A stretch of DNA of 64,000 nucleotides from a virus. Lineage: Duplodnaviria > Caudoviricetes. How positions within the stretch are numbered: the first letter of the stretch is position 1; each line of letters opens with the position of its first letter. The notes below the pieces were generated by a model. That model was given only the letters and a program-made list of their open reading frames with translations, ran no database searches and was not told the DNA's origin. Below, piece after piece: positions 1-64,000 of this stretch. The stretch is taken from the IMG/VR virus record IMGVR_UViG_3300045771_000049, positions 32,001 through 96,000 of that record; one strand, written 5' to 3'. Position numbers and translations under genes: made by a program.

Positions 1-149
1 TCAGCTACTCAAAACCGCGCTCGCCAGCGGGCGAGGATCGCCGACCTTTAAGACTGCGATCGCCAACATCGCGTCCATGCAAATTGCCCTGGGTGACAAA
101 GTACCCGAGCTTCGTAGCATCGATCTGACCATCTTCGGCGGCTAGGCGA

Positions 150-719
150 ATGCGTAATTTCATCACGATCATTGAAGCCTATCAGTACCAGATGTTCCCA
201 CCCGAACGGCTGTATCATACCACCTCGCCGTTTGCCGCGTTCGAAATCCTCACCCATGGCGCAGTGCGGCCGAAAGACCCTGACGGCTTCATCTCGTTTT
301 CAGAAAAACCGCATCTGACGGACATCACCGCGCACGGCGCAACCCTTGTGTTTGATCTGCGCAAGCTCTACGCCCAGCTTGAACCGGTCGAATATACCGA
401 GGAATGGGCACACGAACATGCCGCCCAAGCCCGCTACATCGCAGGCGATGGCTGGACGGCCCAGTTCGAATATTCATCCGACGATGGGGACGACGAGTTT
501 GACGATGATGATGGTTACGATGCCGCCTATGCCGCTGCTGAAATCGACGCTTTCCTGGCCAAGGCCGAGGAAGACGAATGGATTTCGCTGCATCCGGGCA
601 TGCCGGTTCAGTTTCGTCCGGATGCCGTGGTCGCGATCATTCTCGACGAGATCGAGGCCGACACCCAAAGCGAATTGACGGCGATGGGCTACGGCCACGT
701 TATCATTCAGCAGGCATAA
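150..719 (+). CDS. ADP-ribosyltransferase-fold protein with N-terminal leader (putative virion-internal protein)
   Basis: LYHTTS...ISFS...AEEDE ART-like strand motifs; MRNFITIIE leader; acidic insert. Confidence 0.6.
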   Translation: MRNFITIIEAYQYQMFPPERLYHTTSPFAAFEILTHGAVRPKDPDGFISFSEKPHLTDITAHGATLVFDLRKLYAQLEPVEYTEEWAHEHAAQARYIAGDGWTAQFEYSSDDGDDEFDDDDGYDAAYAAAEIDAFLAKAEEDEWISLHPGMPVQFRPDAVVAIILDEIEADTQSELTAMGYGHVIIQQA

Positions 720-1506
720 CCTGCATTCGCCATGCAGGTCCGTCAGTGTCCAATTGTCGATTATAATATTCACGCCCAAACGCGGTCAGACGATACAATT
801 TGGTTCGAGTAGCACTATCATAACGTTCAACGATGATATCACCGAATTTGGTCGCGGTACATAGCTCAGAGACGCGCCCATCGACAGGATGGCGATATCC
901 CCCGTGCGAACTTTTAGACTTGGCTTCGAGGTCTATGTTCAACGCCTGATTCAGCGCAACACATAACATTTCTTTAGTCACTATAGGATGATTTTGCAGC
1001 GTCTCACAAATGACCAGATGTTCTTTGCCGAGTCTCGCAGGTTTGCGCCTAGTCTGACTCTTGACTTTTAGCTTGGTTCCTCGCCCTCCCATGTTGGAGG
1101 CTGTCTGCAACATTTTCACCTGTGCGTCAGTGGTTTCGGCGGCGTAGACCTTGCACGGTATCTCAACCCATCGTTCATATTCGATCCGTTGCGACGATCG
1201 CGCCCCGATATCGCTGAGTTGCAATGCGCGTTCAGCATCGGCCAATTTAGTTTCACAGGAAAACCAACGCTGAATACCATAAATAAGTTCGTATTTGACT
1301 TTACCATGCACGATTCGCACACCGATCGCCTCGACGCACCCGATTGCATCCATCGACGGCACCAGCACTGCATTGCAAAAGTCCTGATCAACCTGATGAC
1401 GTTGCGAAGCCGATACAGTGATATCCCGCAACGGGATTTGCTCATAGTACGGGCGAAGCCGCAAGGACGCCCCGATTAGGGTAGCGTCGAGAATTTTTGC
1501 GACCAT
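703..1506 (-). CDS. ParB/Srx-like N-terminal domain protein with possible C-terminal HTH
   Basis: IPLRDI...AIGVR...YELIYGIQRW...IPCKV pattern typical of the ParB-like fold; ATG abuts the stop codon of the upstream gene. Confidence 0.6.
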   Translation of the reverse strand: MVAKILDATLIGASLRLRPYYEQIPLRDITVSASQRHQVDQDFCNAVLVPSMDAIGCVEAIGVRIVHGKVKYELIYGIQRWFSCETKLADAERALQLSDIGARSSQRIEYERWVEIPCKVYAAETTDAQVKMLQTASNMGGRGTKLKVKSQTRRKPARLGKEHLVICETLQNHPIVTKEMLCVALNQALNIDLEAKSKSSHGGYRHPVDGRVSELCTATKFGDIIVERYDSATRTKLYRLTAFGREYYNRQLDTDGPAWRMQVMPAE

Positions 1507-2520
1507 TTAGAGATTGCTGCGATACAGGCAGAGGCGCTCAGTGGCATTTAATTTCTTGTCGTAGGTCTCATCACATCGCCGAGCCGCGACAGCCTCCAGA
1601 GCCGACTGGTATGAGAGCGGAAGCTGCCGACCGGTTCGGATCACCGCCGCCGCAGCCTGCCACAAATAGGGTTCGGCCCGCCGCAGAAAATGATCATGCT
1701 CGCTAGCCTCCTCCAGTAATTTCACAACGATGGCAATGTCTTCATCGGCGATACTGAGGTCAGCACTGTTTAGTGAATCGAACTGGCTACCCCACGGAAT
1801 CGTGCCGCCTAGAACGACTCCAACTAACGCTGCATTTATTTGCTCTCTTCCTGCGACCGCCTTCCTGCCTCCACAGGCAAATCGACTAATGTTGATATCC
1901 GGATCAAGTCTCGCCCGAATGATAGCCCGCGTTCCGGCCGAAATTACCACCCCACGCGGATCAAGACTCTTAACGATTTTCTTTCCCACGCGCATGCCAT
2001 GGGAATTCAGGTCAACCAATATAACCTTTGCGAACTCCTGTGAAACATTTGCAACTATAGTGTACTTGAACGGCGTATCGCCAATGTCCGGGCGCTGAAC
2101 GCGGACCATGTAGAGTGCTTCTAACTGGGTTTCACCATCGATCGGAAATAATGCCGATCTAGATAAGATATCGAGACCACCGCCGTCCACCGAAATCGCC
2201 GCTTTTTCTACCCACATAGTGATCGCAGGAGTGAACGCCATCTTGCCGTCGAGCAAACCCAGCCAGTAATCGCGGTAGCTTATGGCGTTCCGCTTACGTG
2301 CTGCAAGAAATGGTCTCTGAACCGAATCGCGGGCCATTTTGATGTTAAGAGCCACAGGATCGCGTTCCATATCAACAAGCCGGGCGCGCTCCGCCCATAA
2401 CGGTTCGGTCAGCCCGACTTTCTCCCAGTCATTTAACGTCACATGAGTCTGCCACTCTAAACCACCGCCAGGGAGTGGTTGGGGCGGCATGGGACGCAAT
2501 TTTAGACTTGAGTTGGCCAT
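1507..2520 (-). CDS. DGQHR/DndB-like domain protein
   Basis: FTPAIT...PIDGETQLEA (DGQHR variant)...LVDLN...SLDPR pattern. Confidence 0.65.
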   Translation of the reverse strand: MANSSLKLRPMPPQPLPGGGLEWQTHVTLNDWEKVGLTEPLWAERARLVDMERDPVALNIKMARDSVQRPFLAARKRNAISYRDYWLGLLDGKMAFTPAITMWVEKAAISVDGGGLDILSRSALFPIDGETQLEALYMVRVQRPDIGDTPFKYTIVANVSQEFAKVILVDLNSHGMRVGKKIVKSLDPRGVVISAGTRAIIRARLDPDINISRFACGGRKAVAGREQINAALVGVVLGGTIPWGSQFDSLNSADLSIADEDIAIVVKLLEEASEHDHFLRRAEPYLWQAAAAVIRTGRQLPLSYQSALEAVAARRCDETYDKKLNATERLCLYRSNL

Positions 2521-2594
2521 TTTTAACTCCGTGTGAATAGGGTAAAGTTGACCCCATTTACATAGGGGCGGTGATCGATCCAGACAAGTGTATT

Positions 2595-3701
2595 TTAGGC
2601 GGCGACAAACTGAAAAATGTTTCCGGCCAAATGAACAGTCCGGTTAAAGATATGAAGTTCGATTAAATTGTTCCATTCATCTGAGTGGATTGGCTGCAAC
2701 GATTTCACGCTGTTGCTGATCCGCTCCAATAATCCTTTCCAAGTTACCCGACCTGTTTCACCGCCGACTGCGTTGATCAGAAACTCCTCCAAGGTGACGA
2801 CCTTGATCGTCAGTTCAGGATACTTCGTACGAATCCGCATCATGATACTGGTCTGGGTGTCGGCGACAAACGCCTGTTTGGCCGAGGAGACCATGGTCAC
2901 GCGATTACACCATCCCGAATTGATGGCCTTCTTGCAGGTCTCCTGGAGCATCGCGAGGGTAATCGGGGCCGACTTTACTTCAATTGTATAGTCATCTCCA
3001 TCGATATCGCCCACGCCACTCTTGTCATTGGACTGCAAAAGGGTTTTGCGGGACACATTGTTATCACGCTCGTGGGCGGCCGACCATGCAACCGTTTCAA
3101 CCCGCTCGCTGGGATACTCTTGGAGAAATTGATTGATGATCATCGATGCTAGGTCTGGCTCGACCTTCGATGTAGTCACCGGCACCGTGTGCCTTCGCTT
3201 TGACATCACGCGATACCGTGCTGCCAAGGCATCGAACACCTCGATCGCATGGCCCGACTCGATCAAATCAATAAATCTCAAGAACAGCCATCGCACATCT
3301 TCACTACGAAACGATCCCCGAAAGTCCCAATCAAACACAGTTGGATTCATCAAACAGCGACGCACCCCAGCACCCGGATCGTTGCTGATCAGCGTATGAT
3401 CGAAATGCTCACGCGCAATGGGGGTGATGATATTACCCACCGTGCGCAAAGTCGGATGCGAGGAGTCAAAATATGTCATGTCACTGAAAAAACGGGTGTT
3501 GCACGCCGGTACAACAACCTTGTAAGCAGCGATACAAAAGACAGCCGTGGTGGTGACGTAGCTGCCGTTATGCCCAGCAAATCCGTCCGCCGTGGCGAGA
3601 CGCTCCGCGAGATCACGGACACACTTGGAGGGAAGCGTGTCAGCGTAGAGACGATCTCGAACCCATAGGTTAAGCCGTCCAGTAACGCGATCAATCGGCA
3701 T
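2595..3701 (-). CDS. putative PD-(D/E)xK restriction endonuclease
   Basis: GDID...IEVKS catalytic-like motif; ATG at 3701 with a GGGGGAGA SD overlaps the end of the MTase gene. Confidence 0.6.
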   Translation of the reverse strand: MPIDRVTGRLNLWVRDRLYADTLPSKCVRDLAERLATADGFAGHNGSYVTTTAVFCIAAYKVVVPACNTRFFSDMTYFDSSHPTLRTVGNIITPIAREHFDHTLISNDPGAGVRRCLMNPTVFDWDFRGSFRSEDVRWLFLRFIDLIESGHAIEVFDALAARYRVMSKRRHTVPVTTSKVEPDLASMIINQFLQEYPSERVETVAWSAAHERDNNVSRKTLLQSNDKSGVGDIDGDDYTIEVKSAPITLAMLQETCKKAINSGWCNRVTMVSSAKQAFVADTQTSIMMRIRTKYPELTIKVVTLEEFLINAVGGETGRVTWKGLLERISNSVKSLQPIHSDEWNNLIELHIFNRTVHLAGNIFQFVAA

Positions 3702-4761
3702 TGGTGGTCTCCCCCTGCGGGAAATTAAAAACGTCATCCGACTTGCGGAGAGCTTCCAAACGTTTCTCGGCCAAATCCTTGTACTCGGCACTGATCTCGA
3801 TACCGACGTACTTACGACCGGTGTTTAATGCCGCCACCGCCGTGGTGCCACTCCCCATGAACGGGTCCAGTACCACCCCTCCTGGTGGCACCAGCAACTG
3901 AATGAACTCTTCGATTAGCTCGACCGGAAAGACCGCTGGATGTTTGTTGTGCGGGATCGTCTCGACGCTCTGACAAATGTAATCCCGCACGTGATCCACC
4001 TTCATGGTGTCACCCGCTAAGCGAATGATGGAGAAGCCCTGGTTCAAGATTTGCGTGTTGCGACCACCCGCCTGTCCGCCATAGGCCAGTGCATGGTAAC
4101 CGCGAATCTTCATCCGAATGCCGGAAATCTTCTGGCTCTTGACATCTTCGACGGCAAGCCGCAGGGCGTCATACGCGGCTTGTTTTTCGCCCTCCGTCAA
4201 TGCCGACGCATCGATCAATGCCTGATATTTCTGACCGAATCGCGGACCCACTTTCGGACGCAGCGCCTTCTCGGTCTCCTCGATCTTCTGGAATTCATTT
4301 ACCTTGAAATAGGTGCGTTGTTTCTTATTGCCCCAAATGAAGAATGGCTCTGTCGCCGACACCAGCTTTGTGTCGTCCTGACGCGGCGTTGGATTGGATT
4401 TGATCCAGGTAACCTCGTTGATCAATTGCAGTTCGGATATTTGATCCTGCACCGCGAGCGCAAAGCGAAAGGGTACCAATAGCAAGTTGCCGTCATCAAT
4501 TTTGTCACCCATGTTCACGCAGATCGAGCCGCTCGGTTTGACGATGCGCTGACAGGCCTTCATGATCGGCAGCAAATTCGCGATGTAATCAGCGACCGTG
4601 GCCTCGTGGCCCAACCCGTCCTTGTTGTCTGGCCCGCCATAAATGCGCTGATTGAAATACGGCGGACTGCAAATCACCGAATCAATCGAAGCGTCCGGAA
4701 ATTCTGCGCAGTTCGAGAGGAAGCGAAGACACTCGCCCGAATAAATCTGATTTAAATTCAT
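3691..4761 (-). CDS. beta-class DNA N4-cytosine/N6-adenine methyltransferase
   Basis: SPPY (motif IV) N-terminal; HPAVFP; LDPFMGSGTT (motif I) C-terminal. Confidence 0.92.
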   Translation of the reverse strand: MNLNQIYSGECLRFLSNCAEFPDASIDSVICSPPYFNQRIYGGPDNKDGLGHEATVADYIANLLPIMKACQRIVKPSGSICVNMGDKIDDGNLLLVPFRFALAVQDQISELQLINEVTWIKSNPTPRQDDTKLVSATEPFFIWGNKKQRTYFKVNEFQKIEETEKALRPKVGPRFGQKYQALIDASALTEGEKQAAYDALRLAVEDVKSQKISGIRMKIRGYHALAYGGQAGGRNTQILNQGFSIIRLAGDTMKVDHVRDYICQSVETIPHNKHPAVFPVELIEEFIQLLVPPGGVVLDPFMGSGTTAVAALNTGRKYVGIEISAEYKDLAEKRLEALRKSDDVFNFPQGETTNAD

Positions 4762-4994
4762 ATTTCGCCTAATGGAATACAGAAAAATATACGCGATTAA
4801 AGCCGGATATTTATCCCGTCGAAATTCGACTGGTCAAGCGCTCAGACCGGTATTCCATCTAGATGGGACCGCTGCTCCTGGTTTGCCACACGCCCTGGTT
4901 GTTTCGCCCGCTCTTTGGCGTCAGTGCTTCAAGCGCAAAGAACGGCATTGAACTGAGAGAATGCAACGCATCCTCGAAACCAAGCACCAAACAC

Positions 4995-5001
4995 CTAAAT
5001 A
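4995..5001 (+). promoter_or_regulatory. T4-like late promoter motif CTAAATA
   Basis: 20 nt upstream of ATG 5022; the same motif precedes many genes in the window. Confidence 0.65.
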
Positions 5002-5021
5002 CTATAAACTTGGATCGAGCC

Positions 5022-6770
5022 ATGCCCTCTTTAAACCAACTTCGGATTTTATCGTCTGGTAAAGAGACCTTTGTCACGCAGAACGTGGCTGTCGCGGCTT
5101 CGACCGGTCAAGCGGCCAGCACAACGGCGAATCCCGCGCAGGTAACCTCGGTGTTTGGCCGCACAGGCGCTGTGGTCCTAACCCTGGCCGATGTGATCGC
5201 CGGTCTCGGGTATGCCCCCGTATCGCCGACCTCGCCGATATTTCTCGGCACCCCCACCGCGCCGATGCCGCCCCTGAATGACAATTCGTCCGCCCTGGCC
5301 ACCACCGCCTGGGTGAAGGAACAAGCCGGGTTCGGCAATGGTCTGGTTATCACCGCTGTAACCAATGGGCTCTATCTGTCACCCACGGGCGTGCTTAGCT
5401 CGCTGATCATCAGCGTGTTTGGCCGAACTGGCGCGATTCTAATGACGGCCAGTGATGTGATTTCGTCGCTGAGCTACGTCCCGGCCTCGATCGATTCGCC
5501 GATCTTCACCGGCAGCCCCACGGCACCGACAGCTTTGACTTCGGATGCCTCAAATGCCTTAGCCACGACGGCCTTCGTTAAAAACGCGATTCCGGCCCAA
5601 GCCGGGCTGGTCATCGCCAATATCGGTCTCGGTCTCGCTCTGACGGCGGGCAACTTGACGGCCAATGTCGATTCGGTGTTCGGCCGGAGCGGACAGATCG
5701 TTCTCACCGCCGCTGATATCACAACAGCGTTAAGCTTCGCTCCGGCCCCGATCGCCTCTCCGGCGCTCACTGGCACCCCGACCACCCCAACCGCTGGATT
5801 GGGTGACAATTCCGGCACCGTGGCCTCCACGGCGTTTGTACAAGCCTCCTTGGCCTCGTTTACGCAGTTGGCGAATGTCCAGGTGATCGGCGCCGGTCTG
5901 ACACTAATCACCGGCACCCTCTCCGCTACGGTCCTGTCAGTGTTTGGACGGTCCGGCAATATCGTCTTAACAGCGTCAGATGTCGCGCTGGCCCTGACAT
6001 TCACCCCCGCTCCGCTCAATTCCCCGGTGTTCAGCGGAATTCCAGCCGCGCCCACCCCGATCGCCACAGACAATTCGACGAGTCTAGCAACGACCGCGTT
6101 TGTGCAAAATCTCGTGCAAACCGCGTCGCCCTTGCTGATCGCGACCATTGGCAGCGGCCTGACACTCACGTCAGGCACCCTCAGTTCCACCGTGACCTCA
6201 GTGTTTGGCCGCACCGGCAGCATCCTGCTAACCGCCTCGGATGTCACCACGGCCCTGAGTTTCATTCCGGCCCCATTGATCTCCCCAGCGTTGACCGGGA
6301 CTCCGACTGCACCCACTCAACTCAGTTCCGATAACAGCACCCGGCTGGCGACCACAGCCTATGTCCGAAGTCTGCTCTCGGCCAATGCGGTTGGCTACGC
6401 GCAACTGCCGATCGAGGTGCAACAATTGCCCTTGGGGTTTGTCATCGCAGGCCGACCCCCTGCCAATCAGCCGTATTATTTGGTGATGGCAATGGCCGTG
6501 ACGCTGCCCGCGAATCTGGCAGGCACGGTGATCTATTGCGGCTCAGTTGCCACGGCCAATGCGGTGTTCACCATCAACAAGATCAGCAGCGGCACAACAA
6601 CGATGCTCGGCGCGATTACGGTGACCGCAGCCTCGCACACCAGCGCGACACTCAGCACCCAGACGCAAGCCAGTCTGGCGATCGGCGATGTGTTGCAATT
6701 GGTGGGGCCGCCTACGCAAGACGTTACACTGAGCGATCTTGGCATTACCATCCTCTGTGCGAAGGTCTGA
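5022..6770 (+). CDS. tail fibre-like repeat protein
   Basis: five SVFGR(T/S)G.I.LT / SP..TGTPTAPT...DNS..LATTA repeats; start moved to ATG 5022, after TAAATA. Confidence 0.8.
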   Translation: MPSLNQLRILSSGKETFVTQNVAVAASTGQAASTTANPAQVTSVFGRTGAVVLTLADVIAGLGYAPVSPTSPIFLGTPTAPMPPLNDNSSALATTAWVKEQAGFGNGLVITAVTNGLYLSPTGVLSSLIISVFGRTGAILMTASDVISSLSYVPASIDSPIFTGSPTAPTALTSDASNALATTAFVKNAIPAQAGLVIANIGLGLALTAGNLTANVDSVFGRSGQIVLTAADITTALSFAPAPIASPALTGTPTTPTAGLGDNSGTVASTAFVQASLASFTQLANVQVIGAGLTLITGTLSATVLSVFGRSGNIVLTASDVALALTFTPAPLNSPVFSGIPAAPTPIATDNSTSLATTAFVQNLVQTASPLLIATIGSGLTLTSGTLSSTVTSVFGRTGSILLTASDVTTALSFIPAPLISPALTGTPTAPTQLSSDNSTRLATTAYVRSLLSANAVGYAQLPIEVQQLPLGFVIAGRPPANQPYYLVMAMAVTLPANLAGTVIYCGSVATANAVFTINKISSGTTTMLGAITVTAASHTSATLSTQTQASLAIGDVLQLVGPPTQDVTLSDLGITILCAKV

Positions 6771-6773
6771 TTC

Positions 6774-8291
6774 ATGGCATACTTGCTCGCTGATACTTTT
6801 GATTTCTACGGAAGCTACGCTGATCTCGCCCTGCGTTGGATCATCGGCCCCTATGTGCCCGCGTTTGTCCCAGCGGCGAACACCGCCTTCGGCACCGGGC
6901 AGGCATTGCAGGCGAATGACATCAATGGCCTCGCTTTATCGATGCAAGGCAACTTCGTGACCACCGGCACGCTGGGTGGCAATGAGCCAACCATCTATTT
7001 GTCTTTTCGTCTGAAAGCTCTTCCCGGCATCGGCATCGGCCAGCAATTCCAAGTCCTGCTGACCAGCAATAGTTCCCCACAGATCGCCATCCAATTTACC
7101 GGGGATGGCTCGATCGTGATCCGCAACGGCGGCACGGGAGGGTTCCCCCTCGCACCCGCCCAGCCTGCCGCCTTTGTGATCAACACCTGGGACAGTTGGC
7201 AGGTCAAAGTGTTCATCAGTCAAGCAGCAGGCACCGTCGAGGTCCGCAAAAACGGCTCGACGACACCATTGTTTGTATTGACCAATGTAAACACCCAGGC
7301 CAGCAGCACAGCCTCGGCCAATGGCCTGCAACTTTACAACAACACCAGCGGCACCAGCACCCCGTTTTGGGCACTCGATGATCTCTACGTGAACAGTGCG
7401 AATGACGCGGCCCCAACCTCCTGGCCGGGCGATGTGCGCGGCACCGTCGTGATGCCGAATGGTGCCGTGACTACAGGTTTCACCGCGTTTCCGGCTGCCC
7501 TGATCGCGCATCGCTATTGGCGGATCAACATAACCACTGTATCAAATGGGAATAACGTCAATCTTGCTGAACTCCAAATGGCATCCTCTGTTGGCGGCGC
7601 TAATCTGTTCGGTTCCGGCACGGCTTTCGCGTCGGCCGCCCAGGGCAGCAGCTATCCCGCCTCGGCTGCCTGTGATGGTAATCTAACGAGTTTCTGGAGC
7701 ACGCCCGATACCGGATCATCAACATCATTACCACAATGGTGGGCATATGATTTCGGCGCGGGCCACAGTTTGATCGTAACGGAGGTTCGGATTTACCCGC
7801 TGAATGTGAGCGGCTCGCCCTACGCACCAACCGCCTTCACGCTGGACTATTCGGACGACAGTTCGATTTGGACAACGGTGCAAGCCTTCACAACGGCCGG
7901 TTGGTCGATCAGCACGTGGCAGACCTTTGACGTGACCGGTTACGGCCTGTCAAATTACGCGGCCGTGAATAATCCCACCGAAAATGGCGGGGCGACCTAC
8001 GTGCAAGCCTCCGTGATCGGGACCGAAGACCTGTATAGCGTCTCGCCGACGAGCGCGCAGAATGTCATCGGCGTGAATGTATTTGCGTATTTGAAACGGT
8101 CTGATTCTGGGAGCAAAACTGCTGGCATTCAGGTCAAGCTCAGTGGCGGCACGGATACCACGGAGCTAACCATCAATCCCTCGTTGAGCTACGCGTGGCA
8201 GACGGCCTATCTGGCGGTCGATCCAACGGGCGCACCCTGGACCCCAACGACGGTCACGACGATGAATCTCGGCATCAAGGTCATTACGTAA
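6774..8291 (+). CDS. virion/fibre protein with F5/8 type C (discoidin)-like domain
   Basis: YPASAACDGNLTSFWS...WWAYDFG...VTEVRI...FTLDYSDD..WT pattern; in an operon with the fibre gene. Confidence 0.7.
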   Translation: MAYLLADTFDFYGSYADLALRWIIGPYVPAFVPAANTAFGTGQALQANDINGLALSMQGNFVTTGTLGGNEPTIYLSFRLKALPGIGIGQQFQVLLTSNSSPQIAIQFTGDGSIVIRNGGTGGFPLAPAQPAAFVINTWDSWQVKVFISQAAGTVEVRKNGSTTPLFVLTNVNTQASSTASANGLQLYNNTSGTSTPFWALDDLYVNSANDAAPTSWPGDVRGTVVMPNGAVTTGFTAFPAALIAHRYWRINITTVSNGNNVNLAELQMASSVGGANLFGSGTAFASAAQGSSYPASAACDGNLTSFWSTPDTGSSTSLPQWWAYDFGAGHSLIVTEVRIYPLNVSGSPYAPTAFTLDYSDDSSIWTTVQAFTTAGWSISTWQTFDVTGYGLSNYAAVNNPTENGGATYVQASVIGTEDLYSVSPTSAQNVIGVNVFAYLKRSDSGSKTAGIQVKLSGGTDTTELTINPSLSYAWQTAYLAVDPTGAPWTPTTVTTMNLGIKVIT

Positions 8292-8330
8292 ATGATGATG
8301 ATACGGTTCATCGATCGCTGGAATTAACAG

Positions 8331-9101
8331 ATGCTGGGCCTATCGCTTGGAGACGCCCCACTAGGAAGTGAGCCGGAACAACTAATCAGTCTAGGCGGCA
8401 TCTTCGCGACCACCGCCCTGGGGGTCGTGCTAGCTGTCAAAAGCCCAACCCTTCTCGGTGTCTCGGCAACCAGTGCGATTGGTGCCCTGCTCACGTCGGA
8501 TAATCGGCTGCTGACCGGGCAGGACGCGATCAGCGCGATCGGCCTTGCTGCTATTACCGAGACGAGAACCATTCCTGCGGGGGTCCTTGCCACCGCAGTC
8601 TCCGGCATGGTTACCTTGCCGGTCAATCCAACGATCAGCGGCCTATTGGCGACCAGTGTCTTTGGCCTGCCAACCTACACCGAGAGCCGCGCGCTCACCG
8701 GGGTATTGGCGACCGGCGCGCGTGGGATCGTGGTTCCCACCGTCATCCCATCCATCAGTGGTCTGTATGGAACCGGGGTATTGGGTGCGCCCACGCTGAT
8801 CAGCAGTTTTCCTGGCCTGTATGCGACCGGCGCGTTCTGGAGTGTCGTGCCTACCCATTTGATCGGCTTGCCGGGTGTCAGTTCCATAAGTGCGATCGGC
8901 GCCTTGGTTTCACTGAGTTTCGTGCGGTTGAGCCAACTGGGTGCCGAGGTGTGGAATCAAGGCACGCCTGCGGTTCGCGTCAGTCAACTGGGTGCGGAAG
9001 TTTGGAACCAAGGTCTACCGGCCATCCGGCTGTCGCAGATCGGCGTTGAGGTTTGGGAAAATCTGCACGTGCAGAGCGTTTTCGTCATCTTCATGGCTTG
9101 A
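8331..9101 (+). CDS. virion structural repeat protein
   Basis: G/A/T-rich repeats; three C-terminal VR(L/V)SQLGAEVW repeats; in the fibre operon. Confidence 0.6.
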   Translation: MLGLSLGDAPLGSEPEQLISLGGIFATTALGVVLAVKSPTLLGVSATSAIGALLTSDNRLLTGQDAISAIGLAAITETRTIPAGVLATAVSGMVTLPVNPTISGLLATSVFGLPTYTESRALTGVLATGARGIVVPTVIPSISGLYGTGVLGAPTLISSFPGLYATGAFWSVVPTHLIGLPGVSSISAIGALVSLSFVRLSQLGAEVWNQGTPAVRVSQLGAEVWNQGLPAIRLSQIGVEVWENLHVQSVFVIFMA

Positions 9102-9200
9102 TCGCCGATCTGGAACGGATTGTCGCCCGATTGCGCGCTTGACGCGCAGCTAAAGCGAATGCTACGAGCCGAGTGACCCTGACAGCCAAGAGGTTCAGTC

Positions 9201-9716
9201 ATGTCCGGATCGTTTGATCTCACCAGCGCGCTGACCGCGCTCGTCACCTCACAAGTACGCACCACACCGACCGGGATCACCAGCGACGAATTGATGGTTG
9301 ATCCGAGCAACACGCATGGGCATCAAGGCAATAACGATGATTTTGTCCTGAAAAACAACGGTGACGATTTTCAGTTGTTCCGTAGCCATGATGATCTGAC
9401 CTTCATCCACGGCGCCAATGACACTGCTAGCTACTGGGGTGGCGGCAATCAGACGATCTATGACTCGGGATCAGGGACCACCTTGCAATTCAGCGAGTTG
9501 GATCAGGCCCAGGTGAAAATCTACGACTTCCAGAACGACGCGACCGGTCGCGTGCTGGTCTACAATCCAACGGTCACCACCCTGGCGCCCGATGGTCACG
9601 GCGGTACCATGCTCGGCAGCATCGATTTCATCAATGATCCGAATCTGTCGATGAACCAAATTGGTTTTGTGCACACGGTGTCGCCGCCTTCGCAAGGCGG
9701 ATTGCTTCCAGTCTGA
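9201..9716 (+). CDS. hypothetical protein resembling part of a bacterial secreted beta-rich protein
   Basis: GAGG SD; DGHGGTML and G/N/D-rich turns. Confidence 0.45.
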   Translation: MSGSFDLTSALTALVTSQVRTTPTGITSDELMVDPSNTHGHQGNNDDFVLKNNGDDFQLFRSHDDLTFIHGANDTASYWGGGNQTIYDSGSGTTLQFSELDQAQVKIYDFQNDATGRVLVYNPTVTTLAPDGHGGTMLGSIDFINDPNLSMNQIGFVHTVSPPSQGGLLPV

Positions 9717-9730
9717 CCGAATAGCCTATC

Positions 9731-10330
9731 TCACCCCTCGATCGAAGTGATCGCTTTCTTGACCGCTTCGAGGACCGAGGTGACGCCTTGCGTGGTCATC
9801 TTGCGTTGATCCCGTGAGGCGATGTTTTCCATCACCTCACCGGCACGGGCGAAGATACGTCCAGCAGCACCGCATTTCTTTTGCAAATTGGTGCGACCAA
9901 GAGCGGACATCGTCTCGACGAGTATCGGTTTTTTCGGGATCGAGACTTCCACACGGTTCATTGCCTCGCTGAGCGAACTCGCCTTCACCGAAGGCTTTTG
10001 CGTTTTGATTTGCACCTTTTCCATGGTCTCGGCCAAACTGACACGCGGCTGCCGGATCACCTGCATGGTGCCACTGGTCGGCGTGAAGAAATACCCGCCG
10101 GTGATGACCTCGACGCGATATTTCGGCTCGGCTTCTTGCAGATCGAGCGCCGGTATCCGGGCCAGCCATTTGTCCTGGCGACCCTTCGCACAATTCACCA
10201 CAACATCGTAGCCTGCACTCTCGACCACAAAACGCACAGCGGATTCATTCGCCGTGGCGCCCTGGATCATGACATCAAATTCGAATTCGGTCGGCTTGCC
10301 ATTGTTGATGGTCAGATTGGGTTGGGCCAT
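9731..10330 (-). CDS. hypothetical phage late protein
   Basis: GGAGGA SD; CTAAATA at 10351-10357 on the minus strand. Confidence 0.6.
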   Translation of the reverse strand: MAQPNLTINNGKPTEFEFDVMIQGATANESAVRFVVESAGYDVVVNCAKGRQDKWLARIPALDLQEAEPKYRVEVITGGYFFTPTSGTMQVIRQPRVSLAETMEKVQIKTQKPSVKASSLSEAMNRVEVSIPKKPILVETMSALGRTNLQKKCGAAGRIFARAGEVMENIASRDQRKMTTQGVTSVLEAVKKAITSIEG

Positions 10331-10414
10331 GGTATCCTCCGGGAATGGATTATTTAGCGAAGGCGCCAGAAACCCGCGACCTCTTTAGGGTCGCGGATGA
10401 ATGGCGCTGCGCAC

Positions 10415-10813
10415 TCAACCTTGGTTCTCAATGTATTTCCTGATCGTCTCCTGTGATGCATTGCCAACCGAACAGGCGAAGTAGCTGGGCGACCAGAACG
10501 TGTGCTTCTTCCAGAAATGCCGTGATAACGCGGGTGCGTGATGTGACCATAGATCATGCGTCGTCTCGGATTTGAGCTTGCTCACAATCTGCGTGACCGA
10601 AATGTTCGGCTTATACGACACCATCAGATGGATGTGGTTCTTGTCCACTTCTATTGTATCGATCTCGAAGTTGCTCCGCGTAGATATTTCAAGCATCTTG
10701 GCTTTGACCTCATCGCCATAGGTGATAAGCAGCTTCTTGCGGTATTTGACGGTGAATATCAGATGAACGAGCAAGAGAAACTTTCTGTGGTCTTCGGATG
10801 ATAACAAACGCAT
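10415..10813 (-). CDS. tnpA: Y1 HUH transposase
   Basis: HLIFTVKYRK; HIH motif; FWSPSYF...IRKYIENQ. Confidence 0.95.
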   Translation of the reverse strand: MRLLSSEDHRKFLLLVHLIFTVKYRKKLLITYGDEVKAKMLEISTRSNFEIDTIEVDKNHIHLMVSYKPNISVTQIVSKLKSETTHDLWSHHAPALSRHFWKKHTFWSPSYFACSVGNASQETIRKYIENQG

Positions 10814-10855
10814 TCTTATTTACACCAGATTGCCATGTGTTGTATAAATAGAAAT

Positions 10856-12106
10856 ATGAAAGCGTTCAAGTATAGACTGAAGCCGACTAGCGAGCAAGAG
10901 GGCGCATTGCGTCAAACTGGCGGTGCTTGTCGTTGGCTTTGGAATAAGATGCTCGAACAGAACAAAGCCAAATACGAACAAGAAAAGAAATTTGTCTTCA
11001 AGTATGATTTGGTCGGGTCTCTACCAAAACTGAAAGAGCTACATCCGTGGCTGAAGGAAATGCCTAGTCAATCGTTGCAGCAGAGATGTTGGGATTTGGA
11101 TACCGCTATGAAGCGGTGCTTCAAGTCGGGATTTGGATTCCCGAAGTTCAAATCGAAAGATGATGAAAACGACACGTTCCGTATCTCCCAGACCAATGGG
11201 CATATTAAAGTCACACGGCAGGCGATCAAGCTACCAAAATTAGGATGGATCAACTGGCGGCGTCATCGACCCATCGATGGCAGATTGATGTCTGTCACCA
11301 TCAAGCAGGAGGGCATTCGCTGGTATGCTATTTGTTTGTGCGATACAGGCGAGGTGCTGAACCAGATCAGCGTTTGTGAAGATGACATCGTTGGTATTGA
11401 TCTTGGATTATCCTGCTTTGCCATGACCAGCGATGGCGAACTATTTGAGAAGCCAGCCCAATGCTACCAACGACTCAAACATGAGCAACGGAAGTTGAGT
11501 CGGATTGACGAGTCGAACAAGAAACAAGGCATTACCAAGTCCAACAGAAGGCTCAAACAGAAACAAATATTAGCCAAAACGCATCGTATTATTAGCGATC
11601 AGCGATATGATTTTCATCACAAGACGAGTAGAGAGATAGCCAATTTCTATAAGTTTGCTGGCATGGAAGACCTACATATCAAAGGAATGATGAAGAACCA
11701 CTGCTTAGCAGGTTCAATAGCTAAGGCAGGCTGGCACTCATTCCGAATGATGATACGATACAAACTCAAAGACCAAGGCGGCGATCTGTTACTGGCGGAT
11801 CGGTTCTATCCAAGTACCAAGCTGTGTTCGAGTTGCGGTCATAAGCAGGCGATGACGCTTGCCGATCGCACGTTCACATGCGAATCCTGTGGGATGGAGA
11901 TGAACCGAGATGCCAATGCGGCGATCAATTTGAAGCTGTGGGCGATGAGAGAGATGAATAGGGCTGGGACAGTCCGAATCTACGCACGGGGAGATACCGC
12001 CATCGGGGACGAAATACGTAAGTCGTCTAGATGTGTATCATTGAAGCGTGAAAAGTTCCGAGACAATCAGGTCTTGGAAGCCGCGACCTCTTTAGGGTCG
12101 CGGTAG
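10856..12106 (+). CDS. tnpB: RNA-guided nuclease TnpB
   Basis: N-terminal KAFKYRL HTH; RuvC motifs GIDLG, EDL, RDANAA all intact; CxxC...CxxC zinc finger; TATAAATA at 10843-10850. Confidence 0.95.
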   Translation: MKAFKYRLKPTSEQEGALRQTGGACRWLWNKMLEQNKAKYEQEKKFVFKYDLVGSLPKLKELHPWLKEMPSQSLQQRCWDLDTAMKRCFKSGFGFPKFKSKDDENDTFRISQTNGHIKVTRQAIKLPKLGWINWRRHRPIDGRLMSVTIKQEGIRWYAICLCDTGEVLNQISVCEDDIVGIDLGLSCFAMTSDGELFEKPAQCYQRLKHEQRKLSRIDESNKKQGITKSNRRLKQKQILAKTHRIISDQRYDFHHKTSREIANFYKFAGMEDLHIKGMMKNHCLAGSIAKAGWHSFRMMIRYKLKDQGGDLLLADRFYPSTKLCSSCGHKQAMTLADRTFTCESCGMEMNRDANAAINLKLWAMREMNRAGTVRIYARGDTAIGDEIRKSSRCVSLKREKFRDNQVLEAATSLGSR

Positions 12107-12667
12107 TTCACATGAATATCGTTCCGATATGTTTCCGCTATCCAGTTTATCCTGGTCATAGTTCGCGAATTCAGATCGAATTTGACTTGGATTGAATACT
12201 ACGTATTGCGTAATGGGCGTTTTTCCATCCGGACTATCGGTTAACGTGTCCGGCAGGACGATCCCATCATAGCCATTGGCTTGGAGAAATTGACGGGCAG
12301 CAGGGTAATCGGTCGTGTCACCATTCATCCGGATTTGCCGTCCGCCGACCACGTAGTCGGGTTTTCTGAATGTGGTGAAACGATCGACCAGATCACGGAT
12401 TTCATTGTAGCTCTTGATCACCCAGGGATGCTTCAAGCGCAACCGCACCGGCATGACCGACGCGCCCTGTCCCCGTGCGGCAAAATCGGCAAACCCTGAA
12501 GCCGCCTCGGGATTATCCGTAAACCAGATGCCCAATGGACCTTCGCGCGATCCACTGCCCAGCTTACTGCCCATTTCAAAGGTGTGAAAATCTTTGTTAG
12601 TGCCGTGAAATGCTTTGATATTGAACCCAAGCTGTTCGGGACGGCCGATTAATTCCATGAGCCGCAT
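12092..12667 (-). CDS. ART-PolyVal-like ADP-ribosyltransferase domain protein
   Basis: FHGT, GIWFT, VMPVRL, GYDG, VVFNPSQIRS; last codons now supplied by the IS end. Confidence 0.8.
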   Translation of the reverse strand: MRLMELIGRPEQLGFNIKAFHGTNKDFHTFEMGSKLGSGSREGPLGIWFTDNPEAASGFADFAARGQGASVMPVRLRLKHPWVIKSYNEIRDLVDRFTTFRKPDYVVGGRQIRMNGDTTDYPAARQFLQANGYDGIVLPDTLTDSPDGKTPITQYVVFNPSQIRSEFANYDQDKLDSGNISERYSCELPRP

Positions 12668-15600
12668 CAGTATTTGCCTGTGCGCGTGGGAGTCGTGGCC
12701 GCCACTCTTGGCTGGTCTTGTGCCGCGCTCATATCCACAGAAACGTTTGGCGTGGTTTCGTCGGTCGCCTGCTTCACATCATTGACCTTAACGTTGATAT
12801 CGCGCTTCGGCACATCGTGCTGGGTTTGTGTCCCGGTCCCGTTTTTCCATTTGACCGCGAACCGGTAGAACGCGCTGGTCGGATGAGGCCGGTGCGGTCG
12901 GCGGGCCGGAGCCGAGGTGCCGCCACCAAACCCATCGGTCCGCAGATTGAGACCGGGTACGCCTGTGCCGATCTGCACGATCCCAGGCGGATGAACCACC
13001 GCGCCCCCAGTGGCAATCGGATCGCCAGAGACATCCTGGATCGTGCCGCCATTCAGATTAAGCGCAATGATCCGCAGATCGTCCGTGTTCTGATTATCGC
13101 CGATAGTATAGGAAAATACTATCGCATTGCCCGGTGCCGGATCGCCCATGTAGGTTGCGATGCCGCCATCATTCAGGCTCAAGGTTGGCGAACCCGTTAC
13201 CGTTACCTGTTCGCTCAGGTAAAGGGTCATCAAGGCAGTCGAACCCAGCGTCAGCGAACCCGAGCCATTGGTCACATCAGCGCCGGTAATCGCCACCGAG
13301 ATGATGATCGCTTGGTTGCAGCCGACGGTATCCTGTGCATTGCCGGTTTCCGACGTGTTGCTGGAGTCAATCCCCATGATAACGGCCATATCAACGGCCG
13401 AACAGGTTTCCGCAACGCCAGCGATATAAATCGCTGTTGCATTGGTCTGATCAAGCGCGAGACCGGTGTCTGTGCTATTCGCCACCGCCCATTCGGCGAT
13501 CTCACAGGCATCGGCAAGCTCGCAAAGCTCGGTCACATCATCAATCGAGGTGTCAAGCGCACTGGTGGCATCGGCAGACAGTCCGCCTTCGATAATAGCC
13601 GCAAGAGTGATCAGAGTGGCATCCGTGCGGTCCGCCATGCCCCCCGTTTCGACCACCGCCTGCGTGCTGATCAGAACACTATCGGTCAGGTCCGCCGCAA
13701 CCCCGAACTCGATGATCGACGCCAAAGTCATGTAAGTGGCATCAACCACTTCGATCGTCAAATTGGATTCCATCACCGGCACGAGTGTCACGATGGCATC
13801 GATACACATTTCGCGCGCGACCGCATTGACCTCTTCAATATCCGCATAGGTGTTCCAGATGCAATCGACTTGGTCGGTCGCACCCCCCAGTTCAGCAATG
13901 GTCGCCGCGAACCACACAAACACGGCGATCTGATCCGTTATCGTTTCGGCTTCATCCACCCCAATCCCGGAGAAGTTGCCGCCATTGCCACTATCACTGG
14001 CGCCTTCGAGTTCATCGACCTCGCCGACGAAAACATCATCCCTCGTATCCATCGAGTCTACACAGTTGCCAAACTCTGCGATCGTTGTAATGAAGGTCGC
14101 CGTGCTGTCGGCGATATCGCTGCATGAGCCGAGATCACCAGCGCTGCCGCCAAACTGACTGAAGGCGGTGTCAGGCAGGTCGGCACAGGACAAGAAGTCT
14201 CTGGTATCGCCATTGAAATTGCTGCTCAGCGTATCGAAACTGTCGAGCGCTGCGCATAGTTCTGCCACCGTACTGGCGAAGATCGCGACGACGCTGGCCT
14301 GATCGAGGGTCGCTTCGGTTTCCTCTGTATCTCCATCGAACAGGCTGGCAAACGTATTGACACTATCTTCTGGCCCGCAATTTTCAGGCGTCTCACCAAC
14401 GAACAGATTGGCCCGATTGTCGGTCAGATCGAGCGCGATCGGTATCTCGTCGATTTGGGCGACGAAGATCGCGGTTATGCCGCTCGTATCCCCAATGATG
14501 CCGATCTCGTCGGTTTCCCCGCTATAGGTGCTGGCGATGATAGCCGACAGGTCAACCAGAGCGCCGGTTTCATCGGTCTCGCCGCCCAGCAGGTTCGCGT
14601 AGGTATCGGTCAGATCAGACGCCGCGCCAATTTCAGCGATCACGGTAGCAAACACGGCCACCACGTTCGTCAGATCGGTGCTAGCGCCGGTTTCATCGGT
14701 CTCGCCGACCCATATACTATCGGCGGTGTCTACGGTCTCAGTGAGGCCCAGCGGCTCGCTTACGTCACCTGGGGCGATGTTCGCGGCGAACGGAGCATCA
14801 AGCAGGTTACAAAGCTCCACAACCGCACCCCAGTAGGCGCTTGGCCCGACATCAACGAGGTCCTCGGCGTCAGGAAATTCGGCGATGATCCCCTCGGTGA
14901 TGTCTACGTCTACCGGCTGGTCAAGTAGATCAGCGCTCTCATCGACCTCACCGACGAACACGCTGAGGGCTTCGTTCGTGAGGTCCAGCGCCGTTCCGGT
15001 GTCCGTCGTGTTGCCTAGGTAGACACTTTCGTAAGTGTCGAGGTGATCCCTGGCGAAACAGAAATTGAACGCGCTGGCGACAAAATCGGCCTGCGTGTAG
15101 CAGGTCTCATCCGCTTGGCCGGTTTCGTCGGTTTCACCCACGTAAACACTGGCGATGACATCAGCCCAATCACTCGCACCAGCGGTCTCGGATGCATCAC
15201 CGCCATATTGCGCCTCGAAGGTATCGAAACTATCGATCGCAGTTCCGGTTTCGAGGCAGTCAACAATATAATCAACGGTGGTATCACACTCATCGGCTGA
15301 AGACGCAGTTCCTTCGTTAATATTCGCGTTGCCAATATGACCCGCGTTAACGATTTCGGCCGCGTGCAGGGTGTCGCTGGTCGCTCCGACGAACAGATTG
15401 TCGGCGGTATCGGCCAGATCGAGCGGGGAGGCGAATTCCGCATTGGACCCGATGAACACGGCAGTGGCGCTGAGAGCATCCGTGCAGCCCTCGGCTTCGC
15501 TAATTGCCCCGCCAAACATGCTGTCATATTCTTCGGCATCATCCAGCAAGCCGTAGATTTCGCTGGCGTTACCGTTGAACAGATTGAACCCGTTATCGGA

Positions 15601-18600
15601 GGCATCCGTCAGGCCGCCATATTGGTCAAGCTCATCGATCTCGGCGGCAAATACCGCACTGACATTGGTCGCGTCTTGCAGCGTCGTGAGCAGATCATCC
15701 GTATCACCACCCAGCAGACAGCCATAGAGATCGGCGGCCTCGGCGAGACTGCCCGTTTCGCTCGTGTCGCCGCCAAAAATGCTATCGCTGGTGTCTACAA
15801 GCTCACTGAGCGCACCGGTTTCCTCGGTTGTGCAGGCGAACCATGCAGTGGCATCCACAATTTCTGCGGCCCAGCCGGTTTCGTCATAGGTCCCCACGAA
15901 GCTGCTTGGACCAGGGGCGCATGCATCACCCAACCCGTCCGCATCGGCGATATCACCGCCAAAGATGTTGGCGAAATTATCAGCATCGTCCTGACAGTTT
16001 CCAGCATCCTCGATATCACTGATGAAGATTGCCGTCGCGTCTGTGACGTCATTGGCGGCCAATGTTTCGGCCATATCGCCTACGTAGTCACTGTCCGCAA
16101 CATCACTGCTATCGCTGATAGCAAGGCTTAAATCGATCGCGCTATTGGCGATGTTCTCGCCCGCGCAGCCATCAATGCCAATACCGAATTCTGCAACAGC
16201 ACCGACGAATATACTGTCCAGCGTGTCGGTCAAATCGGCGCCATCCAGGAATTCAAACTCCAGGCCATACGTGCTATTGACATCGACTACAAAATCATCA
16301 ATGAACTGCGCATCTTCTTCGATATCACCGACGAAAATGTTATCAGAGACGTCAACCACATCTGCCAGATCGCTGAATTCACTCGTGTGACCGGTATAGA
16401 TACTGCCGAAATCATCTACGCTGTCGGTGAGTACGCCATCATCTTCGATATCCGTAACGAAAATTGCGGTCGCGTCGGCCGGATCATCAGCAAAGCCAAA
16501 TTCATCCACTTCACTGACAAAATCAGCATTGGCGCCGCTCTCATCCGAAATCGTATCAGCATCCGTCGAATCGCCGACGAACACGTTGGCATAAACATCC
16601 ACCCAATCTTCGCCAGCCAGGGTCTCCTCAGTCTGGGCAACGAAGATGGTAGTGCAGGTGATAACATCACTGGCCGTCAGTTGCTCTTGAACCGCGCCGA
16701 TGAAAATGCTTGCAAACGTATCAGTGAGTTCATCCAGTTCGCCCAGTTCACTGGCATCCCCATCGAACGTATCATCGATCGTGTCCATGGCGTCGCGACC
16801 ATCACCCGCCTCATCCACTTCGGCCGCGAAGATTGCCGAGCAAGCGGACTGGTCACCTGCATCCAGCGTTTCGTCGGTCTCGCCCACGAAAATGCTGCCG
16901 AAAGTATCGGCCGCATCGAGCGACGCACAGCTATCGAGAGTTGCGCCATTGTAAAGGCAGAACTGGGTATTAGTCTGATCAGCGGCGGCGCTTGTCTCAT
17001 CACAGAACGAAACAAAATCAGTGGTCTCGGTCAGACCATCACTGGGTGTCAGTCTCTCATCGGTTTCGCCGACGAAAATGCTGGCAGTGAGATCGGCATA
17101 GTCGGCCGCATCCAGCCCATCGCTATTATCGCCTCCAAAGACGTTAGTGGTATTGTCGGTAAGATCGGCACCGAAAGCGTCCTCCACCGCGTCTACGACG
17201 AAAATCGCAGTGCTGCTCGGGACATCCAGCACGGCGAGTGCATCGCTGGTGGCCCCATTGAGGATGCTGCCGAGACAATCCGGCAGATCGATAAGTTGGC
17301 CATCCTCCTGCACATCACCCAGGAACACACTGGCATAGGTGTCGGTGAAGTCATGAACATGGGCGAAATTGACCCCTGTCGCGACAAACAGCGCGGAGCA
17401 ATTGGCCTGTTCTGCCGCATCCAGGGTTTCATCGGTCTCACCGTCAAACACGCTGGGGCCGGTGTCAACACTGTCTGCGAGATCGGCGGCTTCATCGCAC
17501 TCGGCCACGCCGATGATATTGGCCGCAAGCGCATCGATCGCGGCACCAAGCTCATCGGTTTCGCCGACGAAGAGACTGGGCGCGGTGGCGACCGGCTGGT
17601 CATTGGCGCCCAAGGCTTCGTTGATGTTGACTAGGGTCTGGTCGGTTTCCGAGGCGAAGTCACCAATGCTGCCAGTTTCGGTGTATTGGCCAACCAGGGT
17701 GCTAGGCCCGAGGTCCGAAGCGTCGCCCGTCGATCCAGTTTCAGTGACAGCACCGTCGAAGCTATTTGAGTCATTATCGGTTTGATCGGCGGCATTCGCT
17801 GTCTCGACGCTGAGACTGACGAAGACCGCAGTGCTATCACAAACGTCGAGCAAGGCGCCGGGTTCGATGCAATCACCACCAAATGCGCCACCGAAGATAT
17901 CCGGCTGGTCTGCGACCCAACCCGCTTCATCGGTGTTGCCACCATAGATATCCATGTGACTATCAGCAATATCGGTGGCGAAACGCACGTTATGGATGGT
18001 GGTGTTGAAGATCGCGGTGCGATCAAGCGCATCCGTGATATGGGTTTTTTCGGTGTAATCGCCCAGGAAAATACTGCCCGAGCCATCAGTTGTATCGGTC
18101 GCGTTTGCCAGTTCATCGGCCTCGCCAATGTAGATGCTGGCAAAGTTATCGGCGTAATCGGCGAGAGTGCCGAGTTCGTTAACCGAGGCAATGAAGATGG
18201 CGGTTGCATCGCAGGCGTCCAGAACCAGAAGGTCATCGGCCAGCGCACCGACAAACAGGCTGTTCAGATCGTTTGGTGAATCAGCGGCATTGGCGATTTC
18301 GCTGCCATCGCCGACCCATTGACTGATTGTCGTGTCAGACGCGTCTGTGATCGAAACGATCTCGGCGATCAGCGCCGCGAACACGGCTGTGGTGTCTGTG
18401 CGATCGGTCGTTGTGGCAAGCACTTCGCCTTCGATGCCGGTGAGGATATCGTAAAGGGAATCGCTTTGGTCACCGGTCGCGCCCGCCTCAACCGTGGCCC
18501 CGCCAAAGACGTTGCCCTCGGTATCACTCAGGTCATCGAGTGCTCCGTTTTCGAGGCAGGTGCTGAGGAAACTGGCCGTAATCGTTTCAGCATCAGAGGC

Positions 18601-21600
18601 CGATCCCGTTTCGGTTTCCGCCCCCACGAGCGTATCGTCCAGTGAGGTGACGAAATCGACCGGGACACCTGTGTCTGTGGTGGCGCCGCCGAAGAGGTTC
18701 CCTGAATTATCGCAGGTATCACCGGACGCTCCGAAGTCACTGATGGAAACACTGAAGTCTGCATGATTCGCGACTGTGTCGAGAGCCGCCGCAGAGGCGT
18801 CATCAATGGCGCCATTAAACAGGTTGTTGGCGGTGTTGCTGGCATCCTGGGTCTGGCCTTGCTCATCGGTTTCGCCGACGAACACACTGAGATTGGTGGC
18901 TGTGATCTCGACGACCGCCCCAGTCTCATCGGTTTCACCAACAAAGCTATTGGCGTTTGTATACACAACTTCGGCGATTGCGCCGGTCTCATCGGTTTCA
19001 CCAACAAAGCTATTGGCGTTTGTATACACAACTTCGCCGATCGCGCCGGTCTCAGCGATAGCGCCGACGAATATGCTGGCATGGGTGTCTGTGGTATCGG
19101 CAAGGTCGTTCAGATCATTAATGAAATTTTCATTTTGATCGCCTGCTTCGATCCCTAGATCGGTTAATGCGCCGCTTTCCGCAACTGTGCCAACGAAACC
19201 ACTCTGTGCGGTAGTTGTCGCCTCGGTTGCGTTGCCAAACTCAAGACTTGTAACGACGAAACTGGCCACCGAGGTGGCGAGATCACTGGCTGCGCCATTC
19301 TCAGCAACAGCGGACCCGGTGATCGTGTTGCCGAGTGTGGTGTCAGCCGCAGCCAATAGCTCATTGGCGCTGCCACCAAACAGACTGGAGGCGGTGCCCG
19401 AGGTATCAGTCGCGAGGCCAGAATCGGCAATTGTAGCTACCGCAACGATCGTCGTGGAAATATATTCGAGGGCCGCACCAATTTCGTCAGTTTCTCCGAC
19501 AAAGAGGTTCAGATTCGTGTTCGAATAGTCACTCGCCGCGCCGGTCTCGCTTGCGGCACCGCCAAAGAGGCTGGGGGCGACAGTCGAGCCATCGTCCGCA
19601 GTGCCAGAATCGGCAATCGCGCCCCCATAGCTGCTCGGTGCCTCATTCGTCGCATCATTCGCCCCGCCCGCTTCGTTGACCAGGACCAAGGTGATATCGG
19701 TTTCGGCTTCGCTATCGGCGAGGGCCAAGGGTTCCCATACGGCGCCGACGAACAGATTGCCTGCTGTGGCCATTGTGTCGGTCGCTGAGAGGCTTTCCGG
19801 GGTTTGGCCGACGTAGAGGCTGGCTGCCACGTCCATGGCGTCAGTGGCCGTCCCAGCCTCGGCATAAGCACCGACGAAGATGCTGGCGAACAGACTGGGA
19901 CTATCAGCCGCATTCAGCGGCTCGGCGTCGCTCCCGACAAAGCTGCTAATCGTGGTAGCCAGCAATTCGGCCGCCGCGCCCGATTCGATTGTAGTCCCAA
20001 CATAGACACTGGGCGCTTCATTGACTGAATCGCTGACCAGATCGATCTCGTTGACCGTGGTATTGGCAATGAAGATAGCGATTTCGCTATCAGCCACATT
20101 GCCGGTTTCGGCCAGGGCGCCGCCAAAGGAACTATTGGTCGTGGCCGGGCTATCGAGAGCGGTGCCCGATTCGGCAACAGTGGTCGCGAAAATCGCCTGG
20201 ACTGCGGTGGCATCCGTGCCAAGCAGAGTTTCACCGTCCACAACTGTGGTAATGACATAGCCAGATTCCAGATCGCTTGCGGCCCCGGTTTCGGCATTGG
20301 CGCCCCCGAAACTGCTCGGCCCGGCATTGCTCAGATCGACGGCATTGGGGGTCTCTGCGATATTGGCAAAGGTCTGATAAGTCGCTGAGGGGACATCAAG
20401 TGCTGCGCCAATTTCGTTCGTCGCACCCACGAATACGTTTTGATTCAGGCTGACGCTTTCGACGAGATTACCAGTCTCGACTACTGCTCCCACAAATACA
20501 CTGGCAAACGTACTGGCTGCGTCATTTGCCGTCCCAGTATCGGCAATTGCCCCGTTGAAAAGACTTGGTGCTGTGGTCGCGGAGTCGGTCGCTGAACCGG
20601 TTTCGTTGGTGCTGCCGATCGCGGTATTCAGGGCACTCGGGTTATCGCTCGTCGCCCCGGATTCGGCGATCGCGCCAATGAAGACATTCTGATTGGTGGA
20701 AGGGATATCAGAGGCGCCGCCCATTTCGATGACTGTGGCAACCGCCAGTTCGGTTTCGGTCACGAGGTCCGATGCTAAGCCGGTCTCGCCGACGCTTACA
20801 TTCGTAATATAAACCGAGCTAGTAAGATCAGCCAGTGCGCCGGTTTCAGTCAAAGCTCCGACGAACGTATTGGCACTTGTGTTTACAGTATCGCTGGCCG
20901 ATCCGGTTTCCGGTGTGCTACGGTTCGCCGTGGTGAAGGCGATCAGACTATCGACCGCGTTGCCGTTTTCGGCGATCGCGCCTAGGAATATACTGGCATT
21001 TGTGGCTGGGATGTCGGTTGCCGAACCAGTCTCGCTGATTGCGCTGAGGGTAATATAGGTGGCAGAAGATTGATCAAATGCATTGCCGTTTTCGGGCGTA
21101 TTGCCGACCCATATATCTTGGGTGACACTGACCGTATCAGAGGCGATGCCTGTTTCGGCGACATTCCCTGAGTACAGACTGGCAAAGGCATTGGTCGCAT
21201 CATTGCTTGAGCCGGTTTCGGTGATGGCGCCAACGAAAATACTGCCGAGTGTGTCAGGATTGTCAAGCGCCGCGCCCAGTTCATCGGTTTCGCCCACAAA
21301 CGTGCTGATCGTCGTGGCCGGACTATCGCTCGCGTTGCCTGCTTCATTGATGATCGCGGCTGCGAGATAGATCGATCCCACGGCGTCAGAAGCGGCCCCG
21401 ATCTCGCTGTCGTCGCCACCATAGCTGCTGCCAAACGGAACCGTAGTATCAGCCGCATTGCCAAATTCAGTGATAAGCCCAAAGGTAATATCGGTCTCAT
21501 CGGTTGCATCAGTTAGCGCGCCAGTTTCGCCCGTGTTGCCCACATAGGTGCTGGCGATGATGGCTGTCGCCTCCGCAAGCGTGCCGGTTTCGGCCACCGC

Positions 21601-24480
21601 CCCGCCGAGAAGATTGGCGAGCGAATTGACCGCATCTGTGGCCAGACCCAATTCACTTATGTTACCAACGAAATTACTATTCGAGGCATTGACTGCATCA
21701 CTCGCATTGCCAGTTTCGGCGATGTTTCCAACGAATGTGCTGGGGCCGGTGTTCGCAATATCGGCGGCGCTTCCACTTTCGCTGATCGAGACATTGGTGA
21801 TCTTGCTGGCATTGGTCGTATCGGCTATGGCGCCCGCATCTGCGATCGCGCCAATAAATATGCTAGGCGCGGCAAGAACCATATCGCTGGCCGCACCAGC
21901 CTCTGCAATGCTGACATTTGTCGCATCGGTATTGGTGACTTGGTCGGATACGGCTCCGCTCTCATTGACCGCACCCACAAAGGTATTGGCGATAACGGTT
22001 ACATTGTCTTGAAGATTGCGAACCTCACTGGCATTCACGACCCCGTCTGGGGATGTCTGGGTGATCTGGTTCATCTGCAACGTGACAGCGGTCTGCGAGA
22101 GGAATCGCGCATAGGCCGCCGCCCCGGTCATCAACGCGATCGAGGTCGCGCCAAGCACAATGCCTTGGAACGAGGCGCCCGTGCCGATGGTCGAACTAGA
22201 AGCGATCACCCAGAAGATGTTTTTGGCTTGCAGACCGCCGCTGAGCGTAATGATCACCGAATTGGCTACGGTGAAGGTTCCGGCGACTTGGAGAACATAG
22301 ACATCGTTCGGGCCGCCCGTCAGGGTGACATTTGTGCTGACCAGAAGCCCGCTGGTCCATTTATAGATGCCAGGGGTAAGCGTTGCGCCGCCGATTTGGC
22401 CTGCGCCGAATTCACTGAAAGCAGGTGGGGCGCGGCCCACACCGTCATTGTAGGCGGTGAGCATATCGCCAACCGCGATGCTTAGATACGACGCGTTGAT
22501 AACCGCGCAGGGTGCTGGACCAGCCGCATCAACAACATAAATGTCACCGGTTACTTCACTGCAAGAAAGCAACATGGCGGCGCCCGTGATCGGACTAGTG
22601 CCCACATCGCCAACAACCACCGAAGGAAAGACATCGGTAACGCCAGACTCAGACAGGATGACAAAGTTGCCCGCTGTTCTGAGATTGATGGGTGATAGAT
22701 TTAGTCCGGTCGTGTCGGCGGCCGAACCTGATTCGGTGATCGCCGCACTGGTGATCTGCGTGGCTGCCACAACATCCGAGGCAGCGCCGGTCTCATTGAT
22801 TATGCCATTGAAGGTGCTGATCGTGGTCGAAGTGACCGCAGCCGCGTTGCCGGTCTCAACCACATTGCCAAAATACGTGCTCGCGATGATCGCCGCAACA
22901 TCTACACCTGCACCGCTTTCGTTGATGTTTCCACTATAAGCACTTGCGGCAATGGCCGGGATATCGACAGCCAACCCGCCTTCGCTCGTGCTGCCAACAT
23001 AGCTACTGGGTGCGGTAGCGCAACTATCATTTGCGGCGCCAGTTTCACTGACCAGAACGAACGTGAGATCGGTATCCAAGACCGTGTCGGTCGCATTACC
23101 GGTTTCGCTGATATTGCCGAAATACGTACTCGCAGCCACGCCAAACAGATCGACGGCATTACCAATTTCGATAACATTGCCGAAATAGACGCTTGCAACC
23201 ACACTCGTCAGATCAGTGGCCGCTCCAGTTGCCGTGATGGCAGCCGATGCGACATAGGTTTCGCTGGTCGCATCGACGATCGTCGTGTTGATCGTAACAA
23301 ACTCGACAACCGGTGATGCTTGGGTTGTACTGGCTTGGCCGAAGATCAGGGCAGCGTTGCCATTGACATCGGCTGTGAATGGAACGGTCACCCATGTTCC
23401 AGCGTTGGGAACGGTCCAACTGCTCGTGATGGTCGTTAGAAGGACGGTGTTGACCGTCAGGGTGAACACATAGTTGAGATTCGGACTATTATCGCCGGAC
23501 AGCAGGAAATTAACCGTGTACGGAGCAAATGGCACCAGCCCAGTCTGCGTATAGCTGGCTTGACCGACTGGGGTGGTTTCGTTGATTTGAAACGCACAGG
23601 CGCCGGACAATGAATCGATCAGTAGCCAACAGTTCCCTGCAAACGTCCAGCCCAGCGCGCTGGTTAAATTATATTGAGACGCACTTTCCATCGTTTGCGT
23701 TGTGATCGAACTACGATAGGTTCCAACGAACGCCGAACTTGAAAAATTCTGACTGTAGACGACGAAGGGCGTTTCGGCGACGCTGCCAGTGAAGATGCTA
23801 TTACTTTCATTGGGCGTGTCGGTCGCGTTGCCGGTTTCAGCCACGGTTGCGGCGAGCGGAGCCGCCAATGCCTCGATCAAAGAGGCACCGACAATATTGC
23901 TCGGCACCGTGTATTCGGCAAGTATTTCAGTATTGGTGGCGCCACCAAACAGTGTGACGGCCTCGATCGGGATGTTCGTGTTGGTAGTGTTGGTCATCAA
24001 CACGGTTGCGGTCGGGACGCTAACCGCGAGCGTGAGGGCAGCGTGATAGCCCATACCAAGGGCGATGCCGAGACTCGCCCCACCGGTCGTGTAAAGGGCG
24101 ACGGTATCCGCTGTGATACCAGCAAAAGTCGTAGTAGTGGTGCCGATTGGAAGGGTGGTCTTGGTCCCGGCGAGGCCGACCGCGAGGCAGACGGCAATGT
24201 CACACGCACTGCTGCTGGTGATCGACACCGAATTCGAGCCGGTTGGCGGATTGATCAGATACCACGCCCAGAGCGTCTGGTAGTTCGTCCCGGCTACCGA
24301 AACGATATTGGTCATTGCCGTGCCACCATAAGTGCAGGTCGGCACGTAACTGTATTTGCTTTGCGTGTAATAATAGACGATTAGTAGCGAACAGCCAGTT
24401 GCATTATAGCTTTGCGTATAGCTTAACGGGGTGCTGCCTGCCGAGTTGCCGGTTGAATAGGATACAATGGAAGATGACAC
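12667..24480 (-). CDS. giant (3937 aa) acidic repeat virion fibre/adhesin with DUF3494 ice-binding-like domain
   Basis: well over 100 ~20-22 aa ETG.A.D repeats; DUF3494-like domain ~22060-22690; Ig-like adhesin domain ~12970-13300; CTAAATA at 24515-24521. Confidence 0.8.
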   Translation of the reverse strand: MSSSIVSYSTGNSAGSTPLSYTQSYNATGCSLLIVYYYTQSKYSYVPTCTYGGTAMTNIVSVAGTNYQTLWAWYLINPPTGSNSVSITSSSACDIAVCLAVGLAGTKTTLPIGTTTTTFAGITADTVALYTTGGASLGIALGMGYHAALTLAVSVPTATVLMTNTTNTNIPIEAVTLFGGATNTEILAEYTVPSNIVGASLIEALAAPLAATVAETGNATDTPNESNSIFTGSVAETPFVVYSQNFSSSAFVGTYRSSITTQTMESASQYNLTSALGWTFAGNCWLLIDSLSGACAFQINETTPVGQASYTQTGLVPFAPYTVNFLLSGDNSPNLNYVFTLTVNTVLLTTITSSWTVPNAGTWVTVPFTADVNGNAALIFGQASTTQASPVVEFVTINTTIVDATSETYVASAAITATGAATDLTSVVASVYFGNVIEIGNAVDLFGVAASTYFGNISETGNATDTVLDTDLTFVLVSETGAANDSCATAPSSYVGSTSEGGLAVDIPAIAASAYSGNINESGAGVDVAAIIASTYFGNVVETGNAAAVTSTTISTFNGIINETGAASDVVAATQITSAAITESGSAADTTGLNLSPINLRTAGNFVILSESGVTDVFPSVVVGDVGTSPITGAAMLLSCSEVTGDIYVVDAAGPAPCAVINASYLSIAVGDMLTAYNDGVGRAPPAFSEFGAGQIGGATLTPGIYKWTSGLLVSTNVTLTGGPNDVYVLQVAGTFTVANSVIITLSGGLQAKNIFWVIASSSTIGTGASFQGIVLGATSIALMTGAAAYARFLSQTAVTLQMNQITQTSPDGVVNASEVRNLQDNVTVIANTFVGAVNESGAVSDQVTNTDATNVSIAEAGAASDMVLAAPSIFIGAIADAGAIADTTNASKITNVSISESGSAADIANTGPSTFVGNIAETGNASDAVNASNSNFVGNISELGLATDAVNSLANLLGGAVAETGTLAEATAIIASTYVGNTGETGALTDATDETDITFGLITEFGNAADTTVPFGSSYGGDDSEIGAASDAVGSIYLAAAIINEAGNASDSPATTISTFVGETDELGAALDNPDTLGSIFVGAITETGSSNDATNAFASLYSGNVAETGIASDTVSVTQDIWVGNTPENGNAFDQSSATYITLSAISETGSATDIPATNASIFLGAIAENGNAVDSLIAFTTANRSTPETGSASDTVNTSANTFVGALTETGALADLTSSVYITNVSVGETGLASDLVTETELAVATVIEMGGASDIPSTNQNVFIGAIAESGATSDNPSALNTAIGSTNETGSATDSATTAPSLFNGAIADTGTANDAASTFASVFVGAVVETGNLVESVSLNQNVFVGATNEIGAALDVPSATYQTFANIAETPNAVDLSNAGPSSFGGANAETGAASDLESGYVITTVVDGETLLGTDATAVQAIFATTVAESGTALDSPATTNSSFGGALAETGNVADSEIAIFIANTTVNEIDLVSDSVNEAPSVYVGTTIESGAAAELLATTISSFVGSDAEPLNAADSPSLFASIFVGAYAEAGTATDAMDVAASLYVGQTPESLSATDTMATAGNLFVGAVWEPLALADSEAETDITLVLVNEAGGANDATNEAPSSYGGAIADSGTADDGSTVAPSLFGGAASETGAASDYSNTNLNLFVGETDEIGAALEYISTTIVAVATIADSGLATDTSGTASSLFGGSANELLAAADTTLGNTITGSAVAENGAASDLATSVASFVVTSLEFGNATEATTTAQSGFVGTVAESGALTDLGIEAGDQNENFINDLNDLADTTDTHASIFVGAIAETGAIGEVVYTNANSFVGETDETGAIAEVVYTNANSFVGETDETGAVVEITATNLSVFVGETDEQGQTQDASNTANNLFNGAIDDASAAALDTVANHADFSVSISDFGASGDTCDNSGNLFGGATTDTGVPVDFVTSLDDTLVGAETETGSASDAETITASFLSTCLENGALDDLSDTEGNVFGGATVEAGATGDQSDSLYDILTGIEGEVLATTTDRTDTTAVFAALIAEIVSITDASDTTISQWVGDGSEIANAADSPNDLNSLFVGALADDLLVLDACDATAIFIASVNELGTLADYADNFASIYIGEADELANATDTTDGSGSIFLGDYTEKTHITDALDRTAIFNTTIHNVRFATDIADSHMDIYGGNTDEAGWVADQPDIFGGAFGGDCIEPGALLDVCDSTAVFVSLSVETANAADQTDNDSNSFDGAVTETGSTGDASDLGPSTLVGQYTETGSIGDFASETDQTLVNINEALGANDQPVATAPSLFVGETDELGAAIDALAANIIGVAECDEAADLADSVDTGPSVFDGETDETLDAAEQANCSALFVATGVNFAHVHDFTDTYASVFLGDVQEDGQLIDLPDCLGSILNGATSDALAVLDVPSSTAIFVVDAVEDAFGADLTDNTTNVFGGDNSDGLDAADYADLTASIFVGETDERLTPSDGLTETTDFVSFCDETSAAADQTNTQFCLYNGATLDSCASLDAADTFGSIFVGETDETLDAGDQSACSAIFAAEVDEAGDGRDAMDTIDDTFDGDASELGELDELTDTFASIFIGAVQEQLTASDVITCTTIFVAQTEETLAGEDWVDVYANVFVGDSTDADTISDESGANADFVSEVDEFGFADDPADATAIFVTDIEDDGVLTDSVDDFGSIYTGHTSEFSDLADVVDVSDNIFVGDIEEDAQFIDDFVVDVNSTYGLEFEFLDGADLTDTLDSIFVGAVAEFGIGIDGCAGENIANSAIDLSLAISDSSDVADSDYVGDMAETLAANDVTDATAIFISDIEDAGNCQDDADNFANIFGGDIADADGLGDACAPGPSSFVGTYDETGWAAEIVDATAWFACTTEETGALSELVDTSDSIFGGDTSETGSLAEAADLYGCLLGGDTDDLLTTLQDATNVSAVFAAEIDELDQYGGLTDASDNGFNLFNGNASEIYGLLDDAEEYDSMFGGAISEAEGCTDALSATAVFIGSNAEFASPLDLADTADNLFVGATSDTLHAAEIVNAGHIGNANINEGTASSADECDTTVDYIVDCLETGTAIDSFDTFEAQYGGDASETAGASDWADVIASVYVGETDETGQADETCYTQADFVASAFNFCFARDHLDTYESVYLGNTTDTGTALDLTNEALSVFVGEVDESADLLDQPVDVDITEGIIAEFPDAEDLVDVGPSAYWGAVVELCNLLDAPFAANIAPGDVSEPLGLTETVDTADSIWVGETDETGASTDLTNVVAVFATVIAEIGAASDLTDTYANLLGGETDETGALVDLSAIIASTYSGETDEIGIIGDTSGITAIFVAQIDEIPIALDLTDNRANLFVGETPENCGPEDSVNTFASLFDGDTEETEATLDQASVVAIFASTVAELCAALDSFDTLSSNFNGDTRDFLSCADLPDTAFSQFGGSAGDLGSCSDIADSTATFITTIAEFGNCVDSMDTRDDVFVGEVDELEGASDSGNGGNFSGIGVDEAETITDQIAVFVWFAATIAELGGATDQVDCIWNTYADIEEVNAVAREMCIDAIVTLVPVMESNLTIEVVDATYMTLASIIEFGVAADLTDSVLISTQAVVETGGMADRTDATLITLAAIIEGGLSADATSALDTSIDDVTELCELADACEIAEWAVANSTDTGLALDQTNATAIYIAGVAETCSAVDMAVIMGIDSSNTSETGNAQDTVGCNQAIIISVAITGADVTNGSGSLTLGSTALMTLYLSEQVTVTGSPTLSLNDGGIATYMGDPAPGNAIVFSYTIGDNQNTDDLRIIALNLNGGTIQDVSGDPIATGGAVVHPPGIVQIGTGVPGLNLRTDGFGGGTSAPARRPHRPHPTSAFYRFAVKWKNGTGTQTQHDVPKRDINVKVNDVKQATDETTPNVSVDMSAAQDQPRVAATTPTRTGKY
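18923..19054. repeat. near-perfect 63-bp tandem duplication inside the giant gene
   Basis: GTCTCATCGGTTTCACCAACAAAGCTATTGGCGTTTGTATACACAACTTCG at 18923 and 18986. Confidence 0.9.
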
Positions 24481-24711
24481 TGTTCAGCGGCTCGCATGCA
24501 AAAGGGATTGCTCCTATTTAGAAAGAACCGACCATCATCCGACCCAAGGTCGCCAATGTCAACCGTACGGAATGTGAATGGACGTATTGCCCACGCATCG
24601 CAAGCTCCATTTGTCACAAATATGTATACTAGTTTGTGACAAATGGCCAGCCTGATTCTGCAACGCCGAGCATGCTGCGTCGGAAGAAACGATGAGGGAA
24701 CTGGCAGAAGG

Positions 24712-25071
24712 TCAGTTATCTTGCTTGACCGGGGCTGGGCTATCAACTGCGCTGCTGCTTGGCGTCAGGTTCAGACTTTGCAAGGTAGCTCCGTCCAACT
24801 GACCGGTGACCGGTATAGCGTTCTTGCTCTGAAAGGCTTCGACCGCTTTCTTGGTATAGTGACCCCACACGCCATCAATCGGGCCGTCTTCGTAGTAACC
24901 ACTGTCTTGTAGCTTCTGTTGCACGGCCCGCACCGTATCGGACGATACCGAAGGCGCGGCAACACTAACGGGAGTCGGAGCAGGCGTTGGAGCGGTTTCT
25001 TTGTGTACCCAGCCGCAACCCGCTAGCAACACCAGAAATCCAAGCGTAATCGATAAAGTCAAGCTTTGCAT
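24712..25071 (-). CDS. peptidoglycan-binding-domain lipoprotein
   Basis: LAGC lipobox; VQQKL..GYY.GPIDGVWG..T..AV.AFQ....VTG.LD motif. Confidence 0.85.
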   Translation of the reverse strand: MQSLTLSITLGFLVLLAGCGWVHKETAPTPAPTPVSVAAPSVSSDTVRAVQQKLQDSGYYEDGPIDGVWGHYTKKAVEAFQSKNAIPVTGQLDGATLQSLNLTPSSSAVDSPAPVKQDN

Positions 25072-25225
25072 ATTGAAATCCTTTTGAAAATCCTATTTAT
25101 TCCCTGTGATACCACTGAATCTTTTAAAATCATTGAGTATAGCACTGACTGGAGTAACACGACATGCGTTAAGTTCTGTGCTACGCCAGCCATGTCGTTG
25201 CTAGGCTATGCCTTGATTTCGGCCG

Positions 25226-25456
25226 TCATGCATCCTCGTCTTCCACCCTATCAAAATTGTATTTCGCAGCGATCGCCGCATCCTCGGTCTCGAAATCGGC
25301 ATAATCGTCTGTGACAGTGTCTGCCAGGATCACGCCGTCCGACGCCATGCGGGTAATTTCCTCAGCCGTGGCCCGCAATCGGATGACGATTTCGTTCAGC
25401 GTGTCGGCACCGTCATAAAGGCCCTTGGCCCGGAACAACTGCCTGTAGAGTGTCAT
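25226..25456 (-). CDS. hypothetical protein
   Basis: ATG preceded by a GGGG SD; coding-like composition. Confidence 0.45.
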   Translation of the reverse strand: MTLYRQLFRAKGLYDGADTLNEIVIRLRATAEEITRMASDGVILADTVTDDYADFETEDAAIAAKYNFDRVEDEDA

Positions 25457-25756
25457 AGGACCCCCGCTTTCAGACGTGATGTGATTATTACTTGGGTTGG
25501 GGCGAACGCAGTCGCCTTGCGTGCCATGTTGGTAGCTCCTTGCACTAAGCATTTTCTGTTGGTGCCGGGAAGAACCCGACACGGCGAGAAGAACATCGTC
25601 TGGCAGTATAGTCAACTGAAGAATTCTAGGGACCATTGGGTTAGCACAGTGCAAAACTACTGGCCATACTAGATAAACGCGTCAGGGTGGATTGGAGAAT
25701 TGGAAATTAGATAATGAGCGAAACCAAGACACGCGGCGGCACCCTTGGGATATAAG

Positions 25757-25785
25757 AAAAGGGAGCCAAACTGGCTCCCTTTTTT
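25757..25785. terminator. bidirectional intrinsic terminator
   Basis: AAAAGGGAGCCA-AAC-TGGCTCCCTTTTTT downstream of the 25823..26386 gene. Confidence 0.85.
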
Positions 25786-25822
25786 GTCTTAGTTTTCTCT
25801 GTCTCAAAAAAGCAAAACTGTC

Positions 25823-26386
25823 TCACACGCTAAGACTGTAAGTAACATTCAGCGTATCGCCATTCGATACGGTCTTAGAACCAGCACTGAAATTGGCAGA
25901 TGAGAACAGGATTCCACCGGTTGCCGCTGTATTCAATACGGTGTTGGCACCTGTCCCGCCCGTAACCAGCATATTGCCGGTGATGGTGGCAGAACCGGTA
26001 ATGGCAAACGAGGTCGTTGTGGCGCTCTTTGAGCCGGTTGCTGCCGCACTCCAGGCAACGGTCAGACGGGTGTTACCGGTGATGATCCCAGCCGCGATTT
26101 CAGTAACGGTCGGGGACGCGTAGGTCGAGGTAGACACTGCCGTGCCACCGGTGATCAAGCTCATATACCAGACAGCCGTGTAAGCCGAACCGGCGAGATA
26201 CGTGTCAAGCATGCCGTTCTTGCCCTGGTTGACCACAAGGTTCAGGGCATCATCGGCCCACTTTAGCTGTCCATCGGGGCCAATGCATTCAACGTGGTAG
26301 ACACCCACAGCGCTCAGTGCTTCGGCGCTGGAGCTATTGCGGATGACGGACGCGGAATTCGCGTCTTGGGTTTTCAGGTTTTCCAT
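25823..26386 (-). CDS. virion structural protein (fibre-associated)
   Basis: NLVVNQGKN...LFS.ANF..GSKTV.NGDTLNVTY pattern; CTAAATA at 26416-26422. Confidence 0.7.
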   Translation of the reverse strand: MENLKTQDANSASVIRNSSSAEALSAVGVYHVECIGPDGQLKWADDALNLVVNQGKNGMLDTYLAGSAYTAVWYMSLITGGTAVSTSTYASPTVTEIAAGIITGNTRLTVAWSAAATGSKSATTTSFAITGSATITGNMLVTGGTGANTVLNTAATGGILFSSANFSAGSKTVSNGDTLNVTYSLSV

Positions 26387-26834
26387 ATATCTCTCGCTAA
26401 AATGGAGTGTGACGTTATTTAGTACGACGACGCTTTCCCTCCGTTGCAGGTCGCTCGCAACGATGGTTTGCGTCTATGTAGGCGAAAAATTTCAACCGCT
26501 CGTGATTTGACACCCGCCCACCGTCCATGCCTATTCGGTGAACTAATAGTATCGGAATATGGATCGCGCGGTTCTGGTCCAGGCCGTCATGTTGACTTAT
26601 GACATGGCTCGCGTTCCGCCGAAGCGAGCGCCAGCAGATCGATCAACGCTGCGGGGACCTGTCCTATCCGCTCTATGTTCATCATGAGAATATGCTGATC
26701 TTGGCGCTCTCGATGACGGCGGGGTATACGTCCTGGCCTTTGCGTTATCCTACAGTCTGCTACGCGTGGTCGATCCTGGCGTTAACCGGGTACGCGATGC
26801 GATCCGAGGCAACCGGCTTGAGCGGGTGCTGGGA

Positions 26835-27932
26835 CTAGTCGGACGGCGGCTTGTATAGCTTGTCGAACCGGTGCCGTTGCACGGTTTTGGGATCATGCTC
26901 GAAGCTATTGGTGGGGGACTGATCGGCCACCCGGAAGGCTGCCAATTCGGTGGCGTTCCAGAACACGTAAGCCTGATGCAGATGGCCGCCACCGCCGCGT
27001 GTATAGCCGCCTGCCCGCAGGCCGCCATCATAGGTGAGACCGACGTAGCCGAGAGCTTCCATGGCCTTGACGAAGCGATCATGCCGCCCGGCCTTGTCGA
27101 ACACGTGATATCCGCCATGGGTGCCGTTGCGCAACTCATCCAAGGTGGGGTTCTGCCCCTTGCCGCCGATCGTTTTGTCACTCCAGGCATAGCGGGTGCC
27201 TCGGGTCTTGTAATTCTTCACGTAGGCGTCGAAATCCACGCCATTCTCATCGCCATCTCGCAGATCATGTCCGGTCGGACCCATCTCCGCGAACCACAGT
27301 TTGCGCACCAGTTGCAGAACCTTGTCCGGCATCGGCCGTTCAGCATGCAGCGCCCGGCTCAGATAGGACTCCGGCACATCAAAACCGGCTATTGTTGCAT
27401 TATGAGACCGCGTAATGATGCTCAACTCACCCTGGGTATTGCGGGCGATTTTCAAGTTTGGCAGCATCTGTTTGAGTTTGGTTTGCGCGGCGGCGTAGTT
27501 CGCCAGGGCGAGCGTCTTGTGATGCTCGGCCAGGAACCAACGCAGGCTGCGCCATTGATGATCCCCCATGCCGTTGACATCAGCGCCACGCTTGTGACCT
27601 TTCAAGGATTCCATCGCCCAATCTTGTTTTAGCTCTTTCTCCTTGGTCGGCCAGTCGATCACCTGATCGATCAGCGTGCGAATGTAGCCTGCCATCAGAT
27701 CGCGCTGGGTCTTTGCCTCCGGGTCGGAGAACAGCACATGCTCATCGCCTTGCTTGATCGCATAATCGGCGGCGATCTCGGGATCGTTGGTCAGGTAGAT
27801 GCCGGGACCGAACAGGCCGCGATCGCTGGTCTTTGCTACGTCGAATTGGTCGATCCTGGTGGCATCGCCGCGATACAGCAGGGTTTCCCATAACATTGCC
27901 GGGGACCGGCTCCACGACTGTTGCAGGGGCAT
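26835..27932 (-). CDS. ADP-ribosyltransferase-fold protein
   Basis: LYRG...FGPGIYLT...AADYA...GYVGL...YVFW. Confidence 0.7.
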   Translation of the reverse strand: MPLQQSWSRSPAMLWETLLYRGDATRIDQFDVAKTSDRGLFGPGIYLTNDPEIAADYAIKQGDEHVLFSDPEAKTQRDLMAGYIRTLIDQVIDWPTKEKELKQDWAMESLKGHKRGADVNGMGDHQWRSLRWFLAEHHKTLALANYAAAQTKLKQMLPNLKIARNTQGELSIITRSHNATIAGFDVPESYLSRALHAERPMPDKVLQLVRKLWFAEMGPTGHDLRDGDENGVDFDAYVKNYKTRGTRYAWSDKTIGGKGQNPTLDELRNGTHGGYHVFDKAGRHDRFVKAMEALGYVGLTYDGGLRAGGYTRGGGGHLHQAYVFWNATELAAFRVADQSPTNSFEHDPKTVQRHRFDKLYKPPSD

Positions 27933-28047
27933 TGGCAGGGTTCCTAATCTCGCTTCGATGCGGCCTGGGCGGGCGATTGCTCGATTGATGGGTACATACG
28001 AGATATGTAGTTAGAAGTCAGCACCATTTGACCGCTCAATACCCTAC

Positions 28048-28809
28048 ATGTTGCGTCAGCGACGGCGTGATTATCCCGGTTTCCGGGAGTCAGGTCTCCT
28101 TATGGAGAATTACCCGAGCGGGCATTACGTTCCGGTCGAACAAGCCATTCACACGATGCGTGCGTTACTGCGGCCCATTCGACGCCATTACAAAAAACTC
28201 TACTGGGCAGAAACGCCCGAATGGGTCGCGGCCCAATTGCGTGAGGCGGCCGATGACCATGGCATGGTAGGTTTCAACCAAGCCATTAGATTGCTTTTGC
28301 GCGCCACCGATCAACGGAGGAAACCGAACACCAATCGCGGCATGGCGGCGGTGCATAACCTGTTTCGCAACGTGGCGAAGCGGCCCGTGCCAAAGCTAAA
28401 TATTTCGTCCAGAGAAAAGAGTTTGCCGGTGGAACCCCTTCGGATGACGGTTGGCGCCATGATCGAGCGCCTCGATGCGTATGATCCGAAAGCGCATCTA
28501 TATCTCGACGGCTGCACCCTGGTGGTGGTTAACCCTGACGCTCTCGAAACGGGGGCATGGCTGCCCTCACTGGAAGGCTACATAGCGACCAAGGAGCCTC
28601 CCACTGCATCACCTGAGGTTCCGCATCGGAGACGCAAATTGAACGCTGATCTGCTTATTGGCATCATCTTCTTTTTCATCCTCGGCATGACGGCCTTGGC
28701 CGCCAAGGATGCCACCACAACCAATTTCAATTCAAATCGCATGTGGACGCTGGCCCCGTGGCCTTGTGAAACGCTGGTCGCACGGGCACCGCCATGCCGC
28801 CCGCATTAG
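28048..28809 (+). CDS. hypothetical protein with C-terminal TM helix
   Basis: long ORF with one hydrophobic segment; start uncertain. Confidence 0.45.
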   Translation: MLRQRRRDYPGFRESGLLMENYPSGHYVPVEQAIHTMRALLRPIRRHYKKLYWAETPEWVAAQLREAADDHGMVGFNQAIRLLLRATDQRRKPNTNRGMAAVHNLFRNVAKRPVPKLNISSREKSLPVEPLRMTVGAMIERLDAYDPKAHLYLDGCTLVVVNPDALETGAWLPSLEGYIATKEPPTASPEVPHRRRKLNADLLIGIIFFFILGMTALAAKDATTTNFNSNRMWTLAPWPCETLVARAPPCRPH

Positions 28810-28977
28810 GCCGAACCATTATGCTCAAAGGTATTTGTTTGATGGCAGCATGCAGCATCTATTCCTGGATGTGGACCCATGTGCTCGGGTATCCCGTGCT
28901 GCTCAATCCGAGCCGACTCGCTATGTTGATCGATCAAGTCGATCTTGCTGTAGCCGTACTGAGACAGGGAGGTTGGG

Positions 28978-29577
28978 ATGCGCTCGCGTGAATTCCTTGA
29001 AGCGTTATCGATACGGGCACAGACCGAGACCCCCGAGTTTAAACGCTGGTTCGGGGCTTCGAAGGTGGTGGATGCCGAGGGACAGCCGCTGATCGTCTAT
29101 CACGGAACCACCAAGGATTTCGAGGCCTTCAAACTGCCCGGCCGCAAAGCCAGGGGCGGTAATGCGATCTTCTTCGCCACCGCGCCGAGTACGGCATCGT
29201 ATTTCAGCCGTAACATGGCCAATGCGCGAGTGCTTCCCGTCTACGTTCGCTTGGAAAACCCGTTTGACTTCGCGAGTGAGGCGGCATTGGCATTGATCGA
29301 GCCGTTCATCCGGAAGAACTTTGCGGCATTATATCCAGGTGCATTGTTCGGTCCGGATGCGGCCATCAGCTTCTTGCGCGGCGGCGACTATGGCAGTTTG
29401 GAAAAACCAGCGGTGCGCGCATGGATGGTCAAGCGCGGCTATGACGGGTTTTGGACCAACGAGCAGGCTGGTGGCCAGCGCACGCTCGGGGTCTTTAGTC
29501 CCAATCAAGTCAAATCAGCGATTGGCAATCAGGGTCAGTTCAATCCGGCTGATGACCGGATCAACGAGGCGCCGTGA
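28978..29577 (+). CDS. ART-PolyVal-like ADP-ribosyltransferase
   Basis: FKRWFGASKVVDAEGQPLIVYHGT...GYDG...VFSPNQVKSA; MRSREFLE leader. Confidence 0.85.
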   Translation: MRSREFLEALSIRAQTETPEFKRWFGASKVVDAEGQPLIVYHGTTKDFEAFKLPGRKARGGNAIFFATAPSTASYFSRNMANARVLPVYVRLENPFDFASEAALALIEPFIRKNFAALYPGALFGPDAAISFLRGGDYGSLEKPAVRAWMVKRGYDGFWTNEQAGGQRTLGVFSPNQVKSAIGNQGQFNPADDRINEAP

Positions 29578-30921
29578 TTAAGGCGCGTCCGGGTTGGCCG
29601 CATTCCATCTCCAGGCCGGAGCCTTCCGGGTAGTCAGGATGCGGGCCATGTTGATGTATTTGCTCCAAAGCGGCGCCGGACCGTCTTCGGTGTCCACAAC
29701 GCGATAGGGATCATGATGCGCCTGACCGGCGAGCCGATGGGCGATGCGTTGCACATCTTGCATCCAGACCAAACACTCCGCACAGACGGTGGTTTGTTCC
29801 GCTGTTTCACGTAGGGCTTCCGCAGCGGTTCGTTTTGAGGCGAATATACCACTGCACATCGAACAAAAATACCGGTCTCCGAACAAGTCGCTTAGTTGAT
29901 CGCCCATGATTGCTCCACGAAACGGAATTCCAAGTTGACGCAGTCAGGATTATGGGTCGCCCTGCTCCTGACGATCCGCCTCTGCGTCCCATAAGCGCGC
30001 TACTTCCAAGGCGTCTAGGCGTTGGCCGATATCCCGGCAACGTTCCGCATGGCGGCGATTGACCTGCGCCAGCACACGACACAGCAAGGGATTGGTTCCG
30101 GCAGGATCGATTTTCTTGCCACCAGAATTACTTTCCTCATCCATGGACGGTATCTTCCACAATTGCCTCGATCGCATGGCGTGCGCGGACACGCCAATAG
30201 GCCCGCGTGTCCCGATCGATGTTGCCCCAATTTGGCATATAACCACGTAGATCGTGGGTGAGACCAGTCAGCATGGCTTCTGCCGTCGCCACTTGATATT
30301 CATTCAAGAGGGCGATAATGGATACAGGTTCCAGCATGATCGCAATCCGCATTGCAGGAGATACTATACGCCCCCGTATTCGGCGCCGACGAACAGCGTT
30401 ATGCGATCGCCGTCGTGATCGGGCGGAAACGTGATCCGCAGTGTGGGAAGTGTGCCGTTGATGGCGGGATCATCCAGTATGATCTCGAAATGATCAACCA
30501 TCTTGCGGAGGTGCGCTACCATTTCAGCGTTGGTCATTGTCATCTCTCCGTTTGCTGTTTTTTAGGTCCGGGGTGAGCCATCCTCATTGCGCGTGATTGC
30601 GATGTTTGTCCACATGGCGCATTCCCGCAGCTTGCGAAGAACATATGTCCGATCGGCGCCTTCGGGCACATGTAATCGTCAAACGTCTGCCTTGTTGAGT
30701 GCATGGTATGATCCTTAGCGGCGGATCGCGTCCCACACGATGGCGCCGATGCCGAAGCCCATCGCGACACAACTGCCGCCGATCGATGTCCACTGCGCGG
30801 CGGCTTTTGACACGAAGAAGAACACGGGTGGAATTGCCGCGATAGTTACCAGAAGGATGATTACGAACCACCCCATCACAGGATGGGCAATGATGCGGGG
30901 TGGTCGCATCTTGATCTCCGT

Positions 30922-31248
30922 TCATGATACGCGTATTGTTGCCTTGGGATGACACGCGGCGCACAGCAAAATCTCCTCAAGGAATTGCAGCGCGGTTGGA
31001 TAGTCGCCCCACCTTGGCGGGGTCATCGGGATGTAGATGTCGGGGTTTGCTGCCATATGGGACACCGCGACTCGCAGCCTTGGCAGGGCGTCCGATGCCA
31101 GCGTGCCATGCAGATCATGGATGCCATCGCCACCCAGCGCGCGCCGGAACATCGGCCCGCAGTTGTATGTGTAGTTCAAGTCGTCATTGCCGATAATGGC
31201 AGGTTCTGCGCCGCCCGTGTCAATCTCAAAATGCACATCATAACTCAT
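30922..31248 (-). CDS. hypothetical phage protein
   Basis: GGAGG SD; NYTYNCGPMFRRAL motif seen in small phage proteins. Confidence 0.55.
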   Translation of the reverse strand: MSYDVHFEIDTGGAEPAIIGNDDLNYTYNCGPMFRRALGGDGIHDLHGTLASDALPRLRVAVSHMAANPDIYIPMTPPRWGDYPTALQFLEEILLCAACHPKATIRVS

Positions 31249-31427
31249 GCGTGCCTCCGCAAGACGAGTTCAGGCGCCGACCAGATGCTCGACAAAGCGC
31301 GCCAATTCCGAGGCGAGGTCGTGGGTTTCTGCCGTCATGTATTGCAGGCCCATATCGCGCTGGCGCTCATCGGCCTGCTGCACATATTTGCGCGTGAGAA
31401 ACTCAAAGATCGCCGTCTCGAAGTCTG

Positions 31428-31747
31428 TCATGGTCTGGCTTCCCTATGCCAATCGATTTTAAGGTTTGGATAATTGCCTCGTAAAATGCTATTCAACAAC
31501 TCCGGTTCGTCACTGGCAGCCCGATCCGACACTTTAAGCGGATTCTTGATTGACAGATAAACCGGGATGATGTGTTGGTTTTCCACTGGATCGCTGCTCC
31601 CAAGACGTTTACGCTCGCCTTGCAGAAACCTGAGTCGAATATTCGCAGCGCTGGCTGTTCCAAAATGCGAACCGGCGTGGAAGTCGTGAAAGACCTGATC
31701 GGCGCCATGAAACATCATCCGAGGCTTGCCGTTATTACTCACCTTTG
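31428..31747 (-). pseudogene. truncated ART-PolyVal gene
   Basis: KV..NGKP.MMFHG...PVYLSIKNPL present; 5' end cut by an IS1595-like IR; GYDG C-terminal half missing. Confidence 0.65.
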
Positions 31748-31772
31748 CGGTATTATGTAGCAAACACCACCA
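31748..31772 (+). mobile_element. solo IS1595-like terminal inverted repeat
   Basis: CGGTATTATGTAGCAAACACCACCA, 24/25 identical to the IR at 58140-58166. Confidence 0.75.
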
Positions 31773-31794
31773 TCCCTCCGAGCTAAATACTATA

Positions 31795-32316
31795 ATGAAT
31801 GGGATCAGAAAATGGCTTCGACTGGTAGAAGCTGGACTTCCAAACGACTTCCAATTCTCAAATTGGGGTTACTGGATCGAACCGAGTGGAAAATTCGTGC
31901 CAGTACCGCGACATGGACATTACACAGTCTATCAAATAGGTGATCATGCATTCGCAGAAGGTCGCATTCGTGTCACAGCGGTTACAGACCCATCAACCGT
32001 TAAGATGGACAACCCGATCAAACTATTAACTGCTAACTTTTATATAAATTACGTAACAAAAGCAGCTTTACGTTCTTTAACGGCACTGATAACCGAGTAT
32101 GAATTCGACGAATATACCATCATCGGTATGACCATCGATAATGTTCAACTTGGTAATTATGATCGCGATCCCGAATCGCATATCGACCCTCGCTCAGTGC
32201 AGGCGATTTCAAACCGAGCTAAAGCCCTTGGCTGCCTACGAGCTTTCAGTGCAAACGCCGGGAAAACTGCTCCGCCAAAACAGGATAAAAAGCTGGTTGA
32301 CCCGAAACGGCGATAG
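31795..32316 (+). CDS. hypothetical protein with capsid-targeting-like leader
   Basis: TAAATA at 31784-31789; MNGIRKWLRLVE leader. Confidence 0.65.
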   Translation: MNGIRKWLRLVEAGLPNDFQFSNWGYWIEPSGKFVPVPRHGHYTVYQIGDHAFAEGRIRVTAVTDPSTVKMDNPIKLLTANFYINYVTKAALRSLTALITEYEFDEYTIIGMTIDNVQLGNYDRDPESHIDPRSVQAISNRAKALGCLRAFSANAGKTAPPKQDKKLVDPKRR

Positions 32317-32382
32317 AACCATTCGCGGCTAGACGCCCCGCAGGCGCCTGATGATAGTGAGACGCACGATTAACCCGATCAG

Positions 32383-32461
32383 TCCTGGCGGGCTGTCTAA
32401 GGCCCGCCAGGAGCATGACTAACTAGGCAACCCCCAGGCGCTGAGGAGACACGCCTGGGGG
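32383..32461. terminator. two GC-rich hairpins between convergent genes
   Basis: TCCTGGCGGGC/GCCCGCCAGGA and CCCCCAGGCG/CGCCTGGGGG. Confidence 0.5.
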
Positions 32462-32474
32462 CGGTAGCAGAAGG

Positions 32475-32816
32475 TTACCGCCGCGCCGCTGGCGCTTCGT
32501 AGGCCTTCTGTACGGTTTGCGCCTTCCTCCACCCGGCCAGGGTCTCTTCTGGCGTATACAACCGGTTGACCGCACAGGTCGTTACCGCGCCGCTGGCGAG
32601 GATGGCGTTGCTGAACGCTTGCTGCGCCGTGTGATCAGGGACTTCGTAGATCACCATGGCGCCTTGGTCGATTCCTCCACCGATCCCGAAGAAGTTGATC
32701 AATTTGCCGTTGACCGACTCGATCGCCGTGCGCACGGCTTGACTCCGATCGGTGGGATTCTCAATCAACGCCCGCAATGATTCGGTGGAGTATTGAACAC
32801 GCATAGAGAATAACAT
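32475..32816 (-). CDS. GYD-domain protein
   Basis: YSTESLRALIENPTDR..AV...IESVNGKL pattern. Confidence 0.7.
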   Translation of the reverse strand: MLFSMRVQYSTESLRALIENPTDRSQAVRTAIESVNGKLINFFGIGGGIDQGAMVIYEVPDHTAQQAFSNAILASGAVTTCAVNRLYTPEETLAGWRKAQTVQKAYEAPAARR

Positions 32817-33037
32817 TGTGCTGTTTCCTTACTTCCCAATCGCGATAGCGTTTCTATCGCGGACAAAGGAATAGCCAAAGTCAGAGATCGGCGCAAGCCT
32901 GATTTTTGCCCTCATCGGCAAAAAATATTTGTGTATAAATGGAACTTTTGCATCGCAAACATTTTTGGTCAAAACCCCTTGCGTACGAAAAGAACTTACC
33001 GGTTGGGCGCGCCAATATATAAATTCACTCAAACAAC

Positions 33038-33340
33038 GTGAGAACTTTCATGCAGATCGAGGAACAGCTAAAGGCAATCGGCCAGACGGCCGGTGGCGAT
33101 GGGCGGGCCGTGTTAACCGTGCATGTCGGCACTTGGGATTTCGCGCTGGGTGACCCGAAGTTCGAGATTTGGGTCAACGATGCGCATGGCGTCTCCGCCA
33201 ACTTCATCAGTCACCGCAGCATCGAAGATGTCATCCAGCAAGCCTGGGTCGCGGTGAACGCACCAAGCACCCGAACCGAAACACAACGGGCGGTTGCGAC
33301 AGGTCAGCACGAGGCCGGATACGACAATATCGGGTACTGA
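33038..33340 (+). CDS. hypothetical protein
   Basis: ORF following an AT-rich promoter-like region. Confidence 0.5.
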   Translation: MRTFMQIEEQLKAIGQTAGGDGRAVLTVHVGTWDFALGDPKFEIWVNDAHGVSANFISHRSIEDVIQQAWVAVNAPSTRTETQRAVATGQHEAGYDNIGY

Positions 33341-33450
33341 GCAGCGAGATCGCAATCTCCCATCACATCATCGGTAGTGCCTATTGACCCTGATGCGGAG
33401 TCTTCCTAGAACACGATAGTATGTGACGGGAGTAGCGATTAGGGGGCAAA

Positions 33451-34347
33451 ATGGGCTTCGTGATGGACGCCGACGCAGTAGCGTCGTTTCGGCGTGATGG
33501 GTTTGTGGCCATCGAGGGATTGGTTCAGGAGCCGGAGATTGCGCGTCTCCGCAGCATGTTAATGGACCTGCATGAGCGCAATGCGGGGTTCGAGGAAGGG
33601 GCGCAATTCGATGCGGCAGCGCCGGATGATGAATCCGAGACCCGGCGGTTTCCGCAAATCTTGAATCCGCACCATTTCGAGCCGCGTCTGCTCGCGACGG
33701 GATATCATCAAGTTGGTTTGCAAATCGCGCGTCAATTGCTCGGGGCGACGGCGCGATTTCGCTGTGCGGTTTCGTTCTTAAAGCCCGCACACATCGGCAG
33801 CGACACGCCCTGGCATCAAGACGAGGCGTTTGATAATCCGACATTCGATCATCAGGAAATCACCATCTGGCTGGCCCTGACCGAGGCGGATATCGCCCAT
33901 AGTTGCATGTCGTTTATTCCTGGGTCGCATCTTTATCCCGTCTTGGAGCATCGGCCGATGGACGGTGATCCACGCCTCCATGCGTTGGAATGTGTGGATA
34001 CCCGGTTTGATCCCACCCAGGCCATTGCCCGCCCTCTTGCGGCGGGTGGCTGCACGATCCACACCCAGCGAACCCTGCACTACGCCGGGCCGAATACGTC
34101 AGCCGATTATCGCTTGGCCTACGCATTGCTATTCGATCTGCCGCCCATCATCAGACGCGAGCAACGCGAATTCCCCTGGCAACAGCAGCAACAAACCGGA
34201 CGCGAAGCCCGTCACCAGCAATGGCGGCGGCGTGGCGGGGTGCTGATCCATTTCTGGCGCCAGCGCCATCGCGTCGGGTTCAAGCGTGGCATCGTGGGAC
34301 TGCAAACCCTGCTGAACCGGGTGATGCGCAAGTTTGGCCGCTCATGA
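33451..34347 (+). CDS. phytanoyl-CoA dioxygenase-like (PhyH) 2OG-Fe(II) oxygenase
   Basis: FRRDGFV; TPWHQD; SCMSFIPGSH; TLHYAGPNTS..YR. Confidence 0.9.
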   Translation: MGFVMDADAVASFRRDGFVAIEGLVQEPEIARLRSMLMDLHERNAGFEEGAQFDAAAPDDESETRRFPQILNPHHFEPRLLATGYHQVGLQIARQLLGATARFRCAVSFLKPAHIGSDTPWHQDEAFDNPTFDHQEITIWLALTEADIAHSCMSFIPGSHLYPVLEHRPMDGDPRLHALECVDTRFDPTQAIARPLAAGGCTIHTQRTLHYAGPNTSADYRLAYALLFDLPPIIRREQREFPWQQQQQTGREARHQQWRRRGGVLIHFWRQRHRVGFKRGIVGLQTLLNRVMRKFGRS

Positions 34348-35211
34348 CCGGATGCAATGGGCCAGACGGCGTTTGATAATTTGCGCATATGCCGGACTGA
34401 TCTCGATCAAGGTGGCTTTGCGCCCAAGTTCGGCTGCCACCAATCCAGTGGTGCCAGCGCCCGCGAAGGGGTCCAGCACCTGATCCCCTTCCGCTGATCC
34501 GGCCAGGATACAGCGGCCTGCGAGGTTGGGTGGCATGGTTGCGAAATGCGCGTCCTTGTACGGTTTTGTGGTGATCGTCCAGACGTTCCGGGAATTGCGC
34601 ATCGGGCCGCCATCAATACCCGGTTCCTCGCGGACCAATCCATGCGTGCCGCTACGGTGATCGCCTGCGCCGGGTGCCGCATAGGCGGCTTTCGAGGTGA
34701 GACGGCGCTGCGGCTTCATGATCGCTGGTTCGGCGATCGCCTCGGCGTTATAGCGATAGACCGGCTGCTTGGTGAGCAGAAACACATGCTCATGCACCGA
34801 GGTGGGGCGATCTTTGACCGGCTCTGGCATGGCGTTCGGCTTCTGCCAGATGATATCGGAACGTAACCACCATCCATCGGATTGGAGCGCCAGGGCAACG
34901 CGGGCTGGAAGCATCATCAAATCCTTCGGCTTGGCATTGGTGTGGCGTTTGCTGCGGCCAATCGCGCTATGCCCGTGCAGCGCCTTGACGTGTTTGCCGC
35001 CCGTGCTGCCGCCCCACTTGCCATCATTGGCGTAGGAATCCCCCAGCGTCAGCCAGAGCGTGCCATCATCGCGCAGCACCCGGCGTACCGCACGAAACAC
35101 CGTGACCAGATGAGCGATATAAGCCTCCGGCGTGGGTTCGGTGCCGATTTCGGCGGGCATAAAAAAGTCAAGAAGATGAGATGGAATCAAACTTTTCCGA
35201 AATAAATTCAC
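34342..35211 (-). CDS. C-terminal part of a split beta-class DNA methyltransferase
   Basis: EIGTEPTP...RVLRDDGTLWL.LGDSY...HFATMP...LDPFAGAGTT; lacks SPPY. Confidence 0.85.
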   Translation of the reverse strand: MNLFRKSLIPSHLLDFFMPAEIGTEPTPEAYIAHLVTVFRAVRRVLRDDGTLWLTLGDSYANDGKWGGSTGGKHVKALHGHSAIGRSKRHTNAKPKDLMMLPARVALALQSDGWWLRSDIIWQKPNAMPEPVKDRPTSVHEHVFLLTKQPVYRYNAEAIAEPAIMKPQRRLTSKAAYAAPGAGDHRSGTHGLVREEPGIDGGPMRNSRNVWTITTKPYKDAHFATMPPNLAGRCILAGSAEGDQVLDPFAGAGTTGLVAAELGRKATLIEISPAYAQIIKRRLAHCIRS

Positions 35212-35230
35212 AATAAAACATTCCTTTTGT

Positions 35231-36220
35231 TCACGACGGAGCGTGGTCGATCGGCGTAATATGCAACAACGCCAATTCGATCAGAACTGCGGCACGGATA
35301 TCCTCTGGCAGATCATCCCGCAGGCGAACCACATCTGGCAGATATGAGCGCAAATTAAAATAGGGGGGCGAGGTGACGCAAGTCTGGAAGTGATCGGCCG
35401 GTAAGGTTTGCAATACGTCGATACAGTTGCCGACGACCAATTCAACCGTATTGCTGCTGGCAAAATGAATTAGCCGATCAAGCGACTCCGGAGCCCGCGT
35501 TAATGATTCCACTGTAATAATGTCCTGTTGCGAAAGAATTGACACCGCGTCATCCAGATAGGCGGAATTCTGCTGGCCACGCGCGGTGTAAAAATCGATC
35601 AGAAATGCGGCCAATTGCTTGGCGGAAATGCCCGGACTGGTTTGCCGGGGATCGTAGCACAGCAGCAAGAGATTATGCAGTGGCTGCTTGTCTGGTGCCA
35701 ATGCGGGCTGAACATAATCGAACATCACCTGACGCAGGCCCAGCGCATCCAACGCGCGAAGACGCGTCTCGGCGATGATTTGGTCATGATCTGTCAGACA
35801 TTGCGCAGGGTCCTCGGTTTCCGCCAACAATAGCGCGCCAGTCTGTTCATAACTAGCCAGTGAGCGGTTGACTTCGGTCATCAGTCCGGCGGCAATGCCT
35901 TGGCGGCGAGCCTCGGGCCGGACCGCGATATAGCTCAACAGCCAGCAATCGGCAATGTAGTATCGTTCCAGCAGCGCCCCGCCGACGATCTGCTCCCCAT
36001 TGTAGGCGATGATGAGGCCAACGCCCGGACTGCCTTCGGGACGATCGTCTTCCATCAACGGCAGCCAAATATCCGGGGTTTCGGCTTGATCGGTCTTGGG
36101 GAATGCAGCGCGATAGACTTGTTCGTAAAACTCAATGGTTTTGACCCGACGCTGTTCCGGCGTTTCGGCATGTAAATCGAAATAACGAACGGCATCCGAA
36201 ATGGTTTCGATGGGACTCAA
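35231..36220 (-). CDS. GNAT acetyltransferase fused to the N-terminal (SPPY) segment of a methyltransferase
   Basis: YIAVRPEARRQGIA acetyl-CoA motif; C-terminal GNCIDVLQTLP...TCVTSPPYFNLRSY; TAAATA at 36249-36254 on the minus strand. Confidence 0.8.
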   Translation of the reverse strand: MSPIETISDAVRYFDLHAETPEQRRVKTIEFYEQVYRAAFPKTDQAETPDIWLPLMEDDRPEGSPGVGLIIAYNGEQIVGGALLERYYIADCWLLSYIAVRPEARRQGIAAGLMTEVNRSLASYEQTGALLLAETEDPAQCLTDHDQIIAETRLRALDALGLRQVMFDYVQPALAPDKQPLHNLLLLCYDPRQTSPGISAKQLAAFLIDFYTARGQQNSAYLDDAVSILSQQDIITVESLTRAPESLDRLIHFASSNTVELVVGNCIDVLQTLPADHFQTCVTSPPYFNLRSYLPDVVRLRDDLPEDIRAAVLIELALLHITPIDHAPS

Positions 36221-36315
36221 TCGTCCTTAGGGCGTCTGGTTCACCGTGTATTTAAGCGTCGCCGAACCGTCCGGACGTTCCTAAATAAGGCTATGCGAAT
36301 TGAGGGTTTTCAAAC

Positions 36316-36501
36316 ATGGAGACTTTAGCGATCACCGTCGGCATCATGGCGTTTTTGCTGTGTTGGATTTTTGATTTGGTGGCGATTTTGGCGCCGACGC
36401 TCGGCTTGGCCTTGATTGTGTTAAAACTGGTGGTATTGATCCTCGCCGTGGCCGTGATCATACGCGGCACCGGCAAGTGGATGATCGGTACCCAACGTTG
36501 A
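36316..36501 (+). CDS. small membrane protein
   Basis: two hydrophobic helices; GAGG SD; CTAAATA at 36281. Confidence 0.5.
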   Translation: METLAITVGIMAFLLCWIFDLVAILAPTLGLALIVLKLVVLILAVAVIIRGTGKWMIGTQR

Positions 36502-36522
36502 CCCGGACGGTAAATAGACGCT

Positions 36523-36888
36523 ATGCGATACCATCAATTGCGCGCGAGTGAGGCGATGACCGAGAGTTCGGGGGATGAACGCAGGTCCATCGTGGACAAC
36601 ACAGAGGACGATTACCGGCTGCCCAACCTGTCGCGGATCGTCCCGCCGGAACATCTGCATCCGGTGGTGAAACTCGCTCTACCCAATGTCACGATCTACC
36701 GCGCAGTTCCTGAGGGCATAACCGAAATCCGCCCTGGTGATTGGGTCGCTCTGGATCGGCATTATGCCGGAACGCACTCCCGTGGCGGAGCGGTGCTCTC
36801 AAAACGGGTGCCTGCTGACGATGTCGCCTGGGCTGGTACCGATAAAAACGAGTATTACTACGTGCCGCGCAAGATCGTTGCGCCATGA
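36523..36888 (+). CDS. small ART-like protein with leader
   Basis: TAAATA at 36511; MRYHQL..E leader; TIYRAVP..IRPGDWV...YA...E. Confidence 0.6.
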   Translation: MRYHQLRASEAMTESSGDERRSIVDNTEDDYRLPNLSRIVPPEHLHPVVKLALPNVTIYRAVPEGITEIRPGDWVALDRHYAGTHSRGGAVLSKRVPADDVAWAGTDKNEYYYVPRKIVAP

Positions 36889-37050
36889 CCCGATAATCTG
36901 AGTTTGCCCATGACCTTTCACCGTCGATGGTTCATCTGGCTGCACGATTGGACCAATCCGTTACGCCGCTACCTGCGGCGATGGCGGTCACGGTACGGCG
37001 CGGGGGTCTGCGCCGCCATGAGCCACTCTGGTGCGGGTTTTGGCATTGTC

Positions 37051-37243
37051 GTAGCCCGAAGTCGGACTGATCCTTTGGTCGCATGGTATCACAATATATT
37101 GTTTTTGTAGCCACCCTTTTCGTAGCCACTCAGAAAGTGGCTGCTGTCTTCTTGTCGTAGCCCCGTTTGAGAAGGACTGGGGTGACCACTGACTGATCGC
37201 GATTCGCGCATCATTCTCGTTTTCGTAGCCCTGAGCAGGACTG
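37051..37243 (+). repeat. cluster of GTAGCC(C)-N-GGACTG motifs
   Basis: units at 37051, 37157, 37225; partial units at 37107 and 37122. Confidence 0.65.
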
Positions 37244-37392
37244 TGGTTGAGCTAAGTCATTTTTAGTAGCGTATGGGATGGTCGCCTTCCCATCGGCTGC
37301 CGGTTTGACAAAGAGCGGAGTATCACTGTAACATTATCATCGATCGGTTTGGGATGCAAAAACAAGTTAACGCGAACCGGTCTAAATACGCC

Positions 37393-37950
37393 GTGCGTTA
37401 TCTTGAATTCATGTCTGAGACCGTGACCGAGCCGGACTTTGGCTTTTCCAATTGGTTTGGGCGTAGCGTCGTCGTTCGTGATGGTCAGCCGCTTGAGGTC
37501 TACCATGGCAGTGCGGCGTCCCATCCGATCCCCTTTAAGATGCGGTCGAAATCGATTAACAGCACGACGCTGGGCGATGTCGCGACCACCCGGCGCGGCG
37601 CCTTCTTCACCGCTAATCCGGCCTTTGCCGCGCAATATGGCACACGGGTTGGCGGTTATTTCTTGTCCCTGCAACACCCGGCCGAGATCACCCGTGATCG
37701 CATGCTGGATTTCGCTGATTCGCTCGATGCCTTCACCGAGCGCGATCTGTGGGTCCTGGCAAAATATCAGACCAAACCCTGGATATTCTTTGATGGTGAG
37801 TTGGGGGAACGGTTTGTGCACTACTTGATCGCGGCAGGCTTCGATGGCGCCACCTTTCATGAGGATGTCGAAAGCCCCGCAGGCGAGTCGATCGAAGGCA
37901 CGACTTTCGTGGCCTTTCATCCGCAGCAGATACGGCATGTTAGTAAGTGA
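37393..37950 (+). CDS. ART-PolyVal-like protein
   Basis: TAAATA at 37383; GTG start MRYLEFMSE; FSNWFGRS.VV.DGQPLEVYHGS...GFDG. Confidence 0.8.
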   Translation: MRYLEFMSETVTEPDFGFSNWFGRSVVVRDGQPLEVYHGSAASHPIPFKMRSKSINSTTLGDVATTRRGAFFTANPAFAAQYGTRVGGYFLSLQHPAEITRDRMLDFADSLDAFTERDLWVLAKYQTKPWIFFDGELGERFVHYLIAAGFDGATFHEDVESPAGESIEGTTFVAFHPQQIRHVSK

Positions 37951-38407
37951 TCTCACCGAGACGCGAGCGGCGTCGCTCTATCACGGTTGCGGTCTCGGCG
38001 GCGCCTTGCAGATCATCGCGCGGAATACCCTGGAAGACCGCACCCAGCACGAATTAGCCCCCGGCAGCGAGCCGGTCACCGGAACCTCGTTGAGCCGGTC
38101 GCTCCGCGTGGCCTGGGGCTTTGGTGATGTGGTGTTTGAGTTCGATCAGACCCGGCTGCGGCAGCGGTTTCGGCTCATCCCGGTGGATTACTGGCATCGT
38201 GCCTTGGAACCGGACTTGACCGGCGTGGGTCGGCGGCGCGGCAAATATGCCGAAGCGGAAGAATTTCTCATCGGGCCGTTGACCAACGTGATGCGCTATG
38301 TCACGGCCATCCACATGACGCCCCAGCGACTGGCATGGGCGATGAAGTATCATCAGGAGCAATCCCAGCCGCTGCTGACACATCCGTTGCTCAAAGTCAT
38401 AGAGTGA
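37937..38407 (+). CDS. ART-fold protein
   Basis: MLVSDLTE leader; LYHG...SLSRS...EAEE; paralog of the 54950 gene. Confidence 0.7.
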   Translation: MLVSDLTETRAASLYHGCGLGGALQIIARNTLEDRTQHELAPGSEPVTGTSLSRSLRVAWGFGDVVFEFDQTRLRQRFRLIPVDYWHRALEPDLTGVGRRRGKYAEAEEFLIGPLTNVMRYVTAIHMTPQRLAWAMKYHQEQSQPLLTHPLLKVIE

Positions 38408-38466
38408 ACTACCCCCGCCCTAAAGAGGCGGGGGCTTCCAAGACCAAATCGTCTGGCGCGTTCTTG
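38404..38466 (-). mobile_element. 63-bp non-autonomous IS605-derived mini-element
   Basis: minus strand TTAT|CAAGAACGCGCCAGA...GTCTTGGAAGCCCCCGCCTCTTTAGGGCGGGGGTAGTTCAC. Confidence 0.75.
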
Positions 38467-38478
38467 ATAAATAAGTTC

Positions 38479-39675
38479 ATGCGCTATCGTGAAATCTGCC
38501 GCATTCGGCCGCTGCTCGAAACGTACCGGTTTCTGACTCGTGATGAGCGGGGCAATGACATCTCACCCGATGAACTGATGGACGACGTGGACGAGCCGAA
38601 GATCATCGTGCGGTGGGGGCGTGATCGATATCAGGATGAGTTGATCGCTGTATTCCCGCTCGATGATGGGTATGATGAGCAAAAGCGCTTCCATGTTATT
38701 CTTGACGATCAGAGTGCCACGATCGAACGGGAGAGTTTTCAGTTTGAGGCCGCGCCAATTGTCAAATATCTCTTGAGTCGGTGGCCGCAATACGCGAGCT
38801 TCACATTGCACTCCATGCCCTCTTATTACAGTGAAACGGCCCTCGGGGACGTCGAAACATTGGCTGATCTGGCCAAACATACCAAACGACCTTCGGTCAC
38901 TGATCAGCGAATTTGGTACCATGGCACCTCGTCGGTACATGCGCCGGAAATTCTTCGGCTTGGACTTCGCCCGCAGGATGCCGATAATCGGCAATATCGC
39001 GGCATGCATGGCAGCAAAGAGAACATGGTCTATCTGACGTCCGATATCGACACCGCCGAATTCCATGCGAAGAATTCGGTCAAGCATTTTGGCGGGGCGC
39101 CCACGGTGTTGCGGATCGACATTTCCGGTTTGGAGGCCAATATCCGCACCGATCATGACGTGCGTTTCACGCCTTTGGCGGCGGAGCGTAACGCGCAGAA
39201 TCAGGGTGATCTCAAACGTATCCGGGCGAAACCGGGACAGGCCAGCTACATGGGTCTCAAAACCATTTCGTTTGCCGGACGTATTCCGCCGAGCCGCATT
39301 TCCATTCTGTCCCAGGGCGCGGACACCAAAGCGGCCCCGCGTTTGCAGAAGATTGCGGGCCAGTATGAGTTTCTCAAAGCCCTCGGGGCACTCACCTCGG
39401 GTATTGCCGCCGCCTACATGGATCAGTTTTTTCATATCATCGGCGCCCAGCCGTCCGGTTGGACTGGCACGACCAAACGCTATCCGGACAGCTACCGTGA
39501 GAATGTGCCCTTGCTCATCAATTCGATTCACAATGGACGGCAGGCACCGGCCAGCTACGCGCAATGGATTCGGGGGATGTATCGGCGGACCGGGGCTTGG
39601 CGCACACGCGGCGGCGTTTACACGCAGATCGTCACCTTGATCGCCGATGAGATCAAGCGCCTCAGCACGGTCTGA
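38479..39675 (+). CDS. multi-domain protein with ART-fold domain
   Basis: TAAATA at 38468; MRYREI..LLE leader; WYHGTS...GLRP...VYLT...IPPSRI. Confidence 0.75.
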   Translation: MRYREICRIRPLLETYRFLTRDERGNDISPDELMDDVDEPKIIVRWGRDRYQDELIAVFPLDDGYDEQKRFHVILDDQSATIERESFQFEAAPIVKYLLSRWPQYASFTLHSMPSYYSETALGDVETLADLAKHTKRPSVTDQRIWYHGTSSVHAPEILRLGLRPQDADNRQYRGMHGSKENMVYLTSDIDTAEFHAKNSVKHFGGAPTVLRIDISGLEANIRTDHDVRFTPLAAERNAQNQGDLKRIRAKPGQASYMGLKTISFAGRIPPSRISILSQGADTKAAPRLQKIAGQYEFLKALGALTSGIAAAYMDQFFHIIGAQPSGWTGTTKRYPDSYRENVPLLINSIHNGRQAPASYAQWIRGMYRRTGAWRTRGGVYTQIVTLIADEIKRLSTV

Positions 39676-39685
39676 TGCGGGTTAT

Positions 39686-39827
39686 CAGTCCTTACTAGGG
39701 CTACGAGAAACGAGAACGAGGCGGCGATGATCTTTAAGCGACGACAGTCCTTTGTACGGCTACAATAACGGCGAGACCTTTTTTTATCGATAGTGGCGCG
39801 TACCAGTCCTTGTGGGCTACGAGAACC
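39686..39827 (+). repeat. three CAGTCC-N-GGCTAC hairpin units at exact 59-bp period
   Basis: CAGTCC at 39686, 39745, 39804; reverse complement of the 37051-37243 motif. Confidence 0.7.
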
Positions 39828-39836
39828 AACCAAAGG

Positions 39837-40874
39837 TTATTCATCTTCTGACAATTTCGCACTGCCTGCTTTATCAGGATCAAAATTCGCATGGGCGGAG
39901 CGTACCTGATTTGCCTGAAAGGCGATCGTAACCGCATGCGATTTTCCGCGATTGCCCGGATTATAGCGGTCGATGTGCCGCAACCCGTCGTATCCGAGTT
40001 CTTCGAGCCAGCGATTCGCTTCAGTTTTGAACTCGATGGTGTCGGTCTCACCACCAAATAGCTGACTTTCCGACTGCCAGTCATGGTAGCCGTCCGTATT
40101 CTGCCAGAGTGTTTTATAAATCTCGCGCCCATAGGCAGAGGCGATCCGTCCGGAGGCCAACATCGTTGCATGGCGCTCAGCTTCTTCGGCCTCCCGTTGT
40201 TCAATCCTGTCAAGACGTTGCTTAATCTCCTTTAGGTCGTATTCAACTGCTTTCTCAACGTCCGTGATGTATTCTTCATCGTTTTCGCCGTCGTCGTAAT
40301 CATCCGGATCGATGTCCGCATGTGAGTCAGCGCCCTCAAGCGTATACAACTGATCTTCGAGTTCCTCAGTCTCGGTCCGTTCCCGATGCTCGTCCTCTAC
40401 GTCGGCCTCATCCGACCAGTTATAGGCTTCCTTTTGGAGATCGTGCCAGAACTCGATATGCTCAGCCCCATCCGGAAAACAATGGTCGAAAATGCGTTTG
40501 ATTTCGGCGAAGGGATAGACCTTATCAAGATCGAAAGGATTCTTAACTTTTAGGAAAACCTTGTATACGGTGGGGGCTGGCTCGTCGTCGGTATCGTTAC
40601 CCCACGACGTGCCGGGCTTCGAATAGCCGCTGGCAGCATCGGTATCTCTGGTCGCATAGGCACCCCGTCCGTAGGCGAGGTTCTCGTCTGGCGTCCGGTC
40701 GAGATCGACTTCGTCGAAATCGCCATTGGGCGTCCCGAAATAATGCGGATCATCCGGATCGAACCCCATCTCGCGCGCACGTGTCATGCGCGCTTCATGT
40801 GAATTATCTCCAGGTGCGGGTGGTCTGTCAGTTAGACCCTCAATCAATGCGATATAGCGCCGGATAATATTCAC
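39837..40874 (-). CDS. ART-PolyVal-like protein with long acidic insertion
   Basis: MNIIRRYIALIE leader; RAREMGFD...YGRGAYAT...VKNPFD...GYDG...QVRS; TAAATA at 40901-40906. Confidence 0.75.
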   Translation of the reverse strand: MNIIRRYIALIEGLTDRPPAPGDNSHEARMTRAREMGFDPDDPHYFGTPNGDFDEVDLDRTPDENLAYGRGAYATRDTDAASGYSKPGTSWGNDTDDEPAPTVYKVFLKVKNPFDLDKVYPFAEIKRIFDHCFPDGAEHIEFWHDLQKEAYNWSDEADVEDEHRERTETEELEDQLYTLEGADSHADIDPDDYDDGENDEEYITDVEKAVEYDLKEIKQRLDRIEQREAEEAERHATMLASGRIASAYGREIYKTLWQNTDGYHDWQSESQLFGGETDTIEFKTEANRWLEELGYDGLRHIDRYNPGNRGKSHAVTIAFQANQVRSAHANFDPDKAGSAKLSEDE

Positions 40875-40981
40875 GATTCTACCAACTACCTATGTTCTGA
40901 TATTTAATGAATATTCGAGTTCGTGTACTCCTGGTGGGGCAACTCACAGCGCGTGCGCTCAGGTTTGCCCTAAATAGCGGC

Positions 40982-41521
40982 ATGCGCTATCGTGAACTGA
41001 TGATCGAGACGACTATCCCCGGTGTGCCACCCAGCGGCAAATTCATTGCCTATCACGGCACCGGGGCGAAGATCACCCAGTTCTTTCAGCCCTCGCTGGC
41101 CGGGCATTTCTTTACCCAAGACAAGGACTACGCCAAAGGCTACGCGGGTGGCAAAACACCGCTGTCGAAAATCGACAAGCCTAAGAAAACCCGCAACTAT
41201 CTGCTCACGGTCGAGCTAGAGATCAACCACATGTTTGACACGAAACATGATCCTCAGGCCTTGGCGTATTACAACACGCGGTTTGTTCCGCAGATCAATG
41301 AAATTCGCGCCAAATATCATCAACCGCTGGTGCCGATCCTCGATCCTGGGCGGTTTGTCTCATTTGTCAATGCTGACGATTTGTACCGCCACTTCATGCG
41401 TTTCAAGCCCGACTATGACGGGATGCTGGTCGATGAGGGCAGCTTTACGTCTCCGGCCATCGTCCCATTCAACGTCGCGCAGATCAAGATCGTGAAGACC
41501 GAGATCGTCAAGTTTGACTAG
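40982..41521 (+). CDS. ART-PolyVal-like protein
   Basis: TAAATA at 40971; MRYRELMIE; AYHGT...HFFT...YA...YDG. Confidence 0.75.
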   Translation: MRYRELMIETTIPGVPPSGKFIAYHGTGAKITQFFQPSLAGHFFTQDKDYAKGYAGGKTPLSKIDKPKKTRNYLLTVELEINHMFDTKHDPQALAYYNTRFVPQINEIRAKYHQPLVPILDPGRFVSFVNADDLYRHFMRFKPDYDGMLVDEGSFTSPAIVPFNVAQIKIVKTEIVKFD

Positions 41522-41730
41522 GTTATTTCAATCGGCCGATGATCGTGATATCGGAGGCGACTTTGAACACGACGCTCACCGGCTCTCCCTCGGGGTTCAT
41601 GTCATATAAGCGCACGCTCCGAAAGCCCATGCCAAAACATTCGTTCATCACCGCGTTTTGGAACGATCCGCTCATCCGACACGGTCTTCGCACAATCGCA
41701 TCCAGCGCCGGAGATCGGTCTGCATCTGAG

Positions 41731-42489
41731 TCATAGCGCGAAATGCTGACGCAATAGTCGGCTGATCATGGCATCAAGCGCGTCTAATGTGGCACCCTCG
41801 GCATGATCGACGTAGCGTTCATAGGACTTGCTTTTGGTCGCCATGAGATGTCGATTGCCTAAAATCGTGTTCAGCATCGCCGCTCGCATCGTCTCAGGCA
41901 CTTTTCGCAGCACACGAATGAGATCATATGCCACGGTGTGGGCGTAGGCTTCAAGTTCATGCGGTGCCGACAAATACCGATCATCAGTTGCACTACTGAA
42001 GTCGCCGCGTCTGCAGGAACCCGGCGCGTTAAGCTGATCCCGCGTAAATTGCTTTTTAAGCAACTGAACCACATGAACAAACTCATGCCCAACAGCACCA
42101 GCAAACAACTGACATACTTCATCGAAAACCTCATCGCTTTCCGAAGCCGCTGCCAAAACCGGGTACGGTAGATAGATGTTAACCTTTTTGCTCACGATGC
42201 CGGTTTCAGCCCGGACCTCCGAGCCAGCGCGATCGATCTGAATTTTGACCGGAGGGGAACTGAAACTGAAATGGCGTTGCAGCCAACCACCGTATTGCTT
42301 GACCAAATCCGCCATGATGTTCTGCAAATCATTTTGCAACTTGTTGCCGAGTTGCCGGGCACTGCCAAAATCGCCATTGAAATCGGCAAAAACCGCATTG
42401 AAACTTGCCTCTGCGCGATCAAACACGAAGGTGTCAATCGCGCGTTCGTCGGCTTCGACCAGCTTAATCCAATGTGTCAGGGCTTTCAC
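41731..42489 (-). CDS. zincin-like metallopeptidase with leader
   Basis: HEFVH + ELEAY; MKALTHWIKLVE leader; TAAATA at 42496-42501. Confidence 0.7.
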   Translation of the reverse strand: MKALTHWIKLVEADERAIDTFVFDRAEASFNAVFADFNGDFGSARQLGNKLQNDLQNIMADLVKQYGGWLQRHFSFSSPPVKIQIDRAGSEVRAETGIVSKKVNIYLPYPVLAAASESDEVFDEVCQLFAGAVGHEFVHVVQLLKKQFTRDQLNAPGSCRRGDFSSATDDRYLSAPHELEAYAHTVAYDLIRVLRKVPETMRAAMLNTILGNRHLMATKSKSYERYVDHAEGATLDALDAMISRLLRQHFAL

Positions 42490-43119
42490 TTGAGATATTT
42501 ATCCGAGACGGATCGATTACGCCACCCAGCCGTAGGTCCAGTGATCGTCCTCTTGGGCGTCACAGGGCTGCCCCAGATGGCAATCGTCCATTGGAGCGCC
42601 ACATAGTAGGCAGAACCGGCCTGCGGCGTCCCAGGTATGGCCGTGCGGGTTTGCGGGCATGAGTGGCGCCGGGGTGTTCGGCTGGCCTACTCGTTGGCAG
42701 CTATCTAGGTCATCATCGCCACCGACGACGAGCAGACAATGCTGCTCGTTGACGCAAGCAAACGCGAAGTTCGGCGGATCGGGCCGCCCGATGAAGGCAG
42801 CAGGCCGATCCTCAAGGCCGTGCCTGTTTAATATCGATCGCACCAGTTCTTTAGTGGTCATCAGCGGCTCTCCTCTGGCACAAGCCACGCATCCCGCGCC
42901 CCGATTGCATCGGTCAGATCGCTGGTCACGGCATAACGCTGGGCGCCTGCAAACTCCGGATCAGACGAGAGATTGTCGATCGGGACGGCTTTGCCATGCA
43001 CGAAGGCGAAGATCGGAGTGCCCCGACTATCGCAATAGAACTCCGTCACCGTGATTTCTGCGCCGGGATAGATGAACAACCTGATCTTTTGACCTGCACG
43101 AAATCCCATACCATCCTCC

Positions 43120-43569
43120 TTAACGATAAGCCGGTACGACACTGATGCTGTTGAATGGTGAGCCGTTGATCAGTTTGGTGCTCACCACGGTATAAACCAG
43201 AACATTCTTTTCTGTATCGACGGCTCGGTGTATCTGAAAGGTTTTGAAGAAAATCGAGCCAGAGCGGCTGGCTATGACTTCTGATTTGGGCATATCGGCC
43301 GGGATGGTTATCGGTCCGGTGGCCCGGCACGCCACGGAAAACCGGCTGGGGTCTTCGGCAAAGCCCAAGCCGCCGGTGAGACCACCCGTCGTCGCGCGGG
43401 ACAGATAGCATGATACGTTGGCCACCCGACTATCATCGAAGCGCTCGACGATGACTTTGTCATCCGGGCCGAGCCAGCGGAAATTGGTGTTGATCTGATC
43501 GATCTCGGTTTGGGCGATGGCGGATGTGCTGACACATAGCGCCAAGGCGATCCACGATAACCGGTGCAT
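43120..43569 (-). CDS. creA: CreA family protein
   Basis: signal peptide; DKVIVE.FDD..VANVSCYLSRA.TGG..G.LG.AEDPS..SVACR.TGPI...GSP.NSISVV. Confidence 0.85.
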   Translation of the reverse strand: MHRLSWIALALCVSTSAIAQTEIDQINTNFRWLGPDDKVIVERFDDSRVANVSCYLSRATTGGLTGGLGFAEDPSRFSVACRATGPITIPADMPKSEVIASRSGSIFFKTFQIHRAVDTEKNVLVYTVVSTKLINGSPFNSISVVPAYR

Positions 43570-43622
43570 CTTGAGGGTCCTTCGGTCTGGGTAGCCGTTT
43601 CTGTATTTCATCGTCGGCCGCA

Positions 43623-44375
43623 TTAGGCAATGTCGGTCTCATCGATCATGTTACTGGCCGGATAGAACGTCCCGGCATTACCGATCGCGGATTTGATCTG
43701 GGTTGACGCAAAGACCGCGTAGATATCAGCGGCCTTGCCACTGCCCTCCTGACGATCTTTCACATTCCGCACGATCAAGCCATCATAGCCCTTCTGTTTG
43801 GCCAAAGCCATAAGATCGTTGGTTGTCCAAACATCATCTTCATAATAAATGTCGCGCCAACTGTCGCCCTTCGCATTCACCCGCAGCGGTTTGATCATCC
43901 GCAGATAGGCCATGATCACGTTGCCACCCTCGGCAAAGCTCTTGACATCCTGAATGGCGTGTTGCCTGAAAAACGCACAGGCCGCGTCGAAGTCGTTATC
44001 CGTCATCAGGAGCTTGTGATATTGTTTTTGCTCGACCTCGGTGGCAAAGCCCCAATCCTCGGTCTGTTGTCCGGCATAGCTTTGCGCCATGTCGGTGGAA
44101 TTGGTGAAAATGAACGTGCCCGTAGGCACGCCGGTCTGGGTGTTCGAATTCGACATCGCTGGATCGAAGAAGCGAAAATCCGATTTGGTGCCATGATAGA
44201 CCACCAGCGGTTGGCCACTGCGATTGACCACCCGGCTCCGGCCAAACCACTGCCAAAACGCTTGGGTTGCGGTGGGGGTCTGGGCGATCGGACGTCCCAA
44301 ACTGTTGGTTGGCGGAGTCGTCGGTGCTGTCCGCTTGGCTTCGACCAGTTGCGACCAGTGGCGTAAGGTGTTCAT
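43623..44375 (-). CDS. ART-PolyVal-like protein
   Basis: MNTLRHWSQLVE; FWQWFGRSRVV..GQPLVVYHGT...GYDG...QIKSAIGN. Confidence 0.85.
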   Translation of the reverse strand: MNTLRHWSQLVEAKRTAPTTPPTNSLGRPIAQTPTATQAFWQWFGRSRVVNRSGQPLVVYHGTKSDFRFFDPAMSNSNTQTGVPTGTFIFTNSTDMAQSYAGQQTEDWGFATEVEQKQYHKLLMTDNDFDAACAFFRQHAIQDVKSFAEGGNVIMAYLRMIKPLRVNAKGDSWRDIYYEDDVWTTNDLMALAKQKGYDGLIVRNVKDRQEGSGKAADIYAVFASTQIKSAIGNAGTFYPASNMIDETDIA

Positions 44376-44388
44376 GCGCTAGTTTCCT

Positions 44389-44538
44389 TTAAGGCGTCGC
44401 GCACGTCCCATTCGCCTTGTAGCCGGTCTGCGGACGCTTCGTAGCGGCCCGCAGACCGGCTAAGTCACACTGGCTGCCGAGTTTCGCCGGATAGCGATAT
44501 CCGTCCACCTGCTTTATCCACTGTCGAATATCGTGCAT
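44389..44538 (-). pseudogene. orphan leader-only ORF (MHDIRQWIKQVD...)
   Basis: TAAATA at 44544-44549; leader-like start, then a hairpin and an early stop. Confidence 0.45.
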
Positions 44539-44723
44539 GGTGATATTTAATGCACATTAGTTGCTCTCACGTTTCTTGCGGTTCTCGATCAAATACTCCC
44601 GCATGGTTTTGGTCCGTTCCCGGAGTTCGTCGTCGCTCAACCCTTCCATGGATTTCGCTAGAGCTTTAATCCAGGCCAAACGCGCCTGATTGTTCGGATC
44701 ATCCGACATGGTCATCGATCCCG

Positions 44724-44957
44724 CTAACGATAGTTGGTATTCCATTGGCCTTGACGCTGTTGATCCTGTCGCTGCTGATGTTTGTTCAGTTCATGCCCCC
44801 CGATACAGCCAGCAATGGCGCCCAGGATGCCGTGATGGGCGAGATGACCGGCCGCGCCCCCGGCAATTCCCCCACTGATGCAACCGATCGCCTGGGCGGG
44901 CCTAATCTGATTCAGCGCGAACACGCCGACCAGAGCGACGATGATGAGACAACGCAT
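44724..44957 (-). CDS. small secreted glycine-zipper-like protein
   Basis: GGAGG SD; signal peptide; GCISGGIAGGAAGHLAHHG. Confidence 0.6.
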   Translation of the reverse strand: MRCLIIVALVGVFALNQIRPAQAIGCISGGIAGGAAGHLAHHGILGAIAGCIGGHELNKHQQRQDQQRQGQWNTNYR

Positions 44958-44972
44958 GCGTAACCCTCCATA

Positions 44973-45350
44973 TCACCGACTGAGTTTGTGAAATTCCATG
45001 GTATCCCCGGACGCGGTCAAATCCAGCACCTGCCCGTCCGCAGACAGTTTATAGGTATCATGCTCCACGGTCGGCGCGCCATGGGCCACTGTGACATGCG
45101 ACTGGCTCGGCGTGAACACCAGGGTGCCACTGGTCGCGCTGGCAACCGTCTGCCGATAATAGCCCGCCATCTCGGCGATGGTTTCTTTGTTTTTGGTCGT
45201 CTCGCTGTTCCATTGACCATCCGGTTCAACGTTCATTTCGATAGTCACACCATCATTCAGATCGGCGATCCAATATCCGGCCACGCTGGCATCGGCCAAG
45301 GCCAGCGTTGGCCACGCCAGCAGTAGACCGCCGACAATAAACAGTTTCAT
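44973..45350 (-). CDS. secreted hypothetical protein
   Basis: AAGGAG SD; ALA-DA signal peptide. Confidence 0.6.
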   Translation of the reverse strand: MKLFIVGGLLLAWPTLALADASVAGYWIADLNDGVTIEMNVEPDGQWNSETTKNKETIAEMAGYYRQTVASATSGTLVFTPSQSHVTVAHGAPTVEHDTYKLSADGQVLDLTASGDTMEFHKLSR

Positions 45351-45540
45351 TCGATTCTCCTTGGAAGTGTGAACCACGCGATGTTCCCTCATTGGTAGGC
45401 AACCGTCAACTCCTGCCGCAAATCTCACAGGCGCCATCAACCAGCGCCCAGAACTGTCAGTTTCAGCCTCGCCCACGGTCCCGACGGTTGACGCTGTGGT
45501 CTATAGGTTTTATTGTTGGTCTCGTCACCAGGAGAGCAAA

Positions 45541-45864
45541 ATGCAGGCGCCATGGCGGGTCAGTGATCTCATCCATGAAATGGACATCAAAGGATTTCTC
45601 ATCATGTGGCGGGGCAATCGACCAATATTGATGCGGCTCGCAGGGACCAACGATTTATTCCTGCCGGTGTTTTCGACCGAAGAAAAACTGCAAGCCATGG
45701 ACATGCCATTTGATAGTGTCAGACGCATCGATGACATGGCGGGTTTTCTCGGCAGTTTGCCATTTCGCACGCTGGATGGCTGTCGTCTGCGGATCATTGT
45801 TGATCCCTATCAGACGGCGCGCGGGACCACGCGGTTCCGCGAGATATGGCGACCCATTCATTAA
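45541..45864 (+). CDS. hypothetical protein
   Basis: AGGAG SD; FLPVFSTEEKL motif. Confidence 0.5.
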   Translation: MQAPWRVSDLIHEMDIKGFLIMWRGNRPILMRLAGTNDLFLPVFSTEEKLQAMDMPFDSVRRIDDMAGFLGSLPFRTLDGCRLRIIVDPYQTARGTTRFREIWRPIH

Positions 45865-45958
45865 GCCATTTAACACTCATTCGGTGGTCGGTGGCCAGTG
45901 CCGAGACCGGCCACCTTGATAAGCCAGACCACCACCCACACTTAACGTGCTGCTGAGT

Positions 45959-46558
45959 TTAGCCGACGAATTTCAGTAGACGGGAGTACCAAGGTTTACG
46001 ATCGGGCATACCGGCAATGGCAATAATCCTGCCATGATCCCAAATCCCCAAACATTCGTCATGGATGGTCCCGTCGAGATCACAGTAGGTGACATTGAGA
46101 ATAGGATCGTCGTAGAAATATTCAACGGTAAATTTGGCGTCCCAGATGTTGCGGTGTACCGTGGCGGCGACTTTGATGATCTCGGCCGGAGCGGCTGTTT
46201 GATCCGGCGTGGTCATCAATTGGGTCACCGAATTTGATAGCTGTCGTTTGATCACCCTGAAATTGGGTTCGTATTGCAGATCGCCAAACGGCAGTTCGTT
46301 CTGTTCCCGTGGGAACCAGTCGTTACCCATTGCCCGACTCGCTAGTTGCCGCTTGGTCCAGAAGGCATGGCCTTCCGCAATAAGTTGCGCCTGATAGGGA
46401 CCGATCGCCGCATAGCGTTCAAGCACAAGACTTTTGTGCTCTTGAACGATCTGGTGCGGCACGGGCTGGATACCGATCGCTGCCAAGGTGTTGGGGATCA
46501 GGGCTGGGACATCGAGATGGTTTTGACCAGGGGGGTTATCGAATGGCATATGGTTCAC
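45959..46558 (-). CDS. hypothetical protein
   Basis: long ORF; hairpin at ~45883-45916 downstream. Confidence 0.5.
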   Translation of the reverse strand: MNHMPFDNPPGQNHLDVPALIPNTLAAIGIQPVPHQIVQEHKSLVLERYAAIGPYQAQLIAEGHAFWTKRQLASRAMGNDWFPREQNELPFGDLQYEPNFRVIKRQLSNSVTQLMTTPDQTAAPAEIIKVAATVHRNIWDAKFTVEYFYDDPILNVTYCDLDGTIHDECLGIWDHGRIIAIAGMPDRKPWYSRLLKFVG

Positions 46559-47181
46559 CTTTCACATAACTGGTTAGGCATGACCATGGTCTGTCTAATT
46601 CGATGTTCTGTCAATGGCTTTTTAAATTGTTAATGACTTTTTGAAAATCGGTTCGATCGTAGTGAAGGAGGCTTGTTTTCTGGTACGCGGGATGATGATG
46701 TCTTTGGTTTTCAAAAACCGCCCACGATCTCCGGAGTTCAGAAAGCCGATCAGAACATGGCTGATGTCGGAGGCATCAACCTGGACCAGAAACACCGCAA
46801 TGTTGCCGACTTTTTCCAGGTAGCGTTTCATCGGTTCGGTTTTGGTGCTGAAATGCGCGTAAGGCACGTACACAAACTGCGAGTAACATTCGAAGGGCAG
46901 ATGCACGCCAACGCTGCCGAGAACGCGGCAATGCTGTTTCGCTTGATCGATATTCCAAAGGCTTAATTCTGTCATGCTGCGTCCTTAGCAAGGATTCGAC
47001 AGGGGTCAGATCAAGTTGGGGATCGTTTGGCTCGGCGGCTAAAATGAAGCTTGCTCATTTTCCCGCCAATCCGCAGGACCGGCCTCCACCAGTGGTATCC
47101 ACTGCCGAAGATTATATATCATCACCTATTTACAAACCGCACAGAAACATGTTATCTCTGAGTTAGGAAGGGACCCCTGCT

Positions 47182-47409
47182 ATGTGCTACCCATCGTGCC
47201 TGCATTTCGTCGGATTCAGAGATGATGCTTATCTCCGGGCGGTCAGGCTGTTCGGTCGCCCCGACATGGTGCATCGGTTCTGGGACAAACGTGCGGTCGG
47301 GGACGTGGCGCCGGGTGATACTGTGGTATTCGCGCGCGACAAGGACTGGCAACGTTATCTCACCGGACAGCCAACACCGTTTTCATTCAATGACTCCGAG
47401 GAATTTTGA
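47182..47409 (+). CDS. small hypothetical protein
   Basis: AGGAAGG SD; HFVGFR...RLFGRPD..HR.WD.RA. Confidence 0.5.
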   Translation: MCYPSCLHFVGFRDDAYLRAVRLFGRPDMVHRFWDKRAVGDVAPGDTVVFARDKDWQRYLTGQPTPFSFNDSEEF

Positions 47410-47518
47410 CCTTCGTTGCGATGCGTGAGTTCGCGCATGGATGGATTTCCTGATATAGAAAACTGGCGCTAGTCGATGAGCGGCGCCTAAATATCACACG
47501 CAGTGAAGGAAAAGACAG

Positions 47519-47890
47519 ATGAGTTTTTTGAGTGGCATTGTCGGCAATCTGATGGGGCAGACCGAAGGCGGTGCATCGCCCGTGCATGACGTGTTGGCGG
47601 GCTTGGTTGGTGGCGGCCAGCAGGGCGACATTTCGGCGAACCAAGGCGGCCTGACCGGATTGATCGAAAACTTCCAGCAGGCCGGTCTGGGCGACATGAT
47701 TCAATCATGGATCGGCAACGGGCCGAACCAGTCGGTGCTTCCGGAGCAAATCCGAAGTGCCATGGGCAACGAATGGGTGCAGCGCATGGCGAGCGCTTCG
47801 GGTCTGGTGCCGGAAGACCTCCTCAATCATCTCAGTCAGCATCTGCCCAATGCGGTCGATGCGATGACGCCGGATAGCCGTATCGATTAA
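47519..47890 (+). CDS. YidB-family protein
   Basis: GGL.GLIE.FQQAGLGD.IQSWIGNGPNQ...LP.AVD.MTP; TAAATA at 47488. Confidence 0.85.
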   Translation: MSFLSGIVGNLMGQTEGGASPVHDVLAGLVGGGQQGDISANQGGLTGLIENFQQAGLGDMIQSWIGNGPNQSVLPEQIRSAMGNEWVQRMASASGLVPEDLLNHLSQHLPNAVDAMTPDSRID

Positions 47891-48912
47891 TGCTGTCCGT
47901 GGTAGATCACCACATTGGTATCGCCCATAAGATGGCGGTTGACCGACATCGATTGAACGAAGACTTTGTAATTGCCTAGCGCACGCGGCGAGACGGTGAT
48001 CTGACCGGAGTCCGGGAAGCCCAGCATCTGCCGGGCGACCCGGCCGGTATAGAATTTCGCGGTCGTCTTGTCCTGAATGATGATGTGTTTGCGTTCCTGC
48101 ACCTTCTCGGTCTTGGTGAGTTGATAATACGCTGATCCCTGGCTGTAGCTGCCATTGCGAGTGGTGACGAATTCCCTGATCTCGATGCGATTTTGTTCGA
48201 TCGGCACGTAGAGTTGCAGGATCAGGCCGGAAATGTCCTCCAGATTCGCTTTCACCTCTTGCGTGCTGAGTTGCGACAAATCGGCATAAAACCGGGTGGT
48301 GCTGGTTTCACCCTTGCTGCGGGCGGCGTAAAAGCGGTTAAACGCGGTCGAGGTTGCCGCACTGGCCACCTCGACGCCGCGATCGGTTTGTTCCCATTCC
48401 AAGATGTTGCCAGGGTGGATGCCATGCCGGATCAGGGTCTTTGCGTCGCCCTTCGGCACCCGGAAGACGAAGGTCCAGCGATCGGTGTTTTGCAATTGCT
48501 TGATCTTCTCAGTCAGGCGCGCGGCCGTCCAGCGGCCGGATCGATTTTCCTGCCCGTCCGTGATCACCATCACCAGAAAGGAGACCTCCAGATCATCGGC
48601 ATCCGGCACGGCGGCCATCATTTCGATCAATTCGCCAATCGAATCAAACAACGGGGTGCCGTACCCATCTGCGACGTATTGGGCCTCCGGGATCGCGCGC
48701 AGAACCTGCACATTGGAATTGACCGTCTCGCGGATCACGGCGGCCTTTGTACCCACGCCACATTTCACCACGTTGACGATGGTATCAATCGCATTTTCGC
48801 GGGCGGCGATCTGAATGGTGGCGATGTTGTTGTTGTAATCCCGGCAGGCGGGACGGGCGATATGGGCCATCGACTGGCTGTGGTCGCGAGAAATTCCGAC
48901 ATATTGCTTCAT
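47887..48912 (-). CDS. von Willebrand factor A domain protein
   Basis: MIDAS-like D.S.SM; GTPLFDSIG; VITDGQEN. Confidence 0.8.
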   Translation of the reverse strand: MKQYVGISRDHSQSMAHIARPACRDYNNNIATIQIAARENAIDTIVNVVKCGVGTKAAVIRETVNSNVQVLRAIPEAQYVADGYGTPLFDSIGELIEMMAAVPDADDLEVSFLVMVITDGQENRSGRWTAARLTEKIKQLQNTDRWTFVFRVPKGDAKTLIRHGIHPGNILEWEQTDRGVEVASAATSTAFNRFYAARSKGETSTTRFYADLSQLSTQEVKANLEDISGLILQLYVPIEQNRIEIREFVTTRNGSYSQGSAYYQLTKTEKVQERKHIIIQDKTTAKFYTGRVARQMLGFPDSGQITVSPRALGNYKVFVQSMSVNRHLMGDTNVVIYHGQH

Positions 48913-49046
48913 GATATTTGCCTATGATAATTGCCAATACAGTATTCGCATACTGTAGTGCTATTTATCCAGAAAATTCAGCAGTAATGCGGAAATATTC
49001 GACTTGAAGAACTGATGTAAGCGAGGGAACCGCAGTTCGTTCGAGG

Positions 49047-49481
49047 CTATCGAAGGCGCAGATGACGGGGATCGAAGACGATCAGGGTGCCAACTTCACC
49101 CAGCAGAGCGTCGGGAAACTCGGCATCCGGCCGGGTAATTTCGATGCCATCGTAGCCCGCTGCTTGCAGTTCAGCGCGAAACGCCGCGACAGTCTCCGGA
49201 CTGCTTCGGCGCGGAAACCGGTCATAATATTGATTGATGGGTAATTTGAAATAACGCCCGTGCCGCAGCATCAGCGCCATGACGTGCTTGTCTTTGCTGA
49301 ACGCCGGGTAATTGGCAGCATGCTGCGCATCGCGGCTGACAAAATGACCGAGCAGCGCCGTGGGATGACTGCTGCTGTCGCCGCGATGCGCATCGTCAAA
49401 TGTCGTGAAATGGCGATCGGTGCCATGATAGACTGGATGTTCGCCTTCTACCAAACGCATCCATTGACGCAGATTAGACAA
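49047..49481 (-). CDS. ART-PolyVal-like protein
   Basis: MSNLRQWMRLVE; VYHGT...GHF...GYDG...VFDP; TAAATA at 49510-49515. Confidence 0.75.
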   Translation of the reverse strand: MSNLRQWMRLVEGEHPVYHGTDRHFTTFDDAHRGDSSSHPTALLGHFVSRDAQHAANYPAFSKDKHVMALMLRHGRYFKLPINQYYDRFPRRSSPETVAAFRAELQAAGYDGIEITRPDAEFPDALLGEVGTLIVFDPRHLRLR

Positions 49482-49946
49482 ATCGCACCCACTTTATGCC
49501 AGATTGCCTTATTTAACTCCCTGACGGGGGTCCGTGTCCAGCGCCTTCCCACCGACCGAGCACGATCTTGAGTTTGGCCAGCATGTCCTCACGCGGCATA
49601 GTGCCGATGTAGTTGAGACCGGTCTCCTCGGGCATGAAAACCAGCAAGGCGATATCTTCCTTCGGATAATATCCCTGGACGGCCTTGATGGCTGCCCGCA
49701 TGCGTAGATCATTTTGAATTTCGTTCATTGTTTCCCTCCTGCACCGAGCAATCATAGCAGATGATCGGATCAGCAGTCTCACGGTGGAACGACATGTGGG
49801 TCGGTTGCGCGCACACCGTGCAGTTCACCGGCTGGCGCAAGATGCCGAAAATGAGGTCGAAGTACTGGGCGTCTTCGTCAGGGTGATAAAACGCACCACA
49901 CGTATAGGCTTCTGTGATCATTGTAGCTCCCCCTCGACAAGTTAAC

Positions 49947-50573
49947 TTATTCCGATCCAACCCAGCCCGGCAAATAATCAGCCGTTTGCCCCCTCGCAAG
50001 TTTCACCGCGTCAGCCAAGGCGTCGGCAAAATTGTCTGCGATGGCGGCCTTCTTGACGTGACGGCGCAAAAAATCCGCCCAGAGAAACTCGGAATAATTT
50101 GAGATATCCTTGGCGAAGCCGCCCGCCCGTCGCAGCGATCCGGCGAGCGATCGATACGGATCATCAGTCAGCTTATCAATCGTCTTAGGGATGTCGGCAA
50201 ATTTGACCCGCTCGCCATCATCGTCATAGGGATGGCACCATCTGTTGAGGTCGAGAACAGTCCAGAACGACGCCTTTTCGACCCGGCGCAAATCGGCGAC
50301 CTGATTGGTCAGGACCATTTCGACCCCTTCATCCACCAAGGCGCGCGCCAGATGATGACGGTCCACCATATACATGCGATCTTTGCGCGCCAGGACGATG
50401 GGAATCACGTGACGGGCAAGAAACTCCGGCCCGTCATGTTCGATACGTTTACGCCACAGTTTGCGTTTCTGTTCAACTTCGTGATAGCCAACCGTCATCT
50501 GCGTCGGCCTCAGGTCGGTGAGTTTGACAGGATGTAATGCAGGAACGATCACGGGCACTGGTTTACTCCTCAA
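49947..50573 (-). CDS. ParB-like putative nuclease (ParBc_2 type)
   Basis: LRPTQMTVG; DRHHLARAL; DDPYRSLAG; EFLWADFLR. Confidence 0.85.
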   Translation of the reverse strand: MRSKPVPVIVPALHPVKLTDLRPTQMTVGYHEVEQKRKLWRKRIEHDGPEFLARHVIPIVLARKDRMYMVDRHHLARALVDEGVEMVLTNQVADLRRVEKASFWTVLDLNRWCHPYDDDGERVKFADIPKTIDKLTDDPYRSLAGSLRRAGGFAKDISNYSEFLWADFLRRHVKKAAIADNFADALADAVKLARGQTADYLPGWVGSE

Positions 50574-51252
50574 TCGGTTCGCAGCGCATCATAACTTGAT
50601 CATCCAGTTTGGCAAAGTCCTTTTATGCCTCCCATCACCGCCCGCGCTTGCGGGCAATGATCTCGGTATCCACCCCGGAGAACAGGTCGATGATCTCCAC
50701 CAGTTCATGCGCGTTGTGCAGGAACTCGATCTCATTCTTGATTTCCACCCAAGCCTTGGTGATAAACACCAAGACAAGCTGACGTTGAGCGTCGGTCAAT
50801 GTCTTATCCACCATCATGCAAACTCCATTTTGTTCGACACCGCTATAAGGCCGCCCAGGAGGCTGCCCAGTGGCCTGTGGCGATGGCGGCAGGGCCACTA
50901 GCCAAAACAGCACGCACGCCGCCTAGCATGGCTTAGAAGCCCGTAGCGTGGCTATTTGAACGCACACCCCTCGACTTCGCCGGTTTGGTATTGATTGCAG
51001 ATCATGGTTTTCCTTTGCACCCCGATCGCCTGCCGCACCAGATTGGGCGTCCGGAGCGTGGCGGTCTTGTTTTGACAATCGAGTGTGAGACTGACGTGTT
51101 CGTCGTGGTCGATGCTGACATCCTGGATCGTACACGTCACCCCGGAGGCGATGATGGTGTGAGCGGCCGATGAGGTCATGAGCATGTTGGCCAGCACCGC
51201 GAGAACCAGCAGGGCGGCGAGCGCCGCATAATGCAGCACCAGCCTTGCGCTA

Positions 51253-51762
51253 TCAAAGGGTATCAACTTCATGTGCCGCCTCCACAAACTTGATTATGGG
51301 ACACAACCGCGCTTTGAGCGCGCCGTAATAGTCGCCGATCACCCGCCAAAATCCCGGCCGGGTTGGATCGACCGGTTTGGCTGGATGCGTCAGAAGGTAG
51401 GATTGCCGCCAGTGGCCGAGAGCGTTCAGGAGCAGGATCAGCCCGAAGAGCAAACTGCCGATGCCACCGAGCGTCAGGATCGCCTGGATCACCAACTGGG
51501 TGACATTGATGAAGCTGAACAAAATGAGCGGCAACACAAATACCACATAAAGCACATAGCCAAACACCGAGAGCGTCACCAGAAAAATCAGATTGCCCCA
51601 TACCAAGATGCGGAAGAAGTGGCACAAATCTGTGCCACGGGCATATTTTGTCAGGCGGGAACTCTCAAACGCCAGCGCGCGCTGGGTCGAACAAAAGCGA
51701 TCGATCACCCGACAGCACCAAAAGAACCATCGGACATACCACAGTTGGGAATGTAAGTTCAT
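51253..51762 (-). CDS. membrane hypothetical protein
   Basis: GAGGGA SD; TDLC.FFR; two TM helices; K.RLCP.I.F end. Confidence 0.55.
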   Translation of the reverse strand: MNLHSQLWYVRWFFWCCRVIDRFCSTQRALAFESSRLTKYARGTDLCHFFRILVWGNLIFLVTLSVFGYVLYVVFVLPLILFSFINVTQLVIQAILTLGGIGSLLFGLILLLNALGHWRQSYLLTHPAKPVDPTRPGFWRVIGDYYGALKARLCPIIKFVEAAHEVDTL

Positions 51763-52311
51763 TGTCCCTCTCGATTTCCTGGTTTGAGCAGTGTCCCATA
51801 GTCGGTCCGGGCTGACTATCCAAAATAATTTTTGGTTAACCAAACAAACCTGTTGACAAACCCGTATAACGTGGTATTTTCGTTGCCAGTGAATGAGGTT
51901 GGTGTGATGAGCAAGCGCGAACAGGCAGGAGATGGCGGCGTTGCGGGAGGCTTTGGCGATCGCAACGTATTGGTCACCCGACCATAAACTGTCCGGCCTC
52001 GCAAGCGGGAAGTCGAGTTCAAAGCCAAAACCCAACTGGCTAGCCTGATCGCCACCAAAGACTTTCAACGCAATCTGGAGATCAAACCGATGGCTAACAT
52101 GGCAGTTGTGACTTATCTTTCGCCCAAAGGTCGGAAGATGTCGCGTGATGTAGTAGATCACAGCTTCGCGGGCATATTGACGTACGCGCGCAAAGTGGCG
52201 CAGCGGCCTGGGGTGCGGAATGTCAAACTTTGGAGCCAGGGTGGAAAATTGCTCGCATCGCCCCGCGCCGTGCGCTAAGTTGGCCGGATGTAATCACCAT
52301 GAGGCAAACCA

Positions 52312-52686
52312 ATGTGTTTGGTGGAGGGTGAAGATAACCCGCCGAAATTCTTCCGCGAACTGACCCCACTCGCCCACAAACAACACCAGTGCGGCGAGTG
52401 CGGCCGGGTCATCCAACCCGGCGAACGATATATCAGGGCGTCCGGCAAATGGGATGACCGGACCTCAACTCACAAGATTTGTGCCCATTGCCGGATCGCC
52501 GCCGAATGGCTCAACGAAGCCTGTGGCGGCTATCTGTTTGGCGCCGTGCATGAGGATTTTGCCGAGCATGCCACAGGTTCATTTTCCATGCTGCGTATCG
52601 TTGTCGGGTCCCGCCGCAGGTGGCGCAGCTTTGCCGATCCTGCTATACTCATGCCGATACCCGCTGAACCGGCATTGACGCCATAG
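52312..52686 (+). CDS. zinc-finger phage protein
   Basis: KQHQCGECG..I.PGERY...C.HC; GAGG SD. Confidence 0.65.
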   Translation: MCLVEGEDNPPKFFRELTPLAHKQHQCGECGRVIQPGERYIRASGKWDDRTSTHKICAHCRIAAEWLNEACGGYLFGAVHEDFAEHATGSFSMLRIVVGSRRRWRSFADPAILMPIPAEPALTP

Positions 52687-53084
52687 TCCAATCGAGGGAA
52701 ACCGATGGAACGCTACGAATTGGAAGAAAAGCTTGAGCAGATCATCGCAGCAAGCGGGGTATCAACCGAGGAAATCATCGAGACCTTGGAACGGATGCTG
52801 GAACGCTATAACGAAGACCTGGAGAGCTAGACATCTCGCTGCGACCGTTACACGGTGCAGAACGAAGGGAGTTGTCCGTTGACAACTGCAACAATCGATC
52901 GGCTTATCTATTTTCTGGAAGACACCGCCAATACTTTAGATCAAATGGCGCGCGACAGTCTGACCGGCGGCTGGTCCACCCATCAGGTGGATGCCCATCG
53001 GCGCTTGGCAGATGCCTGTCGCCGTCAAGCCGCCGAGGCCAAGTTTGGCAGATTGGGAGAGAACCCCTAACCAAAGGATTGAGC

Positions 53085-53360
53085 ATGCCTGACCGCAACC
53101 GGAGCGGGACGACGATGGAGATCAACGTTCCGCTCGTGAAACTCGTCGTGTCTACACACAGCTATACCGGAAGCGATCCGCAGACCCAACCAGGGGTGCA
53201 TATTCATGTCGATACCACCCCTGAGTCAGTTCTCTGCACCGGCGAAGATGGTGTGGCGTTTTATCGCTTCCCCATGGGCGTGATCCCGCGCGATCAAGTC
53301 CGCAGACTGCGCAATCTGCTGACCGAATTTCTGCTGGATTTTCCGGAGGAAGAAGTCTGA
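53085..53360 (+). CDS. hypothetical protein
   Basis: AAGGA SD. Confidence 0.45.
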   Translation: MPDRNRSGTTMEINVPLVKLVVSTHSYTGSDPQTQPGVHIHVDTTPESVLCTGEDGVAFYRFPMGVIPRDQVRRLRNLLTEFLLDFPEEEV

Positions 53361-53366
53361 CTGAAT

Positions 53367-53441
53367 GCCCCTGTAGTGGCCACTGCGTCGCTCGGATAGG
53401 CGCATAACTGGATATTGCTGGTCCGACTCCAGCCAGGGGCA
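53367..53441 (+). ncRNA. atypical tRNA-like element (possible anticodon CGG)
   Basis: GCCCCTG/CAGGGGC acceptor stem; GCTGG-TCCGACT-CCAGC T arm; reduced D arm; no CCA. Confidence 0.5.
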
Positions 53442-53490
53442 TGCGCAGCCGGGAGTTGCTGGGGCGTGAAGTTCATGCTAGCGAGCGAGC

Positions 53491-54859
53491 ATGAAACATT
53501 CAGTCCGGCCCATCATCGCGGGTATGGTTTTATTCTGTATCCCGGCCTTTCTCAATCGCTCCCCGCTGCTGTTTAGTGATAGCCGATCGTACTATATCGG
53601 CGGCAAAATGGTCCTCGATCGAGCCCTCAGCGTGGTGCAGAGGCTGCTCGGACGGACAACCCTATCGACCGAGGTGGTGGTCACCCACGCCAAAGCCGTG
53701 CGATCGATTTTCTATTCGCTGCTGTCCTACTTATTGGCCAGCAATATGACGTTATGGGCGATCATTCTGGTTCAGGCGGCGCTCGCGGCCTGGGTTATCG
53801 TCGCCACCAATGCCACATTCTGCCGCCCCGCCCGTTCGCTTCCCCTGCTGGTGTTTCTGACCGTGTTTAGCTCTCTGCCATGGGCGGTCTCGATGTTCAT
53901 GCCAGACATCTTCACCCCGTTAACCGTGCTCTCCTTGCTGTGTCTGCTGCTCGGGTGGGATGCTCTGAGTCCGACTCTGCGCAAGGGGTTGCTCGTGATG
54001 TTTCCGGCCAGCCTCGTCATGCATCTGACCAATCTGCCGATCGCCCTCGGGGTGACAGTGATGGCAGCGGCAATGCACTGGCGCTCGCTATGGGTCGAAA
54101 AGGCGCGGTGGCTCTCGGTCATCGCTGCGCTCTGTGTGGCAGTTCTGGCCATGCTGAGCGTCAGTGTCGTAGGCTTCAACAAATGGACCCAGGCCGCAAA
54201 ACCCGCCCTTCCTGCTGGCGCGGTCGATCGCGGATGGTCCGGCTAAACTGTATTTGCTGGAGCATTGCCCGCAAATCAAGCTGGTGATGTGCCAGTATCT
54301 GGATCGCCTCAACACGGACGCCGATGATTTCATTTGGAGCAGCAACGGGGTGTTTTCCAATGTCTCGCCAGAGGAACAGGATGCCATCCGCGCCGAGAAC
54401 GGGCCGATCGTGATCGCCGCCGCGCTCGAATATCCCTGGCTGCAAATCGAAGCCACCACATTCGATATCATCGATCAGTTGTTGTATTTCGATCTGCACG
54501 ATAGTCGGTTCCCCAATTCAGCCCAGATTACCCGCACCGAGATGACCAGTTCGATCGGACTGACCTATCCCGATTGGGTGTTCGCTTTGTCAGTGCTCGA
54601 TTACATCGTGGTGGCAGGGTCCTGTTTGACCCTGGCATGGCTCTGGGGAACCGGCGAACTCAGCCCGCAGATGAAGCAACTGATCAGTCTGATCATCCTG
54701 GCGGTGCTGCTAAATTCGTTTACCGGCGCCATCTCGCAACCCTCGGCGCGGTATGGCGCGCGGATCATTTGGCTGCTGCCGATGGTCGCATGGTTGGCGG
54801 CCGTCCGGGGAACTAGATTGCAGTTACAGAATGAGTTTCGCTTTGAGAACACCGGCTGA
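53491..54859 (+). pseudogene. polytopic membrane protein split by a frameshift near 54190
   Basis: ORF 53491..54246 continues in another frame as PPFLLARSIADGPAKLYLLEHCP into ORF 54254..54859. Confidence 0.6.
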
Positions 54860-54949
54860 TCGCGCTGCCGTCATGCTCGGGTTTAGCTGCGCGGTAGTTC
54901 ACGTGGACAATGCCGAGCATCCGTTCGGCCGGATGATAAATAGGTGGGT

Positions 54950-55498
54950 ATGCGCTACCATGAAATCATCACCAATTCTGTCACCGAAGCATTGGATCAT
55001 TCCCAGCGATTATTGTTTCACGGCACCACGTTCCTTCGCGCATCTGAGGTGATTGCTGATGACCAGCTAGATGCTCGAACCACCGACAATGCACGCGGCT
55101 TAGGTCATGGAACTAAGGGGGTCAGTTTAACGCGCTCGTACCAGTTTGCTACAAATTTCCGCTTGGCTCGTCGATCGGTGGTGTTTGTGCTCGATGGCCG
55201 TCATCTCGTTACGCAACCAGTGGCCTATTGGTCAGCCGAGGAGCGGCGCAAGAATGGTCGAGCAGATGAAATGGAGGAATACCATATCGGCCCAATCGCC
55301 CCTCTGTCGCGTTATTTGATCAGTATCAACAGCGTTGCATCATTCGATATGTGGTACAAGCAAGTTACTGATACCCCTGACAACCCGTATGAACCGGCAG
55401 AGAAAACCAATCTGGTGCGTCAGGCGATCGAACGAGGGTTTCCGATGGCCAAGAAGCTTTGGAACCGCTGGAAGCCGGTTCAAGGCGTCGCATCATGA
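54950..55498 (+). CDS. ART-fold protein
   Basis: TAAATA at 54937; MRYHEII..VTE; LFHGT...VSLTRS...EMEE. Confidence 0.75.
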   Translation: MRYHEIITNSVTEALDHSQRLLFHGTTFLRASEVIADDQLDARTTDNARGLGHGTKGVSLTRSYQFATNFRLARRSVVFVLDGRHLVTQPVAYWSAEERRKNGRADEMEEYHIGPIAPLSRYLISINSVASFDMWYKQVTDTPDNPYEPAEKTNLVRQAIERGFPMAKKLWNRWKPVQGVAS

Positions 55499-55688
55499 CC
55501 AACGACTCTCGCACCTGCTGGGCTGGTGGCGGCCGGAGCCATTGAGGTCGATCGGCGCGGCATCGCGGCTGTGATCGAGCGCCAACGCCCGGTCTGGATC
55601 GCCGAATATGAGGCCGCCCGTGAACGCGGCCAGGAGCGCCCCTGATGGCCCGACCGGATGACCGACCCTGTGATAGACAAACTGCCGC

Positions 55689-55720
55689 TTGACGTGCTTA
55701 ATAGAATCAGGATACATATA
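55689..55720 (+). promoter_or_regulatory. sigma70-like promoter for the Val leader/tRNA cluster
   Basis: TTGACG-N18-TACATA, 7 nt before ATG 55726. Confidence 0.5.
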
Positions 55721-55725
55721 CCGCC

Positions 55726-55824
55726 ATGTTCACAACCTCACCCATGATTGCGCTCCGCAAGACGGCCAAAGCCGATGGGATTGTCGTGCGCGTCGTCCGA
55801 ATGCGACATCGTCATGTCGTCTAG
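55726..55824 (+). CDS. putative Val-rich leader peptide
   Basis: MFTTSPMIALRKTAKADGIVVRVVRMRHRHVV*; 54 nt upstream of tRNA-Val. Confidence 0.55.
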   Translation: MFTTSPMIALRKTAKADGIVVRVVRMRHRHVV

Positions 55825-55878
55825 GGATTGATGGCTGGTAGCGAATGCTGCCCGGCCCACCGATTCTAGATTGGTTAT

Positions 55879-55953
55879 GGGCGCGTAGTTCAGGGGTAGA
55901 ACGCCTGTTTTACAAGCAGGATGCCGGTGGTTCGAAACCATCCGCGCCTACCA
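55879..55953 (+). tRNA. tRNA-Val(TAC)
   Basis: canonical cloverleaf; TT-TAC-AA loop; GTTCGAAAC; CCA end. Confidence 0.92.
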
Positions 55954-56030
55954 ATCCCCGAAATGTGGTTTCTTGTGAATAACAGGGCAGTGGTGAAGTT
56001 GTCGGCGACCGCACCTGACCAACTTTAAAT

Positions 56031-56102
56031 GGCGGGACTTCTCGGGAAGGGACGCGTTTCATAAGCGCATCTAGACCGGTTCGATGCCGGTACCCGCCAC
56101 CA
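56031..56102 (+). tRNA. tRNA with CAT anticodon (Met or Ile2), atypical D arm
   Basis: GGCGGG/CCCGCC acceptor; TT-CAT-AA loop; ACCGG-TTCGATG-CCGGT T arm; CCA end. Confidence 0.7.
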
Positions 56103-56166
56103 TCCCTCAGAACAACCGGCTTGTTGGCGCGATAGATAGCGGCTCAACAAGCAAGGTTAGTCGTCC

Positions 56167-56466
56167 ATGAGTGATGTTCCCAACTATACCCATTATCTTC
56201 GTCTTGCCTTCACCGGATACTGGACCGACAGTTGTCCCTCGGCCGAGAAGTTCTACGTTTTGGGCAAAGCCCTCAACGTTACTCTGACCGATGTCTACGA
56301 ACTAGAGTCTGAAGTGCTTGGCATGATGACAGAATGGTACGGCGACCGCATCACCGAGGTCACCTATATCGGCCATATCAATGTCAGGTTGTCCGACACT
56401 GATGTGATCGACGAGGGTTGGTATGTGTTTGACCCAGAATCCATCCAGCCGCTGCCGGTGGGCTGA
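56167..56466 (+). CDS. hypothetical protein
   Basis: ORF between the tRNAs and rpmG. Confidence 0.5.
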   Translation: MSDVPNYTHYLRLAFTGYWTDSCPSAEKFYVLGKALNVTLTDVYELESEVLGMMTEWYGDRITEVTYIGHINVRLSDTDVIDEGWYVFDPESIQPLPVG

Positions 56467-56468
56467 GC

Positions 56469-56637
56469 GTGGCGAAGAAAAACCACAGTTCAGATTAAGC
56501 TGATCTCGACCGCTGATACCGGATACTTCTACGTCACTACCAAGAACTCTCGCAGCAAAGCGAACAAATTGGTGCTGCGCAAGTATGACCCGGTGGTCCG
56601 TAGACATGTCGATTTCAAGGAAACCAAAATCAAATGA
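56469..56637 (+). pseudogene. rpmG: 50S ribosomal protein bL33 with one extra A after the GTG start
   Basis: [52 protein letters not shown]; GTG 56469 is out of frame by one base in an A5 run. Confidence 0.85.
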
Positions 56638-56654
56638 TGAACGTGAACTAAAGC

Positions 56655-56740
56655 TGGTGGGGGCTGAGGGGGTCGAACCCTCACTTCCTAACGGAAACCT
56701 GATCTTAAATCAAGCGCGTATGCCTTTTCGCCAAACCCCC
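56655..56740 (-). tRNA. tRNA-Leu(TAA)
   Basis: cloverleaf with long variable arm; TT-TAA-GA loop; CCA end. Confidence 0.92.
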
Positions 56741-56760
56741 TTTGAGGCTTCCAGATTGGA

Positions 56761-56848
56761 TGGTGTGGGCGAGAGGAATTGAACCTCCACGATCCTCTCG
56801 GACCAACAGGGTTTGAGCCTGTCGCGGCTGCCGTTACGCCACGCCCAC
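56761..56848 (-). tRNA. tRNA-Leu(CAA)
   Basis: cloverleaf with long variable arm; CT-CAA-AC loop; CCA end. Confidence 0.92.
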
Positions 56849-56850
56849 AC

Positions 56851-56948
56851 AAAGAAAAACCCCCTTACCGATCTGGCAAGGGGGTTCGCCCGTCGCGTGG
56901 GATCGGTGATGGGGGTCAGGTTAAGCGTAAGGTGCGATGCGGGTGCAT
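56851..56948 (-). promoter_or_regulatory. putative ribosome-mediated attenuator (Leu-UUA leader peptide + terminator/antiterminator)
   Basis: leader MHPHRTLRLT* at 56948-56916 with two TTA codons; terminator AACCCCCTTGCC-AGATC-GGTAAGGGGGTT-TTTCTTT; competing ACCCCC-ATC-ACCGATC segment. Confidence 0.7.
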
Positions 56949-56953
56949 AATTC

Positions 56954-58166
56954 CGCTATTATGTAGCAAACGCCACCAAATCATCCGCTGGAGTAGCCAG
57001 ATGCCCAAGTCGCTCGCGAGCAATATTAGCATAAACAGGGTTCAATTCGATCAGCGTCGCTCGTCTGTTCAATTCACCAGCAACCAAGCCGGTCGTTCCG
57101 GCGCCCCCAAACGGATCAAGCACCAACTCTCCTTCGGGACATCCAGCAAGAATGCAGCGCCGGGCTAATTCTGGTGGCATCGTGGCAAAATGTGCGCCGT
57201 GAAATGGCTTTGGGGCAATAGTCCAGACATTCCGACCGTTGCGTGTTACGTTGTTCAGAAATTCTCGGGTATATCCACCTAAAACCTGCTTTGCCTCGGC
57301 AGCAAGCTTCATCACTTCGGACGTGTTGTGCCCAAATCCGTCTTGCGTGATTTGAGACTTACCCACATCGGTAATCCCGCAGGCGCGTAGTGCAGCAAGA
57401 TGGGCTGATGTTAAACCGCCGCGCTCAGCCAATTCCAACGCCCGTCGCATTTGCGGCCGATCAATCACGGCAGATGGTTCAGCCAACGAATCGGCATCGT
57501 AATAATAGTGCGGACGTTTGGATAATAAATAGACCTTTTCGTGGGCACTGGTAGGCCGATCACGTACGGCTTCCGGCATTTGGCTGGTTTTATGCCATAT
57601 GATTTCGCTTCGTAAAAACCAGCCATCGGATTGAAGCCCAATCGCTACACGTGACGGAATCATCATCAGGTCTTTAGGCTTATAGCCGCTCGGTACGGTT
57701 TTTTCGCGTCGCTTACCTGTGACGTTGTCGATATACGCCTGTCCAGTCGAGTGAAATGCATCACTATGCGATGTGCCCTGCTTGCCGTGATGGGTCGCCG
57801 CATAACTGTCGCCCAGATTGAGCCAGACCGTGCCATCGTCACGCAACACGCGCCGCACCTCGCGAAACACGTCCACCAGTCTTGCCACGTAGGCGTCAGG
57901 TGTCTGTTCCATGCCGATCTGACCGTCAACTTGGTAGTCGCGCAGGCCAAAATACGGCGGCGAGGTCACACAGGTCTGAAAATGGAACTTAGGTAGTGTT
58001 TGCAATATTCCCATGCAGTCTCCGATATGGAGATGGATACTTTGAGAGTTCTGAAATTGTATAAGGTCATCTAATGGCATTCAACTACTATAAAGGCTCT
58101 CTATTCTGTAAGACTATTTATTAATGACTGAATGGGCGGTTTGGTGGCGTTTGCTACATAATACCG
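56954..58166. mobile_element. non-autonomous IS1595-like cassette carrying a DNA methyltransferase
   Basis: 27-bp IRs (26/27 identical) CG(C/G)TATTATGTAGCAAACGCCACCAAA; 8-bp direct repeat CATAATTC at 56946-56953 and 58167-58174; no transposase. Confidence 0.85.
56959..58080 (-). CDS. beta-class DNA N4-cytosine/N6-adenine methyltransferase
   Basis: TSPPY; HFATMP; LDPFGGAGTT; stop codon lies inside the IR. Confidence 0.92.
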   Translation of the reverse strand: MPLDDLIQFQNSQSIHLHIGDCMGILQTLPKFHFQTCVTSPPYFGLRDYQVDGQIGMEQTPDAYVARLVDVFREVRRVLRDDGTVWLNLGDSYAATHHGKQGTSHSDAFHSTGQAYIDNVTGKRREKTVPSGYKPKDLMMIPSRVAIGLQSDGWFLRSEIIWHKTSQMPEAVRDRPTSAHEKVYLLSKRPHYYYDADSLAEPSAVIDRPQMRRALELAERGGLTSAHLAALRACGITDVGKSQITQDGFGHNTSEVMKLAAEAKQVLGGYTREFLNNVTRNGRNVWTIAPKPFHGAHFATMPPELARRCILAGCPEGELVLDPFGGAGTTGLVAGELNRRATLIELNPVYANIARERLGHLATPADDLVAFAT

Positions 58167-58187
58167 CATAATTCTATATATCATCCT

Positions 58188-58219
58188 CAATCAGGTCTTG
58201 GAAGCCGCGACCTCTTCAC
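58188..58219 (+). mobile_element. deleted remnant of the IS605 right end
   Basis: CAATCAGGTCTTGGAAGCCGCGACCTCTT identical to 12064-12092, then joined directly to CAC. Confidence 0.7.
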
Positions 58220-58611
58220 GGTGTGAGAATTGCGGTGCTTCGCGCCGAGGTGATCACCCCGGCTGTGACCAAGGCGGCCATCCAGGTCGTTACGATCGGA
58301 CCGCTAATCAAATTGACCATGCCGACCACCGCGCCAAAGGTCATCGCCTGGGCGATGCTGGCGTTGGTAGTGGCGTAAGTTTCGATGGCGGATTGTTCAG
58401 CCGGTGTGAAGCGTGCCCAAAAATTAGCGATGGGAATGACCGTGGGCGGCGGAGGTGTCGGCATCGGATCAGGCGTATTCGGCACTGCCAGCCATGTTTG
58501 ATAATCCAGCCAATCCTGCGACGTGATCGGGGCCGGATTGTCGTAGATGTAAACATTGTCCGACGTGCGCAGCACGACAATCGAGATAGCCGTTAATTGA
58601 TAGAGCGCCAT
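58216..58611 (-). CDS. small tail-fibre-associated protein
   Basis: DW.DYQ.WLA..NTPDP and F.ARFT.AEQ.AI patterns; follows the fibre genes. Confidence 0.65.
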   Translation of the reverse strand: MALYQLTAISIVVLRTSDNVYIYDNPAPITSQDWLDYQTWLAVPNTPDPMPTPPPPTVIPIANFWARFTPAEQSAIETYATTNASIAQAMTFGAVVGMVNLISGPIVTTWMAALVTAGVITSARSTAILTP

Positions 58612-58614
58612 GTG

Positions 58615-61116
58615 CTAGATTCCCAATGTCTGTTCGATCGACCGCAACCGCGCATCGATTTCTTTGAAAGCGTTCAGTGCAGCGAAGATCAGCGGTTTTT
58701 CATCAAAGCTAAGCTGTCCCGGCAACCGTGTCCGTTTGATATCTTCCGGCTTGTGCCCGTGGGAGATAGGATCGTCCGTGAAACGAACACATTCCGGCAC
58801 GAACGGTTGGGCCTGTTGTGCGGTGACACCGTGCCAAACCTTGTCATCCTTGGTGGTGCCACCCAGGCCGTTATATTCAAAGCTGACTGGCTCTAATTGA
58901 ATGATGTCGGCCAAGCCGCGTGTGTAAGGGCGCACGTTGCGTTTGGTTCGCTCATCCGAAATATTTGACGCAGACATCGTGCCGTAGACGACGAAATGCC
59001 CGCCAATGGCCTCGGAGAAATACAACGCCTGAACGGCCGGACTGGTAACAAAAAAGGCATAATTGCCGTTGCCCGCAACCCATTGATGCAACCAGTAAGT
59101 CTCATAGTTCATACTGCGATTGCCGTAACTATCAATGCCGAGAAAGAAATTGTTGGCTGCGGCATTGGAATAGAGTATCCCGTTCGCATATAGCTGGGTG
59201 CCAATAGTTGCAGTGGTGCCGACGTTGACGCTCTCGCCGACGGACATCTGGAGCGGAGTGCTCCATCCGGTCGTAGTACTCTCGGCTTGCAAGGTCAGAT
59301 TGGTTGCACCATAGCCCATGTAGCCCATACGGGTTCCGCCCGCATTGAAGAACCCGAAGTACCCCGTATCGACAGTGTTACCGGGGGTAGCCTGGAGGCT
59401 TCCCACGCTCGCTGCGGTGACGTTCACATTGGCGAATGTATAGGCTCCGCCCGTTTGGACAAAACTCTGCGGGTAAATCGTCGAAGCGATAAAGCCAACA
59501 TCGGTGGCATCAACGGTTACTTTGGCGCCAGTACCAGCCGTTGACCATCCGAGATACACCTTATCGGTGGTCTGTCCCGTGCCACCCCCTTGCTGGACCG
59601 GCGTGAAGCCCAAGGACGCCTGACGCGAGGTATCCACCGGATGCACATGATCGGCGGCGGCAAACGTGGTGCCCGAACCCACGGCAGCGGTGCTGTTGAT
59701 CAAGGGCAGGGCGGGGCTGATCTGGCCGAGAACAAAAGCTGTGGTGGCGATCTGCGAACTGGAATTGTTGATGGCGGGAGTGGGCGCAATGGCGGTGCCG
59801 GACAGTGCAATACCGTTATTTGCGGTAATCAAGCCAGTTGCCCGGTTGATCAAAAGAACTGGTGTGTAGAGAAACGTCCCAGCGTCATTGAAGGCATATA
59901 ATTCTAAGTTTGATCCGGCATTACTACCAGTTTCTGCTGTTGCATCCGCGAACAGACACCAGCGATTGAGACCGGCTGATTGCCACCAGACTTGGCGATT
60001 GTTACCAGTCGCCGCATCGAGAACCAGACTCACCGAGGCGGCAGTACTGCTGCCAATCGTGATGGTTCCAGCGGCCAGTAATGCGGCGATTTGGGTTGTG
60101 GTCAGGGCCGTGAAAGACAGTGCCGTGATGGTGAGATAGACCAGTGCTGTCCCGCTCAGGCTCAGCGCTGTTCCGCCGAGCGAGGAGGATGACACAGTGC
60201 GGCTCAGCGTTTCGGCGCCAGACGTATAGACACCTGTCCCGACCTCCCAAGCATTGGCGGTGTCTTGGATGGCATAATACACCGTGGCGCCCGAGGTCAA
60301 AGCCCCAGCCGTGACCGCTGCGGCAAAGCTCCGAAAACCCGCGCTTGCCGCACCAAGCGCAATCGTTCCGGTGCCGGTTGTTGCTGTTGCGACTGATACT
60401 CTATCTGCGAACTGAATTACAGGGGTCGGCAACGAATTCGAAAATGGTGCGGTTGGCGGTGTGAATGCGCCTGCATAACGGGCCACGCCGACCGTAATAC
60501 GCACTTCATCGATATAGCCGGGGAATGTGCCGTTGTTTGGATGGGTAATGCCATAGGTAGTATTGCCGATTACACCGCCTTGATTACTTGAATAAAATGC
60601 GCCGACGATAACTTGCGAGCAGAGGACTGCACCATTGACATAGACCCGAAGGGTGTTGGTTGCGTCGCGATCCGTCGCCACATGATACCAAGCGTTCAAC
60701 GATGGCGTATAGGCGCCGCTTGGTCCGGCGCCGTCATAACCACCCGTTGAATATGAGAAACCTATCGACCCGGCGAACCAGCCGAATAGCCAGCCATACT
60801 GACCGCCAACATCCCATTGGCTGATAATGGTATCAACACCGGAACCAGTGAATGAGGTGAAGTTGACCCACGCTTCAACAGTAAACTGACCAGCACCAAG
60901 ATAAGCATTTGATGCTAGTGATCCAAACTGAACACCCGTGCTGACAGCTAAACATCCTGTACCAAACTTAGGACTTGCGGTACTGATCGAATCCGTCCCG
61001 CTGTCTGGGGCGAACATCACCAAATTATTTGGAGAACTGTCGATAAAGGTCGTTGATCCGTTTGTGCCATCAAAATGGGCAAGCAGACTCACATTTGAAA
61101 AATAGGGATCACCCAT
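58615..61116 (-). CDS. tail fibre with N-terminal LamG/concanavalin-like domain and C-terminal S74 intramolecular chaperone
   Basis: LLAHFDG...FTVEAWV...GYIDEVRIT; SDERTKRNV...G..AQ; CTAAATA at 61149-61155. Confidence 0.85.
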   Translation of the reverse strand: MGDPYFSNVSLLAHFDGTNGSTTFIDSSPNNLVMFAPDSGTDSISTASPKFGTGCLAVSTGVQFGSLASNAYLGAGQFTVEAWVNFTSFTGSGVDTIISQWDVGGQYGWLFGWFAGSIGFSYSTGGYDGAGPSGAYTPSLNAWYHVATDRDATNTLRVYVNGAVLCSQVIVGAFYSSNQGGVIGNTTYGITHPNNGTFPGYIDEVRITVGVARYAGAFTPPTAPFSNSLPTPVIQFADRVSVATATTGTGTIALGAASAGFRSFAAAVTAGALTSGATVYYAIQDTANAWEVGTGVYTSGAETLSRTVSSSSLGGTALSLSGTALVYLTITALSFTALTTTQIAALLAAGTITIGSSTAASVSLVLDAATGNNRQVWWQSAGLNRWCLFADATAETGSNAGSNLELYAFNDAGTFLYTPVLLINRATGLITANNGIALSGTAIAPTPAINNSSSQIATTAFVLGQISPALPLINSTAAVGSGTTFAAADHVHPVDTSRQASLGFTPVQQGGGTGQTTDKVYLGWSTAGTGAKVTVDATDVGFIASTIYPQSFVQTGGAYTFANVNVTAASVGSLQATPGNTVDTGYFGFFNAGGTRMGYMGYGATNLTLQAESTTTGWSTPLQMSVGESVNVGTTATIGTQLYANGILYSNAAANNFFLGIDSYGNRSMNYETYWLHQWVAGNGNYAFFVTSPAVQALYFSEAIGGHFVVYGTMSASNISDERTKRNVRPYTRGLADIIQLEPVSFEYNGLGGTTKDDKVWHGVTAQQAQPFVPECVRFTDDPISHGHKPEDIKRTRLPGQLSFDEKPLIFAALNAFKEIDARLRSIEQTLGI

Positions 61117-61167
61117 TATATTCTCGTTTACTTCCCGAAGCTATTGAATATTTAGCCCATAGATAGT

Positions 61168-62985
61168 TCACCGAAGGTGTTGATCAATCAATGCCTGTTC
61201 GATACGTTCCAATCGGGCGTTGATTTCTTTGAATGCATTGACCGAAGCAAAAATCAACGGCTTTGCATGAAAACTCAATTGGCCGGGCAACCGGCTCGGC
61301 GTAAACGGTTTCGCCGGATCGGGGCGCGGATCATGAGTCAGCGCCACGCATTCAGGGACGAAGGGTTGCGCCTGTTGGGCGGTCACGCCATGAAACACCC
61401 TGCCATCTCGGGTGGTGCCGCCCAGGCCGTTATATTGAAAACTGACCGGCTTTAGCTGGATAAGGTCAGCCAAACCACGGGTGTAGGATTGCACATTTTC
61501 TTTGGTCCGAGCATCCGACACGTTCGCGGCTGTGACCGTTCCAGTCACCGTGAAATTGCCCGAACCATCGCAGTAGTATAACGGAGTACCCGCATTATTT
61601 GCGTAAATGTAATAGCCATCGCTCGCGCGCCAATAGTGCTTCCAGCCACTGGTGCTATAGTTCATAACCCGATTGCCTGAACCATCAATGTTCAGATAAA
61701 ACGCATTGGCTGAACCACAGGCATAGGTCGCGCCACCGGACACGACATTGCCCCCGACGACACAATCGGTTCCAACACTGAGGGTCGTGCCGCAAGCGAA
61801 ATTGAGATTGGTCGCCCAGCCGATGGTGCCGTTTTCGACTGCCAGATTGAGAACGCCAGTAGCGGCACCAAAGCCCGCATACCCCTGCTGGGTTCCGGCC
61901 GGATTGTAAAACGCCGCGTAGCCGGTGTTTGATGCCGAACCTGGAACCAGTAGAATCGACCCCACACTGGTCGAAGTGACATTGACACTGGCAAAGTTGA
62001 CAGAGGTGCTGCTTTGGGCGTAATTTTGTGGATAGACGGTCGTAATCAGGTTCCCAAGGTCGGTCGAATTGACGGTTATTTTCACCCCGGTCAGTGCCGA
62101 ATTCCATCCCATATAGACTTTGTCAGCGGTCGTCTGCCCGGTTCCGCCCCCTTGCTGGACGGGCGTAAAGCCGATTACTGCCTGCCGCGAAGTGTCACTG
62201 GGATGGCCATGATCGCTCCGGGCGAAGGTTGAGCCAATGCCACTCGTGGCCGTGCCATTGATCAATGGTAGCGTCGTGCTGGCCTGACCCATAACATAGG
62301 CCGTGGAGGCGATCAGGGTGCTGGAATCGTTTAAGGCGGCGGTCGGCGTCGAGGTCGTACCGATGATCGCGATTCCATTGTTGACCGAGACTAGACCGGT
62401 TGAACGGGTGATCGTCAAGGGCGTGTAAAGCGCGGTTCCTGTGTCGCTCTGATTGCTGATGGACAAATCCGATCCAGCATTGCCGCCGGTTTCCGCAGTG
62501 TTGGTGGCATAAATCGCCCACCGATTGAGACCGGTTGTTTGCCAGTAAATGGCTCGCGTTGTTGCGGATGCTGCATCGAGTACGAGTGCGCTTGTGGCTG
62601 AAGTGTTGCTGCCGATAATAGCAACAGGCGCACTCAGCGCTGCTACCGTCAATGTCGTCAACAGGGCGGGGAGCAAGTTTGCTGTTGCTGTGAGATAGAT
62701 CGAGGCCGATCCTGTCAAGGTCAGCGCCGTAGTCCCGCCAAGTGAGGATGCTGACACAATGCGGGTCAGTGTCTCGGCCCCGAACGTATAGACCCCACTG
62801 CCAACTTCCCAGGCATTGCCGCTATCTTCGATGGTGTAATAGACGATAGCGCCACTGGCCAGATCACCGGCAGCTAGGGCCAGGGCAAAACTGCGGAAAC
62901 CCGGAACCGCCATACCAAGAGTGATCGTGCCGGTGCCGGTTGTTGCAGTTGATACTCGCACCCTATCGACGAATTGGATTGCCAC
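61168..62985 (-). CDS. tail fibre with C-terminal S74 intramolecular chaperone
   Basis: DRV...TATTGTG N-terminus; SDARTKENV; paralog of 58615..61116; CTAAATA at 63012-63018. Confidence 0.85.
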   Translation of the reverse strand: MAIQFVDRVRVSTATTGTGTITLGMAVPGFRSFALALAAGDLASGAIVYYTIEDSGNAWEVGSGVYTFGAETLTRIVSASSLGGTTALTLTGSASIYLTATANLLPALLTTLTVAALSAPVAIIGSNTSATSALVLDAASATTRAIYWQTTGLNRWAIYATNTAETGGNAGSDLSISNQSDTGTALYTPLTITRSTGLVSVNNGIAIIGTTSTPTAALNDSSTLIASTAYVMGQASTTLPLINGTATSGIGSTFARSDHGHPSDTSRQAVIGFTPVQQGGGTGQTTADKVYMGWNSALTGVKITVNSTDLGNLITTVYPQNYAQSSTSVNFASVNVTSTSVGSILLVPGSASNTGYAAFYNPAGTQQGYAGFGAATGVLNLAVENGTIGWATNLNFACGTTLSVGTDCVVGGNVVSGGATYACGSANAFYLNIDGSGNRVMNYSTSGWKHYWRASDGYYIYANNAGTPLYYCDGSGNFTVTGTVTAANVSDARTKENVQSYTRGLADLIQLKPVSFQYNGLGGTTRDGRVFHGVTAQQAQPFVPECVALTHDPRPDPAKPFTPSRLPGQLSFHAKPLIFASVNAFKEINARLERIEQALIDQHLR

Positions 62986-63073
62986 TTTTGGTTGTTCCTC
63001 GAACTATCGCATATTTAGCAGCGCGGTAGTTCACAATCCGTCCTGACCGTTGTATCGAGCGTGGGTCTCACCG

Positions 63074-64000
63074 TCACTTGAACGGTTCTGGTTTGGCGTT
63101 CTTCGCCGCGTCGGCCGCGATTTGATTGGCCTGGATTTGCAGTTCGACCAAAGCGCCGAGCTTGTCTTCAAGGCTTTGCTGCGCCGGGGTGGGAGTTTGA
63201 CCGGTCGATAAATGGTCCCAGACAGTGTCATCATTCTTTGCCAAATCGGGATTGGCGGCGCGCACTTGATTGCGGGCGCGAATCTCATCGGCTTCTTTCT
63301 TCTGACGGCGCTGGTGCTCGAATTTGGAGATGCGTTTGCCTTCATCATGATGCGCAGCGTCGCCAAAATAGACTTCACCGACATCGGCTGATGGGGTGAG
63401 GCCAGCGGCCACGACAGGCGTTGGGTCTTCAACCGGCATGGTTGGAGTGGTCGGCCCAGCCGCTTCGAGAGCCGCCAAGCGATGGGCTTCCTCCGCCATC
63501 TTCATATGGCTGATCGAGACTTCGCCGGTCTTCCGATTGACTGATGCACCGACCGGCAACTGATCATCACGCAGGGCGCGATAGCGATCTGCTTCTTCGG
63601 CATCAGCGTCGAGCTTGGCTTTTTCTTGTGCCACTTGTCGGTCCAGCGACGACATTGCGTGATCGGGCGGGAGTTGTTGATGCACGCTTCCACCGCGCCC
63701 ACCCGGCGCATGCTTTTTGGGAGCCACTACTCCAGGTTCTTCGGCGGGCGCGGTCGCAGCGGGCGGTGTGCCTCCGGGCGGCTTGTTTCGGTCGGCCTGT
63801 TTGTTGATTTCCTCAGTGGCTTTTTGCAACGCTTCGGCCGCTTCTTTTTCATGCAACGCGGCAGCATCTTTTGACTGTTCTTCGTAGCCTCGGCCCAACC
63901 CGATTTTACTGAGGGCGTTGTCGATAAACGAGGCGCCCCAAATGTGCTCATCTCGCCATGTGCCAAACTTGGCGTCAGGATCGAGCTTGTTGCCCAGTGC
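63074..64000 (-). CDS. C-terminal part of a phage protein (5' end outside the window)
   Basis: frame stays open from 64000 to the stop at 63074. Confidence 0.55.
   Translation of the reverse strand, partial: ALGNKLDPDAKFGTWRDEHIWGASFIDNALSKIGLGRGYEEQSKDAAALHEKEAAEALQKATEEINKQADRNKPPGGTPPAATAPAEEPGVVAPKKHAPGGRGGSVHQQLPPDHAMSSLDRQVAQEKAKLDADAEEADRYRALRDDQLPVGASVNRKTGEVSISHMKMAEEAHRLAALEAAGPTTPTMPVEDPTPVVAAGLTPSADVGEVYFGDAAHHDEGKRISKFEHQRRQKKEADEIRARNQVRAANPDLAKNDDTVWDHLSTGQTPTPAQQSLEDKLGALVELQIQANQIAADAAKNAKPEPFK

Follow-up and report, generated by a model that had tools for sequence, protein, structure and literature searches.

Leader-tagged, ADP-ribosyltransferase-rich gene cassettes with probable capsid targeting in a jumbo phage with T4-like head genes

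The window analyzed here, a DNA stretch of 64,000 nt, comes from a 152-kb contig that belongs to an uncultured phage. About 29 contig ORFs with unrelated cargoes are headed by one of two short N-terminal leaders, and 18 of them encode an ADP-ribosyltransferase (ART) fold. The ART fold was found associated with the leader: it occurs in 18 of the 29 ORFs with a leader and in 3 of the 180 without (Fisher p ~1e-15, for an approximate gene set). The tagged set is wider than the ARTs and also comprises a SprT-like metalloprotease, ParB-C-like domains and unclassified cargoes. With a probability of roughly 0.65 we read these genes as late cassettes, whose products would be targeted to the capsid and cleaved and whose ART-rich cargo would be injected with the DNA. 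T4-style capsid targeting followed by prohead protease processing is supported by the in silico evidence. Each of the ~30 independent late cassettes would consist of a (C/A/G)TAAATA box, a start usually 4–6 nt further on, a leader of 8–14 residues and a cargo domain that varies; the leader is of either of two interchangeable types and ends in hydrophobic-x-Glu. The leader may dock the tagged protein to the prohead scaffolding core, a gp21-type prohead protease would cut it off after the Glu, and the mature enzymes would be left amid the packed DNA, with which they would pass into the next host. There, the ART cargoes may modify host proteins or nucleic acids using NAD+ at the onset of infection, serving takeover or blunting defences.

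An earlier note had listed 14 ORFs of the window as ART-fold genes. All were present at or near the positions given, with a deviation at 31747(-), where the frame starts with TTG at 31763. The ART assignment held for 13 of the 14; the ORF at 36523 was rejected, as it encodes a ParB C-terminal-type domain (phrog_2579, "ParB C-terminal domain," E 2.6e-13). In the HMM search against ART-PolyVal that the note had proposed, 9 of the 14 were identified as ART-PolyVal paralogues, out of 16 matches on the whole contig. Using the Pfam cutoff of 31.2 bits for ART-PolyVal (PF18760), six ORFs passed: 12092..12667(-) with 67.5 bits (E 2.7e-18), 28978..29577(+) with 90.4 bits and the whole model covered, 37393..37950(+) with 46.4 bits, 39837..40874(-) with 41.2 bits over residues 45–330, 43623..44375(-) with 85.1 bits, and 49047..49481(-) with 37.5 bits. 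Their leaders read MRLMELIGRPE, MRSREFLE↓A, (M)RYLEFMSE↓T, (M)NIIRRYIALIE↓G, MNTLRHWSQLVE↓A and (M)SNLRQWMRLVE↓G, respectively, where the arrow marks the putative cut and the last three are of type-2 (see below). The ATG of 12092..12667 overlaps the stop of a 3937-aa ORF (TGATG), 37393 and 39837 start with GTG, and 49047 starts with TTG. Three further ORFs stayed below the cutoff, yet were found by a paralogue HMM. These are 40982..41521(+) (25.9 bits; HMM E 3.4e-35; leader MRYRELMIE↓T), the divergent ART-PolyVal/DUF3990-like gene 26835..27932(-) (DUF3990 18.7 bits, ART-PolyVal 17.2 bits; HMM E 3.9e-33), which has neither leader nor TAAATA, and 31428..31763(-), a truncated remnant without leader that retains the N-terminal half (26.4 bits over model positions 2–70 of 140; HMM E 5.6e-18). 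Most of these paralogues retain YHGT, an A-x-x-Y motif and GYDG (alignment A2). The motif-1 His or the GYDG Asp is lost in some, namely in 39837, which carries a long acidic insert and YFGT as motif 1, and in 26835, where YRGD replaces YHGT and GYVG replaces GYDG.

The H-Y-D ART-PolyVal clade accounts for most ART cargoes; the others fall into two divergent families of ARTs. One of them is formed by 150..719(+), 37937..38407(+) and 54950..55498(+). The latter two are mutually homologous (alignment A1), and the alignment of the 150 family (A4) is homologous to theirs (hhalign 95.6%, E 1.2e-8). The structure searches, likewise proposed, ranked ART folds best for the models of the 54950 family and of 38479. 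Against 48,161 chains, the 36 top matches of the 54950 AF2 model (pTM 0.61) were almost all ART folds (Z of 8.8 for KptA, 8.0 for Tpt1, 7.7 for Scabin and TreX, 7.6 for DarT); the confidence of this model is low (pLDDT 58.8), and its single Z-scores, up to 8.8, are within reach of unrelated models. Foldseek placed the same ART families on top, none of them significant. The fold of 37937 is assigned via this family model. The product of 150, with the motifs LYHTTS ... FISFSE ... EDEWIS, matched nothing by sequence in Pfam, PHROG or PDB; an Atlas lead pointed to a DarT/PARP-like viral cluster. Leaders of the three genes are MRNFITIIE↓A (150), the short MLVSDLTE↓T (37937) and MRYHEIITNSVTE↓A (54950). 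The other divergent family is represented by 38479..39675(+), a 398-aa protein that begins with the leader MRYREICRIRPLLE↓T and has a Tpt1/KptA-like ART fold in its central part (WYHGT ... VYLTS ... GLE/DHDV). Its AF2 model (pLDDT 70.8) matched Tpt1/KptA in Foldseek with E 3.7e-4 and probability 1.00, followed by other ARTs.

Several tagged ORFs of the window carry other cargoes or hardly any. In 36523..36888(+), the type-1 leader MRYHQLRASEAMTE↓S precedes the ParB-C-terminal-type domain, which is paralogous to the C-terminus of contig ORF 22054-22998. Cargoes of no known family, without a match in Pfam or PHROG, follow the type-2 leaders MNGIRKWLRLVE↓A in 31795..32316(+) and (M)KALTHWIKLVE↓A in 41731..42489(-), the latter with a GTG start. 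Directly preceding the 44375 ART, a 49-codon mini-ORF at 44389..44538(-) with the type-2-like leader MHDIRQWIKQVD could be a leftover leader or else encode a small protein. A relic ORF of 27 codons (MIYNLRQWIPLVE...) was found at 47039..47122(-).

Two N-terminal patterns ending in Glu had been claimed, and 12 of the 14 listed ORFs indeed carry such a leader, the exceptions being 26835-27932 and the truncated 31428-31763. The types are MRYxE(I/L/F)..E (type-1) and M..LRxW..L(V/I)E (type-2). Hydrophobic-x-Glu closes each leader, and the residue after the putative cut is small, namely Ala, Thr, Gly or Ser. P3 is Met or Phe, not Leu or Ile, in several leaders, and a Glu at position 9-10 is absent from some. 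The leaders fall outside the Pfam and phmmer matches and are disordered in the models. Their codons vary synonymously, from which we conclude that it is the peptide that is under selection. In other phages, both types are found within two cargo families, orthologues of 150 having type-1 or type-2 and those of 38479 either, and the leaders are therefore interchangeable modules. The claimed likeness to T4 was borne out by the T4 genome, as the leaders resemble those of IPII/IPIII (MKTYQEFIAE), IPI (MKTFKEFTSTTTPVSTITE) and gp24 (MAKINELLRE). The T4 10-residue capsid-targeting sequence is sufficient for the packaging of foreign proteins, and gp21 cleaves it (PMC9026906, PMC3012670). The contig derives from a jumbo phage whose head is of the T4 type. 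The major capsid protein is 76.5% identical to the Sinorhizobium phage Phosso protein and ~63% identical to its counterparts in Atu_ph07 and PA5oct, and its LME↓AA (L-M-E↓A) aligns with the T4 gp23 cleavage site LTE↓AE (L-T-E↓A). A gp21-type prohead protease is also encoded (Peptidase_S77 E 5e-32; phrog_207 E 8.5e-61); its motifs GELDHP and GVSSRG, for the catalytic His and Ser, align with T4 gp21.

TAAATA within 30 nt of the start had been noticed for at least seven of the listed ORFs, and we found it for exactly 7 of the 14. It lies 4–7 nt ahead of the start in 36523 (6 nt), 37393 (4 nt), 38479 (5 nt, downstream of a terminator-like hairpin), 40982 (5 nt) and 54950 (7 nt), and 26 and 28 nt upstream in 40874(-) and 49481(-). 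Among the other tagged ORFs, boxes precede 31795 (5 nt), 41731 (6 nt), the mini-ORF (5 nt) and the 27-codon relic (4 nt); 150 has none upstream. Boxes 4–7 nt ahead of starts are located at window positions 31784, 36511, 37383, 40971 and 54937 on the plus strand and at 42496-42501, 44544-44549 and 47127-47132 on the minus strand. The spacing from TAAATA to ATG peaked sharply, with 31 of 84 motifs at 4–6 nt, whereas the distribution for control hexamers was flat, and TAAATA-N3-7-ATG-CGN-TAY occurred 8 times on the contig versus 0 in the reversed control. A 25-nt promoter block occurs three times, exemplified by TTTTCTGGCGCGTTCTTGATAAATA at 38443..38473(+) and present ahead of two other cassettes (contig 19719, 27796). 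In T4, the late TATA box covers -13 to -6, and phage Aeh1 has the variant a/gC at -13/-12 (PMC2988020). By its letters, TAAATA matches a T4-family late-promoter variant, and its position 4–6 nt ahead of many starts implies, in silico, leaderless late mRNAs. The first 14 nt of the 37937 gene overlap the end of the preceding ART (37393..37950), and the two probably share a transcript.

The arrangement is a variation on the T4 internal-protein/Alt theme, with domains found elsewhere in giant polyvalent proteins. Varied cargoes behind a conserved leader are known from T4-like internal proteins (PMC9026906, PMC3012670). IPI-III share with the cassettes the short leader with its hydrophobic-x-Glu end (T4 MKTYQEFIAE or MKTFKEF...ITE; here MRY[RH]E[ILF]..E), unrelated, diverse and fast-turning-over cargoes, a gp21-type protease in the genome and late-promoter control, which is predicted here. 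However, ~30 tagged genes are present on 36% of the genome here versus a handful in T4, the leaders form two interchangeable classes, the cargoes are mostly predicted enzymes (ART folds, protease) instead of small basic inhibitors, and the mRNAs of most cassettes look leaderless, in contrast to T4 ipI-III with their ordinary Shine-Dalgarno leaders. Homology of the cargoes to IPI-III was not seen. Alt is an ART that is packaged and injected, and delivery in the virion is predicted for ART-PolyVal domains (PMC5512222, PMC9503650). The targets of Alt include host RNA polymerase (PMC5512222, PMC9026906) besides other proteins. Like Alt, the cargoes here would be late-made, head-carried ARTs with an N-terminal propeptide cut by gp21 (PMC5512222, PMC9026906); unlike the single Alt of the R-S-E Alt/VIP2 clade, they are many paralogues of H-Y-D ART-PolyVal and two other divergent families. 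Polyvalent proteins, predicted to travel in the virion and to act early, contain the same PF18760 family, often multiplied, beside SprT/zincin-like peptidases, ParB-type and GNAT domains (Iyer et al. 2017). Their domains are fused in giant polypeptides, while those here are separate 140-400-aa proteins, each with its own promoter and leader. Among 1.84 billion representatives searched, the best relatives of 28978 were giant multi-copy proteins, with matches beginning at query residue ~11-20, past the leader; nearly all of the 150 top-ranking relatives contain several copies (up to 22), and most are 700-7334 aa long. An ART repertoire elsewhere usually multi-copy in giant polyvalent virion proteins is here split into separately tagged small proteins. 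The phiKZ-like giant phages (201phi2-1, SPN3US), a different lineage, also have many paralogous head-internal proteins cut after Glu by a gp21-related protease, and the N-termini of their ejection/inner-body proteins are conserved between diverged paralogues (PMC5694885). Their propeptides are mostly >100 residues long, however, with the cleavage motif A/S/G-x-E and cargoes not rich in ARTs.

Packaging is challenged by the strongly acidic products of 150 (pI 4.2) and 39837 (pI 4.4), unlike the basic T4 internal proteins. The leaders might not be capsid addresses, but an expression signal of leaderless mRNAs in the 5' coding region or an address for another destination or partner in the cell, with the ARTs acting late in the producing cell like the non-packaged T4 enzymes of the ModA/ModB type. 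With the box 4-6 nt ahead of the ATG in most tagged genes, initiation by 70S ribosomes could be influenced by the 5' coding sequence, and neither leader type was found in Phosso, Atu_ph07 and PA5oct, the closest cultured relatives, where a single weak ART-PolyVal match, below cutoff, occurred in Atu_ph07. We nevertheless regard both versions as unlikely. The peptide motif is missing from genes of equally leaderless layout (TnpA, TnpB and a methyltransferase-like ORF), and leaders also occur with a 26-28-nt 5' UTR or without nearby TAAATA (40874, 49481, 28978, 44375). Moreover, conservation is at the amino-acid level with synonymous change free, and the leader-end motif is that of the conserved maturation site of the capsid protein of the same phage.

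Packaged, but mainly inert internal or core proteins, filling the head or aiding assembly, with ART domains as largely non-catalytic scaffolds diversifying under host immune pressure, would agree with the motif residues lost in some paralogues, the truncated copy, the numerous decayed leader relics and the T4 internal proteins, which are abundant and not all enzymes (PMC3012670). Both forms of this explanation appear quite improbable given that most paralogues keep the three motifs, that the domain family is maintained across 14,191 representatives and that the tag on three separate ART families and a protease points to enzymatic cargo. A selfish or neutral expansion, in which cassettes spread by recombination at the common promoter and leader without a common function, could account for the repeated promoter block and for the leader relics and tandem leaders, which are located at 21933/22054, 24737/24782 and 124772/124866 of the contig and at 44538/44375 of the window. 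It is hardly credible in view of intact open frames, a promoter for each cassette and a terminator for some, and orthologues in other phages at 39-73% identity with conserved motifs. Capsid targeting of the tagged proteins remains our preferred reading. The promoter-plus-leader module was also observed on ART-PolyVal, DUF3990-like, SprT-like and other ORFs in other viral contigs (265-607-kb, 36-57% GC), and KVP40.0290 of a cultured T4-type phage, distantly homologous to the ART domain of 38479, has the box CATAAATA and the leader MKNLKSFMEE.

The earlier note had listed 14 ORFs of the window as ADP-ribosyltransferase (ART)-like and proposed HMM and structure searches against ART folds. Using the curated cutoff of the Pfam family PF18760 (31.2 bits) for ART-PolyVal membership, six window ORFs were found above it with 37.5–90.4 bits. 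Three further window ORFs scored 17–26 bits, below the cutoff, and were joined through a paralogue HMM built from the contig, which recovered all nine window ART-PolyVal ORFs and seven copies outside the window. A match to this HMM at contig positions 101038–101976 proved to be a genuine ART ORF with a leader, and a weak iterative-HMM match on the frame 21928–22995 was discarded as leader-driven or spurious. All ART-PolyVal copies here were standalone ORFs of 111–365 aa, none of them embedded in a large multidomain protein; ORF 31428–31763 is a truncated remnant. The active site of the ART-PolyVal/Tox-ART-HYD2-like clade consists of a His in strand 1, a Tyr in strand 2 and an Asp in strand 5 (PMC5512222). 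The motifs [YF]HG[TS] and G[YF]DG were kept in most paralogues, while the motif-1 His was found replaced in 39837–40874 (minus strand; YFGT) and 26835–27932 (minus strand; YRGD), and the GYDG Asp in the latter (GYVG). The sequence position for the strand-2 Tyr is mostly Phe in the paralogues, followed by a conserved A-x-x-Y; its assignment would need a structure. The R-S-E motifs of Alt/VIP2 (Arg / Ser-Thr-Ser / Glu-x-Glu) were not found in the ART-PolyVal paralogues, which carry the motif-1 His and GYDG instead. An Arg in motif 1 is present only in 26835–27932, a divergent copy lacking leader, promoter box, motif-1 His and GYDG Asp, yet this ORF matched just DUF3990 and ART-PolyVal, both weakly.

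Five of the listed ORFs, named by their start positions (150, 36523, 37937, 38479 and 54950), showed no match to PF18760, and a search against PDB sequences yielded no usable match for any of them. ORFs 54950, 37937 and contig ORF 124866–125399 are homologous to each other. The AlphaFold model of this 54950 family is weak (pLDDT 58.8, pTM 0.61), and Foldseek found nothing significant with it (best E 0.017). Compared with 48,161 representative chains, however, almost all of the top 36 matches of the model were ART folds, namely KptA (Z 8.8), yeast Tpt1 (8.0), Scabin (7.7), TreX (7.7) and DarT (7.6), with pertussis, cholera-type and diphtheria toxins, PARPs and Arr further down. As each single Z is middling, it is the uniformity of the matches that points to an ART fold. 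ORF 150 has 17 metagenomic homologues, whose profile matched the 54950 family with 95.6% probability (E 1.2e-8). For ORF 38479 (38479–39675) eight homologues were found, and its model (pLDDT 70.8) matched the Tpt1/KptA structures in Foldseek with E 3.7e-4 and probability 1.00 over ~140–150 aligned columns, other ARTs coming next. It gave no Pfam match at E 0.1 and no PDB sequence match; we regard 38479 as a probable ART fold and do not class it as KptA, the likeness being one of fold alone. An assignment of the 150, 38479 and 54950 families to ART-PolyVal was rejected, with hhalign against the paralogues giving just weak matches to the first motifs (probability 0.2–27%). ORF 36523 was also rejected as an ART, since its match is to the C-terminal domain found in ParB-like proteins of phages (phrog_2579, E 2.6e-13). 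The proposed searches thus left 13 of the 14 ORFs with an ART fold at graded confidence: six by the Pfam cutoff, three by the paralogue HMM and the others, 36523 excepted, by family profiles or models.

Scanning every start codon of the contig, we found ~29 ORFs of at least 100 aa with one of two short N-terminal leaders ("tagged" ORFs), plus five short relic ORFs. The type 1 leader follows the pattern M-R-Y-x-E-[ILF]-[ILM]-x-E, type 2 the pattern M-x-N-x-L-R-x-W-x-x-L-[VILM]-E. ART folds were present in 18 of the 29 tagged ORFs versus 3 of ~180 untagged ones (Fisher p ~1e-15, for an approximate gene set). Both leader patterns described in the earlier note are real, but they are not limited to ARTs. 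Cargo is our word for the protein behind the leader; of the remaining cargoes, one is a SprT-like metalloprotease (PF10263, E 1.5e-11), one has a weak match to GNAT, two are ParB-C-like and at least seven fall in no family. The codons of the leader vary synonymously (CGT/CGC/CGA/AGA, TAT/TAC, GAA/GAG, all Leu codons), Pfam and phmmer matches begin past it at residue ~11–45, and it forms a low-confidence N-terminal tail in both models (54950, 38479). Orthologues of the 38479 and 150 cargoes in other metagenomic phages have the same conserved body behind a leader of type 1 or type 2, depending on the genome. These four observations show that the leader is a separate module at the protein level, and the last and strongest of them, either leader on the same orthologous body, that the two types are functionally equivalent and swappable. 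The only two-domain cargo seen is a tagged protein of 444 aa outside the window (contig 123211–124545, minus strand), with ART-PolyVal and a second ART-like module (LYHGTG ... FSTTEDE ... EWEWVV). Short ORFs of 16–49 codons consisting of promoter box and leader, followed by a stop, were located at 44389–44538 and 47039–47122 (both minus strand) and at contig positions 21933–22046, 24737–24787 and 124772–124876. They often stand directly ahead of a full tagged gene with the other leader type and look like what remained after cassettes were replaced through recombination at promoter and leader.

A gp21-type Peptidase_S77 prohead protease is encoded at contig 141408–142037 on the plus strand (PF03420, 107.5 bits, E 5e-32; phrog_207, E 8.5e-61). 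In an alignment, GELDHP and GVSSRG of this protease fall on the regions of the catalytic His and Ser in T4 gp21, an enzyme which cleaves after Glu (PMC9026906; PMC5694885). In the capsid protein, L-M-E|A-A aligned with L-T-E|A-E of T4 gp23. A [LIVMFC]-x-E ending at residue 8–14 was found in 28 of the 29 tagged ORFs versus 18 of 193 other genes, and the residue after the leader Glu is Ala, Thr, Gly, Ser or another small residue. On the basis of the aligned S77 motifs, the capsid site and the hydrophobic-x-Glu ends of the leaders, protease, probable specificity and leader ends appear mutually consistent. In the T4 record the leader of IPII and IPIII reads MKTYQEFIAE, that of IPI MKTFKEFTSTTTPVSTITE and that of gp24 MAKINELLRE. 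The IPII/IPIII leader has the same design as type 1 save for one extra residue, and the IPI leader is mirrored by longer variants on the contig (MRYHEIITNSVTE|A). The first ten residues of T4 IPIII are enough for packaging, residues 4 and 7 serving targeting and residues 8 and 10 cleavage (PMC9026906; PMC5694885). The internal proteins of T-even phages form a diverse anti-restriction set, of which only the leader is common to all (PMC3012670). An extremely acidic protein of 369 aa adjoins the head module outside the window (contig 138273–139382, plus strand); it gave no family match, starts with the type-1-like MRSLLE and may be a prohead-core protein with the same kind of propeptide.

The hexamer TAAATA occurs 84 times on both strands of the contig versus ~41 expected, preceded by C in 41 cases. 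Its distance to ATG showed a sharp peak at 4–6 nt (31 of 84, 37%) and a broad hump at 20–30 nt, while control hexamers were flat. Boxes of the 20–30-nt class stand before tail-fibre, baseplate and other structural genes with Shine-Dalgarno sequences. Examples of the box-then-ATG layout in the window are 31784–31797, 36511–36525, 38468–38481 and 40971–40984. The T4 late TATA box lies at -13 to -6, with an a/gC variant at -13/-12 in phage Aeh1 (PMC2988020); CTAAATA fits this variant, and the motif takes the form (C/A/G)TAAATA. With the box ending 5 nt before ATG, the transcript would start on the A of ATG, and most tagged cassettes (box, start codon, leader and cargo domain) would thus give leaderless late mRNAs. 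A limited look at the literature found no report of this layout in T4-type phages. As untagged genes, TnpA, TnpB and others, use it too, the leaderless layout characterises the phage rather than the tag. A divergent IS200/IS605-like transposase pair (10415–10813, minus strand; 10835–12106, plus strand), the larger being a phrog_506 transposase (E 1.4e-108), has a TAAATA box 3–5 nt before each ATG, and the mobile element appears wired to the phage late promoters. Terminator-like hairpins precede some cassettes, and a 25-nt block, TTTTCTGGCGCGTTCTTGATAAATA, was found before three unrelated ones (window 38443–38473; contig 19684–19714 and 27759–27789). The region of this block is a terminator-promoter junction reused between cassettes. 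Two of its three copies are preceded by a G+C-rich hairpin, CCGCGAGG...CCTCGCGG and CCCCCGCC...GGCGGGGG. Because of the terminator-like hairpins and the reused promoter block, the cassettes look like independent units.

The window comes from an IMG/VR viral contig of 152,147 bp with a completeness of 36% (CheckV). When 20 kb were compared by megablast with 50,697 phage records, no close DNA relative emerged. The contig encodes a major capsid protein of the T4 gp23 type (phrog_138), carries genes for portal, tail fibre and baseplate, and has a head module in which a protease and a coiled-coil scaffold-like protein accompany the capsid protein; it is therefore a fragment of a T4-core jumbo phage. 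Identity of the capsid protein was 76.5% to Sinorhizobium phage Phosso (469 kb) and ~63% to Agrobacterium phage Atu_ph07 (490 kb) and Pseudomonas phage PA5oct. Neither leader and no ART expansion were found in these three phages, the single ART-PolyVal match, weak and below the cutoff, being in Atu_ph07. A pattern scan of IMG/VR for promoter plus MRYxE module yielded 41 stretches, a similar number being possible by chance; only long ORFs that also fit the leader at its unconstrained residues ([ILFV][ILV]xE), and contigs matched several times, were counted. About 25 of the 41 continue as long ORFs with leader-fitting residues (e.g. MRYHEIIAE, MRYREIIGE, MRYHEILRE), several on contigs of 265–607 kb with 36–57% GC, and their cargoes include ART-PolyVal, DUF3990-like, SprT-like and 54950-family proteins. 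As five such genomes hold 1–7 ART-PolyVal matches per 415–607 kb versus 16 in 152 kb here, the ART expansion is exceptional in our phage. The domain has 14,191 relatives among 1.84 billion representative proteins; almost all of the best 150 are giant, mostly 700–7334 aa, with up to 22 tandem copies. In the polyvalent proteins of Iyer et al. (PMC5512222) such domains are multi-copy within giants, whereas here the same repertoire occurs as tagged single-domain proteins. Embedding in a large protein is a trait of the customary setting and does not define the domain family. In the cultured T4-type Vibrio phage KVP40, the hypothetical protein KVP40.0290 (L054 2063–3181) is a distant homologue of the ART-like domain of 38479. 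It begins with MKNLKSFMEE, has a CATAAATA box and is thus a candidate for an ART that is packaged.

The analysis shows which families and folds the domains have, that the leaders are modular, that a protease is present and how the motifs are arranged. The reading that we favor, with a probability of roughly 0.65, joins these findings as follows: the tagged proteins would be made late, the leader would dock them to the prohead core, the S77 protease would remove it after Glu, and the mature proteins would be stored with the packaged DNA and then injected, where the ART cargoes may modify host targets in an NAD+-dependent manner. The packaged, injected effectors with T4-like capsid-targeting leaders proposed in the earlier note are in this sense supported as far as sequence can take them. 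It counts against this explanation that the nearest cultured relatives are without the system, that some cargoes are acidic and that a few paralogues have lost motif residues. The tag might serve a non-capsid purpose, with enzymes acting late in the cell; we consider this unlikely. With lost motif residues on one side and motifs kept by most paralogues on the other, proteins that are packaged but mainly structural and non-catalytic seem clearly improbable. A neutral or selfish expansion of cassettes, a reading to be placed beside the relics as well as the conserved cargo bodies, is very improbable to us.

Returning to packaging and injection, we give even odds to a wider statement, that in an uncultured clade of T4-core jumbo phages a two-code interchangeable tag behind leaderless late promoters loads dozens of separate, rapidly shuffled effector enzymes into the capsid, as an "unbundled polyvalent protein". 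If true, the tag could serve as a sequence handle on the full set of effectors that uncultured giant phages inject, with many cargo families of no known fold among them. Should the leaders act as capsid addresses, proteins injected by giant phages would be recognisable from a motif of 10 residues; otherwise this class comes to light only through virion proteomics of phages in culture. On a third of a genome the motif marks ~29 genes, among them members of three ART families, one protease and no fewer than seven cargoes without family, all candidates for host-takeover or anti-defence functions. The contig also shows that the domain set of polyvalent proteins can be deployed in another manner, as many small tagged proteins in place of one giant, and its cassettes suggest that leaderless mRNAs can be transcribed from late promoters of the T4 type. 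The themes are known from T4 internal proteins, Alt and ART-PolyVal effectors, and no new principle is involved; the case stands out by its scale, by leaders of two interchangeable types, by leaderless late cassettes and by polyvalent domains that are unbundled. Since the T4 capsid-targeting system already serves to load phage heads with foreign proteins, new natural variants of the leader, and the rules they follow, have a practical value for phage biology in laboratory strains.

Two further features of the contig were observed. Paralogous HNH homing endonucleases outside the window (contig 139402–141219, minus strand, and 144862–146565, plus strand; phrog_3339, E 1e-84 and 7e-95) bracket the protease-scaffold-capsid module. 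Within the window, an ORF of 3937 aa (12667–24480, minus strand), with TAAATA 34 nt upstream and a stop overlapping the start of a tagged ART gene (TGATG), has an Ice-binding-like domain as its sole Pfam match (residues 608–807, E 3.7e-49); it may encode a giant adhesin or fibre, which brings to mind the "hairy" relatives, Atu_ph07 among them.

Follow-up and report, generated by a model that had tools for sequence, protein, structure and literature searches.

A capped DUF3494 ice-binding domain within a giant repeat protein of a T4-like jumbo phage: a possible ice-binding virion fibre

The locus and its phage context

The window analysed here is a stretch of 64,000 nucleotides from a viral contig, itself a 152-kb fragment that is 36% complete by CheckV. 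Matches to the Gp23 capsid protein and the T4 portal place the contig in a tailed-phage context, and its source is a T4-like, very large (jumbo) tailed phage. The following features of the window (all coordinates are those of the window) frame a giant gene on the minus strand.

4863-6770, plus strand: tail-fibre gene (PHROG tail fibre families, E down to 5e-35)
6774-8291, plus strand: virion structural gene (PHROG virion structural protein match)
12092..12667, minus strand: ART-PolyVal ADP-ribosyltransferase gene (Pfam PF18760, E 2.7e-18), downstream of the giant gene
12667..24480, minus strand: giant gene, 3,937 aa, GTG start (ORF list and translation)
24515..24520, minus strand: TAAATA promoter-type motif, 40 nt 5' of the GTG start, context TTTCTAAATAGGAG

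About 4-8 kb separate the tail-fibre and virion genes from the giant ORF (12667-24480), whose direct neighbours, the ADP-ribosyltransferase, an IS605-type transposase and a peptidoglycan-binding lipoprotein, are non-structural and include no tail genes. The ATG of the ADP-ribosyltransferase overlaps the TGA of the giant gene (junction TGATG), and at the other end an in-frame TGA stands immediately 5' of the GTG codon. This GTG start is supported by the homologues of the N-terminal domain A (see below), whose alignments begin at residue 1-7 of the homologue and at residue 1-6 of the giant protein. The plus strand at 22060-22690 translates to stops only, which places the ice-binding feature described below on the minus strand.

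A first-pass annotation of this DNA had placed the repeat stalk under a presumed late promoter. The TAAATA promoter-type motif found there is real and gene-associated: contig-wide, 43 of 84 TAAATA sites fall 8-70 nt upstream of a gene start on the same strand, against 1 of 35 and 2 of 22 sites for the unrelated hexamers that served as controls. Genes for baseplate, tail-spike and virion proteins of the contig have the motif in front of them too, as do methyltransferase and effector genes.

A giant acidic repeat protein

The giant gene encodes a protein of 399 kDa that is extremely acidic, with a pI of about 4.05 and 582 D+E versus 37 K+R residues. Its translation has no signal peptide, PF11999 is the sole Pfam match over its whole length, it matches no PHROG family, and the database searches gave no relative of the protein as a whole. 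From the N- to the C-terminus, it consists of a tandem jelly roll, a DUF642-like module, ~8 repeats, the ice-binding domain, ~130 repeats and a non-repeat C-terminal region, arranged as follows.

23833..24480, minus strand: domain A, two tandem jelly rolls each of about 105 residues (residues 1-216)
23251..23769, minus strand: domain B, DUF642 / galactose-binding-like module (residues 238-410)
22684..23220, minus strand: ~8.5 repeats of 21 residues ahead of the ice-binding domain (residues 421-599; repeat listing)
22036..22683, minus strand: ice-binding domain, set between repeats (residues 600-815)
14101..21981, minus strand: main array, ~127 repeats of 21 residues (repeat listing, autocorrelation)
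18908..19054, minus strand: recent 63-nt tandem duplication, 2.3 copies, 91% match (Tandem Repeats Finder)
13531..14100, minus strand: degenerate repeats and transition region, with weaker periodicity (residues ~3460-3650)
12670..13530, minus strand: non-repeat C-terminal region with a basic low-complexity tail (residues ~3651-3937; translation)

The earlier description of a repeat protein of ~3900 aa with the domain near its N-terminal end agrees with the 3,937-residue length, with autocorrelation peaks at 21, 41, 62, 83 and 104, and with the position of the domain at residues ~600-815 of 3,937. The assignment of the product to repeat proteins of the fibre or adhesin type is supported.

The repeats ahead of the ice-binding domain resemble those of the main array by BLAST. 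The main-array consensus is F-V-G-x3-E-x-G-x-A-x-D-x6-S-x, with three repeats forming a super-unit of 62 residues, and AlphaFold2 models the stalk as all-beta at low confidence (pLDDT 48). The 63-nt duplication corresponds to the copying of one 21-residue repeat, near-identical repeats being present at residues 1804-1866. No relative of the 21-residue repeat stalk was found in any database searched, and this orphan acidic repeat may represent a new extender type for long fibres. The non-repeat C-terminal region, a candidate for the attachment end of the fibre, has no match in Pfam, PDB or PHROG; its only lead is an ESM Atlas score of 0.76 to a cluster with Big_5 in 14% of its members.

Modules N-terminal to the ice-binding domain

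Domain A is modelled as all beta by AlphaFold2 (pLDDT 87.5). A Foldseek comparison with viral predicted structures returned 69 matches at E<=1e-3 with TM 0.6-0.84, many of them labelled minor tail protein, a label that is largely positional in actinophage records. Comparison with the PDB gave generic jelly-roll matches only (Z 7-9), and the sequence relatives of domain A are located N-terminal to GH5 cellulases. Domain B has no direct Pfam match; among its relatives, PEP-CTERM proteins about 220 aa long, one has a weak DUF642 match, and its own ESM Atlas score to DUF642 and GalBD-like clusters is 0.93. Domain B is probably a sugar-binding module.

A complete DUF3494 domain of the capped group

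The DUF3494 motif series that had been quoted for this locus is present in the minus-strand translation of 12667-24480, and a Pfam search bears out the assignment with a full-length match to PF11999 (Ice_binding/DUF3494): residues 608-807 cover model positions 1-208 of 208 at E 3.7e-49 (167.7 bits against a cut-off of 28.7), and their coordinates, 22060-22659, fit the span first annotated, 22060-22690, almost exactly. A six-frame search of the contig recovers PF11999 at E 8.2e-53, without stops and in a single copy in 152 kb. With phmmer, 25 solved DUF3494 proteins were matched among PDB sequences, the best being 3WP9 (ColAFP, E 2.6e-69) and 4NU2 (FfIBP, E 4.7e-66), each of which aligns over about 206 residues (query residues 3-208) at ~54-55% identity (counted by hand for ColAFP). 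A cysteine pair in the cap region (LLSC...PAPC) aligns with cysteines of both proteins. The phage domain is a genuine and complete DUF3494 domain and, under a published criterion (PMC10992025), belongs by sequence to the capped, disulfide-bearing group of FfIBP/ColAFP type.

ColAFP and FfIBP are reported to be hyperactive antifreeze proteins (PMC10992025). Published structures indicate that even hyperactive members differ so much in the sequence of their ice-binding faces that sequence is no guide to activity (PMC5673226). The first and last coils of DUF3494 adjoin (PMC11645318), an arrangement that suits insertion of the domain into a fibre as a side knob.

The nearest genomic relatives of the domain are 55-65% identical to it and come mostly from bacteria whose names suggest glaciers, glacier-fed streams or polar seas, which indirectly supports a cold habitat for the phage. 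They comprise an Anaeromyxobacter MAG, an uncultured Colwellia, MAGs with labels suggesting glacier-fed streams, and Flavobacterium species that we take to be glacier isolates. Of 121 columns with at least 90% conservation among 54 bacterial relatives, the phage domain keeps 95 (79%), and most of the changes are conservative. Conserved lysines have been lost, matching the loss of lysine elsewhere in the giant protein, and the GC3 of the domain agrees with that of the rest of the gene, which argues that the domain is no recent arrival.

An ice-binding virion fibre and its alternatives

Ice-binding proteins are known from cold-adapted cells, as secreted or cell-anchored proteins. For the present locus, the reading preferred here is that the giant gene encodes an ice-binding, virion-attached fibre of a T4-like jumbo phage, built to the design of a bacterial ice adhesin, a proposal that we regard as evenly balanced between right and wrong. 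If so, virions might adhere to ice. Association of the giant protein with the virion is indirectly supported, since the domain A fold occurs in phage minor tail proteins, the protein has no signal peptide, TAAATA is common to baseplate and tail genes, and tail-fibre genes are located at a distance of about 6 kb; the stalk and the whole protein, being without relatives, provide no comparative support for a structural role.

One end of such a fibre, the distal one, would hold three binding-type modules, i.e., the tandem jelly roll, the DUF642-like module and the capped DUF3494 domain, which would loop out from the repeats on either side. A long polyanionic stalk would be made up of about 135 acidic beta repeats of 21 residues each, in the stiffening of which metal ions could have a role, and the non-repeat C-terminal end would probably anchor the fibre to the particle. 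Once virions are released by lysis, the ice-binding domain would attach to the faces of ice crystals through its flat beta-helix face. Virions would be held at ice surfaces or at the walls of brine veins, sites of host concentration, and ice recrystallisation would be slowed locally around the particle. In its fullest and more tentative form, the proposal is that of a jumbo phage with its own ice adhesin, in which a ~400-kDa polyanionic fibre with modules for sugar and ice tethers virions to ice or brine-vein walls and the particles, not cells alone, partition actively into ice and persist through freeze-thaw.

In a tree of DUF3494 copies, the branch leading to the phage domain is long (0.54, where the median is 0.045), and the ligand of the domain could therefore have shifted. 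The protein might then be a virion fibre whose DUF3494 domain uses its flat face to adhere, instead of to ice, to a surface glycan, capsule or slime of the host or to a particle, aiding host finding together with the two N-terminal carbohydrate-binding-type modules. The resemblance of the adjoining modules to sugar binders fits this alternative, as does the occurrence of DUF3494 in many organisms without a clear ice link, the tree also taking in methanogen, Saccharibacteria and Atribacterota copies. We nevertheless consider it unlikely, because the phage copy groups with the capped clade that holds ColAFP and FfIBP, apart from the divergent clades, because its closest relatives are mostly bacteria with cold-habitat names, and because the cap cysteine pair and most conserved columns are kept.

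Ice binding might also be exercised away from the virion, by a protein made late and released at lysis, or left on debris, as a soluble or matrix-forming polyanionic cryoprotectant that curbs ice recrystallisation around released particles or surviving hosts. In effect, this would scale up the auxiliary, host-protecting role that the literature ascribes to viral PF11999 genes (PMC11515562). DUF3494 also occurs in ordinary lipoproteins encoded on IMG/VR contigs, and the giant gene, located among non-structural genes, yields no recognisable virion-attachment domain in PHROG, Pfam and PDB searches. Such a role appears quite improbable to us, given that an 11.8-kb repeat stalk is a very costly means of delivering one 200-residue domain in solution, that the domain A fold is typical of phage tail proteins, and that a protein with no signal peptide cannot get outside a living host. 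Finally, a functionless passenger, i.e., a decaying or neutral insertion brought by recombination into a hypervariable fibre gene, is scarcely credible: the stalk is recombinogenic, as its recent 63-nt duplication indicates, and the branch is long, but the domain is complete over 208 model positions without stops or frameshifts, 95 of 121 conserved columns persist, and its composition, lysine loss included, is fully adjusted to the gene.

If the ice-binding virion fibre is real, it would be the first virus-borne ice-binding structure, with viruses themselves gripping ice via a canonical antifreeze-type domain in a giant virion fibre, and it would provide a way for viruses to become enriched in ice and to survive there. 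This would bear on the concentration and survival of viruses in sea ice, glaciers, frozen lakes and freeze-thaw soils, as well as on phage-host encounter in brine veins. As the domain is close to ColAFP and FfIBP, standard ice assays should give a clear answer.

Comparison with known ice-binding systems

ColAFP (Colwellia sp. SLW05, 3WP9) and FfIBP (Flavobacterium frigoris PS1, 4NU2) share both family and sub-group with the phage domain. They are single-domain proteins with solved chains of 226-248 residues, whereas the phage domain is internal to a 3,937-residue protein. Bacterial relatives of their size are described as secreted (PMC10992025); the phage domain differs in being without a signal peptide, in lying between 21-residue repeats and in having lost conserved lysines.

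A DUF3494 protein with beta-sandwich domains in tandem, SfIBP_1 of Shewanella frigidimarina (6BG8), has been proposed to be an ice adhesin (Vance et al. 2018, as cited in PMC11645318 and PMC9957290). Like the phage protein, it joins DUF3494 to extender domains, and 6BG8 matches the phage domain at E 3.7e-13; however, it is a cell-surface protein with a few Ig-type domains and is far more distant from the phage domain than ColAFP is. Ice-tethering IBPs typically carry a signal peptide and a membrane anchor (PMC9957290), neither of which is present in the phage protein.

The PF11999 genes of Arctic vOTUs encode small proteins and were read as auxiliary metabolic genes for host cryoprotection (PMC11515562). 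DUF3494 lipoproteins are encoded on viral contigs of IMG/VR too (L007-L010), but these have 417-490 residues and a lipobox, are 40% identical to the phage domain and belong to another clade, together with Mucilaginibacter-type copies. No virion-displayed ice-binding domain was found in the published literature, where viral PF11999 genes figure as protectors of the host.

MpIBP of Marinomonas primoryensis, an RTX ice adhesin of 1.5 MDa (PMC5550230), has about 120 Ig-like repeats of 104 residues instead of 21-residue repeats, its ice-binding domain is a Ca-dependent beta-solenoid and not DUF3494, and its RTX repeats and type I secretion contrast with a phage protein that has no RTX repeats by Pfam and a basic C-terminus. 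Furthermore, the binding end is C-terminal in MpIBP and N-terminal in the phage protein, whose carrier is a virus. Placement of the phage protein among MpIBP-type RTX ice adhesins, a group marked by RTX repeats, a type I secretion signal, Ig-like extender repeats and an RIV-type ice-binding domain, was rejected, PF11999 being its only Pfam match, its repeats spanning 21 and not 104 residues and its C-terminus being basic. As a matter of design, however, the likeness to bacterial repeat ice adhesins that the first-pass annotation had drawn is an apt analogy, in that both MpIBP and the phage protein combine a very long acidic tandem-repeat extender with sugar- and ice-binding modules at one end.

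The ice-binding domain and its probable ligand

The first-pass annotation had described, at 22060-22690, the motif series of a DUF3494 ice-binding protein. Translation of the plus strand there gives stops only, and the feature lies on the minus strand, where the series is present in an ORF of 3,937 codons (12667-24480). A Pfam search, the check then proposed, bears out both identity and place: residues 608-807 (window 22060-22659, minus strand; 167.7 bits, E 3.7e-49) match all 208 positions of the PF11999 model (Ice_binding, DUF3494), the sole Pfam family detected in the giant protein. Searched in six frames, the whole contig yields a single PF11999 copy, this one, and it is free of stops. Among all PDB sequences, the domain matches 25 DUF3494 structures (phmmer), led by two solved bacterial antifreeze proteins, ColAFP (3WP9, E 2.6e-69) and FfIBP (4NU2, E 4.7e-66), each aligned over ~206 residues; identity to ColAFP, counted by hand on the printed alignment, is 112/206 (~54%).

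Alignment with ColAFP and FfIBP shows that the phage domain has kept the two cap-region cysteines, the feature by which Do et al. divide the FfIBP group from a capless group (as summarised in PMC10992025). ColAFP and FfIBP are both reported to be hyperactive, with thermal hysteresis of 3.8 and 2.5 degrees C, respectively (PMC10992025). The sequences of ice-binding faces diverge strongly even between hyperactive members (PMC5673226), so that activity cannot be read from sequence. The domain probably binds ice, and a glycan or another surface as its ligand, instead of ice, is rather unlikely.

Architecture of the giant protein

Two further domains lie N-terminal to the ice-binding domain. Domain A (residues 1-216) is modelled by AlphaFold2 with 16 strands at pLDDT 87.5. 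Its model has no PDB match at E<=1e-3 but 69 among predicted viral structures (Foldseek, TM up to 0.84), many of them from Mycobacterium and Gordonia phages and labelled "minor tail proteins", with uncharacterised Caudovirales proteins among the others. VIA-align resolves it into two jelly rolls of ~105 residues each (Z 7-9), of the generic kind found in TNF/C1q, BclA, CBMs and phage receptor-binding heads. Its sequence relatives either stand alone or lie N-terminal to GH5 cellulases; in three proteins of ~680-780 residues (P0006, P0008 and P0018) it forms the N-terminal module of such a cellulase. Domain A belongs to a fold family common to proteins annotated as phage tail proteins and to glycoside hydrolases, for which there is no Pfam model. 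Domain B (residues 238-410) is kin to PEP-CTERM proteins of ~220 residues, one with a weak DUF642 match, and in the ESM Atlas it matches DUF642 and galactose-binding-like clusters at 0.93, which is a lead to sugar binding rather than proof of it. Against the PDB, the domain B profile returned only a doubtful match to Q-beta coat protein, and profiles built from the repeats, from domain A and from the C-terminus returned none.

Domain B is followed by ~8.5 repeats of 21 residues, the ice-binding domain and then ~127 clear repeats, which give way to a degenerate stretch. The repeat consensus is F-V-G-x3-E-x-G-x-A-x-D-x6-S-x, three repeats form a super-unit of 62 residues, and a 63-nt repeat unit has recently been duplicated. 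AlphaFold2 renders the repeats as all-beta at pLDDT 48, a model unusable and too poor for a fold search, and their alignment is too variable to serve as a search query. The repeats have no relatives in any database searched, nor has the stalk or N-terminus any among giant proteins of a 5.8-billion-protein set, in IMG/VR or in JGI metagenomes; the whole protein falls in no PHROGs family. The C-terminal ~290 residues are free of repeats, end in a basic tail and match no family. Overall, the protein (399 kDa) is strongly acidic, with a pI of ~4.05 and 582 Asp+Glu against 37 Lys+Arg, and carries no signal peptide. An in-frame stop directly upstream backs its GTG start, as do homologues whose alignment begins at their own first residues.

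Carrier phage and gene neighbourhood

The contig, a virus record of IMG/VR, is linear, measures 152,147 bp and is 36% complete according to CheckV, which, taken at face value, implies a genome of ~400 kb. Its genes include those for a major capsid protein of T4 type (PF07068, 5.5e-77), a T4-type portal (PF07230) and a tail-spike-like protein. Comparison of 24 kb of the window with 50,697 deposited phage genomes gave no DNA match (megablast), and the ice-binding domain and domain A found nothing real in deposited phage genomes, even at E<=1 (tblastn). Loci linked to this one by the upstream 187-aa gene carry, in the place of the giant gene, large ORFs unrelated to it, and so were uninformative.

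Genes of the carrier phage in the window
3691-4761, minus strand, DNA methyltransferase (first of three paralogues; all three phrog_67, E 4e-51 to 5e-68)
4863-6770, tail-fibre protein
6774-8291, virion structural protein
10835-12106, plus strand, IS605-family TnpB-like transposase (phrog_506, E 1.4e-108), with the tail-fibre genes on one side and the giant gene on the other
12092-12669, minus strand, ART-PolyVal ADP-ribosyltransferase (PF18760, E 2.7e-18)
24712-25071, minus strand, small PG_binding_1 protein (E 1.4e-17) that bears a lipoprotein-like signal (LLAGC), immediately upstream of the giant gene and with its own TAAATA motif
34342-35211, minus strand, DNA methyltransferase (second paralogue)
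56959-58080, minus strand, DNA methyltransferase (third paralogue)
58615-61116, baseplate wedge-like protein

The IS605 TnpB was uninformative as a clue to the host, since its best genomic relatives share no more than 30-45% identity with it and come from many phyla. The start of the ART-PolyVal gene sits within the stop codon of the giant gene (TGATG), an overlap suggesting that this effector may be translationally coupled to it; paralogues matching that effector's PHROG family are present at 28978-29577 (plus), 43623-44375 (minus) and contig 123211-124545 (minus). The coupled gene prompted a reading of the giant protein as a polyvalent protein, i.e., a giant injected effector, which was rejected because the protein has no enzyme domain and is made of binding modules of extracellular type.

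The giant gene had also been placed under a late promoter. A TAAATA motif does lie 40 nt upstream of its start, and 43 of the 84 TAAATA sites on the contig are found upstream of a gene start on the same strand, at a distance of 8-70 nt, against 1/35 and 2/22 for unrelated control hexamers at the same placing. The genes so preceded include those for baseplate, tail-spike and virion proteins, as well as for methyltransferases and effectors. The motif often reads CTAAATA; examples in the window are 24515-24520, 25094-25099, 61149-61154 and 63012-63017, all on the minus strand. The T4 late promoter is TATAAATA, which the signal resembles. The gene-associated motif stands, and its late timing is presumed.

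A candidate virion fibre

A cytoplasmic protein that lacks a signal peptide could meet ice only after lysis, and the cheapest use of an ice-binding domain would be to carry it on the phage particle. For these reasons the protein is read as a virion fibre, and its presence on the virion is considered likely. Release at lysis as a cryoprotectant absent from the virion is distinctly unlikely.

Relatives and history of the domain

At E<=1e-20, the large protein set contains 4,444 stand-alone relatives of the ice-binding domain; the best among the matches listed are 60-66% identical to it. The closest copies in species-representative genomes (55-65% identity) belong to an Anaeromyxobacter MAG, an uncultured Colwellia, many GL*/GFS*/VAR*/OTE* MAGs, Labilibaculum, Lutibacter and many Flavobacterium, including F. 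psychrophilum, F. xueshanense, F. xinjiangense, F. urumqiense and F. ranwuense. We take the GL*/GFS* labels to denote glacier-fed-stream projects, and the last four species are presumably glacier isolates. In a quick maximum-likelihood tree, the phage copy groups with those of Anaeromyxobacter and Colwellia (SH-aLRT 94) within a clade of 58 rows (support 99), on a long branch (0.54 vs a median of 0.045).

Of the 121 columns with at least 90% conservation among 54 bacterial relatives, the phage domain retains 95, and the changes are mostly conservative (I/V, L/F). It lacks two conserved lysines, in agreement with the avoidance of lysine throughout the giant protein, and GC3 (0.66) equals that of the remainder of the gene. 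The domain is intact and shows no decay, and it has long been resident; that it is a neutral passenger is very improbable.

Comparison with known ice-binding systems

Full-text literature searches found no published ice-binding domain in a virion protein, and two DUF3494 surveys examined on this point (PMC11645318, PMC9957290) make no mention of phages or viruses. PF11999 genes in three Arctic vOTUs have been read as host cryoprotection (Rahlff et al. 2024, PMC11515562). In IMG/VR, five contigs carry DUF3494 at 40-47% identity to the phage domain. The ORF at L009:9410-10663 (plus strand) and its counterparts on L007, L008 and L010, contigs of phage or host DNA, encode lipoproteins 417-490 residues long that combine two repeat domains with a C-terminal DUF3494; the latter differs from the phage domain, to which it is 40% identical, in belonging to a Mucilaginibacter-type clade. 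An embedded DUF3494 is also found in giant proteins of cellular organisms, such as one of Labilibaculum antarcticum (2,317 residues, 57% identity). Two giant metagenomic proteins, P0004 (3,660 aa) and P0005 (2,811 aa), carry it in the middle of the chain, with identities of 53% and 45%; Ig-type domains abound in one, and the other is a cysteine-rich repeat protein, probably eukaryotic, with a C-terminal membrane anchor.

The design of the giant protein parallels that of bacterial ice adhesins. MpIBP holds sugar-, peptide- and ice-binding modules together at the far end of a ~0.6 micrometre repeat extender (PMC5550230), and SfIBP_1 couples DUF3494 to beta-sandwich extenders (Vance et al. 2018, cited in PMC11645318 and PMC9957290). 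The first and last DUF3494 coils are adjacent, side by side (PMC11645318), and therefore the domain can loop out of a fibre that stays unbroken. By analogy, the giant protein may be a virion fibre of ice-adhesin-like design whose domain binds ice, a reading that, with the estimates for ice binding and for presence on the virion combined, stands at about even chances. Such a fibre would expose an adhesive N-terminal end of three modules and use its C-terminal end for attachment. A precedent is T4 Hoc, which is attached by its C-terminus with its N-terminal domains distal.

Follow-up and report, generated by a model that had tools for sequence, protein, structure and literature searches.

A Val/Met-rich leader ORF ahead of tRNA-Val and tRNA-Met genes in a probable jumbo phage: a codon-matched leader without a canonical terminator

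Leader-peptide attenuation is the textbook mode of regulation for amino-acid operons. In ilvGMEDA (Ile/Leu/Val), ilvBN (Val/Leu) and thr (Thr/Ile), as well as in trpL, hisL, leuL and pheL, a short ORF with matched codons lies near the promoter, as it does in the phage locus analyzed here. The ilv and thr leaders also resemble this locus in carrying codons for more than one amino acid, matched to the supply made downstream, with the speed of the ribosome as the presumed signal. That a component of the translation apparatus can be placed under this type of control is illustrated by pheM of Escherichia coli, the leader/attenuator of pheST, in which leader and target concern the same amino acid. 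For tRNA genes themselves, a full-text literature search found no published case of leader-peptide control.

The locus, a short ORF followed by a tRNA-Val gene and a tRNA-Met-like gene (hereafter the Val/Met unit), differs from the ilv/thr-type attenuators in four respects: (i) the genes that would be controlled are tRNA genes and not biosynthetic enzymes, (ii) the mRNA is apparently leaderless, (iii) a T-run terminator and an antiterminator are both missing, and (iv) the Val codons are not those that its tRNA reads best. Its three sibling leaders on the same contig share with the ilv/thr-type attenuators a terminator and, in two of the three siblings and in a homologue from a related phage contig (G001), a modelled ribosome switch, the Asp/Glu/Thr leader giving a mixed result. 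Because terminator, antiterminator and kind of target gene all miss, we do not file the Val/Met unit as an attenuator of the trpL/hisL/ilvL type; by promoter geometry and matched composition it belongs instead to the phage's own set of leaders heading tRNA genes.

Other comparisons are equally partial. The target of pheM is a protein-coding synthetase operon with a canonical terminator, whereas here tRNAs follow without a terminator. In the ermCL and cat leaders and in tnaC, a ribosome held at the end of the leader ORF blocks a downstream RNA event, and the Val-Val-stop end of the Val/Met ORF offers the same geometry; however, what arrests the ribosome in those systems is a drug or free tryptophan acting on the nascent peptide, and not tRNA supply, and unlike these systems the Val/Met unit sequesters no ribosome-binding site and has no rut-like region past the stop codon. 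The E. coli pheV and pheU promoters resemble the one described here in having a TTGACG-type -35 hexamer, a 17-18 nt spacer and a tRNA product, but there the tRNA begins about 10 nt past the -10 hexamer with no ORF in between, whereas here a transcribed leader of about 153 nt intervenes. We considered pheU and pheV as a precedent for an attenuator-like leader and rejected them because the promoter abuts the tRNA and there is no leader ORF.

The window, a stretch of 64,000 nucleotides, comprises bases 32001-96000 of a 152,147-bp IMG/VR virus contig that encodes a portal protein and further phage proteins. Given that CheckV estimates this contig to be 36% complete, the genome is probably that of a jumbo phage of about 400 kb. 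ARAGORN detects 12 tRNAs in four blocks on the contig, two of the blocks lying outside the window (Table 1). The tRNA-like gene with anticodon CAT is called by ARAGORN only, the Rfam tRNA model not reaching E <= 1 at 56031-56102; it has a very short D-loop and an A-A mismatch at the seventh acceptor pair and does not have the appearance of an initiator tRNA. A permissive Rfam scan of 54500-57500 for curated RNA families in the leader returned tRNAs only, and no T-box. Downstream of tRNA-Met, a 99-codon ORF occupies 56167-56466.

Table 1. Features of the Val/Met unit and of the neighboring Leu unit, in window coordinates
Feature	Position	Strand	Details
tRNA blocks of the contig			Trp-Phe-Tyr-Cys; Val-Met; Leu-Leu; Asp-Glu-Glu-Thr
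-35-like hexamer TTGACG	55689-55694	+	read in sequence
-10-like hexamer TACATA, after 18-nt spacer	55713-55718	+	read in sequence
Leader ORF, 32 codons	55726-55821, TAG 55822-55824	+	ATG at 55726
Val/Met-rich last 13 codons	55783-55821	+	6 Val, 1 Met among Arg, His; Val-Val-stop end
Small 7-bp hairpin inside last ORF codons	55803-55820	+	
Extended imperfect hairpin	55819-55871	+	-23.7 kcal/mol, z = -3.0; 2/200 shuffles as stable
Inner GC-rich hairpin	55833-55857	+	-14.6 kcal/mol, z = -3.2; T-poor tail, score -0.11
Tail between hairpin and tRNA-Val	55872-55878	+	7 nt, 4 T; tail score -1.60, no canonical T-run
tRNA-Val, anticodon TAC	55879-55953	+	ARAGORN; Rfam 65 bits
tRNA-Met-like, anticodon CAT, CCA encoded	56031-56102	+	ARAGORN only
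tRNA-Leu(CAA) and tRNA-Leu(TAA)	56655-56848	-	ARAGORN
Leu intrinsic terminator, 13-bp stem and T-run	56857-56887	-	directly before tRNA-Leu(CAA)
Leu leader, 10 codons	56916-56948	-	two TTA codons (in 9)

The original prediction, made from the letters of the sequence, had described TTGACG and TACATA 18 nt apart, an ATG 7 nt further on that opens a 32-codon ORF with six Val codons in its last 13, and a long imperfect hairpin over the stop codon followed by tRNA-Val(TAC), and every one of these elements is found in place. The ATG has no Shine-Dalgarno sequence in front of it. Transcription is predicted to start at or next to this ATG and thus to yield a leaderless mRNA, and the ORF is presumably translated. 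A search of the 152-kb contig with the pattern TTGACN, 17-19 nt, TAnAn(A/T), 4-12 nt, ATG/GTG returns two occurrences, which are the Val/Met unit and the leader of the Asp-Glu-Thr block; over the 13 nt before the ATG the two match at 9 positions. In all six leaders considered from this phage and from the related contigs G001 and G002, the ATG lies 5-7 nt past the -10-like hexamer. The dinucleotide GC precedes the -35-like hexamer in the Val/Met unit and likewise in sibling leader L1 and the L1 relative in G001.

The ORF contains two internal Met codons in addition to its six Val codons, and Val and Met together account for 8 of 31 codons compared to 7.4% expected from a six-frame translation of the contig. 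When the top-scoring ORF with an ATG start within 250 nt ahead of the tRNA is compared with 20,000 random 250-nt windows from the same genome, the empirical p for this enrichment is 0.004. In dinucleotide shuffles of the ORF body, the type of control that had been proposed together with the prediction, 0.27% of trials reach 8 Val plus Met codons (p = 0.0027), and local composition therefore does not explain the enrichment. The other two frames of the same stretch hold 3 and 1 Val/Met residues. In a cross-table of leaders against blocks, the Val/Met leader shows enrichment for its own amino-acid set (p = 1.6e-3), with p > 0.5 for each of the other three sets. Because tRNA-Met(CAT) comes next and the ORF has two internal Met codons, neither of which the original prediction had remarked on, the unit is better described as Val plus Met than as Val alone.

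At the level of codons the match is loose. Strict wobble cognates of tRNA-Val(TAC) and tRNA-Met occupy 3 of the 31 codons, which is not significant. The Val codons are, as had been pointed out at the outset, mostly GTC and not GTA, with five GTC and one GTG among the six; by strict wobble an anticodon TAC reads GTA and GTG only, and GTC requires four-way wobble. In Salmonella, a Val tRNA with a modified U34 is able to read all four Val codons. In this phage the commonest Val codons are GTG (37%) and GTC (36%), with GTA at 8%. The sibling Thr leader has an equally loose match, three of its seven Thr codons being ACC with an anticodon TGT in the block.

A short ORF stands at the head of every one of the contig's four tRNA blocks, and in the cross-table it is enriched only in the amino acids of that block. 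The leader of the Trp/Phe/Tyr/Cys block has consecutive Phe, Phe, Cys, Cys and Trp codons with Tyr close behind, and the Asp-Glu-Thr leader has seven Thr, two Asp and one Glu in 17 codons. Empirical p values for the three non-Leu blocks are 0.028, 0.004 (Val/Met) and 0.0007. The Leu leader gives p = 0.05-0.2 on the native cassette-free sequence, which falls short of significance on composition alone; it was scored on the sequence of the empty site described below, where the leader frame has 15 codons and the longer frame that enters the cassette is absent. Beside the Val/Met unit, a clear match by composition is thus seen in two of the three other blocks, Leu being the exception. Fisher's combination over the four blocks gives p ~6e-6 to 2e-5. 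In all three siblings a stable hairpin with a T-run lies directly before the first tRNA, with tail scores of -4.8 to -5.0.

To the methods of this comparison belongs that a simple pattern scanner with strict rules overlooks the terminator of sibling L1 as well as the leader promoters, and separate tail scoring was therefore used. To model ribosome position at equilibrium, 30 nt were kept unpaired at each codon in turn as the ribosome footprint, and the probability of the terminator helix was computed. In the Trp/Phe/Tyr/Cys leader this probability is 0.6-0.96 except with the ribosome at the second Cys or the Trp codon, where it drops to 0.15-0.23. In the G001 homologue it is 0.00-0.01 at the Arg-Trp-Arg-Phe codons and 0.95 from codon 15 to the stop codon, and in the Leu leader it stays at 0.00-0.09 through the first Leu codon and is 0.96 thereafter. 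The Asp/Glu/Thr units and the units of a more distant phage, G004, are mixed or flat in this model. On the basis of the folding calculations, the Trp/Phe/Tyr/Cys, Leu and G001 leaders would follow the classical logic in which a stall on the regulatory codons leads to read-through.

Relatives of the phage provide a test of the pairing between leaders and tRNAs. A search with the portal protein identified three partial contigs at 64-69% identity and one complete phage of 516,805 bp (G004) at 50%. G001 has a homologous leader, complete with promoter, leaderless ATG and terminator, before tRNA-Trp and tRNA-Phe only, and the codons of this leader include Trp, Phe and one Tyr but no Cys; in G002, a homologous leader lies before tRNA-Asp and tRNA-Glu only and has Asp and Glu codons but no Thr. 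The counterpart blocks here include Cys and Thr tRNAs, and their leaders have 2 Cys and 7 Thr codons, respectively. This covariation of leaders and tRNAs is the strongest evidence for what we suggest to be a functional tie between them. In G004, leaders of the codon-matched kind are found at 3 of about 30 tRNA units: one with four Glu codons in ten lies before three tRNA-Glu genes, and another, of 21 codons (479407-479670, minus strand; L038), has 12 consecutive strict-cognate codons, comprises a near-complete inventory of the codons of its block and is followed by a strong terminator. Each of these 12 codons fits a tRNA of the Arg/Leu/Lys run behind the leader, or a tRNA-Trp about 350 nt past the end of that run.

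A second Val/Met unit did not emerge from these comparisons. A Val tRNA is absent from the relatives G001-G003, and the Val tRNAs of G004 have no leader in front of them. The promoter-plus-start DNA pattern has 0 matches to a further such unit in viral contigs, and searches by way of the neighboring proteins of 99, 251, 833 and 605 aa gave no useful relatives, the 99-aa protein being confined to contigs of the same phage. The whole Val/Met unit is present on seven further contigs, which are identical to the window over the surrounding 511-nt stretch; an eighth, a 1.1-kb fragment, starts within the ORF, at about 55798, and shows no difference from that point on.

In total, the general idea that codon-matched leaders stand before tRNA blocks is supported by sequence comparison. 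By composition and promoter geometry, the Val/Met ORF is beyond chance and a genuine member of this family; its sensing half, made up of promoter, leaderless ORF, Val/Met run and the hairpin across the stop codon, is intact. The original prediction went further, proposing that each tRNA gene is gated by a peptide rich in its own amino acid. The matched leaders before all four blocks and the covariation in two relatives speak for this proposal; against it, the Val/Met unit has neither a terminator nor an alternative fold, and this particular unit is only a putative gate.

The read-out half of the Val/Met unit is where it departs from its siblings. A stretch of 54 nt separates the stop codon from tRNA-Val, and the last Val codon together with the stop codon makes up the 5' foot of the extended 53-nt hairpin. 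The pattern scan found no match to a T-run terminator between ORF and tRNA, and the tail scores (-0.11 behind the inner hairpin and -1.60 behind the extended one, compared to -4.3 to -5.0 in five siblings and relatives) agree with it in bearing out the absence of a U-tract terminator remarked on at the outset. The unit is the sole leader without a proper transcription stop among the four on the contig. In ribosome-masked folding, the hairpin keeps a probability of 0.77-0.89 with the ribosome at every Val and Met codon from 20 to 31, so that no antiterminator is encoded in the unit. If the ribosome is taken to shield 14 nt beyond its A site, the hairpin's 5' foot is fully covered only at Val31, Val32 and the stop codon.

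Combining these data, we suggest, at about even chances, that the Val/Met unit is a fourth codon-matched leader that still modulates read-through by occlusion of its hairpin, possibly with the help of pausing or Rho. In this model, a host-type promoter would start the RNA at or beside the ATG to give a leaderless mRNA, and a ribosome would translate 32 codons, with Val and Met predominating among the final 13. The end of the ORF, Val-Val-stop, coincides with the hairpin's foot, and 7 nt remain between the closed hairpin and tRNA-Val. A ribosome awaiting Val-tRNA at the last two codons would hold the hairpin foot open, and RNA polymerase would run into tRNA-Val, tRNA-Met and perhaps the 99-codon gene; once the ribosome has finished and gone, the hairpin would close and the polymerase would be slowed or weakly stopped. 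Since a U-run is absent, closure of the hairpin would at best pause or weakly release the polymerase, and in view of the missing T-run and antiterminator such control would be leaky or would rely on pausing or Rho. The effect of the unit on read-through is thus a predicted one, and the read-out may be either weak and non-canonical or lost.

More tentatively, we propose that the four leaders together provide per-amino-acid feedback, each block being made only when its codons are decoded slowly, e.g. upon loss or cleavage of host tRNAs, and that the Val/Met unit is a terminator-less variant in which a ribosome parked on Val-Val-stop would itself serve as antiterminator. If true, this would mean that large phages adjust their tRNA supply to a demand that they sense separately for each codon set, and it would bear on why phages carry tRNAs and how they cope with depletion of host tRNAs. 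With a sensing half and no canonical terminator, the Val/Met unit would lend itself to use as a natural negative control, or else point to a second mechanism of read-out.

Alternatively, the Val/Met unit may be the relic of an attenuator, in which promoter and ORF were kept and the terminator was lost, e.g. in an event that brought the tRNA gene up to the hairpin, with the consequence that tRNA-Val and tRNA-Met would be constitutive and the ORF without effect. We regard this as somewhat unlikely. Its appeal lies in the tail region: among the nine leaders examined the Val/Met unit is the only one without a T-run, it is the only one of the contig's four in which a hairpin is present with no T-run behind, tRNA-Val begins 7 nt past the hairpin at the place where the siblings have their T-run, and the codon match of the leader is loose. 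Decay would, however, be expected without selection, yet the ORF is intact with significant Val/Met enrichment (the known copies are all identical), and the hairpin is well formed and placed precisely on Val-stop. Alignment found no reliable homology with the siblings beyond the promoter, either for the unit as a whole or for the region past the stop codon, and a specific deletion of the terminator is therefore not claimed.

Rho-dependent attenuation, which the original prediction had raised and in which Rho would load on C-rich 5' leader RNA and terminate unless a stalled ribosome blocks its path, the hairpin serving as the pause site, is improbable. Over the first 60 nt, around the start, C/G amounts to 2.0, which is at about the 97th percentile of 60-nt windows and would suit such loading; an intrinsic terminator is missing, and the hairpin could pause the polymerase. 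On the other hand, a rut-like C-rich, G-poor region is absent after the leader stop, where the RNA is G-rich (C/G 0.6-0.9) and extends for just 54 nt before a structured tRNA, and the siblings rely on intrinsic terminators. That the ORF is a chance reading frame in the normal 5' leader transcript of a tRNA precursor, its codons bearing no relation to the tRNAs, is very improbable: the GC-rich stretch is indeed open in all three frames and the strict codon match (3/31) is not significant, but under two nulls the Val/Met enrichment reaches p = 0.003-0.004, the ATG coincides with the predicted start of a promoter that shares its geometry with one sibling leader only, two of the three other blocks match by composition and the Leu block has a terminator and a modelled switch, and in E. 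coli pheV and pheU, as examples of ordinary tRNA genes, the promoter lies directly at the tRNA with no ORF.

Several further observations concern the leaders and their surroundings. The -35 region reads GCTTGAC in three leaders (window 55688-55694; L002 18112-18118; L019 ~1786-1792), which we take to be the extended form characteristic of housekeeping promoters in alphaproteobacteria; in combination with the leaderless starts, it hints that the host is an alphaproteobacterium. Several CGN Arg codons occur in every one of the four leaders. TAG ends both the Val/Met leader and the Trp/Phe/Tyr/Cys leader, and tRNAs with anticodon CTA, i.e. of the amber-suppressor type, occur in relatives (L021 1501-1574 on contig G002, and G004 117291-117364). 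Amber read-through of the leader TAG was considered for this reason and rejected, TAG being an ordinary stop that ends 24 of 124 long ORFs; the next in-frame stop after such read-through in the Val/Met unit would be another TAG, located in the 3' arm of the hairpin.

A DNA methyltransferase cassette of 1.2 kb (window 56946-58174), with a minus-strand gene at 56959-58080, 27-bp inverted repeats and an 8-bp target duplication, is inserted precisely at the Leu leader's start codon and cuts this leader off from its native promoter. The empty site, from which the cassette is absent, is present in seven metagenome contigs of the same phage (L055-L061). In G002 (L018 1574-1860, minus strand), an ORF of ~93-108 codons with its own Shine-Dalgarno sequence lies between the leader terminator and tRNA-Asp/tRNA-Glu, and from its position behind the terminator this protein gene would share the attenuator with the tRNAs. 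The 99-codon ORF behind tRNA-Met in the window is placed in a similar way. Elsewhere in the window, the minus strand at 12667-24480 carries one uninterrupted reading frame of 3,937 codons.

Follow-up and report, generated by a model that had tools for sequence, protein, structure and literature searches.

The phage described here very probably gates its blocks of tRNA genes by means of short leader ORFs whose codons match the tRNAs that follow. This conclusion applies to the genome as a whole, and is independent of the unit upstream of two tRNA-Leu genes (the Leu unit) with which much of this analysis is concerned. The Leu unit itself probably acted as a leader-peptide attenuator in the ancestral form of the phage, which was free of the cassette now found at the leader start codon. 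An attenuator is the best reading of the Leu unit because the same layout is found before three other tRNA clusters, whose leaders are matched to their own tRNAs. Considered alone, the Leu unit is a weak case, and it is the weakest of the four units in the record.

The attenuator layout had been recognised in an earlier reading made from the letters of the DNA (the sequence-only reading). The three codon-matched siblings strengthen that view, while the weak Leu codon evidence, the poorest promoter of the four and a competing fold that pairs the 3′ arm of the terminator count against it. The class of mechanism is a textbook one, but the class of target, tRNA genes, is not. In agreement with the sequence-only reading, which knew of no such case for phage tRNA genes, a full-text literature search turned up no account of tRNA genes, whether phage or bacterial, being controlled by a leader peptide.

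The Leu unit and its genomic setting

The window analysed is a stretch of 64,000 nucleotides (bases 32001-96000) from an IMG/VR virus record of 152 kb, which CheckV rates as 36% complete. The GC content of the record is 54.7%, i.e. it is moderately GC-rich. Its T4-type major capsid protein shares 76% identity with the counterpart in Sinorhizobium phage Phosso (469 kb) and 63% with the one in Agrobacterium phage Atu_ph07 (490 kb), from which we conclude that the record is part of a giant phage genome of the Rak2/Atu_ph07 kind. The phage is uncultured, and its other copies are known from metagenome contigs; peat samples containing it include JGI 3300029911, 3300029939 and 3300029945. A peat alphaproteobacterium is the probable host, given that the contigs originate from bog metagenomes and that the terminal repeat of the cassette occurs in a Rhodopila MAG labelled SPRUCE. 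The record contains four tRNA clusters, each located downstream of a promoter-like site and a mini-ORF, and approximately 56 kb of extra phage sequence past both ends of the record contains no further tRNA genes.

Some other features of the phage may be noted in passing. A polysaccharide-type gene block lies ~10-30 kb beyond the 3′ end of the record (contigs L208/L211), and comprises glycosyltransferases, WecG, Bac_transf, a GNVR chain-length-like protein, a cellulase-family protein, an ATP-grasp protein and a fatty-acid hydroxylase. Within the window, a single ORF of 3937 aa occupies 12667-24480 on the minus strand. A transposase-like ORF is found at 10835-12106 on the plus strand (PHROG 506, labelled transposase, E 1e-108), and probably represents a second mobile element that is unrelated to the methylase cassette.

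The features of the Leu locus and of the adjacent Val/Met unit are listed in Table 1. On the minus strand, the order is two tail-fibre-like genes (605 and 833 aa), a 131-aa gene, the methylase, the ten-codon ORF, the hairpin, tRNA-Leu(CAA) and tRNA-Leu(TAA). The Leu unit is only ~100 nt in size. The ten-codon ORF is present as first read, with TTA for both of its Leu codons. A pattern scan identified the terminator as a hairpin of 13 pairs (56887-56857) with a T-run after it; folded by itself, the hairpin has −21.4 kcal/mol. Together with ARAGORN and Rfam, which both identified the tRNA genes, this confirms the earlier description of a terminator ending just before tRNA-Leu(CAA), with tRNA-Leu(TAA) following. 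The gap between the end of the T-run and tRNA-Leu(CAA) is 2 nt, which leaves no space for a promoter, and the tRNA-Leu genes must therefore be reached through the hairpin.

Table 1 Positions of features in the window, in order of coordinate.
Feature	Position	Strand	Details
Val/Met sibling unit	55689..55824	+	TTGACG, 18 nt, TACATA, 7 nt, ATG, 32-codon ORF
tRNA-Val(TAC) and tRNA-Met(CAT)	55879..56102	+	Downstream of Val/Met leader
tRNA-Leu(TAA)	56655..56740	-	CCA encoded; ARAGORN and Rfam
tRNA-Leu(CAA)	56761..56848	-	CCA encoded; ARAGORN and Rfam
Intrinsic terminator	56851..56887	-	12-13 bp stem, 5-nt loop, T-run; pattern scan
G-rich segment	56889..56896	-	Pairs with terminator 5′ arm in alternative fold
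Post-stop segment resembling terminator 5′ arm	56901..56916	-	Pairs with terminator loop and 3′ arm
Leader mini-ORF	56916..56948	-	ATG 56948, TGA 56916; 10 codons plus TGA; peptide MHPHRTLRLT
Two TTA (Leu) codons	56922..56930	-	Codons 7 (56930-56928) and 9 (56924-56922)
Target-site duplication, downstream copy	56946..56953	-	8 bp, GAATTATG; includes leader ATG; direct reading
Cassette, IS1595-type, non-autonomous	56954..58166	.	1213 bp; 27-nt terminal inverted repeats; DNA methylase passenger
N6/N4 DNA methyltransferase	56959..58080	-	373 aa, start tentative; Pfam PF01555, E 1e-43; PHROG 67
Target-site duplication, upstream copy	58167..58174	-	8 bp, GAATTATG; direct reading
Promoter-like site of intact Leu locus	58175..58203	-	TTCCAA 58203-58198, 17-nt spacer, TATATA 58180-58175; direct reading

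In contigs that are free of the cassette (L008-L014), the TATATA box, 5 nt and the leader ATG are contiguous. The description of the start as leaderless in appearance was correct. The −35 element of the Leu unit (TTCCAA) is a poorer match than the TTGACR-N18 promoters of the siblings, and is the weakest of the four. A promoter scan tool made no call at the TTCCAA/TATATA site.

The presence of the hairpin can be explained without a leader, because it is the first terminator past the tail-fibre genes. It might therefore act only as an intrinsic terminator for the tail-fibre operon, with a ten-codon ORF that has arisen by chance and tRNA-Leu genes that are transcribed by leaky read-through. Both the location of the hairpin, downstream of the 605-, 833- and 131-aa minus-strand genes, and the weak promoter match of the Leu unit speak for this explanation. 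It does not account, however, for a strong terminator that abuts genes with no promoter, nor for an ATG that lies 5 nt past a −10-like box, an arrangement that is similar in the siblings. We consider it rather unlikely.

The region beyond the tRNA-Leu genes was also inspected. A minus-strand ORF at 56302-56607 was rejected as an antisense shadow of a plus-strand ORF of 99 aa, the translation being judged by eye. The whole 99-aa ORF is common to all seven of the other contigs checked, and a homologue search with it matched only itself. A ribosomal protein L33 domain is found at 56167-56637 on the plus strand (Pfam PF00471, E 6.5e-15). It is in frame with the 99-aa ORF, with a single TGA between them, and lacks its own start codon (ATG, GTG or TTG). 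The L33 domain could be expressed by read-through, re-initiation or a non-standard start.

Tests of codon matching in the leaders of four tRNA clusters

All three sibling units have a sigma70-like promoter 6-7 nt before the ATG, and two of the three have a hairpin with a T-run. In the Val/Met unit, six Val and two internal Met are found among the 32 codons of the leader ORF, and no canonical terminator was found after it. The Trp/Phe/Tyr/Cys unit consists of TTGACA, an 18-nt spacer, TTTAAT, 6 nt, and the ATG of a 30-codon ORF containing FFCCWRY, followed by a hairpin and six T. The Asp/Glu/Glu/Thr unit (hereafter Asp/Glu/Thr) has TTGACG, 18 nt, TATACA, 7 nt, and the ATG of an 18-codon ORF, followed again by a hairpin and six T. 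This ORF has seven Thr, two Asp, one Glu and four Arg. When the Leu unit is included, a mini-ORF starts 5-7 nt past a −10-like box before all four tRNA clusters, the leaders being at genome positions 18149, 87726, 88948 and 127959. The pattern TTGACR-N17/18-(−10) is found at four sites in the 152 kb, three of which are the sibling tRNA leaders.

Enrichment of the leaders in the amino acids of their own tRNAs was calculated for ORFs that were defined by the promoter, without selection. The four promoter-defined leaders give binomial p values of 0.016, 0.0042, 0.17 and 3e-4, with a Fisher's combined p of 5e-6, and the off-diagonal pairings of leaders with tRNAs all have p >0.15. The value of 0.17 belongs to the Leu leader, which has two Leu in nine codons, and is non-significant. 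In its amino-acid content the Leu leader cannot be told apart from chance, and this is a further point in favour of a hairpin that merely terminates the tail-fibre operon. Windows with at least six of seven codons in Trp/Phe/Tyr/Cys are found at seven places in the six frames of the 152 kb, and one of these is the Trp/Phe/Tyr/Cys leader.

At the level of codons, TTA is used 5.45 times per 1000 codons, and makes up ~6.5% of Leu codons. The sequence-only reading had expected TTA to be rare in GC-rich DNA; the rarity is borne out, but the GC-richness is only moderate. TTA is read by tRNA-Leu(UAA) alone. Among 815 ORFs of up to 12 codons, one has two TTA codons, and two TTA are found in 63 of 276,426 three-codon windows. 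The occurrence of two TTA in nine codons is left unexplained if the ORF upstream of a tail-fibre terminator is a product of chance.

It is worth adding that Arg and His codons are found among the regulatory codons in all four leaders (WRY, VVRVVRMRHRH, HPHRTLRL and TTTRRDERD). In addition, the Asp/Glu/Thr cluster contains a tRNA-like gene of aberrant form, whose anticodon loop carries TCG (Arg) (L006:689-766, equivalent to genome 128388-128465). Its variable region is long, its D arm is poor, and ARAGORN misses it. Its sole Rfam match is to tRNA-Sec, at 26.9 bits and below threshold, and the leader upstream of it is the one with four Arg codons.

One common enrichment metric was used to compare this record with 107 tRNA clusters from six relatives: Phosso, Atu_ph07 and four giant phages from IMG/VR whose capsid identity is 72-80%. 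The scores of the three sibling units (5.35, 4.04 and 4.40) lie above those of all 107 clusters of the relatives (maximum 3.98), whose own pairings do no better than shuffled ones. With a score of 0.96, about the null median, the Leu unit is equalled or exceeded by 58 of the 107. No codon-matched leaders were seen in the 107 clusters of the six related giant phages. Phosso and Atu_ph07 are like this record in having many small tRNA clusters and sigma70-like promoters of the TTGACA type, but differ in that the promoter is ~40 nt before the tRNA, with neither a leader ORF nor a terminator. The occurrence in relatives of promoters of the same type that lack leaders suggests that the leader gates are an addition made within the lineage of this phage. 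Equally, relatives whose tRNAs are driven by directly upstream promoters with no leaders lend some weight to the interpretation of the Leu hairpin as a tail-fibre terminator.

Conserved TTA codons and covarying stems in related phages, which the sequence-only reading had put forward as a check, did not materialise: the six related giant phages have no such leaders, and the seven other contigs are identical over 401 nt at the Leu locus, offering zero variation for a covariation test. Protein-based scans with the 131-, 251- and 550-aa neighbours gave one distant contig with no tRNAs, or nothing, and an exact hairpin search for relatives of the locus gave no matches; none of these searches brought up a diverged relative that has the Leu locus. 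The promoter-plus-ATG pattern matched one unrelated gene start in viral contigs, and in metagenomes just further copies of the phage's own Asp/Glu/Thr leader. BLAST searches against cultured phages, using the stretch from the methylase to tRNA-Leu and the Trp/Phe/Tyr/Cys cluster, gave methylase and single-tRNA matches only.

RNA folding and the proposed mechanism

The spacer between the leader stop codon and the terminator is 32 nt long, and pairs with both terminator arms above chance. Pairing of the post-stop segment with the loop and 3′ arm has −23.8 kcal/mol, which is equalled by 9 of 3000 dinucleotide shuffles, and pairing of the spacer with the terminator 5′ arm has −9.2 kcal/mol, equalled by 37 of 3000 shuffles. 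The pairing of the post-stop bases with the loop and 3′ strand had been noticed in the sequence-only reading, and is well supported, since in addition to the shuffling result the alternative pairing is the minimum-free-energy fold of 56849-56960. The nested alternative fold and the terminator state are nearly isoenergetic (−32.6 and −31.0 kcal/mol respectively). A tail-fibre terminator would leave the above-chance pairing of the spacer with both arms unexplained.

The folding was modelled with a ribosome footprint of 30 nt. With the A site at Leu7 (the first TTA) or earlier, the terminator has a probability of 0-0.1; with the A site anywhere from Arg8 through the stop, the value is 0.99. In the model, the 'on' state is reached from the first UUA alone, and a stall at the second UUA leads to the terminator. 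In the comparison of folds with and without a ribosome footprint, as originally suggested, the terminator probability does switch, but the alternative fold still has a stem that reaches the U-run. In classical antiterminators, the 5′ arm of the terminator is held and the 3′ arm stays unpaired. The alternative fold modelled here occupies the 3′ arm, and its basal stem of seven G/C pairs abuts the U-run. Because the 3′ arm is paired and the basal stem ends at the U-run, the alternative fold may itself terminate transcription.

Alternatively, the bistable RNA may act independently of translation. It could be a double or extended terminator by which the tRNAs are shielded from late transcription, or an element for processing or stability of the tRNA precursor. 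In favour of this, both folds put a G/C stem at the U-run. As in the Leu unit, a look-alike of the terminator 5′ arm lies upstream in the Asp/Glu/Thr unit, and a motif repeated in this way could serve folding rather than sensing. On the other hand, an RNA that folds independently of translation provides no reason for the codon matching in the sibling ORFs, nor for a stop codon that abuts the competing segment, and we regard this explanation as quite improbable. The presence of the look-alike in two units does suggest deliberate design of some kind. Thermodynamic modelling of the Asp/Glu/Thr unit showed no clean switch.

Returning to the attenuator, we hypothesise that in the cassette-free phage the region from the TATATA box to tRNA-Leu(TAA) would be a single transcription unit gated by the leader peptide. 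Transcription would start at or next to the ATG, to give a leaderless message, and a ribosome would translate the ten-codon ORF. A ribosome that had passed both UUA codons and reached the stop would cover the post-stop segment with its footprint, allowing the 12-bp terminator to form, and the terminated transcript would end 2-8 nt before tRNA-Leu(CAA). When charged tRNA-Leu(UAA) is scarce, the ribosome would wait at the first UUA, which would leave the post-stop segment free. The free segment would then form the nested fold on both terminator arms, and more polymerases would enter the tRNA-Leu genes. Anticodon-nuclease defence as the trigger is speculation.

A wider hypothesis, to which we give about an even chance of being right, is that the phage runs independent feedback gates, in which transcription of a tRNA block requires slow decoding of a leaderless test ORF that is composed of the codons or amino acids served by that block. 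The phage would thereby measure the host tRNA pool codon by codon and top up what is missing, for example after tRNA loss in infection or defence. The Leu gate would sense the rare codon UUA alone, and the forms with and without the cassette in the peat population would amount to a natural promoter-deletion experiment. If it is true that a leader-peptide gate acts on tRNA genes, decoding speed and tRNA supply would be coupled directly in a loop, and such a loop could explain how giant phages can afford dozens of tRNA genes. The design would be a compact, portable sensor of single-codon decoding, and the Leu unit, with 100 nt and one rare codon, is small enough to make an easy test case.

Ribosome-mediated leader-peptide attenuators of transcription are known from the amino-acid operons of Enterobacteria, namely leuL, trpL, hisL, pheL, thrL and ilvL. 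The Leu unit is like the leuL/trpL type in having a short ORF with putative regulatory codons, a stop beside a putatively competing segment, a terminator, and then the genes thought of as regulated. It differs in that these genes are tRNA genes, the message looks leaderless, there are two candidate regulatory codons only, and the competing fold takes the 3′ as well as the 5′ arm of the terminator. Because the regulated genes are tRNAs, the sensor would read the supply of its own product. The Trp/Phe/Tyr/Cys sibling matches the classical attenuator form, in that the best partner of its 5′ arm is at the end of the ORF, and when it was modelled the terminator probability was lowered by stalls at Cys9 and Trp10 alone.

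In E. coli, the pheM leader provides attenuation of the pheST operon, which encodes phenylalanyl-tRNA synthetase, with charged tRNA being sensed via the speed of the ribosome. Like the phage units this is attenuation of a gene of the translation apparatus, but pheM controls a synthetase and not tRNA genes. In E. coli pheV (tRNA-Phe), the promoter is immediately upstream and there is no leader ORF. T-box riboswitches are similar to the Leu unit in coupling tRNA status to terminator read-through, but they bind uncharged tRNA directly and translation is not needed. No match to a T-box or other cis-regulatory Rfam family was found in 55500-57500 at E values up to 1.

A methylase cassette at the leader ATG

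In this record the leader is split from its upstream DNA by a cassette inserted at the ATG, as the sequence-only reading had proposed, and this is confirmed by the terminal repeats, the target-site duplication and seven empty sites. The inverted repeats (56954-56980 and 58140-58166) are complementary at 26 of 27 positions. The site is empty in the seven other metagenome contigs that carry the 99-aa gene, in which the 131-aa gene is 1221 bp closer. Removal of 1221 bp (1213 + 8) from the window yields a 401-nt stretch that is identical to all seven. The insertion is present in one of the eight assemblies (the record and the seven contigs). Judged by these sequences, the cassette was inserted recently and duplicated 8 bp of its target.

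The 27-nt repeat is also present in six bacterial MAGs, five of them labelled Proteobacteria/Alphaproteobacteria, and in three other viral contigs. In an alphaproteobacterial MAG, a pair of the repeats encloses a DDE transposase of the IS1595 family; the related element of 3.3 kb at L203:1302-4593 has the transposase. IS1595 elements produce 8-bp target duplications. Given the shared repeats around an IS1595 transposase, together with the 8-bp duplication, the copy in the window is a transposase-less IS1595-type derivative. Its terminal inverted repeats and duplication are like those of IS1595 elements, but it differs from them in carrying a methylase only. No DDE transposase is encoded in the cassette, in which the methylase is the sole ORF with a family match, and the cassette must therefore move in trans.

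These observations qualify the earlier claim that the attenuator is directly controlling the tRNA-Leu genes. The layout of the intact locus is in keeping with direct control, but this may fail in the present record because the cassette lies between the promoter-like site and the leader. Here, the leader would be fed by transcription out of the cassette, and not by its own promoter. It is conceivable that in this record a former attenuator has been disabled or rewired, having lost its promoter to the cassette, so that tRNA-Leu output is tied to methylase transcription and the leader is translated by re-initiation only. The position of the cassette between the promoter-like site and the ATG, the methylase stop codon located 10 nt before the leader ATG, and the fact that the one assembly of eight with the insertion is this record are all consistent with such a loss. 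However, it is compatible with an attenuator in the ancestral form and is no true alternative, and the inverted repeat has a possible outward promoter (TG-n-TACATA, 11 nt before the ATG). As an explanation in its own right we consider it very unlikely. At a guess, the leader could be translated by re-initiation after the methylase stop. The filled and empty cassette sites permit comparison inside natural populations.

The IS1595-type element family is common to alphaproteobacterial MAGs and phages, and is also represented at L200:5636-7294. A third, solitary copy of the 27-nt repeat is located at 31748-31774 on the minus strand. We rejected a role of the repeat as a phage promoter motif, since it has only three copies in 152 kb and is a transposon end. 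Beyond the 3′ end of the record, the phage has an IS1595-family DDE transposase gene of its own near another N6/N4 methylase (L214:6243-6947 and L215:4826-5527). No copy of the 27-nt repeat was found in the L214/L215 loci, with up to 7 mismatches allowed. The gene content beside this transposase differs between L214 and L215, which points to further insertion polymorphisms.
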